Origin: Actinomycetota bacterium
GTDB taxonomy: Bacteria; Actinomycetota; Actinomycetes; Actinomycetales; Microbacteriaceae
DNA length: 53,429 bases
Assembly: GCA_041184065.1 (NCBI GenBank)
Contig: JBEGKM010000001.1
Coordinates: forward strand, 1-53,429
Direction: 5' to 3'
In this document: positions 1-53,429 of the stretch, in pieces
How positions within the stretch are numbered: position 1 is the first letter of the stretch
How the letters are laid out: every line of letters starts with the position of its first letter
Notes under the pieces: generated by a model
Told to the model about the DNA's origin: nothing
Seen by the model: only the letters and a program-made list of their open reading frames with translations
The model's database searches: none
Program-made: the position numbers and the translations under genes

Positions 1-77
1 ACCACCGACACTCCATTGGCGTCATGCCCGGTGACAATACGACGAGGAACAGTGCCCTCTGGCATCTGATCAGTCAT
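1..77 (-). CDS. Cupin-domain protein, N-terminal part only (runs off window edge); FdeH-like
   Basis: Not in the ORF track. Manual translation from the ATG at 77, 2 nt after the monooxygenase stop, gives MTDQMPEGTVPRRIVTGHDANGVSV. RRIVTGHD is a typical N-terminal signature of a cupin-2 subfamily. Confidence 0.7.
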   Translation of the reverse strand, partial: MTDQMPEGTVPRRIVTGHDANGVSV

Positions 78-79
78 GA

Positions 80-1204
80 TTAGACAGGCATGGCTGCAAG
101 TTGCGCGAGAGACTTGCCCATCAACATGCCAGGGTTTGCACCCTCGGTCTCAGGGTGAATCTCCCAGTCGACCAGCTGCATTGATGCGTCAACCACAACG
201 GTCAAGCGCGGCATGCGACGTGCCTGATAGGCGGCCAAGATTTCTTCGATGTTGCCATCTTGAGTAACCATGTCGGCAAGAACCCAGGCGTCTTCTGAAC
301 ACTGTGCGCCACCCTGGGCAATAACCGGTGGGCAAGCGTGAACCGCGTCGCCAATTAGAACTACGCGACCCTGGTGCCAAGGCTGGTCGTTTACATACAA
401 CCACTCGATTTCTTGAAAGTTCATGTAGTCATCGTCAGAGATGTTCTCGCGAATGAAGTCGAACGGGCCGTGGTAGCCCTCCATCAGACGGCGCATTTCG
501 TCGGCATCGCTCAAGCCATTTTCTGGGCGCTGTGGCTTGGTTAGCACGTATGCGTAGCAAAGGTCTTTCGAAATTGGGGTGTAGCCGGCCTTGTACTCTG
601 GGCCACCGTGGAACACAGCCGAGACATCCATTTCTGGAGTGCGCTTGGTAACCACGCGCCAAATGCCAAGACCGGTTGGCTTCTTGTCGTGGGTAATGCC
701 CAACATCTTGCGGGTCTTTGACTTGATGCCGTCGCAGGCAACTACTAGGTCGAAGCTCTCGGTGGTGCCGTTGTTGAAGGTAACGTCAACGTGGTCTGGG
801 TGGTTCTCGAACGACTCCATCGAGGTGCCAAGGCGAACATCAACGCCAAGTTCGTGAATCATGTCGACTAGCACGGTTTGAATGTCTGAGCGAAGGGCTC
901 CCATGGTCGAGTTGAGGTCTTCGCCGCCGGTGTGAGCAACTTGCATCCGAGTCAACAGCTTTCCACTTGCATGGAACATGTCGAAGTCGTCGAAACCGTG
1001 GGCATTTTCAAGGATTCGGTCGAGAGCGCCGATGTTCTTGAACGAGCGAAGGGCGTTGCCCTGAAGGGTAATTCCGTGTCCAACGCCATACCAAACCGGA
1101 GAAATCTCCGCGAGGGTTACCTTTACGCCTTTTTGGGCCAAGGCTACGGCTGCGACGGTTCCGGTGATTCCGCCACCGACAACAAGAACGTTCTTAACTG
1201 ACAT
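80..1204 (-). CDS. Group A FAD-dependent aromatic monooxygenase (FdeE/flavonoid hydroxylase-like)
   Basis: 374 aa with GGGITG dinucleotide motif, DG motif (ACDGIKS), GD motif (LIGDAVH) and AQGG. Confidence 0.88.
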   Translation of the reverse strand: MSVKNVLVVGGGITGTVAAVALAQKGVKVTLAEISPVWYGVGHGITLQGNALRSFKNIGALDRILENAHGFDDFDMFHASGKLLTRMQVAHTGGEDLNSTMGALRSDIQTVLVDMIHELGVDVRLGTSMESFENHPDHVDVTFNNGTTESFDLVVACDGIKSKTRKMLGITHDKKPTGLGIWRVVTKRTPEMDVSAVFHGGPEYKAGYTPISKDLCYAYVLTKPQRPENGLSDADEMRRLMEGYHGPFDFIRENISDDDYMNFQEIEWLYVNDQPWHQGRVVLIGDAVHACPPVIAQGGAQCSEDAWVLADMVTQDGNIEEILAAYQARRMPRLTVVVDASMQLVDWEIHPETEGANPGMLMGKSLAQLAAMPV

Positions 1205-1279
1205 CTGCTCTGATCTCCAATTCGACTAGCGACATTGCTTAGTAAGCCAAAGTTAGTCGAAAAGGCGCAAAAGTTAGAA

Positions 1280-1316
1280 CTAAGGCGGGCGAATGAATGC
1301 CATTCGCCAAAGGCAT
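1280..1316 (-). promoter_or_regulatory. Putative LysR binding sites upstream of the monooxygenase
   Basis: Minus strand ATGC-N7-GAAT (T-N11-A, 1302-1316), a second ATTC-led site 22 bp downstream (1280-1294), and a TAACTT -10-like hexamer at 1250-1255. Confidence 0.55.
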
Positions 1317-1365
1317 ACTTGCCCTTCAGTCGATAGGCCTAAACCAGTGCTGAGGTCGAGAAGTC

Positions 1366-2271
1366 TCAGAGCTCGGGCGAGTTTTCGCCACCGAGAATTT
1401 TGCGCAACCACACGTGAGCGGGATCGGTGTTGTGCGAAGGGTGCCACCACAGGTTTTCGAAGATCTCGATGTGTCCAAATGGCGCCTCGACCCCAATTGT
1501 GTTGGTGCTCTTTGACATTCGAGCGGCCAGCCTCGATGGCACAATTCCAACCAGATCGGTGCCTTCAATGATTGAAGCCATTGGCATGAAAGTTGTGGTC
1601 TTAACGTGCGCCTTGCGCTGAAAGCCAAGTTCGCCGAGTCTGCGGTCGGCCGGGGTTAGGTGGGCCTGACCAAAGTCGACCATGGCTTGAGGTAGGGCTT
1701 TGAAGGCCTCCCAGCTCAACTTGCCATCTTTCAAGGCCGGGTTGTTTTTATCGATCATGCAAACGTAGTGGTCTACGAATAAGTGGATTCTGTCGCCCTC
1801 TACACCGATACCCGGCACAATAACCACGAAGTCGTTGTTCACTAGGTCTCGACCGGCGTCAGTTGGCTCGGCGGGTAAAGGCAAAATATCTATGGTGATG
1901 TGCGGCGCTTCGTTCATTGCCTGAGACAAACGCGGGCGCAACTCGATGGCAGCGTAGTCAGACATCAAAAGGGTGTAGTGCCGGGTTGAGGTTGCCGGGT
2001 CGAAGGCCTCTTGGCTCATCAAGGCATTTTCGATTAGTGGCAAAGTTAGTTGCAACTGAGGAAGCAAAAGTCGGGCAAGTGGCGTTAGCTCGTAATCGCG
2101 ACCCACTCGAACCAAAAGCTCGTCGTTAAATTGCAGGCGCAAGCGACTGAGTGCAGAACTCATTGACGATTGACCCATCGAAATGCGCTCGCCTGCTCGG
2201 GTCACATTCGCCTCTTCAAGCAGCGCGCGCAAAGCGACCAAGAGGTTAAGGTCTTTGCCTGCGAAAGTCAT
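1366..2271 (-). CDS. LysR-family regulator, NodD/FdeR-like
   Basis: DLNLLVALRALLEEANVTRAG HTH, QSSMSSALSRLR and C-terminal WHP..TDPAHVWLR. ATG at 2271 chosen because GGAG lies 6 nt upstream; the track start is 2316. Confidence 0.92.
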   Translation of the reverse strand: MTFAGKDLNLLVALRALLEEANVTRAGERISMGQSSMSSALSRLRLQFNDELLVRVGRDYELTPLARLLLPQLQLTLPLIENALMSQEAFDPATSTRHYTLLMSDYAAIELRPRLSQAMNEAPHITIDILPLPAEPTDAGRDLVNNDFVVIVPGIGVEGDRIHLFVDHYVCMIDKNNPALKDGKLSWEAFKALPQAMVDFGQAHLTPADRRLGELGFQRKAHVKTTTFMPMASIIEGTDLVGIVPSRLAARMSKSTNTIGVEAPFGHIEIFENLWWHPSHNTDPAHVWLRKILGGENSPEL

Positions 2272-2311
2272 GGGCTGCTCCGATGGTGTTGAAACGCGCT
2301 CGCCGTGAAGG

Positions 2312-2348
2312 TTCACCGTTTGAGATAGATACTATTCGACGGAATGCT
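2312..2348 (+). promoter_or_regulatory. Putative LysR binding sites upstream of the dioxygenase
   Basis: TTCA-N7-AGAT (T-N11-A, 2312-2326), ATTC-led site 22 bp later (2334), TAATCT at 2373-2378; lies in the divergent LysR/dioxygenase gap. Confidence 0.5.
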
Positions 2349-2422
2349 GAGTAAAAAAGTTTCGCCTTCGTCTAATCTGAACTAACCAAAGCCAGCATTG
2401 GCACTTTTTTAGGAGATCAACG

Positions 2423-3361
2423 ATGACTCGACGCCTGATTACTCACCTGCGTTACGGCGCATTGGCTATGCCTAACTTTGAAGAAGAACTTGCCTTCATG
2501 ACTCAACACTGGGGTCTGGCACAGGTGCATCGCGAGGGTGACGTTGCCTGGCTTGGCGCCGAGGGAACCCCAGAGCCATTTGTAGTTCGACTTCGCAAAG
2601 GCGAAAAGCGCATCGACCTAGTAGCATTTGGCGCGGCTAACCGTGACGACGTAAATGAGCTTCACTCGCGTCTAGTCGCAAACGGTGTTCAGATCATCCA
2701 TGGCCCACAAGAACTAACCCAGTTTGGTGGCGGCTATGGCATGCGATTCTTCGATAACGAAGGTCGCACAGTTGAGGTTTCGACCGAGGTCGAGCTCAAG
2801 GGGAGCCGCAAGATTCAAGAGCGCGAGGCTATTCCGGTAAAGCTTTCACACTTTGTGGTTAACACCACCGACCTAGCCGGCACCGCCGAATGGTACGTAA
2901 AGAACCTCGACTTCGCGCTTAGCGACAGCCTTTACAGCGACCACATGGGTGACATGATGCACTTCTTGCGCTGCAACAGCGCCCACCACTCTTTTGCTAT
3001 TGCCACCGGCCCACACGCTTCACTGCACCACATCTCGTTTGAGATGCGTGGAGTCGAGGAATGGATGCGAGGAACCGGAAAGATTCTTCGCGCCGGTGCC
3101 CGCATGGTTTGGGGCCCAGGTCGCCACAACGCCGGCGACAACACCTTTGCCTACTTCCTTGACCCAGCGGGCAACACCATCGAGTACACCACCGAGCTTG
3201 GCACCATCGAAGACGAAGACAACTGGCACCCAAGCAAGTTCAACATCGGTGAGCTTTCGACTCAAGACCAGTGGGGAACCGCTCAGCCAATGAGCGAACT
3301 AATCGCCCGCGAATCTTTCAACGACAAAGACCTCGGCCTATTCGTCGCACCTCCGGTTTAA
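2423..3361 (+). CDS. VOC-family extradiol ring-cleavage dioxygenase (FdeC-like)
   Basis: Two VOC domains with metal ligands in LSHFV, LHHISF and IEY, plus WGPGRH and YFLDPAGN motifs; AGGAG RBS. Confidence 0.9.
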   Translation: MTRRLITHLRYGALAMPNFEEELAFMTQHWGLAQVHREGDVAWLGAEGTPEPFVVRLRKGEKRIDLVAFGAANRDDVNELHSRLVANGVQIIHGPQELTQFGGGYGMRFFDNEGRTVEVSTEVELKGSRKIQEREAIPVKLSHFVVNTTDLAGTAEWYVKNLDFALSDSLYSDHMGDMMHFLRCNSAHHSFAIATGPHASLHHISFEMRGVEEWMRGTGKILRAGARMVWGPGRHNAGDNTFAYFLDPAGNTIEYTTELGTIEDEDNWHPSKFNIGELSTQDQWGTAQPMSELIARESFNDKDLGLFVAPPV

Positions 3362-3414
3362 TCTCACCGGCCAGCGTCTGCTGGACTGCATGAATAACTC
3401 AAAGGAGAGTTGAA

Positions 3415-4179
3415 GTGGGTCGTCTCGACAACAAGGTTGCGTTGATCACCGGTATTGGTGGCGGAATGGGCCGGCAGGCGGCACTTACCTTTTCTCGCGA
3501 AGGCGCAAAAATCATTGGTTGCGACCTATTTGAAGAGGGAGCCAACGAAACCGTTCGATTGGTGCGTGAAGCTGGTGGCGAAATCGTGAACTTTGCGCCG
3601 GTTGATTTGTCGAATGCGACTGCCACGGCCAAGTGGGTTGAAGACGCGATTGCGGTTCACGGCAAGGCCGACATTCTTTACAACAACGCCTCCACGCCTA
3701 AGTTTGGCGACATTCAAGATCTTTCGATCGAGGATTGGGATTTTGTCATCAACAACGAACTCAATCTTGTGTTTTATGCGGTGAAGGCCATTTGGCCACA
3801 CTTTATGAAGCACGGCGGTGTGGTTCTGAACATCGGTTCGATTGCGGGCACCAGAGGCGTTGAATTTATGAGTCAAAACGCACACGGCACGGCAAAGGGT
3901 GGCGTGATTTCGTTGACCCAGCAGCTGGCAGCCGAAGGCGCAAAGTATGGCATTCGAGCAGTCTGTGTAAGCCCGGGCTTTATTGTTACCCCATCAACTG
4001 CCTGGTTGGTCGAATCTGGCCCCGAGCCATTCAAAAAGAACATCGCTCGCATTCCACTGGGTCGAGTTGGTCAGCCAGACGACATTGTGAACGCGGCACT
4101 ATTTTTGGCTTCGGATGAAGCTTCTTGGATCACAGGCATCAACCTGGTTGTAGACGGTGGAGGAACGGTTCTCGGATGA
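3415..4179 (+). CDS. Short-chain dehydrogenase/reductase
   Basis: TGIGGGMG, YNNA and VDGG motifs; the YxxxK catalytic motif reads HGTAK. Confidence 0.92.
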   Translation: MGRLDNKVALITGIGGGMGRQAALTFSREGAKIIGCDLFEEGANETVRLVREAGGEIVNFAPVDLSNATATAKWVEDAIAVHGKADILYNNASTPKFGDIQDLSIEDWDFVINNELNLVFYAVKAIWPHFMKHGGVVLNIGSIAGTRGVEFMSQNAHGTAKGGVISLTQQLAAEGAKYGIRAVCVSPGFIVTPSTAWLVESGPEPFKKNIARIPLGRVGQPDDIVNAALFLASDEASWITGINLVVDGGGTVLG

Positions 4180-5561
4180 GCGTGTTCGACGGTTCATTTT
4201 GGCTCAAAGGTGACGAAGGTTTTGAAGAGGCTGCGGTTGGTCGAGTTTTCAACGGCCGTCGCCCTTCGCCGGCCGAGCGTCGCCCCGAGGCCGTGCTGTT
4301 TGCCCAGTCTGACGAAGATCTGATCAAGGCGGTCAAGTTGGCGAAGACGAACGGTTGGTCGCTCGCCATGCGAAGTGGCGGTCACTCATGGGCAGCCTGG
4401 AGTGTGCAAAACGGCACTCTGCTTATCGACATGTCTAGGCTTCAAGATGCAACCTATGACGAGGCAACTGGCATCGCTTCTGCTCGACCTGCCATCAAGG
4501 GTGGCGAGGTTCTCGACCCATTCCTTGAAAAGCACGGTCGCTATTTCAATGGTGGCCACTGCCCAACTGTCGCCATCGGTGGCTTTTTGCTTCAGGGCGG
4601 CCAGGGGTATTGCGCAAGAGGCATGGGTTGGGCCGCTGAGTTTGTCGTTGCGGTTGACGTGCTCACAGCCGAGGGCGAAATCGTTCGTTGCGATGCAAAC
4701 CAGAACCAGGATTTGTATTGGGCCGCACGTGGCGCCGGGCCATCGTTTCCGGGCCTTGTTACGCGCTTTCACCTGCAGACCAAGCCTCGCTATAAGGCCC
4801 CGCACGAAACCGTGCAGATTTTTGAAGTCGATGACTTCAAAGAGTTAATGCAATGGATCTATCAGGTGCACAACGAGTTGGCACCGACGGTTGAATTGGT
4901 CGTGGTTAGCAACTGCCCAATTGATGAAAACGGCAAGCCCGGAAAACGAATTGTTGTGGTCGATGCGTTGGCTTTGGTTGACTCGAAGGAAGAAGCCGAA
5001 ATCGCTCTCGCGCCGATGCGCAAGAATCCGTTGTTGCACAAAGCCTTGGTCAACATCGATTGTGGCGTGACCACTATGGCAGAGCGCAAACGTCAGCAGG
5101 TAGAAGCCAACCCAGAAGGCATGCGCTACTTTGTTGACAACATCTGGGTTGATGGCGACACCGAAGAAATCATCGACGGAATTGCGCCACTGTTCACCGA
5201 TTTGCCCGAGCCTCGGGGCTTCACAATTTGGTTCAGCATGGGTCCTATTCGCGAACTGCCCGACATGGCCTTCAGCATGCAAAGCCCAGGCTATGTTGCG
5301 ACCTACTTGGTTAGCGAAGATGCCTCGCGCGATGCCGAAAACCGTGCCTGGTTGAACGGCGCCATGGCCGGAGCGCAGTCGGTGACCGTTGGTCAATATC
5401 TTGGCGACAGCGACATGACTAACCGTCAGGTCAAGGTCATGGCCGACGAAAACTTTGCAAGACTACAAAAGGTCATCGCTGATCGCGATCCAGAGAACCG
5501 TTTCGTTCGGTATCTGGCCAAAGACCCATCCACCGTTAACAAGAACCACTGGCAAATCTAG
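4176..5561 (+). CDS. FAD-linked oxidase, berberine-bridge-enzyme/VAO-PCMH family
   Basis: RSGGHS, GHCPTVAIGG, DLYWAARGAG and C-terminal DPENRF. Start moved to the ATG at 4176 (ATGA overlap with SDR stop); the track start is 4125. Confidence 0.88.
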   Translation: MSVFDGSFWLKGDEGFEEAAVGRVFNGRRPSPAERRPEAVLFAQSDEDLIKAVKLAKTNGWSLAMRSGGHSWAAWSVQNGTLLIDMSRLQDATYDEATGIASARPAIKGGEVLDPFLEKHGRYFNGGHCPTVAIGGFLLQGGQGYCARGMGWAAEFVVAVDVLTAEGEIVRCDANQNQDLYWAARGAGPSFPGLVTRFHLQTKPRYKAPHETVQIFEVDDFKELMQWIYQVHNELAPTVELVVVSNCPIDENGKPGKRIVVVDALALVDSKEEAEIALAPMRKNPLLHKALVNIDCGVTTMAERKRQQVEANPEGMRYFVDNIWVDGDTEEIIDGIAPLFTDLPEPRGFTIWFSMGPIRELPDMAFSMQSPGYVATYLVSEDASRDAENRAWLNGAMAGAQSVTVGQYLGDSDMTNRQVKVMADENFARLQKVIADRDPENRFVRYLAKDPSTVNKNHWQI

Positions 5562-5569
5562 GAGTCATT

Positions 5570-6058
5570 ATGCGAATTCACATGGGCGCAAACTACGAAG
5601 GCTATGCACTTGGTCGCGAGCTAGAAACTTGGATCAAAGGCCTCGGTCACGAAGTGGTTTGGCACGGCGCCGACGAGTATGACTTTGAAGACGACTATCC
5701 GCTGTTCGCATTCCGCATCGGCCAGGCGGTCATTGCCGATGAAGACGCAGCACTAGAAGTGCGCGGAATTTTGGTTGGCGGCGTAGGTGGCGGCGAAACC
5801 ATAGCAACAAACAAGGTGCCAGGCGCACGTGCGGTCTTCGGTCACTCAGTCGATTTCGTCACCAAGTCGCGTGAACATGCAAACGCGAGCATCCTGGTTG
5901 TTGGCGCATTGAACACGGCGGCTGACGAGGCCAAGGCGATGATTCAGGCAATCATCGATGCAAAATTCACCAATGTTCTTGATGACGCCAGACGCATTGT
6001 TAACACCAACGAATACGAGGCCTCGAAAACCATCGAAGGTTGGATGATCACGGGCTAG
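5570..6058 (+). CDS. Divergent RpiB/LacAB-family isomerase
   Basis: DDYP, GGVGGGE, NKVPGARA and REHANA match actinobacterial RpiB, but several phosphate-binding residues appear substituted. Confidence 0.82.
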   Translation: MRIHMGANYEGYALGRELETWIKGLGHEVVWHGADEYDFEDDYPLFAFRIGQAVIADEDAALEVRGILVGGVGGGETIATNKVPGARAVFGHSVDFVTKSREHANASILVVGALNTAADEAKAMIQAIIDAKFTNVLDDARRIVNTNEYEASKTIEGWMITG

Positions 6059-6062
6059 CCCA

Positions 6063-6102
6063 AACATAGCGGCGGCCTATGTTAGCCATAGCGTCGCGTG
6101 AG
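6063..6102 (+). promoter_or_regulatory. Putative LysR binding sites upstream of the ABM-FAH-ALDH operon
   Basis: Perfect dyad AACATAG-N7-CTATGTT (6063-6083, T-N11-A core); CATAGCG is repeated 22 bp downstream. Confidence 0.62.
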
Positions 6103-6175
6103 ATATAAAAACGTTTCAAAACTGATTCACTAAGAATCAGAAATCGCCAAAGGCGGCGAACCGAAAGGAAACATC

Positions 6176-6469
6176 ATGGCATTTGTATGCAGCGCAACCT
6201 GGGTTGCCAAAGAAGGCAGCGCTCACCTGGTTGCAGAGGCTCTGGGGCACCTGTCACCAGCTTCACGCACCGAGGAGGGCAACATCTACTACCAGGCTTA
6301 CCAAGACCCAGCCGAGCCAAACACCTTCCGCATCTTCGAGGTCTACACCGACGAGGCCGCTTTTAAGGCACACGCCGAGTATGAGCACTTCAAGCAGTGG
6401 GCGTTGGGTCAGGCTATTCCTGCTCTAGAGGTTCGCCAGCGCGACTTCTACGAGACTCTCGACTTCTAA
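6176..6469 (+). CDS. Antibiotic biosynthesis monooxygenase (ABM)/putative quinol monooxygenase
   Basis: 97 aa with SRTEEGNIYY and FRIFEVYTDEAAFKAH, a YgiN/LsrG-like pattern. Confidence 0.88.
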   Translation: MAFVCSATWVAKEGSAHLVAEALGHLSPASRTEEGNIYYQAYQDPAEPNTFRIFEVYTDEAAFKAHAEYEHFKQWALGQAIPALEVRQRDFYETLDF

Positions 6470-6477
6470 GGCCTGCC

Positions 6478-7440
6478 ATGAAAATCGCTCGCTACCTTCA
6501 CAACGGATTTGCTCACGTAGGTGTGGTCAACGACCACGGTCGTTTGCTTAACCTGCCGACTCGCTTGTCGGTGCTCGAGGTTTTGGCTTTGCCAATTCGT
6601 GAGCGCAACCTGATTGAAGCTCAGGCTGGGCGATTGTTTAACACCAGCATCGACAAGGTGCACTTCTTGCCTCCGGTTGAGCCACGTGCAATGCGCGACT
6701 TTGTTGCCTTCGAGGCCCACATCGCCGGCATGAAGAAATCCGAGGGCGGCACCGGCAAAATTCCCCAGGCTTGGTATGACGTGCCCGTGTTCATCTTCAT
6801 GAACCCTTGGTCACTGCTAGACCCAAACGCCGATGTGCCAATGCCTCCACACACCAAGGCCCTCGACTTTGAGCTTGAGGTGGCAGCAATTGTTCTAAAG
6901 CCAGCTCGCGATGTTTCGCTCGAGAACGCCGGTGAGTTCATAGCCGGTTACACGCTGTTCAACGACTGGTCGGCGCGCGATATTCAGCGCCACGAAATGT
7001 CGGTAGGTCTTGGTCCGTCAAAGGGCAAAGACTTTGGCAACACCATGGGCCCATGGATCACCACTCCAGATGAGTTGGCCAAACATCGCAAGGATGACCG
7101 ACTTGACCTAGAGATGACGGTTTCGATCAACGGTGTCGAAATTGGTCGAGACTCGACCAAGAATATGTCTTGGAACTTCGAAGAACTTTTGGTTCACGCC
7201 TCGCGTGATGCGATGGTTGGCCCAGGTGATGTTTTGGCCTCTGGCACTTGCAGTGGCGGTGCGCTTTCAGAAAAGTGGAGCCGCTCGGGAACTCAAAACC
7301 CGCCACCGCTTCAGGTTGGTGACGTGGTCGAAATGACTGTGACTGGCTTGGGCACGATTCGAAACCGTATTGTAGAAACCAAGAGCCCGGGCCACATGGC
7401 GCCGCCGGCTAAACGCACCTACAGCGAGGACATGCTTTGA
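6478..7440 (+). CDS. Fumarylacetoacetate hydrolase family protein (FdeI-like)
   Basis: LDFELEVA, NDWSARDIQ, KGKDF and GDVLASGT. Start moved to ATG 6478 to avoid overlap with the ABM gene. Confidence 0.92.
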   Translation: MKIARYLHNGFAHVGVVNDHGRLLNLPTRLSVLEVLALPIRERNLIEAQAGRLFNTSIDKVHFLPPVEPRAMRDFVAFEAHIAGMKKSEGGTGKIPQAWYDVPVFIFMNPWSLLDPNADVPMPPHTKALDFELEVAAIVLKPARDVSLENAGEFIAGYTLFNDWSARDIQRHEMSVGLGPSKGKDFGNTMGPWITTPDELAKHRKDDRLDLEMTVSINGVEIGRDSTKNMSWNFEELLVHASRDAMVGPGDVLASGTCSGGALSEKWSRSGTQNPPPLQVGDVVEMTVTGLGTIRNRIVETKSPGHMAPPAKRTYSEDML

Positions 7441-8825
7441 GCAAAGTAGTTTCAACTTTTAACCCTGCAACTGATGAAAAGCTCGCTGAATACGAAGCTT
7501 TAGACCAGGCAGGTCTTGAGTCTGCCCTTGCTTCTGCCGACGCAGCGCAAAAAACCTGGCGCACCACCGATTTAAAGCACCGAGCTCAGTTGCTTCGCAA
7601 CCTGGCGACGATTTTGCGCGACGAGGTCGAGGCTCACGCAACCCTAATCAGCAACGAGATGGGCAAGCCAATCACCGAAGCTCGTGGCGAGGTCTTGAAG
7701 TGTGCGCTCACTTGCGATTACTACGCAGACCACGTTGAAGAGTACCTAGCTCCAAAGCCGGTCAAGACCGAGGCCGTTACCTCTTATGTTGCCTATGAGC
7801 CAATCGGTGTGGTTTTGGCAGTAATGCCTTGGAACTTTCCTTACTGGCAGGTCATTCGATTTGCCGCCCCAACTTTGGCAGCGGGTAACGGTGGTCTGCT
7901 CAAGCACGCCTCAAACGTCACCGGCTCTGCTGTTGCTATTCAAGATGCAATCGAACGCGCGGGATTTCCGAAGCACCTGTTCACCACCCTGGTGATTGCT
8001 GATCACTCGATGGTCAACGAGATTATTGCCGACAACCGCGTGGCAGCGGTAACCCTAACCGGTTCAGAGGGCGCCGGTGCTTCGGTGGCCGAGGCAGCTG
8101 GTCGCGCACTAAAGAAGACCGTTTTGGAACTGGGCGGTTCAGACCCATTTGTTATTTTGGGTGACGCCGACGTGAAGGCGGTCACGCCGTTTGCTGTCAA
8201 AGCCCGATTCATCAACACTGGCCAAAGTTGCCTTTGTGCCAAGCGTTTTGTGGTCGACGCCAAGGTAATTGCCGAGTTTGAAGCAGGGCTAAAGACTCAG
8301 GTTGAGGCTCTCAAAATTGGCAGCCCACTAGATTCAGCAACTCAGATTGGGCCTCTTGCTAAGAAGTCGTTCGTAGATGACATTGACAAGCAGGTGCAAG
8401 ATTCGATCGCCATGGGTGCTCGTTTGGTTACCGGTGGCTACCGCATCGAAGGCCCAGGCAACTTCTATGCACCAACGGTTCTTGCCGATGTGACTCCTGA
8501 CATGCCTTGCTTTAACCAAGAGACCTTTGGGCCGGTTTTGGCTTTGGCCAAGGCCGAGAACACCGAGGATGCAATTCGCTTGGCTGATCTATCGCAGTAT
8601 GGCCTGGCAGCGAGCATCTGGACATCAGACATGAACGCCGGAATCGAGCTTGGCAAGGGAATTAACTCGGGTGCCTTGTTCGTAAACGGAGTAGTAGCCT
8701 CTGACCCTCGTTTGCCTTTTGGTGGCGTGAAGCTAAGTGGTTATGGTCGCGAGCTATCGATTGAGGGCATGCACGAGTTCACCAACGTTCGTGCCATTTG
8801 GGCAGGAGCAATGCCGCGCTCATAA
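7437..8825 (+). CDS. NAD(P)-dependent aldehyde dehydrogenase (succinate-semialdehyde dehydrogenase-like)
   Basis: MPWNFP, LELGGSDP, GQSCLC, ETFGP and PFGGVK; 4-bp overlap with the FAH stop. Confidence 0.92.
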   Translation: MSKVVSTFNPATDEKLAEYEALDQAGLESALASADAAQKTWRTTDLKHRAQLLRNLATILRDEVEAHATLISNEMGKPITEARGEVLKCALTCDYYADHVEEYLAPKPVKTEAVTSYVAYEPIGVVLAVMPWNFPYWQVIRFAAPTLAAGNGGLLKHASNVTGSAVAIQDAIERAGFPKHLFTTLVIADHSMVNEIIADNRVAAVTLTGSEGAGASVAEAAGRALKKTVLELGGSDPFVILGDADVKAVTPFAVKARFINTGQSCLCAKRFVVDAKVIAEFEAGLKTQVEALKIGSPLDSATQIGPLAKKSFVDDIDKQVQDSIAMGARLVTGGYRIEGPGNFYAPTVLADVTPDMPCFNQETFGPVLALAKAENTEDAIRLADLSQYGLAASIWTSDMNAGIELGKGINSGALFVNGVVASDPRLPFGGVKLSGYGRELSIEGMHEFTNVRAIWAGAMPRS

Positions 8826-8858
8826 CCGAGCGGGCATTGTGCCTACTATTGATGCAAC

Positions 8859-9782
8859 ATGACTGACCTAAGACGCATCGACGTAAACCTGATTGTCGTT
8901 CTCGACGCAATCTTGACCGAGATGAACCTGACCCGAGCCGGTGAGGTAGTTGGTATGTCGCAACCAGCCGTTAGCGGCGCTTTGGCGAGGCTTCGGCAGC
9001 AGTATGGCGACCCTCTTTTGGTGCGCAAGGGCCGAGTTTTTGAATTGACCGAACGTGCCGAGGCGCTCAAGCCGATTGTCGCCGAGGCGATGAACGAGAT
9101 TCAGCGAACCTTTGAAATCATGCCAACCTTTGACCCGTTGGTCAGCACCCGAACCTTTAGCATCGCTGCCTCAGACTACGTGCTAAGCCAGATGACCGGA
9201 CAGCTTTTGGCTCTGATCAAAGAAGAAGCACCTGGCGTGCACATATCATTCGATAGCCTTCCCCCAGATGCCAGCGTCAGCCCCGTCGATTTGCTGCGAC
9301 GCGATGTAATCATTTCTGGCGACCCACGCATCGCCGGCAAGCGCAAATCACTGTTCAGCGACCGCTTCGTTTGCATCTTAGACGCAAAAAATCCAAGACT
9401 TCGAGGCGGCAAACTCAGCCTCGCCGATCTAGAAGAACTTCGTTATGTTCGAGCCACCTTTGGCGACGACATCACAACCCAGGTTGACCAGCTTCTCTCG
9501 CAGGCCGGCGTGGTGCCTAGAGTCGGCATAACTGTGCGCGGGTTTGTACCGGTGCCATTTGCGGTCTCTGATTCAACCATGATCGGTTTTGTGCCAGAGC
9601 GACTGGCCGAACAATATTGCGAGTCGCTTGGGCTGGTCATCGCCGAGACTCCACTTCCGCCTTCGATGCTCATCGAGGCAGTGCACTGGCATCCCTCTAA
9701 AACGTCAGACCCGGCTCTGAAATGGCTGGTTGAAATGCTTCGCAAGACCTCCGAAAATATCGATGGCGGCATCGAAGAGTAG
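8859..9782 (+). CDS. LysR-family regulator, NodD-like (second copy)
   Basis: IDVNLIVVLDAIL..NLTRAG..SQPAVSGALARLR and WHP..SDPALKWL. Confidence 0.92.
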   Translation: MTDLRRIDVNLIVVLDAILTEMNLTRAGEVVGMSQPAVSGALARLRQQYGDPLLVRKGRVFELTERAEALKPIVAEAMNEIQRTFEIMPTFDPLVSTRTFSIAASDYVLSQMTGQLLALIKEEAPGVHISFDSLPPDASVSPVDLLRRDVIISGDPRIAGKRKSLFSDRFVCILDAKNPRLRGGKLSLADLEELRYVRATFGDDITTQVDQLLSQAGVVPRVGITVRGFVPVPFAVSDSTMIGFVPERLAEQYCESLGLVIAETPLPPSMLIEAVHWHPSKTSDPALKWLVEMLRKTSENIDGGIEE

Positions 9783-9975
9783 CCCTGCATCCCTTTTGTT
9801 ATAAGGATGTTATCCAAATCTCAGTCATTGGATTCACCGATTCCGACCTATTGGTCTCGCTGATAACTCTTTGCGGGAAAGTGCCGTTAGCGTACTAATA
9901 CGCAATGACAATGTCGTCGTGTGTAAGGCCCCAGGGCACCACATCGATGGCACCTCGAATTAGGAGAACTATCAA

Positions 9976-10932
9976 ATGGGTGCTCGTACCACTAAGCGCG
10001 TAATCGCAGGTTTGGCAGCTGCCAGCTTGCTAGTCGCAACTAACGTTTTGCCTGCCTCTGCAGAAGACCAGAAGACCGTAGGCTTCTCGCCAATCGCCTG
10101 GGCTATCCCAGCCATGGTTGGCATCCAGGCTGGCTTCAATGGCATCGCCGCATCGATGGGTCTAAAGACCGCTAACGCGCCAGACCCAAACTTCGACTCG
10201 GCTACCGCTAAGAAGAACATCGAGTCATGGATCACCAACAAGACCGTTGATGGTTTCTGGTCGATCACCCCAGGTGTGCCAAGCACCCTGAAGTCAACTC
10301 TTGAGCTAGCTCAAGAAAAGGGTGTCGCAGCTGTAGTTAACGGTGTTCCAGCCGACTACGGTTTCAGCGGCCTACAAAAGGGCATCAGCTTCGCAGTAAT
10401 CGACTACGCCAAGGAAGGTGCTGCTCTTGGCACCCAGATGGGTAAGTGTCTAGTAGCAAAGAAGCTTTCAACTTCGTCAATCATCATGGGTGTAAACCCT
10501 GCCGGAACCATCGGTAAGAAGGAAATGGAAGCCGCTTTCCAGGCTGCATTCAAGAAGGCTGCACCTAAGGCAAAGATTGCTCGTGCGGTTTCGCTAACCG
10601 GCGACCAAGCTAAGCAGCAGTCAACCATTCGCACCGCAATTCAGGCAAACCCTAAGGCCGTAGGTATCGTTACCTGGACCGACGAAGGTGCCCTTGGTTC
10701 AATCGCGGCTTACAAGACCGCTGGCAAGAAGCCTGCGAGCCTATGTCTGGTTGGTGCCGGTGGTGGCGACCAGGCTAAGGCTGCGGTTAAGGCTAAGAAC
10801 CTTTACGCAGACGTAGCTCTTGACTTCGGTGCTGACATCGCTCAGAACATCGCAGAGCTCAAGCGCCTAATGGCCGGCACCGGTGTTATGGGCAAGCAGC
10901 TTGTAACCCCAGTGGTTGTCTACAACCAGTAG
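9976..10932 (+). CDS. Sugar ABC transporter substrate-binding protein (RbsB-like)
   Basis: Signal peptide ending ASA; IDYAKEG and WTDEGALG periplasmic-binding-protein type I patterns; precedes permease and ATPase. Confidence 0.82.
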   Translation: MGARTTKRVIAGLAAASLLVATNVLPASAEDQKTVGFSPIAWAIPAMVGIQAGFNGIAASMGLKTANAPDPNFDSATAKKNIESWITNKTVDGFWSITPGVPSTLKSTLELAQEKGVAAVVNGVPADYGFSGLQKGISFAVIDYAKEGAALGTQMGKCLVAKKLSTSSIIMGVNPAGTIGKKEMEAAFQAAFKKAAPKAKIARAVSLTGDQAKQQSTIRTAIQANPKAVGIVTWTDEGALGSIAAYKTAGKKPASLCLVGAGGGDQAKAAVKAKNLYADVALDFGADIAQNIAELKRLMAGTGVMGKQLVTPVVVYNQ

Positions 10933-10944
10933 TAGGTAAAACCT

Positions 10945-10982
10945 CTAGTTTCCCCTCGGTGCGCAAACCGAGGGGAAACTAG
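10945..10982 (+). terminator. Intra-operonic stem-loop after the SBP gene
   Basis: Perfect 16-bp stem CTAGTTTCCCCTCGGT / ACCGAGGGGAAACTAG with 6-nt loop. Confidence 0.8.
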
Positions 10983-11013
10983 TTTCCACACTTCCAACAA
11001 ACAGAAAAAGCCC

Positions 11014-12012
11014 ATGAAAAAGCCAGACTCACTCTCCGTCCTAGTCTTCATCCGAAGCTGGGGCATCACTATTTTGCTCGTAGTGCTTTGGGCACTATTC
11101 GCATCAGTTGCACCGGTATTTGGAACCTTTGAAAATGCCAGCTTGATTCTTGGTGCCGCGTCGATCAGCGCCATCTTCGCTGCTTCGATTGCCATGGGTG
11201 TTTTTTCTGGAGCGCTTGACCTGTCGGTTCCTGGAACCGCGGCCGTTTCGGGCATTGTGCTTGGCATGCTGATCGGTAAAGGCGTCGACCCAGTATTGGC
11301 GATTGCCGTTGCACTTGTGATTGGTGCTGTCATCGGTTACATCAACGGGCTCATCGTTCAAACCGGTCTAAACCCACTTGCCGTAACTATCGGCATGCTC
11401 TCGGTGACTAGCGGTTTGGCAGCAATTCTTTCAGACGGTATTCCCCTTTTCGACAAGATGGACAGCCTTGGCTGGCTGGGCACCGAAATTTACTTCGGTC
11501 TGCCATCGACCTTCTATGTGGTTATCGTGGTGTTCGTCGTCGGAACCATTTTCTTGACCAAGACTCGCGGCGGAATTCGCTTCTTGGCCGCAGGCGGCAA
11601 CGCCGAGGCTTTGCGTCGCGCCGGTGTTAATGCCAACACCTACCGCTTGCTCGGTTTTATTCTTTCTGGCGCCTTGGCCGCACTTGGTGGTGTTGTCACC
11701 TGCGCCTACACCGCACAGGCCAGCCCAACTGCGGCAACCGGTGTGCTTTTCGACGGCCTCACCGCTGTCGCACTTTCGGGCATTTCACTTGCTGGCGGCC
11801 GAGGTAGCCTGCCAAAGGTTTTGGTAGGCGCACTGGTCATCTCAACCATCGGTAGCGGATTGTTGATCCTAAACATCCAGCCATACTGGACAATCACCAT
11901 CACTGGTCTGCTATTAATCGGCGCACTTGCTGGCGAGCACTACCTAGGTAAGGCGGTAGCTCGTCAGGCGGTTGGCAAGTCAAAGGTCTCTGCTCACAAG
12001 GAAGCGAAGTAA
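11014..12012 (+). CDS. Sugar ABC transporter permease (RbsC-like)
   Basis: Hydrophobic; LDLSV, GGNAEALRRAGVN and GISLAGGRG motifs. Confidence 0.93.
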   Translation: MKKPDSLSVLVFIRSWGITILLVVLWALFASVAPVFGTFENASLILGAASISAIFAASIAMGVFSGALDLSVPGTAAVSGIVLGMLIGKGVDPVLAIAVALVIGAVIGYINGLIVQTGLNPLAVTIGMLSVTSGLAAILSDGIPLFDKMDSLGWLGTEIYFGLPSTFYVVIVVFVVGTIFLTKTRGGIRFLAAGGNAEALRRAGVNANTYRLLGFILSGALAALGGVVTCAYTAQASPTAATGVLFDGLTAVALSGISLAGGRGSLPKVLVGALVISTIGSGLLILNIQPYWTITITGLLLIGALAGEHYLGKAVARQAVGKSKVSAHKEAK

Positions 12013-12016
12013 AACC

Positions 12017-12805
12017 ATGAGCGCAAATTCAACTCCGGCCCTAGACCTTCAGGGCATCGAGCTTCACTATGGCTATGTAAAGGCTTTGGACGGCATCAAC
12101 TTTAAGGTGAACCAGGGCGAGGCCGTGGCTTTGCTCGGCGACAACGGTGCCGGCAAGTCAACACTGCTAAAACTCATGTCTGGAGTGCACCGACAGACTC
12201 ACGGCACTATTCGAGTGCACGGCGACGAAGTGAATTTTCACGCACCAAAAGACTCGGCCAATGCCGGCATTGAAATGGTCTATCAAGACCTTGCTTTGGT
12301 TGACGCACTCGATAGCGCGACAAACCTGTTGCTTGGAAAAGAGATCTTGCGTAAAGGCCCGCTGGGCTGGCTTGGATTTGTTGACCGCAAAAAGATGATT
12401 GCCGAGGCTAATTCTGAGACCGAACTTCTAGGTGTCAAGATTGCCAACCTAACTCGTCCGGTTGAAATGCTTTCGGGTGGCCAGCGACAGGGCGTTGCTC
12501 TGGCCCGTGCCGCGGTGCGAGTGAACAACAAGCCAAACGGCATCTTGTTGCTAGACGAACCAACCGCTGCTTTGGGATATGAGCAAAAGGTAATGGTCGA
12601 AGGGCTCATCAAGCGCCTGGCTGCCTCGGGTATTGCAGTGGTGGTCGTCACCCACGACCTTCCACTGGCTTTTAACGCGACCTCGCGCATGGTGGTGCTT
12701 AACCGTGGCCGCAAGGTTGCCGATGTTCAGACCAGTGAAACCACCTACGAGAAGATCGTCGGTTACATTACCGGTGCCCTGCCGGCTCAAGAAAACATGT
12801 ACTAA
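12017..12805 (+). CDS. Sugar ABC transporter ATP-binding protein (single domain)
   Basis: GDNGAGKST, VYQDLAL, LSGGQRQ and LLLDEPT. Start moved to ATG 12017. Confidence 0.93.
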   Translation: MSANSTPALDLQGIELHYGYVKALDGINFKVNQGEAVALLGDNGAGKSTLLKLMSGVHRQTHGTIRVHGDEVNFHAPKDSANAGIEMVYQDLALVDALDSATNLLLGKEILRKGPLGWLGFVDRKKMIAEANSETELLGVKIANLTRPVEMLSGGQRQGVALARAAVRVNNKPNGILLLDEPTAALGYEQKVMVEGLIKRLAASGIAVVVVTHDLPLAFNATSRMVVLNRGRKVADVQTSETTYEKIVGYITGALPAQENMY

Positions 12806-12838
12806 ATCGCTGTCCGGCAGTGACTTGGTTTGAATCTG

Positions 12839-15184
12839 ATGGAAAACACAAACGGGAAAATCTCACTCGAAGCTAAGTGGATTTCACCCGTTGAGCGCGT
12901 AGTCGCACCCAAGGGCGAAAGGCCCGCCTATTGGTTGCGGGGCGAATTCTTGCTCGCCTCGAAACCAGCATCAGCGACTCTTCGAGTCTCTGCTCAAGGC
13001 ATCTATCAGGGTTTTATTAATGGCTCGAGAGTAGGCGATCAAGAACTCACTCCCGGTTCAACCCAGTATCGCGAGCGCATCCAAGTTCAAAGCTATGACG
13101 TCACGTCGCAACTGACCCAAGGGGCAAACGCCCTTGCGGTGTTGCTGGCAGATGGCTGGTTTAGAGGTGCGGCCGACATCATGCGTTCTGACAAACAGTT
13201 TGGCGAGCACGTCTCATTGATTGCCGAGTTGACCATTCTTGACTCGTCGGGTGCCAAGTCGGTTTGGGGCACAGGCGAGGGCTTCAAATTTGCAGCTTCG
13301 CACATCACCGGTGCCGATCTGTTCTTGGGGCAGGTGGAAGACCGCAGGCTGTTCGATATTGCCGTCGCCAAACCAGGTTTTGAAGACTCTGACTGGGCTG
13401 CGCCAGTCGAAGTTGAGGTGGCTGCACGCTTGGTTGCGCCTATCGCTCCACCGGTTCGCCGAATCGAAACCTTGAGTCCAAAATCAATCACCGAATTGTC
13501 AAATGGGTCGTTCGTGGTCGACTTTGGCCAAAACATAAACGGTTGGTGTCGCCTGTCAAACCTAGGTTCTGCCGGCAATCGCGTCACTCTCACCCACGCC
13601 GAGTGGCTCGACCGCAAAACCGGCGACATTTCGACCGCAAATTTAGACGTGCAGTTTCCGTTCATGCCTCACCCCATCAAAGACCACCAGATCGACGAGG
13701 TAATTTCTGCTGGCATCGAAGGCGATGTTTTCGAGCCCAAGTTCACCACTCACGGTTTTCAATTCGTTCGAGTCGAGGGTTTTGAAGGTGAACTAGCCTC
13801 GGCCGATATCCAGGCTGTTGTGGTCCACACTGACCTGAAAAAGATTGGCACCTTCGAAAGCAGCGATGAGCGTTTGTCCTGGTTGCATAAGGCAGCCGAT
13901 TGGTCATTCAGGGCAAATGCCTGCGATGTGCCAACCGATTGCCCACATCGCGAGCGCGCCGGTTGGTCTGGCGACTGGCAAATATTCATTGAGACCGCGG
14001 CCCGGCTTTACGACGTTGATGCATTCAGTCGCAAGTGGCTCGCCGACGTGTGCCTAGATCAAGCACCAGATGGTCGCATCGCCAACGTCACTCCGATGAC
14101 TCCATCGGCTGGTTTTGATGGGCCAATGGGGCACATGAACGGGTCATCGGGTTGGGGCGATGTGATTGTGCAGGCGCCCATCACGGCTTGGCGCGAATAT
14201 GGCAAAACCGAGGCGCTGAGTGAGTGTTTTGACGCCATGGTTCGCTGGGTTGGTTATGCCGAATTTGCCGCCGCAAACGCTCGCCACGAGTCGAAGACCG
14301 GCCCAGAGTTGCCCCACGAAAGATTTTTATGGGACACCGGTTTTCACTGGGGCGAATGGCTAGAGCCGGGGGTGCAAGGCGACCCGATGGCTAATGCCAT
14401 GCAAAACAATCAGGGCGAAGTTGCAACGGCCTACTTTTATCGCTCGGCGAAGGATTTGGCTGAGGTTGCCGAGGTGCTTGGCAAGTCGATGCAGGCGGCG
14501 AGCTATCGAGCCCTGGCGCAGAAGGTTCGCGAGGCCTGGCAAATTGAATATCTTGACGCCTCAGGGATGGTTAAGACTCAAACCCAGGCCACACATGTTC
14601 GAGCTTTGGCTTTTGGATTAGTGCCAGAACAATCTGCTCAGGCCGTTGCCGACAATCTGGCTGCCATGATTCGCGCCAACGCAAATCGGCTTGGCACCGG
14701 GTTCTTGTCAACGCCTTTCATTTTGCCGGTGCTGGCCGACTTTGGGCACGCCGACCTGGCATACGAAGTTTTGTTTCAAAACCAAGAACCTTCATGGATG
14801 AACATGCGAGAAAAGGGCGCCACCACAATTTGGGAGCGTTGGAACGGTGTTGATGATTCGGGCGAGGCCCACGATTCGTTGAACCACTATTCAAAAGGCG
14901 CGGTGGCTTCGTTTTTGCATCGCTACGTAGCGGGCCTGAAGGCCACCTCACCGGGCTACAAGACCTTCGAGGTCAAACCCACTTTGGGCGGTGGATTGAG
15001 ATTTGCAAAGACCACCCTTGACAGCCCGCATGGATTGATCGCCGTGGGCTGGCGCATCGAAGGTGATGAAATTATTGTCGAGGTGACGGCCCCTGCGGGC
15101 GCCTCTGGACAGATTTCGATGCCTGATTCAAGTGTTGTTGCAGTGCCCGCGGCAACCTCGGTCATCGCGCGCAGTCGATTTTGA
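12839..15184 (+). CDS. Alpha-L-rhamnosidase, GH78
   Basis: DFGQNING, FTTHGFQ, PTDCPHRERAGWSGD, GATTIWERW and SLNHY; no signal peptide. Alternative TTG start at 12830. Confidence 0.92.
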   Translation: MENTNGKISLEAKWISPVERVVAPKGERPAYWLRGEFLLASKPASATLRVSAQGIYQGFINGSRVGDQELTPGSTQYRERIQVQSYDVTSQLTQGANALAVLLADGWFRGAADIMRSDKQFGEHVSLIAELTILDSSGAKSVWGTGEGFKFAASHITGADLFLGQVEDRRLFDIAVAKPGFEDSDWAAPVEVEVAARLVAPIAPPVRRIETLSPKSITELSNGSFVVDFGQNINGWCRLSNLGSAGNRVTLTHAEWLDRKTGDISTANLDVQFPFMPHPIKDHQIDEVISAGIEGDVFEPKFTTHGFQFVRVEGFEGELASADIQAVVVHTDLKKIGTFESSDERLSWLHKAADWSFRANACDVPTDCPHRERAGWSGDWQIFIETAARLYDVDAFSRKWLADVCLDQAPDGRIANVTPMTPSAGFDGPMGHMNGSSGWGDVIVQAPITAWREYGKTEALSECFDAMVRWVGYAEFAAANARHESKTGPELPHERFLWDTGFHWGEWLEPGVQGDPMANAMQNNQGEVATAYFYRSAKDLAEVAEVLGKSMQAASYRALAQKVREAWQIEYLDASGMVKTQTQATHVRALAFGLVPEQSAQAVADNLAAMIRANANRLGTGFLSTPFILPVLADFGHADLAYEVLFQNQEPSWMNMREKGATTIWERWNGVDDSGEAHDSLNHYSKGAVASFLHRYVAGLKATSPGYKTFEVKPTLGGGLRFAKTTLDSPHGLIAVGWRIEGDEIIVEVTAPAGASGQISMPDSSVVAVPAATSVIARSRF

Positions 15185-15226
15185 GAGCATAATGACTCTC
15201 ACCATGCATATCGTGATTGAGCATCG

Positions 15227-15994
15227 ATGAAGAAAATCGCAACAAAAAGCACCGAAAGTGTTACCTCCCGTGCGCTCAAAGTTCTTGCCGCTTTTGAGGG
15301 CAGTGCTGGTGTTCTGTCTGTTGCTCGAATTGCCAAAAATAGCGGATTGCCGCTTTCAACCACGTATCGCTTGGTTCACGAACTCGAGGCCTGGGGTGGC
15401 CTTCGCAAGAATCACGATGGCGACTACCAAATTGGAATGAGAATTTGGGAACTGGGTCAGTTGGCAGGCAGAAGGCTGAGAGACCGAGCACACCCTCATC
15501 TTCAAGATCTGTTCGAACTCACTCATGAGAATGTTCACATGGCAGTGCGCGAAGGGCTTCAGAGTCTTTATGTTGACAAGGTTTATGGTTCACGCCGGGT
15601 TCCAAAAATTTCCAGAGTCGGTGGCCGCCTGCCTCTTCACGCAACGGCGGTTGGTCGGGTTCTGCTGGCCGCTGAGCCAGAGTGGTTTATTGAGAACTAC
15701 CTGGCTCGCGACCTTGAGTCTCCCACTAGAAAAACGACGACTAATGCGATTGAGCTGAGGGCCATCATCAGCGAAGTCCAGACTCAAGGCCGCTCTATCA
15801 CCGTTGAGCAAATGCGTGTGGGAGCCTGCTCGATCGCCTACCCGGTAATAGTTGGGGGCAATGTAGTTGCAGCCGTTGGTTTGGTTATCGATGCCACACG
15901 GCAATCAGAAATCGGGCGATTAGTTCCGCTTTTAACGGCCACCTGTCGCCGCATCGAAGCATCTCTTGCAACAAACATCGACGCTTTTATCTAA
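15227..15994 (+). CDS. creR: IclR-family regulator (CreR-like)
   Basis: SVTSRALKVL..GLPLSTTYRL HTH and RLPLHATAVGRVLLA; directly upstream of the P450. The symbol rests on synteny. Confidence 0.88.
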   Translation: MKKIATKSTESVTSRALKVLAAFEGSAGVLSVARIAKNSGLPLSTTYRLVHELEAWGGLRKNHDGDYQIGMRIWELGQLAGRRLRDRAHPHLQDLFELTHENVHMAVREGLQSLYVDKVYGSRRVPKISRVGGRLPLHATAVGRVLLAAEPEWFIENYLARDLESPTRKTTTNAIELRAIISEVQTQGRSITVEQMRVGACSIAYPVIVGGNVVAAVGLVIDATRQSEIGRLVPLLTATCRRIEASLATNIDAFI

Positions 15995-16029
15995 AAACTT
16001 GTTGCCGCTTAAATAAACATTTGATTACG

Positions 16030-16046
16030 TTCTCACTCAGTGAGAA
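16030..16046. promoter_or_regulatory. Putative IclR (CreR) operator
   Basis: Perfect 8-1-8 palindrome TTCTCACT-C-AGTGAGAA, 64 bp upstream of the P450 start. Confidence 0.72.
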
Positions 16047-16110
16047 ACCACTCCACCAATCTCTGCATAGAGGGTGAAGCATCTAGTTAGAGCATGCTTT
16101 AGGAGAAAAA

Positions 16111-17340
16111 ATGAGTGAAGCTGGTTGCCCAGTAAACCACCACGGCTATCAACCCTTCGACATGAATGACCCATTCCCGGCTTATGAAGAGCTGCGCCGT
16201 GAAGAACCGGTGATGTTCGATGATCGCATCGGCTATTACGTTGTAACGCGCTACGACGACATCAAAGCAACTTTCAACGACTGGGAATCCTTCTCTTCTG
16301 AAAACGCTCAGGCTCCAGTTAGGCCAGCGGGTGCTCCAGCCAAGCAAATTATGACCGATGGCGGGTTCACCGCCTATTCAGGGCTTTCGGCGCGCATTCC
16401 GCCAGACCACACGCGCATCCGCGGAGTCGCCACCAAGGCTTTCACTCCCCGCCGATATAAGGTTCTAGAGCCCCTCATTCGCGAAAATGTCAACACTTTG
16501 ATCGATGCCATGATCGCCAAGGGTGAAGTTGGCGATGTGGTTGCCGACATCGCCTGGGACCTCCCCACCATCACAATCCTCACCCTAATTGGTGTGCCAG
16601 TGACAATGATTCCTGAGGTTAAGGAATGGGCTAACAGCCGAGCTGCCATGACCTGGGGTGACCTAAACGACGAGCAACAGATTCCTCACGCTCACAATTT
16701 GGTTGCTTACTGGAATTTCTGTCAAAAATTAGTGGCGGATGCAAAGATCGCTCCGGGTGACAACCTGGTAACTGACTTGGTCAACCTGCAAGCGGCAGGC
16801 GAGCCAATTAACGATCACGAGATTGCTTCGTTCCTCTACAGCCTTTTGTTTGCTGGCCACGAGACCACTACCACGCTGATTTCTAATGCTATTCGAGTGT
16901 TGCTGCAGCACCGAGTTGCTTACGAAGCTCTGATTGCAGACCCGGACAAAATTCCGGGTGCGATCGACGAGGTTTTGCGCTTCAGTCCGAGTATTGTCGC
17001 CTGGCGCCGCAAGGCAACTCGTGACGCCGAAATCGGCGGTGTAGCTATTCCTCAGGGTTCGAACATCCTGTTGGTTATGGGTTCGGCTAACCGTGATGAC
17101 ACAGTTTTTCCGGCACCCGACGAGTTCAACATCGGTCGCGAGAATGCCCGCAATCACTTGGCCTTTGGATTTGGAATTCACTATTGCCTCGGCAATTTGC
17201 TGGCCAAGCTGCAGGCCAAGGTGGCGCTTGAAGAGGTAACCAAGCGTCTACCAAATCTGCGACTCGTCGCTGGGCAAAACATCACCTTCGGCGAAAACCT
17301 TTCGTTCCGCGTTCCGACCGCTGTTTCGGTCACCTGGTAA
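16111..17340 (+). CDS. creJ: Cytochrome P450 (CreJ-like, predicted to act on aryl phosphates)
   Basis: AGHETT I-helix, EVLR, and HLAFGFGIHYCLG haem-thiolate motif; cre-type gene order. Confidence 0.9.
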   Translation: MSEAGCPVNHHGYQPFDMNDPFPAYEELRREEPVMFDDRIGYYVVTRYDDIKATFNDWESFSSENAQAPVRPAGAPAKQIMTDGGFTAYSGLSARIPPDHTRIRGVATKAFTPRRYKVLEPLIRENVNTLIDAMIAKGEVGDVVADIAWDLPTITILTLIGVPVTMIPEVKEWANSRAAMTWGDLNDEQQIPHAHNLVAYWNFCQKLVADAKIAPGDNLVTDLVNLQAAGEPINDHEIASFLYSLLFAGHETTTTLISNAIRVLLQHRVAYEALIADPDKIPGAIDEVLRFSPSIVAWRRKATRDAEIGGVAIPQGSNILLVMGSANRDDTVFPAPDEFNIGRENARNHLAFGFGIHYCLGNLLAKLQAKVALEEVTKRLPNLRLVAGQNITFGENLSFRVPTAVSVTW

Positions 17341-17351
17341 GGAAAAAAATC

Positions 17352-18422
17352 ATGTCTAAATTCACGTTTGCATTCGACAGCACCGAAACCCCAGAGCACG
17401 ACCGGCTTGGCGGCAAGTGCACCAGCTTGGTTATCATGACCTCCGCCGGTGCCCCAGTTCCTCCTGGTTTTGCTGTCACCACCGATGCGTTCGACGTGGT
17501 CATGAACCAAACCACGCTGCGAGACCACATAGTGACTGTGCTTCAAGATCTAGATGCAAACGATGTGTCTGAGGTTGACCGCCGTGCAAGTCGAATTCGA
17601 GAACTGATAATGACCCAAGAGGTTCCCGAGGATGTTCGCTCAGCAACCCTCGAAGCTTATGACAGGCTCATGCAACTCTGTGGTGGCGAGGTGCCGGTTG
17701 CGGTTCGTTCAAGTGCTACAGCCGAAGACCTGCCTGATGCGAGCTTTGCTGGTCAGCAAGACACCTATCTTTGGATAACCGGTCGTCAGAACGTTTTGAC
17801 CAAAATTCGTGAATGCTGGGCGAGCCTTTACACCGCTCGAGCGATCACATACCGCCTGGCAAACAACATTCCAGACGAAGGCCTTTCTATGGCCGTCGCC
17901 GTGCAGAAGATGGTCAATTCGCGCACATCGGGCGTTGCCATGACCATCGACCCAAGCAACGGTGACCGCTCAAAGATTGTCGTCGACTCAAGTTGGGGTT
18001 TAGGCGAACTGGTGGTCTCTGGCGAAGTAACGCCTGACAACTTTCTGATTGACAAGGTAATGATGCACGTGGTCAAGCGTGTAATCAGCGATAAGCACGA
18101 AGAACTTATTCCAACCGGGCACGGCACGGTGGCCCGCAAAGAGATTGAGGCAGAGCGACGCACCGCCCCTAGCCTCAACGATGAAGAGTTGATTGCAGTT
18201 GCAAAACTAGCCAAGAGTGCTGAGAAACACTACGGCTCTGTGCAAGACGTTGAGTGGGCAATCGACGCAGACTTACCAGCTGGGCAGAACGTTCTTCTGC
18301 TTCAGAGCCGACCTGAAACGGTTTGGTCTCAGAAGAAAAAAGAGACGGTCATCACCTCAGTTGGTTCGGGAATCGAAGCAATTACGAAGTCGTTGTTGGC
18401 TCAGATTTCCGATCGCAAGTAA
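17352..18422 (+). CDS. creI: PEP-synthase-like ATP-grasp subunit of an alkylphenyl-phosphate synthase (CreI-like)
   Basis: LGGK, VPPGF, VAVRSSATAED, SFAGQQDT, WGLGE.VVSGEVTPD, QDVEWA and LQSRPET; stand-alone N-terminal domain. Confidence 0.88.
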   Translation: MSKFTFAFDSTETPEHDRLGGKCTSLVIMTSAGAPVPPGFAVTTDAFDVVMNQTTLRDHIVTVLQDLDANDVSEVDRRASRIRELIMTQEVPEDVRSATLEAYDRLMQLCGGEVPVAVRSSATAEDLPDASFAGQQDTYLWITGRQNVLTKIRECWASLYTARAITYRLANNIPDEGLSMAVAVQKMVNSRTSGVAMTIDPSNGDRSKIVVDSSWGLGELVVSGEVTPDNFLIDKVMMHVVKRVISDKHEELIPTGHGTVARKEIEAERRTAPSLNDEELIAVAKLAKSAEKHYGSVQDVEWAIDADLPAGQNVLLLQSRPETVWSQKKKETVITSVGSGIEAITKSLLAQISDRK

Positions 18423-18473
18423 GTAGTACCAGGAACAAAAACCCCTAATTATTCAGAGAAAGAAAGCAAAGCA

Positions 18474-20285
18474 ATGACCGCTAAAAAAAGCTTTCCATCA
18501 CCTTATGATCTAGCCGCACCAGCTGGGTCAGAGGGTTGGCAAGATCTGTATCCATATAACTTGGTGTTCCGCGACAACCTCAAAGACAAAGAGAACGAAA
18601 AGTTCTGGTTCTGCGATAGCCAGCACTGGCCAAACGTTTTCAAGCCCTTCGAAACTGTCGGTGTTGAGTTCGCAGTTCGCTGTCTCGGCGCATACAACAC
18701 ACGCCACTACATCATTCCTCCAGCCAACGGCATTGAGTTCCGCATTCACAACGGTTTTTGCTACATGAGCCCGGTTGGCGTTGCCCCAGAACTAATTCCT
18801 GACCGCGTCCCTCACTTCATGGAGCGAGCAGGCTATTACTTCCAGAACTGGAACACCCTTCTTGAAAACTGGAAGAAGAAGGTGCTTGCCACCATCGAAG
18901 AAATGGATGCAATCAACTTCGAGAAGCTTCCCGACATGGTTGACATTGAAGTCATCACCAGTGGCGCAGGCATCGACCCAACTGCCAAGATGATGGCTGA
19001 CTACGACCGGCTGATTCAACTTGCATACAAGAACTGGGAGCACCACTTTGAGTTCTTGAACCTTGGCTACGTTGCCTATCTTGACTTCTTCGGTTTCTGC
19101 AAAGAGTCATTCCCAGGCATTCCTGACTTAGCAATCGCGCGCATGGTTATGGGTGTCGACTCGGTCTTGTTCCGCCCAGATGACGAACTCAAAAACCTCG
19201 CAGAGTTGGCGGTCAAACTGGGTCTCACCCAAAAGTTTGCCGAAAACAATTCGGCTGCTGAAGTTCTTGGCGCGCTCGCTGCATCATCAGAAGGTGTGCA
19301 GTGGATCGCCGCTTGGGAGGCCGCGCAGGAGCCTTGGTTCAACTACACCTCGGGCAACGGCTTCTACGGTTCGGACGTCTACTGGCGCGACAACCTAGAT
19401 CTACCGATGGGATACGTGCAGGACTACGTGGTTCGTGCTGCCAAGGGTGAAACTCTTCACCGTCCAAAAGATGATTTGATTGTCGAGCGCGACCGCATCT
19501 CAGGTGAGTATGCAGAACTGCTCGATGGCGAAGCGTTGGCGACATTCCAAGGCAAGCTAGGCCTAGCCCGCACTGTTTACCCATACGTTGAAGACCACAA
19601 CTTCTACATTGAGCACTGGACCATGGGTGTCTTTTGGCGCAAGGTGCGACAGTTGTCTCGTCTGCTGCACAGCTATGGATTCTGGACCCAACCAGATGAC
19701 ATGTTGTACCTGACCCGTGATGAAGTTCGACCGGTGCTATTCGACCTAGCAACCGGATGGGGAGTTGGTGCCGACTGCATCGCCCCAAGTTACTGGCCAG
19801 AGGAGATTGAGCGTCGTCGCAAGATTGTTGCGGCGCTAGAGACCGCTCGCCCTCAGCCAGCATTTAATACCCCACCGGCAGAAATCAACGAACCGTTCAC
19901 CATCATGCTTTGGGGCATTACAACCGAACAGGTTCAGCAGTGGCTTGGCGGAGACGAGGATGCGACCGGTCTCAAGGGCATGGCCGCCTCACCGGGCGTT
20001 GTCGAAGGCTTCGCAAGGGTCATCACCGGTCCAGATCAGCTAGACCAGTTGCAGCAGGGTGAAATCTTGGTTGCCCCGGTAACCTCACCTAGCTGGGGCC
20101 CGGTCTTTGGCAAGATCACCGCAACCGTCACCGACATCGGTGGCATGATGAGCCACGCAGCGATCGTCTGTCGCGAATATGGCTTGCCTGCCGTAACCGG
20201 AACTGGCTCGGCATCGACCAAGATTAAGACCGGTATGCGATTGCGCGTAGACGGTTCAAACGGCACCGTCGAAATTCTCGACTAG
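18474..20285 (+). CDS. creH: Substrate-binding plus phospho-His swivel subunit of an alkylphenyl-phosphate synthase (CreH-like)
   Basis: C-terminal GMAASPG...GGMMSHAAIVCREYGLPAV mobile domain on a long helical N-terminus; no pyruvate-binding TIM barrel. Confidence 0.88.
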   Translation: MTAKKSFPSPYDLAAPAGSEGWQDLYPYNLVFRDNLKDKENEKFWFCDSQHWPNVFKPFETVGVEFAVRCLGAYNTRHYIIPPANGIEFRIHNGFCYMSPVGVAPELIPDRVPHFMERAGYYFQNWNTLLENWKKKVLATIEEMDAINFEKLPDMVDIEVITSGAGIDPTAKMMADYDRLIQLAYKNWEHHFEFLNLGYVAYLDFFGFCKESFPGIPDLAIARMVMGVDSVLFRPDDELKNLAELAVKLGLTQKFAENNSAAEVLGALAASSEGVQWIAAWEAAQEPWFNYTSGNGFYGSDVYWRDNLDLPMGYVQDYVVRAAKGETLHRPKDDLIVERDRISGEYAELLDGEALATFQGKLGLARTVYPYVEDHNFYIEHWTMGVFWRKVRQLSRLLHSYGFWTQPDDMLYLTRDEVRPVLFDLATGWGVGADCIAPSYWPEEIERRRKIVAALETARPQPAFNTPPAEINEPFTIMLWGITTEQVQQWLGGDEDATGLKGMAASPGVVEGFARVITGPDQLDQLQQGEILVAPVTSPSWGPVFGKITATVTDIGGMMSHAAIVCREYGLPAVTGTGSASTKIKTGMRLRVDGSNGTVEILD

Positions 20286-20306
20286 CCGAAAAGTAAAGGT
20301 AAACCC

Positions 20307-21011
20307 ATGTTGTCCAATTCCCGCTCTCCGATCAATCACCTCGGGCGAGATATCACAAGCAAAATCCCTGCTTTTGATGTAGTGCCTGGCGTTTTTGAAA
20401 TGGCGGAGCGGGATTTGGCAATATGGGCCAAAGCCAAAGAGTTTTTGAAGACTCGCGACAACGATGCGCACAGCCTCTATGCCTATGGAATTGCCCAAGC
20501 ACTGCTGTCACAGATTCCAGAAGCTGACGAACAAATCGTTCTTCCAGCAATTTTGCTGCATGACACAGGCTGGTCTACTGTCGACGAGCGAGAGAACCTG
20601 GAAGCTATTGCTCCTGGAAAAGACGGCAGCCGCGAACATCTTGTTGTTCAGCACGAGAAAGAGGGGGCCAAGATTGCCCGCAAAATTCTTGAAGAAGTTG
20701 GCCTGCCTGCCTCAGACATTGACGAAATCGTCGCGATCATCGATGGCCACGACACGCGCCTAACCGCTATTAGCCTCAACGACTCACTCGTGAAAGACGC
20801 AGACAAGATTTGGCGCGTGACCCCGCACGGCAGGCGAGTGGTCAAAGACTGGTTCGGTCTTGATGACCGGGAAGCATTGTTGCTTTGTGCCTACCGCGCC
20901 TACAACGAATTATTCACTGAGCAGGGGCGTGCTATGTCGAGGGCGCTCGTGAGCGTGGCCTGCATCGATTTGTCGGTTCAAATCGACCAAGTATTTAGAC
21001 GAGAAAGCTAA
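20307..21011 (+). CDS. HD-domain phosphohydrolase (extra CreD paralogue)
   Basis: RDNDAH, LLHDTGWS, HEKEG, IDGHDT and DADKIWR. Confidence 0.85.
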   Translation: MLSNSRSPINHLGRDITSKIPAFDVVPGVFEMAERDLAIWAKAKEFLKTRDNDAHSLYAYGIAQALLSQIPEADEQIVLPAILLHDTGWSTVDERENLEAIAPGKDGSREHLVVQHEKEGAKIARKILEEVGLPASDIDEIVAIIDGHDTRLTAISLNDSLVKDADKIWRVTPHGRRVVKDWFGLDDREALLLCAYRAYNELFTEQGRAMSRALVSVACIDLSVQIDQVFRRES

Positions 21012-21014
21012 CCC

Positions 21015-21764
21015 ATGTTTGATTTTTCAGAGAAGGTCGTCGTTGTTACTGGGGCCGCAGGTGGTCTTGGTCGCGCTTTCGCCGAAGGGTTTGCAGCGGC
21101 AAAGGCAAAGGTTGTGGTTGCCGACATCGACTTAGCAGGTGTCGAGAAAACAGCTGAATTGCTTCGTGCATCGGGTGCTGAAGCGATTGCAATTCAGGTT
21201 GATGTGACCAACAAAGATTCGACCGAAGCCTTGGCTCGAAGTGCGTCGGAGGCATACGGAGCCATTGACGTGCTTGTGAACAATGCCGCGATTTATGCCA
21301 CTCTGAATCGAGCAAAATTCACCGAAATAGACCCGACGGAATGGGACAAAGTGATGTCGGTCAATGTCAAAGGCACTTGGCTTTGCTCTGCTGCCGCAAT
21401 GCCCCACCTGAAAGATGGCGGGCGAATAATCAACATCGCGTCAGCTACCGTGTTCAGCGGCTCACCAATGTGGATGCACTACGTGGCTTCAAAGGCTGCG
21501 GTAATTGGCATGACCAGAGTCATGGCTCGTGAGGCGGGTGGTCGAGGAATTACCGTCAACGCGATAGCCCCTGGATTCACACTGACTGATGCCTCGTTGA
21601 GTTTGATGGAGGATGCCGAGTCATACGGTGTCGAAAGAGGGGCCATCAAGCGGTCGAGCCAACCAGAAGACATCGTTGGGACCGCTTTGTTTTTGGCCTC
21701 TGCAGAAGCCAGCTTTATGACCGGCCAGACCCTCGTGGTCGACGGCGGCAAACAATTCATCTAA
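21015..21764 (+). CDS. creG: SDR alcohol dehydrogenase (CreG-like)
   Basis: TGAAGGLG, VNNA, YVASK and VDGG; position in the cre-type operon. Confidence 0.85.
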   Translation: MFDFSEKVVVVTGAAGGLGRAFAEGFAAAKAKVVVADIDLAGVEKTAELLRASGAEAIAIQVDVTNKDSTEALARSASEAYGAIDVLVNNAAIYATLNRAKFTEIDPTEWDKVMSVNVKGTWLCSAAAMPHLKDGGRIINIASATVFSGSPMWMHYVASKAAVIGMTRVMAREAGGRGITVNAIAPGFTLTDASLSLMEDAESYGVERGAIKRSSQPEDIVGTALFLASAEASFMTGQTLVVDGGKQFI

Positions 21765-21787
21765 ATTCCAAGCAACAGGAGAATCAA

Positions 21788-22111
21788 ATGGCTCAAGTGA
21801 ACTACATCTCACCAGATGGAACCGTAACTACCATCGATGCGCGAGATGGGGATTCGGTGATGGAGACGGCTGTGAAGAACGGTGTCAAAGGCATTATTGC
21901 CGAGTGCGGTGGAGCATGCGCCTGCGCAACCTGTCACGTCTATGTGGATGATGACTTTGCCGCAATTGTGGGTGGCCCGGGTGACTTGGAAGACGACATG
22001 CTTGATGGCACAGCAGCAGAGCGATGCTCGAATTCGCGCCTCTCGTGTCAAATCAAAATGTGTGCCGAGTATGACGGCTTGACCGTCAAGATTGCACCTA
22101 AGCAGGTCTAG
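21788..22111 (+). CDS. creF: 2Fe-2S ferredoxin, putidaredoxin type (P450 redox partner)
   Basis: CGGACACATCH and RLSCQ. The symbol is assigned from gene order. Confidence 0.9.
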   Translation: MAQVNYISPDGTVTTIDARDGDSVMETAVKNGVKGIIAECGGACACATCHVYVDDDFAAIVGGPGDLEDDMLDGTAAERCSNSRLSCQIKMCAEYDGLTVKIAPKQV

Positions 22112-22113
22112 AA

Positions 22114-23358
22114 ATGGCTGAGCAGGTGCTTATTGTTGGGGCGGGGCAGGCAGGCATGCAGGTTGCGGTTTCACTTCGCGAACTCAACTACAAGGGTGAA
22201 ATAACCATTGTCGGCGAAGAGCCCTATGCTCCTTATCAGCGCCCGCCGCTATCCAAGGCGTTCTTGGCAGGCGAAGCAGACATCGAATCCCTTGAATTTC
22301 GATCCCCAGATTTTTACAGTGCAAACGACATCAAAGTTGTCATCGGCGAGAAAATCACCGATGTTGCTATTTCCGGTGGCAAGGGTGTCGCGCACGGTTC
22401 AAATGGGCGGGTACATAATTTTGACCGCCTTGTTATAGCCCCAGGGTCGGCACCACGCCGATTGACCATAGCCGGCAGCGAATTGGATGGAGTGCTTTAC
22501 TTACGCAGCATCGCCGATGCCGAAGCTTTGAAGGCTCGCTGGGCAGAGGCAAAAAACGTGGTTGTCGTTGGCGGCGGATTCATAGGACTAGAGGTGGCCG
22601 CACAGGCGACTAAGGCCGGAAAACGAGCAACTGTGCTCGAAGCAGCGGATCGCCTTATTGCGAGAGCTGTCTCTCCATTGACCAGCGAATATTTGCGATC
22701 AGCGCATGAGCGGAGGGGTGCTTCGGTGAGGCTCTCGGCCTCGATTGAATCATTTGAGGGCTCGAACGGCAGGGTCTCCGGTGTTCGACTTGTCGACGGC
22801 GAAGTAATTCCGGCCGACATCGTCATGGTAGGGATTGGAGTGATGGCCCGCGGCGAGTTGGCAGAAAAACTCGGGCTCGAGACATCAAATGGCGCCATTG
22901 TGGTCAATGAATTTGCCGAAACATCAAATCCCACTGTGCTTGCCGCTGGCGACGCAGTTCTACTTCCACACCCATTGGGCTTTGGAAATCAGGTTCGCCT
23001 TGAATCGGTGCAGAACGCTGTTGACCAGGCAAAGGTGGTTGCGTCTACGATCGCGGGGGAGCGTGAGCCATATCATGCTGTTCCCTGGTTTTGGTCAGAT
23101 CAAGCCGATATCAAATTACAAATCGCGGGTTTGTCCACCGGGTTTGACCAAACGGTTTTGCGAGGAAATCCTGACGATGACAAATTCTCGGTTTTGTATT
23201 ACCGAGATGGAAAACTTCTGGCCATAGATGCTGTCAACGACCCCTCGGATTACATGGCTGTTCGCCGGGCGCTGGGTGCGGGAGCCCAAATCGATCCTCG
23301 AGCGGCGGCCGATTCAGCAGTGGCATTGAAAAATCTAATCATTAGCTCGGATGCTTAG
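22114..23358 (+). CDS. creE: NAD(P)H-ferredoxin reductase, putidaredoxin-reductase type
   Basis: GAGQAG, YQRPPLSK, GGGFIGLE, RLESVQNA and PWFWSDQ. The symbol is assigned from gene order. Confidence 0.9.
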   Translation: MAEQVLIVGAGQAGMQVAVSLRELNYKGEITIVGEEPYAPYQRPPLSKAFLAGEADIESLEFRSPDFYSANDIKVVIGEKITDVAISGGKGVAHGSNGRVHNFDRLVIAPGSAPRRLTIAGSELDGVLYLRSIADAEALKARWAEAKNVVVVGGGFIGLEVAAQATKAGKRATVLEAADRLIARAVSPLTSEYLRSAHERRGASVRLSASIESFEGSNGRVSGVRLVDGEVIPADIVMVGIGVMARGELAEKLGLETSNGAIVVNEFAETSNPTVLAAGDAVLLPHPLGFGNQVRLESVQNAVDQAKVVASTIAGEREPYHAVPWFWSDQADIKLQIAGLSTGFDQTVLRGNPDDDKFSVLYYRDGKLLAIDAVNDPSDYMAVRRALGAGAQIDPRAAADSAVALKNLIISSDA

Positions 23359-23368
23359 GAGGCACCAA

Positions 23369-24013
23369 GTGCAAGACCAAAAAACCAAAACCATAACCCT
23401 TGCCAATGGTGATTCTCCGAGGGGATCTTGGGCAAATGTGGATGGCGTTTGGCGTGCTGCGACTCAGGCGCTGCGGGCTAGATCGAACGACATTCACACG
23501 CCGCTATCTTTTACATTCGCCGAACTCTTGCTCGACGCCCATCCAGAGGCTGACCCTGAAATAGTTCGAGTAGCAATTTTGCTGCACGACAGCGGATGGT
23601 CGCGTGTCGACGAGAGCCGAATTTTCACAGAGGGCTTTCAAGGTGATTGGCGAAAGAGCGATGTCAGATTCTTGCATGAACTAGAGGGTTGTAACATCGC
23701 ACGTGAAATCTTGCCGGGTCTTGGTTACAGCGACGAGTTCATCGAAAAGGTCACATTAATTATTGATGGACATGACACGAGACCAGAGTACAAATCGATA
23801 GAGGACGCACTCGTGCGAGACGCTGATCGACTCTGGAGATTCACTCCTGCTGGCATTGCGTTGGCGTCGGGTTGGTTCAAGAAAACGCCAAGCCAGTATC
23901 GCCTTCAACTTGAGCAAAGCACTTTCCCCGAGCTGATCACCGAGCGCGCTAGAGAGCTGGCGACAGCCGAACTGGAGCGCTCTGTTCAACTTCTTAAGCT
24001 CGACGTTCTCTAG
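23369..24013 (+). CDS. creD: HD-domain phosphohydrolase (CreD-like)
   Basis: RSNDIH, LLHDSGWS, HELEG, IDGHDT and DADRLWR. GTG at 23369 follows AGGAGG; the track start is 23351. Confidence 0.85.
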   Translation: MQDQKTKTITLANGDSPRGSWANVDGVWRAATQALRARSNDIHTPLSFTFAELLLDAHPEADPEIVRVAILLHDSGWSRVDESRIFTEGFQGDWRKSDVRFLHELEGCNIAREILPGLGYSDEFIEKVTLIIDGHDTRPEYKSIEDALVRDADRLWRFTPAGIALASGWFKKTPSQYRLQLEQSTFPELITERARELATAELERSVQLLKLDVL

Positions 24014-24026
24014 GCCGGAGTTGGCT

Positions 24027-25478
24027 ATGCTGCATGAATATCACGACGACTTATACATCGGCGGAGAGTGGGTAAAAGCCCATTCCTCCGACTCAATTGA
24101 TGTAATCAACCCAGCAACTGAAGAGGTTTGGGGTCGCGTGCCAGATGCTGACGGGAATGACGTCGACATGGCTGTGAAGGCTGCCCACAGTGCTTTCAAT
24201 CGTTCCGGCTGGTCAGACCTAAGTGCAGCGCAACGAGCCGAATACATGGTGAAGCTGGCAGACGCCCTCGAAGCTCGGTCCGAGAAAATGGCAACTTTCA
24301 TCACCTCAGAAAACGGCACACCAATTTCAGAGACAAAGGCTGCCGCCAGTCATTCGGCAGGCATCCTTCGCTATCACGCCACTTTGGCCGAATATGTTGA
24401 CCAAGTAGATGTGCGACCTTACCCATACTCACCAAATAACTACACGGTCGTTCGCCGTGAGCCCAAAGGCGTTGCGGTCCTAATCGCGCCTTGGAACTTT
24501 CCGCTTACCCTGGTTATGGTAAAACTGGCCCCAGCGTTAATCGCAGGCTGCACAGTTGTGATCAAGCCAGCGTCAGAGACTCCGCTTGATCTACGCGTTT
24601 TAATTGAAGCTGTTGAAGATGCTGGCATTCCAGCCGGAGTCGTGAACCTCGTGACCGGGTCGCGTGTTACCGGTGCCGCCCTAGTCACTCATCCACTAGT
24701 CGCTAAGGTTGCTTTTACCGGTTCGACAGAAGCCGGCAAAATGATTGCTCAACAATGTGGTCTCTTATTGCGCCCGGTAACGCTTGAGCTGGGAGGCAAG
24801 AGCGCCAGCATCATTTTGCCCGATGCAAATCTCGATGACTTTGCGGCGATCATGAACCGCACCTGCCTTCGCAACACCGGCCAAACGTGTTACAACTCAA
24901 CGAGGATTTTGGCACCTAGATCAATTTACGGAGAAGTTGTTGATCTTGTAGCCAGCACCGTGGCTTCGACTTCGATCGGCGATCCGTTTGATGCCGCAAC
25001 TGTTTACGGTCCTTCTGCCTCGGCGCGGCAAAGAGACACCGTGGAACGTTACATTCAAATCGGAAAAGACGAGGGCGCTCGTGTTGTGGTTGGGGGCGGT
25101 GGCAAACCTGAGGGAATCGACCGCGGTTTTTACGTCAAGCCGACCGTTTTTGCAGATGTAGAAAACCGAATGCGAATTGCTCAAGAGGAAATCTTTGGCC
25201 CGGTTTTGGTTGTCATCCCATTTGAAGACGAAGCCGATGCCGTTCGAATCGCCAATGATTCTGCCTATGGTTTAGGTGGCTCAATTTTCAGCTCTGACCC
25301 AGAACGCGCTCAGAAAATGGCCGAGCAAATCGAGACTGGCTCGGTGGGCATCAACTTTTTCGGCTCAAACCTTGCAGCACCTTTTGGCGGCTGGAAAGAC
25401 AGCGGAATCGGCATGGAATATGGACCTGAAGGCGTGAACGCCTACCTAAAGCTGAAGTCGATTCACCGTCTTGGGTAG
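24027..25478 (+). CDS. creC: Aromatic aldehyde dehydrogenase (CreC-like)
   Basis: APWNFP, FTGSTEAG, LELGGKS, GQTC, EEIFGP and PFGGWK. ATG 24027 follows GGAG; the track start is TTG 24021. Confidence 0.88.
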   Translation: MLHEYHDDLYIGGEWVKAHSSDSIDVINPATEEVWGRVPDADGNDVDMAVKAAHSAFNRSGWSDLSAAQRAEYMVKLADALEARSEKMATFITSENGTPISETKAAASHSAGILRYHATLAEYVDQVDVRPYPYSPNNYTVVRREPKGVAVLIAPWNFPLTLVMVKLAPALIAGCTVVIKPASETPLDLRVLIEAVEDAGIPAGVVNLVTGSRVTGAALVTHPLVAKVAFTGSTEAGKMIAQQCGLLLRPVTLELGGKSASIILPDANLDDFAAIMNRTCLRNTGQTCYNSTRILAPRSIYGEVVDLVASTVASTSIGDPFDAATVYGPSASARQRDTVERYIQIGKDEGARVVVGGGGKPEGIDRGFYVKPTVFADVENRMRIAQEEIFGPVLVVIPFEDEADAVRIANDSAYGLGGSIFSSDPERAQKMAEQIETGSVGINFFGSNLAAPFGGWKDSGIGMEYGPEGVNAYLKLKSIHRLG

Positions 25479-25505
25479 ACCCCAAAGGTTGTTGCTCGCC
25501 TTCGA

Positions 25506-26339
25506 TTAGAAAGGCTCGATGCCGAAAGCCTTGGCCAGCTTGTCGATCTTTTCGGCTCGGGCCAGGCGAGGCAGGTCTGAACCATCGCGAATCACTCGGC
25601 CGCCGGCCTCGAAGTCGTTCATAAAGTCGCGAGCCCAGGTCACATCGGCTTGGTTTGGGCAGATGGTCTCGTTGATCACCGGAATCTGGCTTGGGTCTAC
25701 CGAAAGTTTGCCGGTGAGGCCCAAAATTACCGCGTGTTCTGAGCCTTCGCGAAGTTGTGGGTGGCTGGTGGTGATGGTTGGGCCATCGATTGGGCCAGGC
25801 AAGCCACCGATTCGGCTAGCCACCACGAGGCGTGATCGCGGGTAAAGCATGGCCATATTGTCGGCGGCGGTTCCCGTGTCGCGGCGATAGTCGCCACTGC
25901 CGAAGGCGAGCCTGAAGGCACCCTTTGCGCAGGCAATGTTGCGGGCTTCTTCAATTCCAAGCGCCGATTCAACAAGCGCAATAATCGGCACGTTGCCACC
26001 AAGCGCTTCGTTGGTGTCTTCGACGTGCGATGCGTCTTCGGTCTTAGCCAACATCACGCCCTGTAGGTTTTTGACATCTTTCAATCGGGCGCAGTCGGCA
26101 GCCCAAAATGGTGTTAGTCGGTCATTGATTCGAACCCAGGCCTTGCCGCCAGCTTCTAGCCAGGCAACCACTGCCTCTAGTGCGGCTGGTTTGTCTTTTG
26201 GGTCAACGGCATCTTCAACGTCGAGAATGATTTGGTCGGCGCGCGAAGCGGCAGCCTTGTCAAAAATCTCTGGCTTGTTGCCATTTACCAAGAGCCATGA
26301 TCGTGAAATATCTGCCGGTACTTTTTTTGCCGTTGCCAT
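25506..26339 (-). CDS. CitE-like HpcH/HpaI aldolase/citrate lyase family protein
   Basis: RSWLLV, LDVEDAV, WVRIN, MLAK, LVESALG and FGSGD. Confidence 0.85.
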   Translation of the reverse strand: MATAKKVPADISRSWLLVNGNKPEIFDKAAASRADQIILDVEDAVDPKDKPAALEAVVAWLEAGGKAWVRINDRLTPFWAADCARLKDVKNLQGVMLAKTEDASHVEDTNEALGGNVPIIALVESALGIEEARNIACAKGAFRLAFGSGDYRRDTGTAADNMAMLYPRSRLVVASRIGGLPGPIDGPTITTSHPQLREGSEHAVILGLTGKLSVDPSQIPVINETICPNQADVTWARDFMNDFEAGGRVIRDGSDLPRLARAEKIDKLAKAFGIEPF

Positions 26340-26464
26340 TTAAATCTCCGCGTGAATTCGTCTTTGAATTGTTCTGCTTCTATCCTTGCCTGAAAATCTG
26401 TCTGCAGGCGCAAAACCGCCCTCGTTCGCAATGATTACAGGTATTAGCAAAAGGTGAGAACCGT

Positions 26465-27412
26465 TTACTTAGTGATGAAGGTCACCATTTGCTCGAGGGT
26501 CCAATCCATTGACTTGCAGTCTGCTGGCAGCCAATTCAGGTGCCCGTGCAAAGCGCCCTCTGCGGTGAGCTGTTTCGTTTCAACGCCTGCAGCCACAAGC
26601 TGGTTGAAATATTGCTCGCCAGATGCGCGCAGCGAATCATATTCGCTGTTGATGATTAGCGTCTCGGTCAGGCCACCAAGGTTGTCAAAGTCGCCTGGAT
26701 AGCAGTAGTAGCTTGGGTCGGCTTGAGCGGGAGCCAATTGAACGTTTAGCCAGGCCATGAACGGCGGATTGAAAACCAGCTGGCTAGGGATTTCGGCAAG
26801 TTTTTCTGACAGCTCTTCGGAAAGCTCTGGCAGAACCTCGTGAACGATGGGATAAACCAAGATGCTGCGGAAGCCGCTCAACTCGTTGCGATCACGCAAC
26901 TGCAACATCACCGAGGCGGTCAAGCAAGCCCCCGCAGAAGCGCCAGAAACCGTGATGCGATTTGCATCGACGTCCAGGGTCGAAGCGTTGTCTCTAAACC
27001 ACTGCGCCGCGGCTAGGCCATCAATTTGCCCGGTCGGAAACTTTCGTTCGGGCGTGACCAGGCGGTAATCGACCGACATTACGACAGCACCGGCTCGGTG
27101 GGCTAATTCTCGCGAGGCAATCTCAGCCTCGTTCATGTCTAGATCACCGAACATGAATGCGCCGCCGTGAAACCAAACCAAACCGGGCGCTTGGCCATCT
27201 AGGTTCTCGGGGCGATAAATGCGCACCGGAATTTCGCCCTGGGGCCCGGGAATAGTGCGGTGTTCGATGTGAAGCGCAGGCGACACATATTCACTGAGAG
27301 GCTGGTTGTATTCGGCGCCAATCAGACCCATCCAGTCCATCTCGCCCGCATCGGCCGGCAACTTGTCGAATAGGTCAAATTTTGCGGCAAATAGCGGGTC
27401 AACCGGAGACAT
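26465..27412 (-). CDS. Alpha/beta hydrolase, HSL-family esterase
   Basis: HGGAF oxyanion motif, VDYRL, GASAG nucleophile, YDSL and HG catalytic residues. Confidence 0.9.
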   Translation of the reverse strand: MSPVDPLFAAKFDLFDKLPADAGEMDWMGLIGAEYNQPLSEYVSPALHIEHRTIPGPQGEIPVRIYRPENLDGQAPGLVWFHGGAFMFGDLDMNEAEIASRELAHRAGAVVMSVDYRLVTPERKFPTGQIDGLAAAQWFRDNASTLDVDANRITVSGASAGACLTASVMLQLRDRNELSGFRSILVYPIVHEVLPELSEELSEKLAEIPSQLVFNPPFMAWLNVQLAPAQADPSYYCYPGDFDNLGGLTETLIINSEYDSLRASGEQYFNQLVAAGVETKQLTAEGALHGHLNWLPADCKSMDWTLEQMVTFITK

Positions 27413-27418
27413 CGTTGT

Positions 27419-28657
27419 CTACTTTCTTTCTGTAAGTCTTTCAAGAATTTTCACATGGCCAGGCTCGAGTTCTTCGAGAGAGCGTGCGCCCAACAACTTC
27501 ATTGTGCGAGTCATTTGCGTGCCAAGCAAATCGATGGTCTTATCGACGCCCTCGCGACCACCGGCCATCAGGCCATAAAGGTAGGCTCGGCCGATCAGAG
27601 TGAACTTGGCACCCTTGGCGATGCAGGCAACGATGTCTTGGCCATGCATGATTCCGGTGTCAACGTGCACCTCGGCGTGCTTACCAATTTCGCGAACGGT
27701 CTCAGGAAGCAAGTGGAACGGAATCGGTGCTCGATCTAGCTGGCGACCGCCGTGGTTAGACAAAATAACGGCATCGGCTCCGGCCTCTACGGCAAGCTTT
27801 GCATCTTCCACATTTTGAATGCCCTTGACTACTAGGTTGCCCTTCCACTGGGTGCGAATCCACTTCAGGTCTTCAAAAGTCACGGTTGGGTCAAACATCT
27901 GGTCGAGCAGCTCAGCCACGGTTCCGTTCCATGATCCGAGCGATGCAAAGGCTAGCGGATCGGTGGTCAAGAAGTTGATCCACCACTCTGGGCGAGGAAT
28001 CGCGTTGGTGATTGTCTTGAGAGTCAAGGCAGGTGGAATAGTCATGCCGTTGCGCTTGTCGCGAAGGCGAGCGCCGGCGACGGGAACATCCACGGTCAAA
28101 AGTAGGGTATCGAAGCCAGCTGCCTGGGCTCGCTCGACCAGTGCCATGCTCTTTTCACGGTCTTTCCACATGTACAGCTGAAACCAGTTGCGGCCATTTG
28201 GTGCAGCAGCGGCAACCTCTTCGATCGAGCGAGTGCCCATCGTTGAGAGTGAAAACGGAATTCCGGCGGCCTCGGCAGCCTGGGAGCCAGCGATTTCACC
28301 CTCGGCATGCATCATTCGAGTGAAGCCGGTTGGGGCAATTCCGAACGGCATTGCAACCTTTTTGCCGAGCACGGTCGAACTCAGGTCTAGGTCTGAAACG
28401 TCGCGCAAAATACGCGGTTGAAACTCAATGTCTTCAAAGGCCTGCCGAGCTCGAGTCAAAGAAATCTCTTGATCGGCTGATCCATCGGTGTAGTCGAATG
28501 GCGCCTGGGGGGTGCGTCGCTTGGCGATGTCGCGCAAGTCATAAATAGTGAGTGCTTCATTTAGTCTGCGCTCGCGGGCATTCCATACCGGCGCTTTGAA
28601 GCGCATAAGTTGAGCTAAGTCTTTGGGGTTTGGAAACTGACGCTTGAGGTTTGCCAT
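27419..28657 (-). CDS. lldD: FMN-dependent L-lactate dehydrogenase/alpha-hydroxy-acid oxidase
   Basis: [26 protein letters not shown] and IGRAYLYGL; in the rhamnose operon. Confidence 0.88.
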
Positions 28658-28667
28658 TGTTTATCTC

Positions 28668-31316
28668 CTAGGCGATGACGAGCGGATTAGTGAGGGCAAT
28701 TTGGTAACTGCCGTGGGTCAAAGCTGTGCCTAGTTCTGCAGTCGAACCATTCACAGTTAGGGCGCTTTGTTCGGTGGCGGGCAGGTTTAGGTCGGCGGTA
28801 ACGCCAAAGGGAACCTTGAGGTCGATGGACAGTGACGCGCCTGAAAGCTTCCAATCAATCGCAACCTCACCGAATCCGGTTTGCATGCTCGCCTTGCAGG
28901 CATCGAGGTGCACGTGAGGTGCGGGTTGAATCGAGACTCGCTCATAACCCGGAGCAGCCGGAGCAAGGCCGCCAACGTTGCGATACATCCAGTCGACCAC
29001 GGCACCATAGGCATAGTGGTTGAAGCTGAGCATTCCTTCGCCACTGCCCTCCGCTTGGTCGTCTAGGCCGCCACCCGAAATGGTGCCGTCTTCGTGAATC
29101 GCCTCCCAGCGCTCCCAGATTGTGGTCGCGCCCACTGTGATTGGGTAAAGCCACGAGCGCTTTTTTGTGCGCAAAAGCATTTGGTAGGCCTCGGCGATGT
29201 GGCCGTTTCGGCTCATCGCGTCCATGATTACCGGGGTGCCCAAAAATCCGGTGCTGATGCGAGCATCATTTTCGAGAACCAGTTTGGCTAGTGTTGCGGC
29301 TAGGTTTGCTCGCTCAGATTCTGGGGCCAGGTTGAACTCGAGCGCAATTGAGCAGCCGGTTGTGGTTTGAATGGCGGCCGGCGCAAGCTCGGCCCAAATC
29401 GCGGCCTTGAGTTCTTCGAATCGAGCACGCAGGGCAGCTGCCTCGGCGTGGTTTCCTAAAACATCTTCGGTGCGAGCCAGCAAGTCAACGCTGTGGGCCA
29501 TGTATGCGTTCGCCATGAATTGACCGCTGACTTTAGCTGCCCAGGGCTGACCCTCGGGGGCATCTGGGTCAAGCCAGTCGCCCAATTGCATGCGCTGCGG
29601 AATCAACAGGCCTTCGTGGTCATTTTTGTTGTGCTCAACCCAGGCGCGCATCGAGTTGAGTTGTTGCTCAAGAATGTGCTTGTCGCCAAAGCGTTCATAG
29701 AGGCTCCATGGCACCACGGTCGCTGCATCTGACCAACCCGCGTCGCCATAAGAGGTTTTGAAAGGGCTGTCAGCAGGCATTTGCATGCGAAGCAAATCGG
29801 GAACGACCAGTGACACTCTGCCACCTTGATCTTGTTGTTCGAGTTCGAGGTCGACTAGCCAGCTTTTGAAGAATTCATGGTCGTCAACAATTGAGTGCGC
29901 GGCGTATGCGAAAGCCTGCGCATCGCCTGTCCAACCCAAACGTTCGTCACGTTGCGGGCAGTCGGTGGGAATCGATACAAAGTTGTCGAGCAGCGACCAC
30001 TTGGTGTTGCTGTGCAGTTTGTTAACTAGCTCGTGCGAACTTTCAAATGCACCGCGTTCAACGTTGTCGCTGCTGACGGCAATACCGGTGATTTCGAGAA
30101 CATCGGCTTCGCCTTCGATTTCAATGTCGGCATATTGAAAACCGTGAAAGGTGAGTTTAGGTTCGAGTGTTTGCTCGCCGTCTTTGGCAATTATGTAGGT
30201 GTCGGTTGCTCGCGCGCCTCGAAGAGCTGCCGTGTGCAGGTTGCCCGATGGCTCGAGCACTTCTGCGTGGCGAACCGTAACTTTGGTGCCGGCCTTGGCA
30301 TCAACTTTTAGGCGCAACCATCCCGAGATGTTTTGGGTCAGATCAACTCGAATGGCGGCACCGTGAGTGCTGCGGGCAGCACCAAATTCAGCCACCACCC
30401 TCACCGGTGCGGCTGCGCGAGGCTCAAGCACCGACTTGTCGAAATCACAAACTAGCGCGGGTTGCCATTTAGAGTCATCGAAACCCGGCTTGCACCAGGC
30501 CGGCTGGGCAAAGTTGAAGTCAAAGTCGCAGCCGTCATATATCGAGCCCATGCGAATGCCGCCGTTGCCAGCCATCCAGGTGCCATCGGTGGCGATGGTT
30601 TCGCTGCTGCCATCGAGGTAGGTGATTTCGATTTGACCCAAGAAAGACGACTGGTCGCCGTAGTTATCAACGAGATTCATAAAGCCAAACTTGCCGCGAT
30701 ACCAGCCGTCGCCAAGCAATATGCCCCAGGCATTCTGGCCCGACTGCAGGTATTCGGTCACATCGTAGGTGCTCGAAAGAATGCGTTGCTGATAGGTGGT
30801 CCAGCCCGGGGCAAAGAATTCATCGCCAACTTTTTTGCCGTTGATCATCAAATCAAAAATGCCGTGGGCAGTCGCGTATAGGCGTGCGCTAGCCACCGGC
30901 TTGTTGAGTGCGAACTCTTTGCGAAGCAACGTTGCCGGGCCTTGCGCCCTAGAAACTTGGCCGATTGCAACGCCAACAAAGTCGCTAGGTTGGGTTAAAC
31001 CAGCCTCTAGGCGGCAGGTGTTTGACCACTTTGACCAGCCCGCCGGAGTTTCGATGCGAACGCGATAAAAACGAACCTCTCGGCTAGCCAACTCGGCACC
31101 AGGCGCCTTGATGTATTGGCTGTTGCTGCCGGCAACAGTGATGGTCTCGAGCGAGTCGACAAAGTCTTCGGTCGAGGCCGCTTCTAACTCAGCAGAAAGC
31201 TGGGTTTCGCCTGCATCGGCACCAGTGACCTTCCAGCTCAACAGCGGTGTGCGGCCCGGAACACCAAGCAAAGCCTCTTCATATTCGCTGACCAGTTCAA
31301 TTCTTAGGATGCTCAT
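28668..31316 (-). CDS. Alpha-L-rhamnosidase, GH78 (with N-terminal domain)
   Basis: PLLSWK, APGWTTY, LTFHGFQY, PTDCPQRDERLGWTGD, GATTIWERW and SFNHYAYG; no signal peptide. Confidence 0.93.
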   Translation of the reverse strand: MSILRIELVSEYEEALLGVPGRTPLLSWKVTGADAGETQLSAELEAASTEDFVDSLETITVAGSNSQYIKAPGAELASREVRFYRVRIETPAGWSKWSNTCRLEAGLTQPSDFVGVAIGQVSRAQGPATLLRKEFALNKPVASARLYATAHGIFDLMINGKKVGDEFFAPGWTTYQQRILSSTYDVTEYLQSGQNAWGILLGDGWYRGKFGFMNLVDNYGDQSSFLGQIEITYLDGSSETIATDGTWMAGNGGIRMGSIYDGCDFDFNFAQPAWCKPGFDDSKWQPALVCDFDKSVLEPRAAAPVRVVAEFGAARSTHGAAIRVDLTQNISGWLRLKVDAKAGTKVTVRHAEVLEPSGNLHTAALRGARATDTYIIAKDGEQTLEPKLTFHGFQYADIEIEGEADVLEITGIAVSSDNVERGAFESSHELVNKLHSNTKWSLLDNFVSIPTDCPQRDERLGWTGDAQAFAYAAHSIVDDHEFFKSWLVDLELEQQDQGGRVSLVVPDLLRMQMPADSPFKTSYGDAGWSDAATVVPWSLYERFGDKHILEQQLNSMRAWVEHNKNDHEGLLIPQRMQLGDWLDPDAPEGQPWAAKVSGQFMANAYMAHSVDLLARTEDVLGNHAEAAALRARFEELKAAIWAELAPAAIQTTTGCSIALEFNLAPESERANLAATLAKLVLENDARISTGFLGTPVIMDAMSRNGHIAEAYQMLLRTKKRSWLYPITVGATTIWERWEAIHEDGTISGGGLDDQAEGSGEGMLSFNHYAYGAVVDWMYRNVGGLAPAAPGYERVSIQPAPHVHLDACKASMQTGFGEVAIDWKLSGASLSIDLKVPFGVTADLNLPATEQSALTVNGSTAELGTALTHGSYQIALTNPLVIA

Positions 31317-32725
31317 TTTTCGCTCCGTTGCGTGGTGTTTGGGTGAAAGGTTTGGGGCTTAAAACTTTGTGCGATAAATTCGCGCTGCTTTGCCAGGTCT
31401 GCCGAGACCACGCCGTGAGCGCTAGCCTGCACAATCAGGTTACCGATGGCGGTTGCTTCAACTGGCCCGGCGACAACCCGGATGCCCGTGCGATCGGCGG
31501 CAAGTTGATTGAGAAGTGCGTTTTGGCTACCGCCGCCAACAATATTGAGTTGATCGACCGCGCGACCGGTGATTTCTTTCAGCTCCTCGATGGCAACCAA
31601 ATAGCCATCGGCCAAAGACTCAAGAATGCAGCGGGTGATTTGGGCCGGCGTCTGTGGAACCTTGCCGCCGGTTCGGGCCACCGCATTTTGAATGCGGAAT
31701 GGCATGTCGTTGGGTGCCGAAAATTCTGGGTCGGTTACGTCGATGCGCGCCGAGGTTTCGACCTTTGCAGCATCTGCAAGCAGGTCGTTGATCGAGGGTT
31801 CATAGCCTTGTTCTGCCCAGGTGCGCTGCGACTCTTGCAACAACCAAAGACCGGCTAGGTTTTTTAAGAAGCGAATGCTCGAGTTGACTCCCCGCTCATT
31901 GGTGAAGTTTGCGCGAGCACTAGCCTCGTTTAGCACCGGTTGGTCAAGTTCAACGCCGATCAGGCTCCAGGTGCCGCTCGACAAATAGGCGCCACCCTGA
32001 TGAAGTTTTGGAACCGCAACCACAGTTTCTTCAAGAGCCGGATGAGAAACCTGCGCTGGCAAAAGCTTGCCCAAAATCTCACCGGGTTCAATCAACTCAG
32101 GCAAAATGTTGGTGCCTAACCCCAGGCCAGCAAGCAAATCTCTACTCCAGGTTCCGGTCTTTACATCGATCAAGCCGGTGGTTGAGGCGTTGGTTGATTC
32201 GGACCGCGATACTCCAGTCAGCAGGTATCCGATCAGGTCAGGCATCAACAAAAGAGTTTTGGTCTTGGCGAATAAATCCGGGCGCTGTAGCTGCTCGGCC
32301 GCCAACTGATAAACGGTGTTGAAAGGCTGAAACTGAAGCCCGTTAATCGCATACAAAGCCGACTGCTCAATCAGTGCGTGCACTGCATCTGCGCCAAGCA
32401 GGTTGCGTTCGTCTCGGTAATGGCGAGGGGTTGCAAGCAACTTTCCATCTTCACCAATCAGGCCGTAGTCAACCGCCCAAGTGTCGATGCCAATGCTCAC
32501 TACCTTCTGGCCGCGCGAGGCCGCAAAGTCGCCCAGCGCAATCAGACCCTCGAGGATCGATTGGTAGACCCGGTCGAAATCCCAGTGCAGTTCGCCACCA
32601 ACCTCAATCGGACCGTTCCTAAAGCGGGCCACCTCGTTTAGCTCAAGAGACTTGCCTTCAAAAACGCCCGCAACAATGCGACCCGAGCTTGCACCCAGGT
32701 CGATCGCTGCAAAAACGCCGTTCAT
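31313..32725 (-). CDS. rhaB: Rhamnulokinase; catalytic HDT segment apparently deleted in frame
   Basis: IDLGASSGR, GIDTWAVDY, HYRD, SSGTWSL, FTNE and GPVEAT are present. The (G/A)SHDTASA motif expected before SSGTWSL is absent. Confidence 0.88.
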   Translation of the reverse strand: MNGVFAAIDLGASSGRIVAGVFEGKSLELNEVARFRNGPIEVGGELHWDFDRVYQSILEGLIALGDFAASRGQKVVSIGIDTWAVDYGLIGEDGKLLATPRHYRDERNLLGADAVHALIEQSALYAINGLQFQPFNTVYQLAAEQLQRPDLFAKTKTLLLMPDLIGYLLTGVSRSESTNASTTGLIDVKTGTWSRDLLAGLGLGTNILPELIEPGEILGKLLPAQVSHPALEETVVAVPKLHQGGAYLSSGTWSLIGVELDQPVLNEASARANFTNERGVNSSIRFLKNLAGLWLLQESQRTWAEQGYEPSINDLLADAAKVETSARIDVTDPEFSAPNDMPFRIQNAVARTGGKVPQTPAQITRCILESLADGYLVAIEELKEITGRAVDQLNIVGGGSQNALLNQLAADRTGIRVVAGPVEATAIGNLIVQASAHGVVSADLAKQREFIAQSFKPQTFHPNTTQRSEK

Positions 32726-32748
32726 GATTTTTGGATTGCCCTAGGTCT

Positions 32749-34794
32749 CTATCGAAGGAATGCTGCTGCCACGCCGGCATCAACCGGAATGTGGAGGCCT
32801 GTGGTGTGAGTTAGATCGCCGGCTGTGAGCGCGATCACTGCGTTGGCGACTGTCTCAGGCAGAACCTCTCGCTTCAAGATTGTTCGCTGAGCATAGAACT
32901 TGCCTAGATCGTTTTCGTTCACGCCATAGACCTTGGCGCGCGAGGCACCCCAGCCGCCGGCAAAAATGCCCGAGCCGCGAACCACGCCATCTGGGTTGAT
33001 GCCGTTCACGCGAATGCCGTGCTCGCCAAGTTCGACTGCAAGCAGTCGAACCTGGTGGGCTTGGTCGGCCTTGGTTGCCGAGTAGGCAATGTTGTTTGGG
33101 CCGGCGAAGACCGAGTTCTTCGACGAGATGTAAATGATGTCGCCACCCATTTTCTGGTCGAGCAGAATGCGAGCAGAATCGCGCGAAACCAAGAACGAGC
33201 CTCGAGCCATAACGTCGTGCTGCAAATCCCAGTCGCGCTGGGTTGTCTCAAGTAGCGGCTTCGAAAGTGAGAGGCCAGCATTGTTGACTATCAGATCAAC
33301 GCCACCAAAAGCAACGCAAGCCTCGGCCAAGGCCTGTTGAATTGCAGCTTCACTAGTCACATCAATGTGAACCGCCACCGCGTTGTCGCGGCCAAGAGAT
33401 TCGGCAACGGCCTTGGCGTTTTCAAGGTTGAGGTCAGCGATGACGGCGCAACCACCCTCGGCAACAATGCGCTCGGCAATTGCCTTGCCAATGCCGCTGC
33501 CAGCACCCGTGATGAATGCAACTCGGCTGGCCAAAGGCTTTGGCTTTGGCATGCGCTGCAGTTTGGCTTCTTCGAGCGACCAGTATTCGATGTTGAACTT
33601 CTCGGCATCGCTGATCGGGGTGTAGCTCGAAATCGACTCGGCGCCGCGCATCACGTTAATTGCGTTCAGATAGAACTCGCCAGCAACGCGTGCGGTTTGT
33701 TTGTTGGCACCGAACGAGAACATGCCAACGCCAGGCACCAAAACGATTGCCGGGTCGGCGCCGCGCATGGCTGGTGAGTTTTTGGTCTTGTGCTTCGAGT
33801 AGTAGGCCTCGTAGTCGTTGCGGTACTGCTCGTGCAGCTTTGTCAGGCGAGCCTTGACCTTTTCGATGTCGGCATCGGCCGGCAAGTCAAGAACCATTGG
33901 CTTTACCTTGGTTCGCAAAAAGTGGTCTGGGCAGCTGGTGCCAAGAGCAGCAAGCTTCTTTAGCTTTGCGCTGCCCAAAAATTCGAGCACCGCTGGGTCG
34001 TCGCTAAAGTGACCAACCATCGGCTTGTCGGTTGATGCCAAACCGCGGATGAAAGGTGCGATCGCTGCCGCCTTAGCTAAACGAGCTTTTGGCTTGAGGG
34101 CCTCGTATCCAGCGACCTTGTCGCCGAAGGCATTCTTCTTACCGTTTTTGGCAATGTAAGCCTCGGCGGTCTTGATGATGAAGTTTGAGTTGTTCTCGGC
34201 AGCAGCGCTGGTTTCGCCCCAGGCGGTAATGCCGTGGCCACCAAGGATGCAGCCAATTGCCTGAGGGTTTGCCTCTTTGATCGCAGCAATGTCTAGACCG
34301 AGCTGAAAACCAGGTCGGCGCCAGGCAACCCAAACAACCTTGTCACCAAAGATCTTCTTGGTGAGTTTTTCGCCATCCTTGGCCGTCGCAATTGCGATGC
34401 CGCTGTCTGGGTGCAGGTGGTCAACATGTTTTGCGTCAACGAGGGCGTGCATCGCGGTGTCGATCGATGGGGCAGCGCCGCCACGGCCGTGCAGGCAATA
34501 GTCGAACGCGGCAACCATTTCGTCTTCGCGCTCAACGCCCGGGTAAACATCGACAAGCGCGCGCACGCGATCGAGTTCGAGAACGGCTAGTCCAGCCTCG
34601 GTCAGAGTGCCAAGGTCGCCACCCGAGCCCTTAACCCAGAGCAGGTTGATAGCCTTGCCCGTCGACGGGTCGATCTCGACGCCTTTAGCCGAAGTGTTGC
34701 CGCCTGCGTAGTTGGTGTTTTTTGGGTTCGAACCCAAACGGTTTGATCGGGTGATCAGGTTCAGAAGTTCTTTGTTTTTCTTTAGTGACGCCAT
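32749..34794 (-). CDS. rhaD: Bifunctional rhamnulose-1-phosphate aldolase/short-chain dehydrogenase (RhaED type)
   Basis: GGNTSAK, VKGSGGDL, PSIDT, HVDHLHPD, CPDHFLRTK and EYW.LEEAKL, followed by an SDR domain (TGAGSGIG, YSATK). Start moved to ATG 34794. Confidence 0.92.
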   Translation of the reverse strand: MASLKKNKELLNLITRSNRLGSNPKNTNYAGGNTSAKGVEIDPSTGKAINLLWVKGSGGDLGTLTEAGLAVLELDRVRALVDVYPGVEREDEMVAAFDYCLHGRGGAAPSIDTAMHALVDAKHVDHLHPDSGIAIATAKDGEKLTKKIFGDKVVWVAWRRPGFQLGLDIAAIKEANPQAIGCILGGHGITAWGETSAAAENNSNFIIKTAEAYIAKNGKKNAFGDKVAGYEALKPKARLAKAAAIAPFIRGLASTDKPMVGHFSDDPAVLEFLGSAKLKKLAALGTSCPDHFLRTKVKPMVLDLPADADIEKVKARLTKLHEQYRNDYEAYYSKHKTKNSPAMRGADPAIVLVPGVGMFSFGANKQTARVAGEFYLNAINVMRGAESISSYTPISDAEKFNIEYWSLEEAKLQRMPKPKPLASRVAFITGAGSGIGKAIAERIVAEGGCAVIADLNLENAKAVAESLGRDNAVAVHIDVTSEAAIQQALAEACVAFGGVDLIVNNAGLSLSKPLLETTQRDWDLQHDVMARGSFLVSRDSARILLDQKMGGDIIYISSKNSVFAGPNNIAYSATKADQAHQVRLLAVELGEHGIRVNGINPDGVVRGSGIFAGGWGASRAKVYGVNENDLGKFYAQRTILKREVLPETVANAVIALTAGDLTHTTGLHIPVDAGVAAAFLR

Positions 34795-34796
34795 GG

Positions 34797-35966
34797 TTAT
34801 GCACCCCATCCGGCCTGCTGGCCACCAACACGTGATTCGGCTATTTGCTTTAGATAGCCAGAGTTATTGAAAGCCTTGATTGGGTCTGGGTTCAGACCCT
34901 TCGATTCGCGCCAAGCAGCAAGGGTTGGGCGAACATCGGTATAAAAGGCATCCATGAAAATGTCGTTAGCTGCAAGCACATCGCCGGCCAGCTGAGCCTG
35001 GTTTAGAGCGTTGGTATCAACCTGCAGTGCACGTGCTGTCATGGCCTGCACGTTTAGCACCGAACGAATTTGGCCCGGAATCTTGTCTTCGATGTTGTGG
35101 CACTGGTCGAGCATGAAGGCAACATCTGAGTCGCTGCCGTAGCCGCCGCCACGAATCACTTCATACATGATGCGGAACAGCTGGAACGGGTCGGCTGCGC
35201 CAACGATCAAATCGTCGTCTGCATAAAAGCGCGAGTTGAAGTCGAACGAACCCAGTTTGCCCAGGCGAAGCAATTGGGCAACGATGAATTCGATGTTGGT
35301 GCCAGGCGCGTGGTGACCGGTGTCGAGGCAGACCGAAGCGCGCTCGCCGAGAGCTGCTACCTGCGCATAGGCGGTGCCCCAGTCGGGCACATCGGTGTGA
35401 TAAAAAGCTGGCTCGAAGAACTTGTATTCAAGAACTAGGCGCTGGTTTTCACCGATGCGGGCATAGATCTTTTCGAGCGAATCGGCAAGGCGATCTTGGC
35501 GACCACGGATGTCGTCTTGGCCCGGGTAGTTGGTGCCGTCGGCGAGCCAAATCTTGAGGTCTTTAGAGCCCGTCTCGTGCATGATGTCGATGCAATCAAA
35601 GTGGTGATCGATGGCCTTCTGGCGAATCACCGGGTTTGAGTGGGTGATGCTGCCGAACTTGTAGTCCTCGTCTTGGAAGGTGTTCGAGTTGATCGTGCCC
35701 AGCTTTACGCCCAAGCCCTCGGCGTGAGCGCGCAGCTCTGAGTAAGAATCCACTTTGTCCCATGGAATGTGCAGCGCAACCGAGGGCGCGATGCCCGAGA
35801 ACTTGTGTACCTGGGCAGCATCTTCGATTTTTTCGAAAGGGTTGCGTGGAACACCGGCAGACGGAAAAACGCGAAAGCGAGTTCCCGAATTACCGAATGC
35901 CCAAGATGGCAGTTCGATGGCTTGCTGGTCTAGCTGAGCGAATAGTTTCGCGGTGTCCACAGACAT
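34797..35966 (-). CDS. rhaI: L-rhamnose isomerase (RhaI type)
   Basis: PSWAFGNSGTRF, LHIPWD, NSNTFQD, LEYKFFEP, DTGHH and FNSRFYADDD. Confidence 0.95.
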   Translation of the reverse strand: MSVDTAKLFAQLDQQAIELPSWAFGNSGTRFRVFPSAGVPRNPFEKIEDAAQVHKFSGIAPSVALHIPWDKVDSYSELRAHAEGLGVKLGTINSNTFQDEDYKFGSITHSNPVIRQKAIDHHFDCIDIMHETGSKDLKIWLADGTNYPGQDDIRGRQDRLADSLEKIYARIGENQRLVLEYKFFEPAFYHTDVPDWGTAYAQVAALGERASVCLDTGHHAPGTNIEFIVAQLLRLGKLGSFDFNSRFYADDDLIVGAADPFQLFRIMYEVIRGGGYGSDSDVAFMLDQCHNIEDKIPGQIRSVLNVQAMTARALQVDTNALNQAQLAGDVLAANDIFMDAFYTDVRPTLAAWRESKGLNPDPIKAFNNSGYLKQIAESRVGGQQAGWGA

Positions 35967-35991
35967 GGGATTACTCCATTGGAATCGAAAA

Positions 35992-36007
35992 ATTGAAGCG
36001 TTTCAAT
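35992..36007. promoter_or_regulatory. LacI-type operator of the rha operon
   Basis: ATTGAAGCGTTTCAAT, a near-perfect dyad with central CG in the divergent rhaI/LacI gap; a weaker TTGAATCGTT site lies at about 36059. Confidence 0.75.
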
Positions 36008-36083
36008 AGAACAATAACGGCTTTTTAGTTGCCAAGCAAAACTCATTCGTCAATAGGATTGAATCGTTATAGAAAGTGACCAA

Positions 36084-37115
36084 ATGCCGACAGCAAAGAA
36101 GCCTCGCCCGAGCATCCAAGATGTTGCGCGCCTTGCCGGTGTTTCGCTTGGCACGGTCTCAAACGTGCTCAACAACCCAGACCGAGTAAAGCCCGACACC
36201 GTGGGCAAAGTCGCCAAGGCCATCGACCAGCTTGGCTTTGTGCGTAACGATGCGGCCCGTCAACTAAAGGCCGGCCGAAGCAAGACCCTTGGCCTGGTCG
36301 TGCTTGACATTGCCAACCCATTCTTTAGCTCACTTGCTAGAGGGGCTGAAGACGCCGCCGCAGATGGCAACTACTCGGTTATTTTGGGCAACAGCTCCGA
36401 CGAAGTTGAACGTGAAACCCGCTATGTTTCGCTTTTTGAAGAGCAACGCGTTGGCGGCATTGTGATTTCTCCGGTTGACGGGGTTTCCGAAACCGTCACC
36501 TCGCTTCGCAGCCGCGGCACCAATGTTGTGGTGGTCGACCGCCACATCGACTCTTCAATCGGATGTTCGATTTCGGTTGACGATGTTGCCGGCGGTCGAA
36601 TGGCCGTTGAGCATTTATTGGCGCAGGGCAAAACCAAAATTGCTTTCGTGGGCGGCCCGCTCGATTTTCAGCAGGTAGCCGACCGTTTGGCTGGCGCTAC
36701 CGATGCCGTAAAGGTATCGGGTTCAAAAGCCACCATAAAACACATCAAGACCAAGGCTCTATCGGTGCTTGCAGGTCGCCAGGTTGGCGAAGCCATTGCG
36801 GGGTCGCCCAAAAGTCAGTGGCCAGATGCCATCTTTGCCGCAAACGACCTGCTTGCGGTTGGCCTGCTTCAAGCTTTTATGTTCGGCGCCCAGGTGAGCG
36901 TGCCGGCCGACATCGCGGTGATTGGCTACGACGACATCGCCTTCGCCGAGGCTGCGATTGTGCCACTCAGTTCGATTCGCCAGCCGGCGGCATTGCTTGG
37001 CGCCACCGCGGTCGAAATGTTGGTCGATGAAATTTCAAACCCATCGACCCACAAACACCGGCAAATCACTTTTCAACCAGAGCTTGTTGTGCGCGGAAGC
37101 ACTCAAGCGAGCTAG
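36084..37115 (+). CDS. LacI-family repressor of the rhamnose genes
   Basis: SIQDVARLAGVSLGTVSNVLN, NPFF, ANDLLA, GYDD and LSSIRQP; divergent from rhaI. Confidence 0.94.
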   Translation: MPTAKKPRPSIQDVARLAGVSLGTVSNVLNNPDRVKPDTVGKVAKAIDQLGFVRNDAARQLKAGRSKTLGLVVLDIANPFFSSLARGAEDAAADGNYSVILGNSSDEVERETRYVSLFEEQRVGGIVISPVDGVSETVTSLRSRGTNVVVVDRHIDSSIGCSISVDDVAGGRMAVEHLLAQGKTKIAFVGGPLDFQQVADRLAGATDAVKVSGSKATIKHIKTKALSVLAGRQVGEAIAGSPKSQWPDAIFAANDLLAVGLLQAFMFGAQVSVPADIAVIGYDDIAFAEAAIVPLSSIRQPAALLGATAVEMLVDEISNPSTHKHRQITFQPELVVRGSTQAS

Positions 37116-37125
37116 ATTTCGTCAC

Positions 37126-37146
37126 TCGCCAGGGTTTTGTTGGCGA
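37126..37146. terminator. Weak possible hairpin between convergent LacI and TetR genes
   Basis: TCGCCA-N9-TGGCGA; short stem only. Confidence 0.3.
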
Positions 37147-37158
37147 TCACCAAAGTGT

Positions 37159-37809
37159 TTAGCGGCCAGCGGCGGCTTCATAATGGCGCGCACCATCGAC
37201 ACCAACTATGTGTTCGAATTCGGGTTTCAGAATTCCTCTAAAGAATGCTCGATGTGCCTCAAGCATGTCCCAGCTTGGGTCAAGCAGCCATTGCACCTGA
37301 AGGCCGTCTGAGAGCGCAATCAAGGTTTTTGCAAGATCAACCGATTCCAGTCTGGCGCGCAACATGCCTTCTTTTCGCAGCAATTCAAAGTAGTCGGCTG
37401 TCAATGCCGTCACACTTTCATAGCGATTCTTGAAGTAGCTGTGGGCCGGATGATCCTCTGAAGTTGCCTCGGCCGACAAAATGCAAAACAGCTCGACGAT
37501 GCCCTGGTTCGACATGTTGTAGTTAATAAGGCCCAGCCAGTGTTCGATGAACTCCGGGCCGCTAATCCTCATATCGGCAAGATAGGCGCTTTGAGTTTGT
37601 GCATCGCGATACTCCAACACGGCAATCAAAAGAGCGCTCTTAGATTTGAAGTGATGCAAAATTCCGGCTTCACTGATGCCCTCAAGTTCGGCAACCTGCT
37701 TCAGCGAACCGCCCCGAAAGCCAGATTTAGCGAACACATTGAAAGCGCTTACAAGAATTGATTCTCGCCTAGCCTCGGTTACTTGATAGTTTCCGCGTGG
37801 TCTGGCCAT
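37159..37809 (-). CDS. TetR-family regulator of glycoside uptake/beta-glucosidase genes
   Basis: GFRGGSL..VA..GISEAGILHHFKSK HTH, LSAEAT..HPAH.YF..RY and DGLQVQWL. Confidence 0.92.
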   Translation of the reverse strand: MARPRGNYQVTEARRESILVSAFNVFAKSGFRGGSLKQVAELEGISEAGILHHFKSKSALLIAVLEYRDAQTQSAYLADMRISGPEFIEHWLGLINYNMSNQGIVELFCILSAEATSEDHPAHSYFKNRYESVTALTADYFELLRKEGMLRARLESVDLAKTLIALSDGLQVQWLLDPSWDMLEAHRAFFRGILKPEFEHIVGVDGARHYEAAAGR

Positions 37810-37925
37810 TTCTTTTCCTCGGTCTATTGTTTAGCGCTTACAGTTTGTCATCCTTGTGATGCAACCTTCTCACCGCAACCGTTTCGTTACAAAACAAATT
37901 GATAACGGTTCTGCATCGTTTCAAA

Positions 37926-37949
37926 AAAACTTAGCCATCACTAGGTTTT
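37926..37949. promoter_or_regulatory. Putative TetR operator
   Basis: AAAACTTAG-N6-CTAGGTTTT (9-bp arms, one mismatch) between tetR and the ABC operon. Confidence 0.68.
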
Positions 37950-38015
37950 GGGCAATAAGTTATCAATAACCATAAATCATCGGGGTTTGTGGCACCCTTC
38001 CACCAGGAGACGTAA

Positions 38016-39512
38016 ATGAAAAAGTTCAAGGCATTTGCCGCTGTAGCTGTTGCTGCTGCGCTTGCTATGGGAACTGTCAGCACCGCAGGAGCTGCCGGCA
38101 CGACCCTTTCACTTGGCTCAATCGCCAAGCCAATCAACTTGGCCGCAGATCACGCTGAATATGGCAACCGCGCTTGGTACTACCAGGCAATCTACGACAC
38201 CCTAATGATCAAGACCGAAGATGGCACTCTAAAGCCAAGCTTGGCTACCAACTGGTCATACAACGCAACCAAGACTCAGCTAACCCTGACCCTTCGCACC
38301 GATGCAAAGTTCACCGATGGCACTCCAGTTAACGCTGTTGCCGTTGTCAAGAACCTGATTGCAAACCGCGATGGCACTGGCCCAACCGCAAACTACCTTG
38401 CTTCTGTCAAGCAGGTTGTCGCAGACGGCAACAAGGTTGTTCTAGGTCTAAAAGAGGCAGACCCTGCTCTTCTTGAGTACCTAGCTGATTCAGCCGGAAC
38501 CATTGCTGCTCCAAGCACCATTGGCAAGGCATCTGCTGCTACCGACCCAATCGGCTCAGGCCCATACATTCTTGACAAGGCAAAGACTCGTGCCGGTTCA
38601 AAGTATGTTTTCAAGTCGAACCCAAACTACTGGAACAAGGCAAACCGCAAGTATGACAACCTAGTCATCTCGGTTTACGAAGACATCACCGCTATGAGCA
38701 ACGCACTTAAGTCAGGTGCAGTTCAGGGTGGAAACGTATTCCCTCAGACCGTTGCAACCGTGAAGGCTTCGGGCTTCAAGTTTGCTCAGGGTTACCTAGA
38801 CGTAAAGGGAATCTACTTCTCTGCACGCACTGACTCAAAGAGCTGTGTTTCTGACGTAAACGTTCGCCGCGCAATCAACCACGTGTTCGACCGTGCAGCA
38901 ATGCTGAAGAGCCTAGACAACGGCTTCGGTAAGGTCACCACTCAGTATGTAAACAGCTCAAGCAAGGGCTATGTTGCAGCGCTGAACAACAAGTACCCAT
39001 ACAGCATCGACGAGGCTAAGGCTCTTATGGCCAAGTCGGCATTCGCTAAGGGTTGCACCATTTCAATGGCTGCGTTTACTCCAGTGTTCGGCGAGGCTGG
39101 TTACAGCATCATTCGTTCACAGCTTGGCAAGATCGGCATCACCGTCAAAGAAGTTGAAGAGACCGGTGGTACCTTCATCGCGAACATCATGGCTCCTAAG
39201 TACGACGCTTACCTAATGATCTTCGAGCGTGCAGGTAACCCATGGAAGATGATGAACTTCATGATCACCCCAGGCGCAACCTTCAACAACGACGGTTACA
39301 CCGAGCCAGCTGTTACCAAGTTGATCAACGACTTCAAGAAGGCTTCTGAATCAAAGCAGCCAGCAATCTTGAAGGCAATCAACACCGAGTTGGTAAACAA
39401 CGCTTGGTTCGCACCATGGTACGAAATCCAGGGAAACTTTGCCTACAAGGGCATCGTCGTGAAGTCAGCTCAGGCTGGTAACGCAATTCCTTACCTTTAC
39501 AACATCAAGTAA
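38016..39512 (+). CDS. Family-5 (Opp/Dpp-like) ABC substrate-binding protein, probably for glycosides
   Basis: Signal peptide; PSLATNW, KFTDGTPVNA..V, PIGSGPY, NPNYW and VRRAI. Substrate inferred from neighbouring glycosidases. Confidence 0.9.
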   Translation: MKKFKAFAAVAVAAALAMGTVSTAGAAGTTLSLGSIAKPINLAADHAEYGNRAWYYQAIYDTLMIKTEDGTLKPSLATNWSYNATKTQLTLTLRTDAKFTDGTPVNAVAVVKNLIANRDGTGPTANYLASVKQVVADGNKVVLGLKEADPALLEYLADSAGTIAAPSTIGKASAATDPIGSGPYILDKAKTRAGSKYVFKSNPNYWNKANRKYDNLVISVYEDITAMSNALKSGAVQGGNVFPQTVATVKASGFKFAQGYLDVKGIYFSARTDSKSCVSDVNVRRAINHVFDRAAMLKSLDNGFGKVTTQYVNSSSKGYVAALNNKYPYSIDEAKALMAKSAFAKGCTISMAAFTPVFGEAGYSIIRSQLGKIGITVKEVEETGGTFIANIMAPKYDAYLMIFERAGNPWKMMNFMITPGATFNNDGYTEPAVTKLINDFKKASESKQPAILKAINTELVNNAWFAPWYEIQGNFAYKGIVVKSAQAGNAIPYLYNIK

Positions 39513-39532
39513 AGAATCGCACTAGAAGTATC

Positions 39533-39564
39533 GGAGGGCTGGGGCCTCAAAGCCCCAGCCCTTC
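39533..39564 (+). terminator. Intra-operonic stem-loop after the SBP gene
   Basis: 11-bp perfect stem AGGGCTGGGGC / GCCCCAGCCCT with 6-nt loop and pyrimidine tail. Confidence 0.78.
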
Positions 39565-39619
39565 TCTCTAAAACAAACAAAGCACCCGGCCCAGTGGCCA
39601 CATCCGATCGGATCCCCAA

Positions 39620-40561
39620 TTGTTAAACTTCACGCTAAGGCGCATACTCAACGGCATCGTCATGATGGTTGCTGTTAGCTTCCTCGCCTATTTCCTTCTT
39701 TACATCGGTGCCGGCAACGTTGCCCGCCTGATTCTCGGTCTTGAGGCAACTCCCGAGTCAATTGCCGAGCTAAATGAGCAGCTCGGTCTAAACAGACCTT
39801 TCATTGAACAGTTTCTAACCTGGGCATCAGGTGCAGTTCGCCTCGACTTCGGCGATTCATGGTCAATGCCTGAGACCGTAAACGAAGTTCTTTTCCCTCG
39901 CCTCGGTGTGACTCTAACCATCGTCGCTCTGACAACTTTGGTTGCCGCTATTGTGGCTATCATCCTTGGCACGGTCGCTGCGATTTATGGGGGCGTAATC
40001 GACCGACTAGTTCAGTTCTTGGGCCTAATCGGCTTCGCCATCCCTGGCTTTTTGGTTGCCTTCTTCTTAGTGACTTTGTTCGCAATTCAAGTTCCAATCT
40101 TCAACGCCGTAGGCTATGTCGACTTCTCAGAAAGCCCAAGCGAATGGGTTAAGTCTGTGACCTTGCCTGTCGCGGCTCTTTCTCTTAGCGCAATCGCATC
40201 GGTTGCCCAGCAAGTTCGTGGTTCGGTCACCGACGCAATCAACATGGATTACGTGCGCACTCTTAGAGCTCGAGGATTGAGCTTCAACCGCGTTGTCTAC
40301 AAGCACGTGCTGCGCAATGCTGGCGGACCAGCACTTTCGATTCTCGGTGTTCAATTTGTCGGAATGTTGGGTGGCGCGATTTTGGTCGAGCAGATCTTTG
40401 CGATTCCGGGTCTTGGCCCTTATGCGGTGGGTGCAACCTCGTTTAGCGATATTCCTGCCGTTATGGGCCTAGTGGTTGTAACAGCGCTGGTCGTTATTGT
40501 GGTCAACCTAATCATCGATCTTCTTTCAGCAGCTCTAAACCCAAAGGTGCGTCTTTCATGA
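39620..40561 (+). CDS. ABC permease (DppB/OppB-like)
   Basis: LGLNRP, DYVRTLRARGL, HVLRNA, EQIFAIPGLG and LNPKVR. Confidence 0.93.
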   Translation: MLNFTLRRILNGIVMMVAVSFLAYFLLYIGAGNVARLILGLEATPESIAELNEQLGLNRPFIEQFLTWASGAVRLDFGDSWSMPETVNEVLFPRLGVTLTIVALTTLVAAIVAIILGTVAAIYGGVIDRLVQFLGLIGFAIPGFLVAFFLVTLFAIQVPIFNAVGYVDFSESPSEWVKSVTLPVAALSLSAIASVAQQVRGSVTDAINMDYVRTLRARGLSFNRVVYKHVLRNAGGPALSILGVQFVGMLGGAILVEQIFAIPGLGPYAVGATSFSDIPAVMGLVVVTALVVIVVNLIIDLLSAALNPKVRLS

Positions 40562-42327
40562 GTAACACTGCAACTAAAAAAGATGGCCTTCTGCGCAAGG
40601 TTCTTACCAACCCAAGCGGTTGGGCCTCAGTCGGCGTAATCGCGATTGTGATTCTTTACGGAATCATCGCTCCTTTGCTGAGCAAATGGGATCCAAACGA
40701 ACCAGACGTTTATTCGGTTCTAGGCGGACCAAGTGCCGACCACTTCTTTGGCACCGACAGCGCCGGTCGCGATGTGTTCACCCGCCTCGCAATCTCGACT
40801 CAGTTCAGCCTTGAAACCGCTGCGCTGGCAGTTGTGATCGCACTCTCGATCGGTGTTATTGGCGGTCTAATCGCTGGCTACTTCGGCGGCTGGTTCGACA
40901 ACGTGGCATCTTGGATGACCTCGGTCATCATGGCGCTGCCTGGCCTTGTTGTTCTTCTTGCCTCGATGGCGGTCATTGGCCCAACCATGTGGGGCGCAAT
41001 GGCCATCTTTGGTGTGCTTCTGTCGCCTGCGTACTTCCGACTCGTTTACACGACCGTTCGCGGTGTTCGCAACGAGCTTTACGTAGACGCAGCACGCGTC
41101 TCGGGCCTAAACGACGTTCGAATCATCGGCCGACACATCCTTGGTGTGGTTCGCGCACCAATCATCATTCAGACTGCGATCATCGCCTCGATTGCCATCG
41201 CGATTCAGTCGGGTATTGAATTCTTGGGTCTTGGCGACAAAGACACCCCTAGCTGGGGTGCAATGCTGAATGACGCCTTCCGCCAGATCTACGAGACTCC
41301 GGTACTTTTGGTTTGGCCTAGCGCAATCATCGCGCTGGTCACCGTTGCACTGGTTATCTTTGCAAACACCGTGCGCGACGAACTTGAGCGCACTGGCCCT
41401 CGATTCAAGAAGATCAAGGGTATGGGCAAGACTGCCGCTCAGCTAGCCGAAGACGCAGCTGAAGTAGACACAATCATTCACGAAGCTCCAGGGCGTTCAA
41501 ATGATGCCTTGCTGCGAGTGCAAAACCTTGCAGTGGGTTATCCAAATGGCATGGGTGGCATTAAGCAGGTTGTGCACAACGTGAACCTAACCGTTAACCG
41601 CGGTGAGGTAGTTGGTTTGATCGGTGAGTCTGGCTCAGGCAAGACTCAGTCGGCATTCTCGGTTCTCGGGCTTTTGCCTAAGGGTGGCCGCGTTGTCGCC
41701 GGCTCAATCGTCTTTGATGGCAAAGAACTTGTTGAGGCCTCGGCCAAGGAATACGACAAAATTCGCGGCGGTCGCATCAGCTACATTCCGCAAGAGCCGA
41801 TGAGCAACCTCGACCCTTCGTTCACAATCGGCACCCAGCTAGTGGAACCGATGATGAAGGTTTTGGGCCTAGGCAAAAAAGAAGCCAAAGAGAAGGCAAT
41901 TGCTTTGCTTACTCGTGTTGGCATTCCCAACCCCGCTCTGACTATGAAGAAGTATCCGCATGAGATCTCTGGTGGCCAGGCTCAGCGTGTACTAATCGCC
42001 GGAGCCGTGTCTTGCGACCCAGACCTGATCATCGCCGATGAGCCAACCACGGCTCTAGACGTGACAGTTCAGGCCGAAGTTCTTGACCTTCTTCGCGACC
42101 TGCAAAAAGAGACCCACACCGCGCTGCTTTTGGTGACTCACAACTTTGGTGTGGTTGCCGACCTTTGTGACTACATCAATGTGATGCAAAACGGTCGAAT
42201 TCTTGAAGCAGGTCCGGTTCTCGACATCTTCCAGAACGCAAAGCACCCTTACACCCAGTCACTGCTCGACTCCATCCTTGAGGGTGGCCCTGCACGTGGC
42301 GCATACGTCGCACCGAAAGGCAACTAA
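40558..42327 (+). CDS. Fused ABC permease/ATPase (DppC-DppD-like)
   Basis: FGTDSAGRD and YVDAAR permease motifs, then GESGSGKT, ISGGQ, IADEPTTALD and HPYT. Confidence 0.93.
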   Translation: MSNTATKKDGLLRKVLTNPSGWASVGVIAIVILYGIIAPLLSKWDPNEPDVYSVLGGPSADHFFGTDSAGRDVFTRLAISTQFSLETAALAVVIALSIGVIGGLIAGYFGGWFDNVASWMTSVIMALPGLVVLLASMAVIGPTMWGAMAIFGVLLSPAYFRLVYTTVRGVRNELYVDAARVSGLNDVRIIGRHILGVVRAPIIIQTAIIASIAIAIQSGIEFLGLGDKDTPSWGAMLNDAFRQIYETPVLLVWPSAIIALVTVALVIFANTVRDELERTGPRFKKIKGMGKTAAQLAEDAAEVDTIIHEAPGRSNDALLRVQNLAVGYPNGMGGIKQVVHNVNLTVNRGEVVGLIGESGSGKTQSAFSVLGLLPKGGRVVAGSIVFDGKELVEASAKEYDKIRGGRISYIPQEPMSNLDPSFTIGTQLVEPMMKVLGLGKKEAKEKAIALLTRVGIPNPALTMKKYPHEISGGQAQRVLIAGAVSCDPDLIIADEPTTALDVTVQAEVLDLLRDLQKETHTALLLVTHNFGVVADLCDYINVMQNGRILEAGPVLDIFQNAKHPYTQSLLDSILEGGPARGAYVAPKGN

Positions 42328-42329
42328 TC

Positions 42330-43157
42330 ATGTCGTTGCTAAACATTGAAAACGTAGAAGTTACCTACAAGGGCAAGGGTCTAAAGAAAGACTTCAAGGC
42401 ACTAAAGGGTGTCTCTCTAGACATACGCCCAGGCGAGTGTGTCGGTCTGGTTGGCGAGTCTGGTTCTGGAAAGACCACCCTCGGTCGTGCGGTTCTAGGG
42501 CTTGCTCCGGTTACCGCTGGTTCGATCACCCTAGAGGGCCGTGAGATTGCTCACGCCTCTCGTTCAGAGCGAGCCGATCTAGCGCGCGACATCCAGGTTG
42601 TCTTTCAAGACCCTTATTCGTCGCTGAACCCATCGATGTCGATTGAGCAGATTTTGACCGAGCCAATGTTGGTTCGCGACTGGTCGAAGAGCGATGCAAA
42701 CAAGCGCGTTCGTGAACTGCTTGACTCGGTTGGCTTGCCTGCCGATGCCGCAGATCGCCGACCTCGTGAGTTCTCGGGTGGTCAGCGTCAGCGCATCGCA
42801 ATTGCTCGCGCGCTTGCTCTTGACCCAAAGTTGATCGTTTGCGACGAGCCGGTTTCGGCACTTGACCTAACCACTCAGGCCAAGGTTCTTGATTTGTTCC
42901 TTGAGATTCAAGAGCGCACCGGCGTTGCCTATCTATTCATCTCTCACGACCTAGCGGTTGTTCGCCACCTCAGCCACCGTGTTGCTGTGATGTACCAGGG
43001 CGAGATCGTCGAGTGGGGTCAGGGTGAGCAGGTTACGCAAGACCCTCAGCACCCTTACACAAAGCGCTTGATGATGGCTGCTCCGGTTCCAAACCCGGTC
43101 GAGCAGACTGCGCGTCGCGAAGAACGTCGTCGCATGATGGCCGCTGGCCAGATTTAA
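42330..43157 (+). CDS. ABC ATP-binding protein (DppF/OppF-like)
   Basis: GESGSGKT, FQDPYSSLNP, FSGGQRQR and CDEPVSALD. Confidence 0.94.
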   Translation: MSLLNIENVEVTYKGKGLKKDFKALKGVSLDIRPGECVGLVGESGSGKTTLGRAVLGLAPVTAGSITLEGREIAHASRSERADLARDIQVVFQDPYSSLNPSMSIEQILTEPMLVRDWSKSDANKRVRELLDSVGLPADAADRRPREFSGGQRQRIAIARALALDPKLIVCDEPVSALDLTTQAKVLDLFLEIQERTGVAYLFISHDLAVVRHLSHRVAVMYQGEIVEWGQGEQVTQDPQHPYTKRLMMAAPVPNPVEQTARREERRRMMAAGQI

Positions 43158-43190
43158 GTTCTGTCCAAACCTTTTTCAGAAAGCCGCCGC

Positions 43191-44585
43191 ATGTTCAAGC
43201 ACTCAAAGTCGCAGGCAGACATTTCTTCCCTGCCTGCTGACTTTGTGTTTGGCGTTGCCACTGCTGCATACCAAATTGAGGGTGGCGTTCACGAGGGTGG
43301 TCGAGGCATAAGCATCTGGGACACCTTCTCTCACACCGAGGGCAAGACCCTGCACGGCGACACCGGCGACATCGCCTGCGATCACTATCACCGCTGGGCC
43401 GAAGATCTCGACCTCATGCAAAGTCTTGGTCTACAGGCTTATCGCCTCAATTTCTCTTGGGTTCGTTTGCAGCCGACTGGTGAAGGGCCGCTGAACCCTG
43501 AGGGCGTTCAGTTCTATCGTGACATCCTGCAGGGATGCCGTGACCGCGGCATCAAGCCGTTTGTCACCATTTACCACTGGGATCTGCCGCAGGCTCTGCA
43601 AGATAAAGGCGGCTGGCCTGCGCGCGAAACCGCATACAGGTTTGCCGAATATTCGGCATTGTTGATCGATGAATTTGCTGACCTAGCAGCAGATTGGATC
43701 ACCATCAACGAGGCTTGGTGCGTTGCATTCCTCGGCCACAGCTGGGGAATGCAAGCACCAGGTTTCAAAGATGACAAGCTCGCGATTCGTGCAGCACATC
43801 ACACGCTTTTAGCCCATGGTTTGGCGCTTGCCGAGTTCCGCAATAAGGCACCGCAGCTGCGCGTTGGTATCACAAACATTCACGGCAACGTTTCGGCAAA
43901 AACCGATTCTGCCGCCGACCAGGCTGCTGCTGCCAAGCTCGATGTGCGCATGAACAAACTGTTTTTAGAGCCGCTTTATAAGGGCGCATACAGCGAAGAC
44001 GTAATCGCGGTTTTTGAAGCTGACGGGTTGAACGCTGGCGAAATAGAGGGCGCACTCGTTCAGCCTGGTGACCTTGCGATCATCAGTGCACCGAACGACT
44101 TTATTGGTGTGAACCACTATCACAACATGATTGCCTCGGCCGATGAGAATGCGCCTGATGGAATCGGCATGGGTCAGGCAGAGCCAAACGAGCAATCAGC
44201 CTGGAACTGGCCAAACACCCCTTATGCAATCGGTAACATCGTTCGACGCATCAACCGAGAGTATTCAGACCTGCCGATTTACATCACTGAAAACGGCATT
44301 TGCCTGAGCGACTATGCAAACCCTGAGGGTCAAGTTAACGACCCGCACCGAATCGATTATCTAAACGGCTACATTGGCGCGATTGCCGAAGCCGCAAAAG
44401 ACGGAGTGCCGATGGCCGGCTATATGGCCTGGTCGTTCATGGACAACTTTGAATGGGCCGAGGGCTACAACATGCGCTTCGGTTTGGTTTATGTCGACTA
44501 CCCGACTCAAAAGAGAATTCCCAAGCAAAGTGCCTACTGGTACCGCGATCTGATTTCAGAACACAAGAAGAAAGCAGCAAAATAA
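43191..44585 (+). CDS. GH1 beta-glucosidase
   Basis: ATAAYQIEG, YHWDLPQ, TINE acid/base, ITENG nucleophile and DNFEWAEGY. Confidence 0.95.
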   Translation: MFKHSKSQADISSLPADFVFGVATAAYQIEGGVHEGGRGISIWDTFSHTEGKTLHGDTGDIACDHYHRWAEDLDLMQSLGLQAYRLNFSWVRLQPTGEGPLNPEGVQFYRDILQGCRDRGIKPFVTIYHWDLPQALQDKGGWPARETAYRFAEYSALLIDEFADLAADWITINEAWCVAFLGHSWGMQAPGFKDDKLAIRAAHHTLLAHGLALAEFRNKAPQLRVGITNIHGNVSAKTDSAADQAAAAKLDVRMNKLFLEPLYKGAYSEDVIAVFEADGLNAGEIEGALVQPGDLAIISAPNDFIGVNHYHNMIASADENAPDGIGMGQAEPNEQSAWNWPNTPYAIGNIVRRINREYSDLPIYITENGICLSDYANPEGQVNDPHRIDYLNGYIGAIAEAAKDGVPMAGYMAWSFMDNFEWAEGYNMRFGLVYVDYPTQKRIPKQSAYWYRDLISEHKKKAAK

Positions 44586-47044
44586 TGTCAAACCTAGCCG
44601 CCAGAGTAGACGAGCTAACTGCAAAGTTGACCCTCGAAGAGAAGGTCGCACTGCTAACCGGTCGCGACTTCTGGAACACAGTTCCGCTTGAGTCAATTGG
44701 ACTGCGAAACCTGTTGCTGTCTGACGGCCCATCGGGCGTTCGCGGTGAATTCTGGGATGAGCGCGACAACTCGCTGAACCTGCCAAGCGCGACTGCACTT
44801 GGTTCATCTTGGAGCCTGGAGTTGGCTGCAGAATATGGCCGCACGCTGGCTCGCGAAGCTGCCCGCAAGGGCGTTGACGTTGTGCTTGGCCCAACCATCA
44901 ACCTGCACCGCAGCCCACTCGGTGGCCGCCACTTTGAGTGCTTGAGCGAAGATGCCATGCTAACCGGAGCGCTAGCAACCTCTTACACCAAGGGCATGCA
45001 GGCACTTGGCAAGGGTGCTTGTCCTAAGCACTATGTTGCCAACGACTTTGAGACCGACCGCTACACCGTAGATGTAGTTGTTGATGAGCGCACTCTGCGC
45101 GAGCTTTACCTGCGCCCATTCGAAGACGCGGTTGTGGAAGGTGGCGCATGGACAATCATGAGCTCATACAACCGAATCAACGGCACCACGGCGACCGAAA
45201 ACGACTTGCTCAACACTCCACTGCGCACCGAATGGGGATTCGACGGTGTAGTAATCAGCGACTGGACTGCGGTTCGTTCGCTCGAGAGTGCAAAAGCCGA
45301 GCAAGACCTTGTGATGCCTGGCCCAATTGGCCCGTGGGGCGACGCGCTCGTGGCAGCCGTTCGCAACGGAGAAATCGACGAGTCAACAATTGACCGCAAG
45401 ATTGCGCGTTTGATTCTGTTGGCTGTTCGAGTTGGCGCAATTGGCGCCGACGGTGCAACTCCGGCTCAACCTGCCCGTCACAACAACATCGCCGCCGAGG
45501 GTCGCGCTTTTGCTCGCCGCGCGGCTTCGGAGGGCGCAGTTCTTCTTGAAAACGACGGCATTTTGCCAATCGCAGACCTAGCGTCGAAGGCAAGCGTGGC
45601 TTTGATTGGCCACAACGCTAAGGCTGCTCGCACCCAGGGTGGCGGTTCTGCAACCACCTTGCCAGAGGTCGTTGTCACCCCACTCGATGCCTTGGCTGAG
45701 TTGCTGGGCGACAAGCTCACATATTCGGTTGGTGCAGTAGTTCAGCGCGGCATCGCCGAGCTGCCAAAGCCTCAAATCAAGAACCCGATAACGGGAAACC
45801 CCGGCGTGCATGTTGAATTCTTGAGCGAGTCTGGTGAAATCCTGTTCACCGAAGAGCGCCTAGCTAGCAACCTCACCTGGTTGGGCAGCCAGGCGCCGGT
45901 CGAAGAGTCACGTGGCTTGCGACTTCGCACCGTCTACACTCCAGCCGTTTCAGAGACTGCGCTGTTTGGCTTTGCCTCGGTTCAGCCGGTCAAGGTTGAG
46001 CTTGACGGGCAACTCGTGCTCGACGCCAAGTTGACTCCTGAGACTTCAGATATTTTCACAGCTTTGATGGACCCTCCGTTCACCTCATCGTCAATTGACT
46101 TCGTTGCCGGTCGTTCGGTGGCAATCGACATCATCGTTGACCTGCACGGCCGCGAAGGATTGGCTGCGTCGGCTCAGAGCTTCATTTTTGGTTTTGAAAC
46201 CGATCGTTCAAACGAAGCGGCCATGATTGCCGAGGCAGTTGAAGCGGCAAAGGCAGCCGAGTTAGCAATCGTCGTGGTTGGCACCAATGCTCAGGTTGAG
46301 TCAGAGGGCTTTGACCGAAAAGATCTAAAGCTGCCTGGCCGCCAAGATGAGTTGGTTTCTGCGGTAGTTGGCGCTAACCCGAACACCATCGTGATCGTGA
46401 ACTCCGGTTCGCCGGTTCTTATGCCTTGGCGCAAAGATGTAAAGGCCGTACTGGTTTCTTACTTTGGCGGCGAGCAAATGGGCAACGCGCTTGTTGACAT
46501 GCTCACCGGCGCCAGCGAGCCTGGTGGCCGTCTGCCGACCACTTGGCCGGCATCAGAAGCTTCGGTTCCTGTTCTAAACTGCACCCCAGATGCCAACCAC
46601 CAGGTCATCTACGAAGAAGGCATCCACATTGGTTACCGTGCCTGGTTGAAGGCTGGCGCTAAGCCGGCATACGACTTTGGCTATGGTTTGGGTTACACCA
46701 CCTGGCAGGTAGTTTCTGTATCCGGTGGAAACCAGGTTTCGGAAACCAAGAACCTCGAGCTTTCGGTTGAGGTCAAGAACACCGGTGACCGCGCAGGCAA
46801 GCACATCGTTCAGGTTTATGCAGAGCGCAAAGAATCATATGTAGACCGCCCAGTTCGCTGGTTGGTTGGCTTTGCCGAGGTTCACGCTGCAGCCGGTGAA
46901 ACCAAGACCGCGGCAATCACCATTCGCGGACGCGAATTTGCCGACTACAACAACGGTTGGAACTATGAGTCAGGAGAGTTCACTCTTCACATTGGGTCAA
47001 ACGTAAATGACCTTCCGGTTTCATTCAACGTAGTGATGAACTAA
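44585..47044 (+). CDS. GH3 beta-glucosidase with PA14-like insertion and Fn3-like C-terminus
   Basis: SDGPSGVRG, GGRHFECLSED, KHYVAND, ISDW nucleophile and ESEGFDR. Start moved to ATG 44585 (TAATG overlap). Confidence 0.94.
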   Translation: MSNLAARVDELTAKLTLEEKVALLTGRDFWNTVPLESIGLRNLLLSDGPSGVRGEFWDERDNSLNLPSATALGSSWSLELAAEYGRTLAREAARKGVDVVLGPTINLHRSPLGGRHFECLSEDAMLTGALATSYTKGMQALGKGACPKHYVANDFETDRYTVDVVVDERTLRELYLRPFEDAVVEGGAWTIMSSYNRINGTTATENDLLNTPLRTEWGFDGVVISDWTAVRSLESAKAEQDLVMPGPIGPWGDALVAAVRNGEIDESTIDRKIARLILLAVRVGAIGADGATPAQPARHNNIAAEGRAFARRAASEGAVLLENDGILPIADLASKASVALIGHNAKAARTQGGGSATTLPEVVVTPLDALAELLGDKLTYSVGAVVQRGIAELPKPQIKNPITGNPGVHVEFLSESGEILFTEERLASNLTWLGSQAPVEESRGLRLRTVYTPAVSETALFGFASVQPVKVELDGQLVLDAKLTPETSDIFTALMDPPFTSSSIDFVAGRSVAIDIIVDLHGREGLAASAQSFIFGFETDRSNEAAMIAEAVEAAKAAELAIVVVGTNAQVESEGFDRKDLKLPGRQDELVSAVVGANPNTIVIVNSGSPVLMPWRKDVKAVLVSYFGGEQMGNALVDMLTGASEPGGRLPTTWPASEASVPVLNCTPDANHQVIYEEGIHIGYRAWLKAGAKPAYDFGYGLGYTTWQVVSVSGGNQVSETKNLELSVEVKNTGDRAGKHIVQVYAERKESYVDRPVRWLVGFAEVHAAAGETKTAAITIRGREFADYNNGWNYESGEFTLHIGSNVNDLPVSFNVVMN

Positions 47045-47049
47045 CGCCG

Positions 47050-48531
47050 GTGAAGCTGCCTAACCCGCTAATTCCTGGTTTCAACCCAGACCCATCAATT
47101 GTTCGAGTAGGCGAAGATTACTACCTTGCCACCTCGACGTTCGAATACCTGCCGGGCGTTCCGATCTATCACTCGACCGACTTGGTCAACTGGACCTTGC
47201 TCTCTCACGTGGTTACTCGCGAGGGTCAGTTTCAGATGAAGGGTGTGCCGACCGGCGGAGGCGCTTGGGCCCCGACCATTCGTTATCACGATGGCATTTT
47301 TTACGTTGTGATCACCGATGCCATGGGTCGCGGAACCATGATTTTCACAGCCGATAAGCCCGAAGGCCCATGGTCCGACGGCATCGTCACAGATGTTGAC
47401 GGCATTGACCCTGACCTAGCCTGGACGGCTGATGGCACCTGCTACATGACCTTCTCGGGGCTCATCATGCACGGCTCCGAAATGGGCAAGCACCTTGGAA
47501 TTCAGCAGGTTCGAATCGACCTAGCCACCGGCAAAAAGCTCGAGGAGCCGCGCAGCATGTGGAAGGGAACCGGGCTCATGTTTCCGGAGGCCCCCCACCT
47601 TTATGAGATAGACGGCGTTTGGTATCTAATGATTGCCGAGGGCGGAACCGAGCGCGGTCACGGAATTTCTATCGCTCGCGGGGATTCGCCAGAAGGCCCG
47701 TTTGAGGGCGCTCCGAACAACCCAATTTTGAGTGCTCGAAGCACCTCACGCCCGGTTCAAAACACCGGTCACGGAGACTTGGTTCAGACTCCAGATGGCG
47801 GTTGGGCTGTGGTTTGCCTTGGCATGCGCACCCGTGGCATGACCCGCGCGTTCTCATCGCTGGGCCGCGAAACCTTCGCCAGCAATGTGACCTGGGTCGA
47901 TGGTTGGCCGGTGATTGAGCCGATTGAGCTAAATGACGTTTTGCCGGCTCCCGAATTCAAGGATGACTTTTCAGCGCCAGAGCTTGGTGGTGAGTGGCTA
48001 GCCATTCGCCGTCTTGCATCGTCGATGTCGTCAACTGCATCTGGCAGCCTAGTGATCAAGGGTGAAGGTCGAGGCCTAGACCACGAAGCGCCGGCATTTA
48101 TTGGTCGCCGCCAACGCCGCCTCGACGGAATTGTGCGAGCCAATGTAAGTGTTGAGGGCGTGGGCGGATTGACACTTCGCTATGACGAAGCGGCGCATTA
48201 TGACATCGAAGTTTCGGGTGAAAAGATCATCGCTCGTTCGGTGCTCTCTTACACAACCCAAGAATTTGTCGTTGCCAAACCTGCCGGTGACTCGATTACT
48301 TTGTTTGCCAAACTTGACCAGCCAGAGGGCAAAGATTTTCCGTCGATGCAAACCTCTGACATCGTTCGCCTCGGCTATCTAGACGCCGCAGGTGCCGAGG
48401 TTATCGTGGCAAGTTTTGATGGGCGCTACCTTTCAGCCGAAGTCACCTGCTCGTTCACCGGCCGCGTGTTTGGCTTATATTCGGTGCAGGGTCAATTGAC
48501 AGCACATTCATACGAAGAGGTTGCACAGTAG
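47050..48531 (+). CDS. GH43 beta-xylosidase/alpha-arabinofuranosidase
   Basis: GFNPDPS, WAPTIRY, GIDP, PEAPH, AEGGT, GHGDL and LGRET. Confidence 0.92.
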   Translation: MKLPNPLIPGFNPDPSIVRVGEDYYLATSTFEYLPGVPIYHSTDLVNWTLLSHVVTREGQFQMKGVPTGGGAWAPTIRYHDGIFYVVITDAMGRGTMIFTADKPEGPWSDGIVTDVDGIDPDLAWTADGTCYMTFSGLIMHGSEMGKHLGIQQVRIDLATGKKLEEPRSMWKGTGLMFPEAPHLYEIDGVWYLMIAEGGTERGHGISIARGDSPEGPFEGAPNNPILSARSTSRPVQNTGHGDLVQTPDGGWAVVCLGMRTRGMTRAFSSLGRETFASNVTWVDGWPVIEPIELNDVLPAPEFKDDFSAPELGGEWLAIRRLASSMSSTASGSLVIKGEGRGLDHEAPAFIGRRQRRLDGIVRANVSVEGVGGLTLRYDEAAHYDIEVSGEKIIARSVLSYTTQEFVVAKPAGDSITLFAKLDQPEGKDFPSMQTSDIVRLGYLDAAGAEVIVASFDGRYLSAEVTCSFTGRVFGLYSVQGQLTAHSYEEVAQ

Positions 48532-49503
48532 ATGTCGGTTGAACCCTGGTCAGTTGATCTGATTGCCCCGAGATATCGAGTAATCACCGACAACGACTAT
48601 TCGGGCGATCCAGACGGCCTGGTTCAACTAGCTCAAGAGCTGCTTAGCCCAAGCACCGACACTGTCGCAGTAATTGGCACCCACCTAAGACTTGGCGACC
48701 CGTGGGGTGCCTCTGATGACACACCTGCCGAAGCCGTGGCTGCTGCCGAAAAAATTGTGGACTTATGTGGTCTGACAGGAAAAGTGCCAGTCCTCAAGGG
48801 TGCGATTCCGCCTTTGGCCGATCGCAAAACTCCCAACGATTCAGCAGGAGTGCAGGCAATCATTCGCGAAGCAATGCGCGATGACACCGATCTTCCACTA
48901 TTGGTGGTTTGCGGCGCCAGCCTGACCGAAATCGCATCAGCCTGGTTGATCGAACCAAGAATTGCCGAGCGATTGACAGTGGTGTGGATTGGCGGTCACG
49001 AGCACACCGGCCTGGCCAAAGCCCCACCAGAGGGCACCGACATGGAGTACAACCTGCACATCGACCCAATTGCTGGTCAGGTTGTTTTTAACGACTCGAA
49101 TTTGAAAATTTGGCAGTTTGCCCGCGACACCTATCGTCAGGTCATGGCAAGTCGAGCCGAACTCTACGTTCGCATGCGAAGTCAAGGAGAACTTGGCCGT
49201 CACCTCTTCGACAGCCTCGGCCAGGTTTCCAACCTGGTTGCCGGATTTGGAATGTCAACCGGAGAGGTTTACATACTCGGCGATAGCCCTCTCGTTCTGG
49301 CTTCGGCTCTGCAGGCAAGTTTTCAGCCCGACACTGCATCGAGCGCATGGGTAACCAAGCCTTGCCCAAACATTCTCGACTCGGGACTCTATGAAGAAAA
49401 CCCCGCAGGCCGAGACCTGCGTGTCTTCACCCGGGTAGATTCTCGACTCTTGCTCGAAGACCTGTATGCCAAACTAGAGATGCATGCGGCCGGTGTTCGC
49501 TAA
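48532..49503 (+). CDS. Nucleoside-hydrolase-like protein (IU-NH fold)
   Basis: N-terminal DNDYSGDPD aspartate cluster, VWIGG, EYN and LGDSP; starts immediately after the GH43 stop. Confidence 0.72.
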   Translation: MSVEPWSVDLIAPRYRVITDNDYSGDPDGLVQLAQELLSPSTDTVAVIGTHLRLGDPWGASDDTPAEAVAAAEKIVDLCGLTGKVPVLKGAIPPLADRKTPNDSAGVQAIIREAMRDDTDLPLLVVCGASLTEIASAWLIEPRIAERLTVVWIGGHEHTGLAKAPPEGTDMEYNLHIDPIAGQVVFNDSNLKIWQFARDTYRQVMASRAELYVRMRSQGELGRHLFDSLGQVSNLVAGFGMSTGEVYILGDSPLVLASALQASFQPDTASSAWVTKPCPNILDSGLYEENPAGRDLRVFTRVDSRLLLEDLYAKLEMHAAGVR

Positions 49504-49565
49504 GCGATACCTGTAAGTTCAATTCCTTGCCGTGTGGCCCATGGCATCAAAGTTAGGCTCGAGAC

Positions 49566-51080
49566 ATGTCTCAACAAAAACCAGCAGATTCTGTCGCGCC
49601 TTCGCAGCCCCCGGTGCTTGAAAAGCTGCCGCACTCGAGCTTCGTCATCATCACAATTTTGCTGGGTGCAGCCTTTGTGACGAACCTCAACGAGACCATT
49701 CTCGGTGTGGCTCTGCCGCAGATCATGGCTGACCTAAACATTCAGCCAAGCACCGGCCAGTGGCTAAACACGGCGTTCTTGCTAACCATGGCCACCATCA
49801 TTCCAACCATGGGTTGGCTGCAACTGCGCTTCAGCACCCGCCGCCTATACGTTTGGGCAACTGCCATTTTCTCGGTTGGAACCCTGGTTGGCGGGCTAGC
49901 CCCAACCTTCGAAATTCTGCTGAGCGCCCGCATTCTTCAGGCGGCCGGCACCGCTGTCATGTTTCCTTTGATGATCACAACCATGATGGTTTTGGTTCCA
50001 ATTAACCTTCGCGGTCGCGTGATGGGAAACATTGGAATCGTGATGTCGGTGGCACCAGCTCTTGGCCCAGCGGTTTCGGGCCTGATTCTCAACTTCTTTG
50101 GTTGGAGATGGTTGTTTTGGCTAATTTTGCCAATCGCCGTTTTTGCTTGCATCGGGGGAGGTCGCAAGATTGTTTCGCTTGGCGATCACGAAAAGGCAAA
50201 GCTAGACATATTCTCGGTTCTGCTTTCAGCGGTTGCATTCGCTGGCCTAATCTATGGCCTGTCAAGCTTTGCCGAGGCTGCTCGAGGCACTGTCGAATTC
50301 TCACCTTGGATTCCAACCCTGATTGGTGCAGGCGTGATGGTCTACTTCGTGCTGCGTCAGTTGCGCCTTGAGAAGCAGGGCAAGGCTTTTCTTGATCTAA
50401 CAATTTTCAAGGTCAAGTCATACGCGGTTTCGCTTGGTCTTATGGCAATCGCCATGCTGTATCTATTTGGCATTGGAATTTTGGTGCCGATCTATGTTCA
50501 GCAGTCGCTTGGCATGACGCCGCTCGAGACCGGCTTTATTCTGTTGCCAGGTGGTTTAGCCATGGGCTTGCTGAGCCCTGTCATTGGGCGGCTGTTCGAC
50601 AAGGTGGGTTCTCGAAAGCTGCTGATTCCAAGCTCATTTGGTGTCTCGGCGGCGATTTGGTACATGGCCACCTTCGATGCGCAAACCAGCTTTGTAGAGG
50701 TTTTGATTGCAAACTCGGCGCTCATGATCTCGCTCGGCTTCATGTTTACACCCCTCTTTTCGGTCTCGATGATGCGGGTTCCAATGCATCAGTATTCGCA
50801 CGGAAGCTCTATCACCGGTGCGACCCAGCAGGTATTCGGTGCCGCGGGCACCGCCTTGTTCATCACAATTCTTACGATTCAGGGCCTGGCTGCCACCAAA
50901 GCGGGCGCTACCGCACAAGAATCGGTTGCTGCCGGCGTTCACGCAGCATTCTTGGTTGGCGCAATAATTTCGGTTGTGGCCGTAGCTATGGCTTTTTGGC
51001 TTGAAGACTCAAAGAAACTGATTGCTCAAGCGGAGGCTGCTGGCGAGGGTGCTCCGATGGCTGCGTCTGGCGCACACTAG
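49566..51080 (+). CDS. DHA2-family MFS efflux transporter (LmrB-like)
   Basis: LNETILGVALP, GQWLNTAFLL, RILQAAG, APALGP and WRWLF; 14-TM-type length. Confidence 0.9.
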   Translation: MSQQKPADSVAPSQPPVLEKLPHSSFVIITILLGAAFVTNLNETILGVALPQIMADLNIQPSTGQWLNTAFLLTMATIIPTMGWLQLRFSTRRLYVWATAIFSVGTLVGGLAPTFEILLSARILQAAGTAVMFPLMITTMMVLVPINLRGRVMGNIGIVMSVAPALGPAVSGLILNFFGWRWLFWLILPIAVFACIGGGRKIVSLGDHEKAKLDIFSVLLSAVAFAGLIYGLSSFAEAARGTVEFSPWIPTLIGAGVMVYFVLRQLRLEKQGKAFLDLTIFKVKSYAVSLGLMAIAMLYLFGIGILVPIYVQQSLGMTPLETGFILLPGGLAMGLLSPVIGRLFDKVGSRKLLIPSSFGVSAAIWYMATFDAQTSFVEVLIANSALMISLGFMFTPLFSVSMMRVPMHQYSHGSSITGATQQVFGAAGTALFITILTIQGLAATKAGATAQESVAAGVHAAFLVGAIISVVAVAMAFWLEDSKKLIAQAEAAGEGAPMAASGAH

Positions 51081-51134
51081 CTCACTTATCGGGTAATTTA
51101 GTAATTCGGTAATCCGAAAGGCTCCCACCTCATA

Positions 51135-52493
51135 ATGAGCAAAATCTTGCGCGTCGCAATCATCGGTGCTGGCCCTGCCGGCATCTATGCGGGTAACATC
51201 TTGGCCAACAAGCACCCAGATGTGGCGATCGATCTGTTTGATACCCTGCCAGCCCCTTATGGCCTGATTCGCTATGGAGTCGCACCGGATCACCCGCGAA
51301 TCAAAGGCATCGTCAACTCACTTCACGAGATGCTAAACGATGGCAAAATTCGTTTCTTTGGCAACGTTACCTTCGGCAAAGACATCACCCTTGCCGACAT
51401 CAAAGACCACTATCACGCGGTTATTTTTGCCACCGGTGCAATCAAAGATGCCCAACTGAACATTCCGGGTGTTGACCTGGATGGCAGCTATGGCGCGGCA
51501 GACTTCGTTTCGTGGTTTGATGGCCACCCCGATGTGCCCCGCACCTGGCCACTCGAGGCCGCGCAGGTTGCAGTTCTTGGCAATGGCAACGTGGCACTCG
51601 ACGTTGCTCGTATGCTGGCCAAGCACGCCGACGACCTTTTGACCACCGACATTCCCGACAACGTCTATGAGGGCCTCAAGGCCTCGCCAGTGACCGATGT
51701 GCACGTGTTTGGTCGCCGTGGCCCGGCCCAAATAAAGTTCACACCAATCGAGCTTCGTGAACTTGGCGAAGTCGAAGACGTCGACATCGTGCTCTACGAC
51801 GAAGACTTTCCTGATGGCTGGTTTGACGAAGACGCAGAAGGTGTGACCAACCAGCACAAGGTTATGGCGCGAGTGATTGAATCTTGGCGTGACCGTGAGC
51901 TAACCGGCGCGAGCCGCCGCCTGCACCTGCATTTCTTCTCGAGCCCAGCCGAAATCATCGGTGATGGCAACGGCAAAGTAGCGGGTATGAAGTTTGAGCG
52001 CACTGAACTGACCGAAAATGGTCAGGTTCGCGGCACCGGCATTTTTGCAAACTACCCACTTCAGGCGGTCTATCGAGCGATTGGTTACTTTGGCAGCGAA
52101 CTGCCTGAAGTACCTTTCGATGACAAATTTGGCGTGATTCGAAACCAGGGTGGACGAGTGGTTGACGACTCGGGTGCCCCTGTTGCCGGGCTCTATGCGA
52201 CTGGCTGGATTAAGCGTGGCCCGGTTGGTTTGATCGGTCACACCAAGAGCGACGCTATGGAGACAATTGAGAACCTCATCGCCGACCTCGATTCGTTGGC
52301 CGACCCAGCTAACGGCGAGCTCGACTCAATGATCAACGAGCTCAAGGCGCGCGGAGTTGAATTCACCGACTGGGCTGGCTGGCTAAAACTAAACCAGCAC
52401 GAGCTTTCACTCGGCGCGGCCTTCGATGGCGTTGAACGTGAACGCGTCAAGGTTGTTGCACGAAACGAACAGGTAGCAATCTCTAACCGCTAG
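51135..52493 (+). CDS. fprA: NADPH-ferredoxin reductase (FprA/adrenodoxin reductase family)
   Basis: GAGPAG, GLIRYGVAPDH, GNGNVALDVAR, GRRGP and GWIKRGPVG. Confidence 0.9.
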   Translation: MSKILRVAIIGAGPAGIYAGNILANKHPDVAIDLFDTLPAPYGLIRYGVAPDHPRIKGIVNSLHEMLNDGKIRFFGNVTFGKDITLADIKDHYHAVIFATGAIKDAQLNIPGVDLDGSYGAADFVSWFDGHPDVPRTWPLEAAQVAVLGNGNVALDVARMLAKHADDLLTTDIPDNVYEGLKASPVTDVHVFGRRGPAQIKFTPIELRELGEVEDVDIVLYDEDFPDGWFDEDAEGVTNQHKVMARVIESWRDRELTGASRRLHLHFFSSPAEIIGDGNGKVAGMKFERTELTENGQVRGTGIFANYPLQAVYRAIGYFGSELPEVPFDDKFGVIRNQGGRVVDDSGAPVAGLYATGWIKRGPVGLIGHTKSDAMETIENLIADLDSLADPANGELDSMINELKARGVEFTDWAGWLKLNQHELSLGAAFDGVERERVKVVARNEQVAISNR

Positions 52494-52515
52494 GGAAGAG
52501 ATCAGAACCTAAAGA

Positions 52516-52545
52516 AAAATCCCTCGGCCTTGACCGAGGGATTTT
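52516..52545. terminator. Bidirectional intrinsic terminator
   Basis: 12-bp stem AAAATCCCTCGG / CCGAGGGATTTT between convergent fprA and DUF3073 genes. Confidence 0.85.
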
Positions 52546-52558
52546 CTAAATATTTAGA

Positions 52559-52777
52559 CTACTTAGACTCTTCGTCTTCTTCGCCGTCTTCATCGTCATA
52601 CATGTCGGCCCATTTGTCTTCGTATTCGGGCTCGGCATCGATGCCGGTTGCGTTTGTGTGGGTCGGTTCGATGTGACCGATCTCTTTTTCAAGCGCGTTT
52701 AGGTCGGTGTTTGGGCTGAAATACTTCAGCTCGCGGGCAACCTTGGTGTGCTTTGCCTTTTGACGGCCACGCCCCAT
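52559..52777 (-). CDS. DUF3073 family conserved actinobacterial protein
   Basis: MGRGRQKAKHTKVARELKY N-terminus and acidic tail. Start moved to ATG 52777. Confidence 0.9.
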   Translation of the reverse strand: MGRGRQKAKHTKVARELKYFSPNTDLNALEKEIGHIEPTHTNATGIDAEPEYEDKWADMYDDEDGEEDEESK

Positions 52778-52861
52778 GGCGAGACCCCCTAACGTTCTCG
52801 GCCGCAAACTACTGCGGGAAAGTCATAGAAGTGTGTTGCAAGAGCAACTGAAAACCTGCGC

Positions 52862-53233
52862 CTATTTTAGCAGAATGGCAGCAAGCCAAAGCCCAAGCAT
52901 CACAGCTGTGCAAACAAAGACCATATTGAGTGCGATGTTGCTAAGACCCTGGGCGATTCGACCACGTCTGAAATAGTCGACCGTTTGGCCAGCAAACGAA
53001 CTGAATGTTGATAGGCCACCGGCTAGCCCAACCACAAGGACGCTCTCAAATTCGACGCTGATGGTTGTCGTGGCGCTCACCGCAAAGGCGGCAACAAGCG
53101 ATGCCACCGTGTTGGCTACCAAGATCCCCCAGGGCAATATTCCAACCCACTTGCCCATCACGAGTCGCAATACGGCTCCTAAGCCTCCGGCCACCATCAC
53201 CGCGACCGCCAGAATTAAGGTTGACCCGCTCAT
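52862..53233 (-). CDS. crcB: Fluoride channel Fluc/CrcB
   Basis: GGLGAVLR, PWGILVAN and GLAGGLSTFSSF. Start moved to ATG 53233 (ATGA overlap). Confidence 0.9.
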   Translation of the reverse strand: MSGSTLILAVAVMVAGGLGAVLRLVMGKWVGILPWGILVANTVASLVAAFAVSATTTISVEFESVLVVGLAGGLSTFSSFAGQTVDYFRRGRIAQGLSNIALNMVFVCTAVMLGLWLAAILLK

Positions 53234-53429
53234 GCTCGACCCCGCCTTTTGGCAGCACGTCTGGCAAGCCAATAGGCATCCAAGCCAAGTACGATTTGCA
53301 AGGCAATCAGGGCGATGCCGGCTCCGCTGAGCTCTTCGGCAATCACCAACCAGATCGCCACACCGCTTAGAGTGGTGAATCCGCCCGCGAACCCAGTTGA
53401 CCAAAATGCCTTGCGAGCATCCGTGGCAA
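53230..53429 (-). CDS. crcB: Fluoride channel Fluc/CrcB, upstream paralogue (C-terminal part only)
   Basis: Not in the ORF track. Manual translation gives ATDARKAFWSTGFAGGFTTLSGV...KRRGRA*, with the stop overlapping the next ATG. Confidence 0.8.
   Translation of the reverse strand, partial: ATDARKAFWSTGFAGGFTTLSGVAIWLVIAEELSGAGIALIALQIVLGLDAYWLARRAAKRRGRA

Follow-up and report, generated by a model that had tools for sequence, protein, structure and literature searches.

The window, a whole contig of 53,429 nucleotides from a small-genome freshwater actinobacterium, as the earlier sequence-only note had supposed, carries a flexible catabolic island, a variant of known pathways, that sits between purM and fprA. 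Three of its modules, for ring cleavage, rhamnose use and glycoside import, are linked and inherited together within the genus, and a fourth, a cre cassette, is optional and polymorphic at this site; the four are not one obligate pathway. The three linked modules probably let the cell use plant phenolic glycosides, most likely of the flavonoid type, with cre feeding 4-hydroxybenzoate in parallel where it is present, a reading given a probability of about 0.55. Small-genome freshwater actinobacteria are usually viewed as living on simple sugars and amino acids; if the reading is true, a patchily distributed plant-phenolic island of >53 kb (12/182 genomes) would make them direct participants in the turnover of leaf-litter polyphenols.

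Gene content and borders of the island

Module 1 (80-15184) contains the ring-cleavage genes with an ABC importer and a rhamnosidase, module 2 (15227-25478) the cre genes, module 3 (25506-37115) the rhamnose genes and module 4 (37159-51080) the glycoside-import genes. The features are as follows.

1..77, minus: 5′ fragment of a cupin gene in an FdeH/IfcD-type position, truncated where the contig ends; first 25 codons nearly identical to the N-terminus of the G108 cupin
80..1204, minus: FAD monooxygenase, FdeE/IfcA-like, predicted ring hydroxylase (PF01494)
1366..2316, minus: LysR regulator 1
2423..3361, plus: extradiol-type VOC dioxygenase, not a member of the FdeC clade (PF00903)
3415..4179, plus: SDR1, which travels with the FAD oxidase
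4176..5561, plus: FAD oxidase of BBE/EncM fold in which His70 and Cys129 are invariant (start at 4125 from the ORF finder; alignment favours 4176)
5570..6058, plus: RpiB-fold protein without the N-terminal His and C-terminal Arg-His motifs of the housekeeping copy
6176..6469, plus: ABM-family small protein
6397..7440, plus: hydrolase of the FAH family (FdeI-like), whose real start is probably close to 6478
7437..8825, plus: aldehyde dehydrogenase 1
8859..9782, plus: LysR regulator 2
9976..12805, plus: sugar-type ABC importer (binding protein, permease, ATPase)
12830..15184, plus: GH78 alpha-L-rhamnosidase A, no signal peptide
15185..25505, plus: optional cre cassette, 10.3 kb (IclR, P450 CreJ, CreI, CreH, HD1, CreG, ferredoxin, reductase, HD2 (CreD), CreC)
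25506..26339, minus: lyase of the CitE/HpcH family, common in the genus and often a neighbour of the ring module
26465..27412, minus: hormone-sensitive-lipase-family esterase
27419..28657, minus: LldD-like FMN L-lactate dehydrogenase
28668..31316, minus: GH78 alpha-L-rhamnosidase B, 33% identical to A
31313..35966, minus: rhaB, rhaD (bifunctional) and rhaI, L-rhamnose catabolism
35993..36006, no strand: LacI-type palindromic operator upstream of rhaI
36084..37115, plus: LacI regulator
37159..37809, minus: TetR regulator
38016..43157, plus: Opp/family-5 ABC importer, no PDB match at E<=1e-25
43191..48531, plus: cytoplasmic glycosidases of families GH1, GH3 and GH43, the GH1 enzyme with both catalytic Glu motifs
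48532..51080, plus: nucleoside-hydrolase-like protein and DHA2-family MFS exporter
51135..53404, no strand: core flank of fprA-like reductase, DUF3073 and crcB; right island border

Every gene named in the earlier note was found in its place; its four separately regulated modules exist, but the island has five regulators, not four. Module 1 extends past the left end of the contig, and the core genes at the right end (fprA-DUF3073-crcB) are syntenic with two relatives (G013 and G001). The distance from purM to DUF3073 is about 4-18 kb in five complete genomes and >53 kb in the genome of the window, which marks the site as a variable slot. An artefact of binning or assembly was ruled out by the core genes at the right end, by tetranucleotide composition (10/10 5-kb segments of the contig within the range of the rest of the bin, at the 15th-73rd percentile of 112 such segments), and by two independent assemblies (L120 and L121, ~87% nucleotide identity) that repeat the order cre-CitE-esterase-lldD-GH78, L121 also having ALDH-LysR-GH78 on the left side of cre. 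The module order thus recurs, and the four modules are real. No tRNA gene and no Rfam match was found in the window, promoter and terminator scans of it gave results at or below chance, and a DNA search with bases 1-20000 against 30 relatives, too insensitive a method, returned short conserved-motif matches only.

The rhamnose genes are ordinary. RhaI (TIGR02635) and RhaD (TIGR02632) score above their family cut-offs and RhaB (TIGR02627) below (424 vs 528), and the set matches actinobacterial L-rhamnose catabolism (RhaI, RhaB, bifunctional RhaD, LldD and LacI with GH78) in family models, gene order and a conserved LacI operator, which has 0-1 mismatches in 10/12 rhaI upstream regions. Unlike typical rhamnose loci, the set has aromatic modules on one side and an Opp/TetR glycosidase operon on the other. 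Only rhaI has the LacI site, which is not conserved upstream of the other modules, and among LacI-type sites no operator shared across modules was found; a two-mismatch site upstream of the Opp binding protein was rejected as a sign of shared LacI regulation, as it is kept only in close relatives and the window has seven such sites.

Linkage and co-inheritance in relatives

In one relative (G053:C5), a single contig carries the ring module, ABC importer, GH78a, CitE, esterase, lldD, GH78b, rha genes, TetR, Opp importer, GH3 and GH43. The ring dioxygenase is present in 12/182 genomes of the genus (~7%); nine of these twelve have RhaI, ten GH78 and nine the binding protein, and all twelve have at least one, vs 12, 7, 4 and 12, respectively, of the 170 dioxygenase-negative genomes. 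Kin are not independent in these counts and most genomes are incomplete MAGs; the binding-protein count (13 genomes) leaves out five genomes whose best match is 35-38% identical. In a recA+gyrB tree that placed 29 genomes, with weak deep nodes, the twelve ring-module genomes fall into about five groups interleaved with negatives. Linkage in relatives therefore stands for the ring, rhamnose and glycoside modules and fails for cre, which this site lacks in G053, G098 and metagenome run X5. The only places with the linked four-module order were the window and, over the part of its sequence that was compared, L121.

The alternative that deserves most weight, although it is unlikely, is that functionally independent modules share only a hot spot and a habitat, the sugar genes serving oligosaccharides of pectin, hemicellulose or exopolysaccharide, or saponins, and the ring module serving free phenolics. 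The variable size of the slot, the five separate regulators and the lack of a shared LacI-type operator favour it, as does the swapping of single genes (GH1 is missing in G053 and G106). So do the ring modules without GH78 in 4/5 genomes tested outside the genus, the twelve genus genomes that have sugar genes and no ring module, and two genomes (G100 and G188) in which the monooxygenase and dioxygenase genes lie on a different contig from rha. UxaC, found in 4/4 relatives tested, makes pectic sugars a possible GH78 substrate. Against this, GH88/GH105 was found in 0/5 genomes tested and the window has no uronate or polysaccharide-lyase genes; sugar genes accompany the ring module in 12/12 genomes from about five lineages; GH78a immediately follows the ring operon and its ABC importer, in the same orientation; and the cupin/SDR submodule has kept its place with genes of the rha or GH78 type in G100:C8, G188:C22 and G070:C39. 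CitE was ruled out as evidence for a specific side-chain lyase, since it occurs in 40/182 genus genomes, some without any module.

Ring cleavage and the predicted substrate

The closest described systems are the fde operon, for the naringenin A-ring meta pathway of Herbaspirillum seropedicae SmR1, and the ifc cluster of Variovorax V35 (daidzein), with which the locus has in common, as gene types, a FAD monooxygenase, a VOC dioxygenase, a DHPON-hydrolase-like protein, a cupin, FAH and LysR; fde and ifc gene types comprise monooxygenase, VOC, alpha/beta hydrolase, cupin and FAH (PMC11069340, Fig. S5). IfcA homologues have been reported only in Proteobacteria (PMC11069340), whereas the module described here is actinobacterial and linked to glycosidases and rhamnose genes. 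Its monooxygenase (368.6 bits against NF005313, just under the cut-off of 372) is 35-36% identical to those of fde-type plasmid clusters, used as proxies for true FdeE and FdeC sequences. The FdeB-type alpha/beta C-C hydrolase is encoded outside the window on another contig of the same genome (C128) and is 74% identical to the G100 copy, which is 45-47% identical to the proxies. These values are on par with those between fde and ifc (FdeE-IfcA 36%, FdeB-ifc 48%; PMC11069340, Fig. S5). The cupin of relatives matches PDB 3es1 (E 1e-29); a quercetinase assignment was rejected, the YxaG match having an E value of only 0.002.

The dioxygenase differs. It matches PDB 3b59 (E 5e-61) with aligned His/His/Glu-type motifs, but it is 22-26% identical to 120 proteins of the FdeC clade, which includes a JGI-named FdeC, vs 66% between the known members FdeC and IfcB. 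A quick tree with long branches places it in a separate clade, and it is 56-57% identical to VOC proteins of Corynebacterium and Rhodococcus whose clusters look non-fde. By these comparisons, the earlier label of fde-like ring cleavage appears valid for gene types and not for dioxygenase orthology, and annotation by FdeC orthology would likely overlook the module. FdeA, FdeJ, the Rieske protein FdeD and the cyclase FdeG are missing from the window: neither of the latter two was found among 43 window proteins scanned (the left part of the locus is unassembled), nor beside the ring module of relatives (108/193 ORFs and 28 ORFs scanned), except for a VanA-type oxygenase in L104. The module adds an SDR with a BBE oxidase, whose His70 and Cys129 we take to indicate a likely bicovalent flavin, an RpiB-like protein that, by its divergent motifs, is likely a non-phosphate isomerase, ABM, ALDH and a small VOC protein. 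The ring-opening enzyme set is apparently undescribed, and it gives fde/ifc a counterpart in actinobacteria that can be tested, three of whose enzymes (the dioxygenase clade, the BBE oxidase and the RpiB-like protein) are uncharacterised.

Sphingomonad clusters (Novosphingobium pLA3 and PP1Y Mpl; PDB 3b59 and 3es1) encode the closest proteobacterial dioxygenase (38%) in the same monooxygenase-VOC-hydrolase core with cyclase and FAH, and have TonB receptors and a cyclase where the window has ABC importers. Literature searches found no characterised substrate for them, no GH78 match lies within 20 kb on either side of the PP1Y core, and Atlas and SDR searches pointed to no substrate. Parts of the ring module appear on metatranscriptome contigs from three runs and parts of cre on those from one, contigs that have no silent control.

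Gene content, linkage, cassette presence or absence and co-occurrence were observed directly, and the following route is built on them. The two ABC importers would take up intact glycosides, and cytoplasmic GH78, GH1, GH3, GH43 and esterases would remove the sugars. All glycosidases of the window lack signal-peptide-like (hydrophobic) N-termini and both binding proteins have N-terminal hydrophobic segments, so hydrolysis would come after import, in agreement with the earlier note. Because IfcA is inactive on glycosides (PMC11069340), deglycosylation would have to precede ring attack. Rhamnose would be used via rhaIBD and LldD, as is established for these families. By analogy to fde/ifc, the monooxygenase would hydroxylate a resorcinol or phloroglucinol ring and the VOC dioxygenase would open it, with cupin, C-C hydrolase and FAH processing the product. 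The remaining p-hydroxyphenyl part may be trimmed to 4-hydroxybenzoate and pass through PobA to protocatechuate 4,5-cleavage (contig C8 of the same genome), as co-occurrence suggests.

It is improbable that the same architecture serves a non-flavonoid aglycone, such as a stilbene, dihydrochalcone, chromone, acyl- or alkylresorcinol or similar polyketide phenol. A dioxygenase that is not FdeC, the lack of a Rieske or cyclase gene in the window, and BBE oxidase, SDR and RpiB-like genes outside the fde list would fit such a substrate; the best PDB match of the C-C hydrolase is DHPON hydrolase, and its family also includes a yellowish-green-1-like protein, pointing to general acyl-ring C-C cleavage that is not confined to flavonoids. 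On the other side, the strict co-occurrence with pobA, given below, implies a p-hydroxyphenyl product, which is absent from simple alkylresorcinols, and two rhamnosidases with glucosidases suit flavonoid rutinosides and rhamnosides. Flavonoid-type glycosides thus remain the best guess.

The cre cassette and probable convergence on 4-hydroxybenzoate

The cre-like identity of module 2 was borne out in gene content and order, and this part too is ordinary. CreH scores 1082 bits against NF006150 (cut-off 650), with a phospho-His motif and a PPDK_N partner (CreHI split dikinase). The P450 matches PDB 5xjn/5gwe, which we take to be CreJ, at E 1e-188 (next best 6e-76), and has a Fer2 ferredoxin and a reductase as partners in the cassette; a single-sequence structure model of it (pLDDT 32) was left out of the evidence. 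CreG, CreD and CreC are present in conserved order. After IclR, the order creJ-I-H-(extra HD)-G-F-E-D-C is that of Corynebacterium glutamicum creJIHGFEDC (PMC7764795), from which the cassette differs by one extra HD phosphohydrolase, 39% identical to the other, and by being polymorphic inside a larger island.

The cassette is absent at exactly the same site in G053 (91% complete, 6 contigs, no CreH match) and in G098, where the order is GH78a-GDSL-CitE (G098:C36), and in run X5 a pair of contigs skips it exactly, with 15180 joined to 25506; depth differences across cre are not copy numbers. In one complete genome (G396), cre is far from the ring module and 25 kb from pobA, and 25 long metagenome loci with a close CreH have pobA/lig genes nearby in 13 and sugar genes in two. 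Another genus has three genomes with cre directly next to the ring module, and in these no GH78 was found. Altogether, cre adjoins ring-module genes in three arrangements (window/L121; G325, G386 and G243; G066:C52, L126, L166, L170 and L171), which exceed the expectation for a purely independent cassette.

Among the 182 genus genomes, PobA occurs only in those with the ring module or cre (12/15, vs 0/167 with neither): in 10/12 ring-module genomes and 5/6 cre genomes, seven genomes having the ring module and PobA with no cre match. This distribution makes it likely that both modules feed 4-hydroxybenzoate in parallel, not in series. Next to the ring module lie pobA-pca genes in G100, G188 and L106 and pobA/lig genes in G386; the genome of the window has pobA-ligKUJIA on contig C8. 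By analogy to Corynebacterium, where these Cre steps are established, cre would separately phosphorylate alkylphenols and oxidise them to 4-hydroxybenzoate.

Least probable is the earlier note's serial pathway, in which cre oxidises a 4-substituted phenol left by ring cleavage: it is favoured by the three independent arrangements, by CreH in 3/12 ring-module genomes vs 3/170 others and by two genomes (G066 and G144) that hold all four modules, on separate contigs, but it is opposed by the empty sites, the separation in G396, the seven genomes with ring module and pobA and without cre, the 12/17 CreH-positive genomes of the family that have no dioxygenase match, and the known aerobic fde/ifc products, which are not alkylphenols (PMC11069340).

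A more far-reaching form of the preferred reading is doubtful: an undescribed, complete route from flavonoid glycosides to central metabolism in streamlined freshwater actinobacteria, with a dioxygenase from outside the FdeC clade, a BBE oxidase holding a bicovalent flavin and an RpiB fold put to a new use, a route that some strains would couple to cre by phosphorylating a phenolic residue of the pathway. Such coupling would explain why cre lies beside ring genes in three arrangements. The three uncharacterised enzymes also occur in cultured strains, among them Glutamicibacter uratoxydans ZF50, Demequina pelophila and Agromyces sp. Soil535.

Borders and host of the island

The island is real and modular. 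Pfam and NCBIfam scans of 43 window ORFs bore out the earlier note's gene inventory. The following features are referred to here:

3415-5561, SDR1-BBE oxidase part of the submodule SDR3-small VOC-cupin / SDR1-BBE oxidase
5570-6058, RpiB-fold protein
12830-15184, GH78 alpha-L-rhamnosidase A (GH78a)
20307-21011 and 23351-24013, a pair of HD phosphohydrolases sharing 39% identity, found in freshwater cre cassettes
28668-31316, GH78 alpha-L-rhamnosidase B

The window takes in all of contig C1, from an assembly that measures 1.07 Mb and is 62% complete; the contig's composition matches the remainder of the bin, and the contig ends in fprA-DUF3073-crcB, in synteny with two relatives (G013 and G001). 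The distance from purM to DUF3073 is about 4-18 kb in five complete genomes, purM is the starting point of the island in the relative G053, and two other contigs of the source genome, C132 (purF-purM-esterase) and C128 (hydrolase-GH1-like-Gfo/Idh), contain stretches 88-91% identical to counterparts in G053 and another relative, G098. The locus is therefore a variable island, extending from purM to fprA and continuing beyond the window's left end. No integrase or transposase was found among the scanned ORFs. In G053, the left border of the island has an Abi_2-like gene next to purM (L049:8500-9231), and C132 has an ORF of equal size (2557-3273). Elsewhere in the source genome, C6:5266-16693 is an open reading frame, 3809 codons long or more, that continues off its contig and adjoins a second nucleoside-hydrolase-like gene.

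The nearest named locus, L088 of a Rhodoluna sp. MAG, has the window's gene order and a dioxygenase 96% identical, pointing to Rhodoluna (Microbacteriaceae) as the probable host genus on the likeness of an island gene, not a marker gene. Assemblies of genus relatives measure 0.8-1.6 Mb and the metagenome runs containing window DNA are freshwater or aquatic (one without a label), in agreement with the small-genome freshwater actinobacterium proposed earlier.

The ring-cleavage module

In 27 named loci a set recurs, wholly or partly, in which a LysR gene separates C-C hydrolase, SDR3, small VOC, cupin and monooxygenase genes from those for VOC dioxygenase, SDR1, FAD oxidase, RpiB-like protein, ABM, FAH, ALDH and another LysR; the records come from Rhodoluna, Aurantimicrobium, Nakamurella, Demequina, Agromyces, Glutamicibacter and Aeromicrobium. 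The module is rare (12/182 genus genomes, 8/300 family genomes); named loci and genomes may overlap, and their counts are kept separate, never summed. Its FAD oxidase has the EncM/BBE fold (TM about 0.8) with invariant His70 and Cys129. The RpiB-like protein, a candidate isomerase for ring-cleavage products, has lost motifs, presumably phosphate-binding, that are present in the housekeeping copy (C117). In most loci examined its gene coincides in place with, or lies close to, that of the dioxygenase or the oxidase; the protein has a conserved C-terminal extension, and the housekeeping motifs are lost in most homologues. The SDR/BBE oxidase submodule is mobile apart from the monooxygenase-dioxygenase pair and is partnered by either rha genes or cre (G100:C8, G066:C52, L126, L166, L170, L171). 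In Agromyces sp. Soil535 (L104:1-3350), the neighbours of the ring module include a VanAB-type O-demethylase and a distantly related CreH-like kinase (35%).

The label "fde-like" holds for part of the module. Compared with plasmid clusters serving as proxies for the published fde (naringenin) and ifc (daidzein) proteins, the window monooxygenase is 35-36% identical to the proxies and the C-C hydrolase (G100 copy) 45-47%. The proxy dioxygenase of Massilia falls within a large clade that holds a JGI-named FdeC, whereas the window dioxygenase shares only 22-26% identity with 120 proteins of that clade and falls in a separate actinobacterial branch; its closest relatives outside the module (56-57%) come from clusters of Corynebacterium and Rhodococcus in which other hydroxylases are encoded. 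The module thus likely works like fde/ifc but does not belong to that group. The supplement text of PMC11069340 lists fdeA-J, with identities of 36% for FdeE-IfcA, 66% for FdeC-IfcB and 48% for FdeB; in PMC12055944, a Microbacterium monooxygenase is named fdeE by annotation only. No published description of this locus or of any actinobacterial fde-type cluster, and no paper linking Rhodoluna to polyphenols, was found in a search that covered few subscription journals and no figure-only supplements.

Linkage to sugar genes

The linkage of modules envisaged by the earlier note was found in part. Ring, rhamnose and glycoside modules share a single contig in G053, and RhaI, GH78 or the binding protein of the glycoside-module importer (Opp) occurs in all 12 ring-module genomes of the genus versus 12/170 others; Fisher P values for this association are overstated because the 12 form about five groups in a recA+gyrB tree, the deep nodes of which are weak. 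The glycosidases are cytoplasmic in appearance and, according to PMC11069340, IfcA does not accept glycosides, which fits import followed by stripping. Counted against a functional link between ring and sugar genes are the loss of the ring-GH78 link outside the genus, the presence of uronate isomerase in relatives and the failure to find a common operator. Use of both glycoside and ring by the three modules is likely, the substrate class being putative. At L075:7576-10862 (G144:C81), GH78-lldD is adjoined by genes for a SnoaL protein, a xylose-isomerase-like TIM barrel and a GMC oxidoreductase; this set resembles those for oxidation and cleavage of C-glycosides, which would fit flavonoid C-glycosides.

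The cre cassette and 4-hydroxybenzoate

The cre cassette, missing from the linkage above, has genes and order identical to those of Corynebacterium in PMC7764795, plus one HD protein; the C. glutamicum list there has one HD phosphohydrolase versus two in freshwater cassettes. It is optional at the island site. It is absent there from G053 (GH78a-GH43-CitE) and G098 (GH78a-GDSL-CitE), and two contigs of metagenome run X5 skip it, joining base 15180 to 25506 (63 letters on the shorter side of the joint); aligned at 85% likeness, they carry a close relative's allele. The filled allele has independent support: both its junctions are bridged by contigs of runs X3 and X4, and its order is repeated in L120 and L121.

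PobA occurs in 12/182 genus genomes (10/12 ring-module genomes, 5/6 cre genomes and 0/167 having neither), as well as in 4/5 additional family genomes carrying the ring module; the source genome has pobA-ligKUJIA (C8). The simplest reading of this co-occurrence is that ring module and cre both yield 4-hydroxybenzoate, in which case the ring module's substrate would contain a p-hydroxyphenyl ring, which common flavonoids have. Against the proposal that cre is the last serial step, oxidising a residual phenol, stand seven genus genomes with ring module and PobA without cre and the empty sites; cre is likely a parallel, optional feeder.

CreH is found in 6/182 genus genomes and 17/270 family genomes, 12 of these 17 without a dioxygenase match. 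In the 25 metagenome loci (of 80) that have close CreH and span 11 kb or more, some possibly from redundant populations, its neighbours are pobA/lig (13/25), ring-module genes (7/25, one by CitE only) and sugar genes (2/25). Counting against full independence, cre adjoins the ring module in G325, G386 and G243, where GH78 is absent, and the cupin/SDR/oxidase submodule in G066, L126, L166, L170 and L171. If 4-hydroxybenzoate is common to both, this clustering would group together the feeders of a single sink. A second CreH-like kinase, 45-47% identical, is encoded in six family genomes (G243, G287, G386, G325, G200 and G293), and distant CreH-like kinases (52-54%) adjoin tandem VOC dioxygenases, with no P450 there, at L180, L189, L190, L192, L194, L197 and L199.
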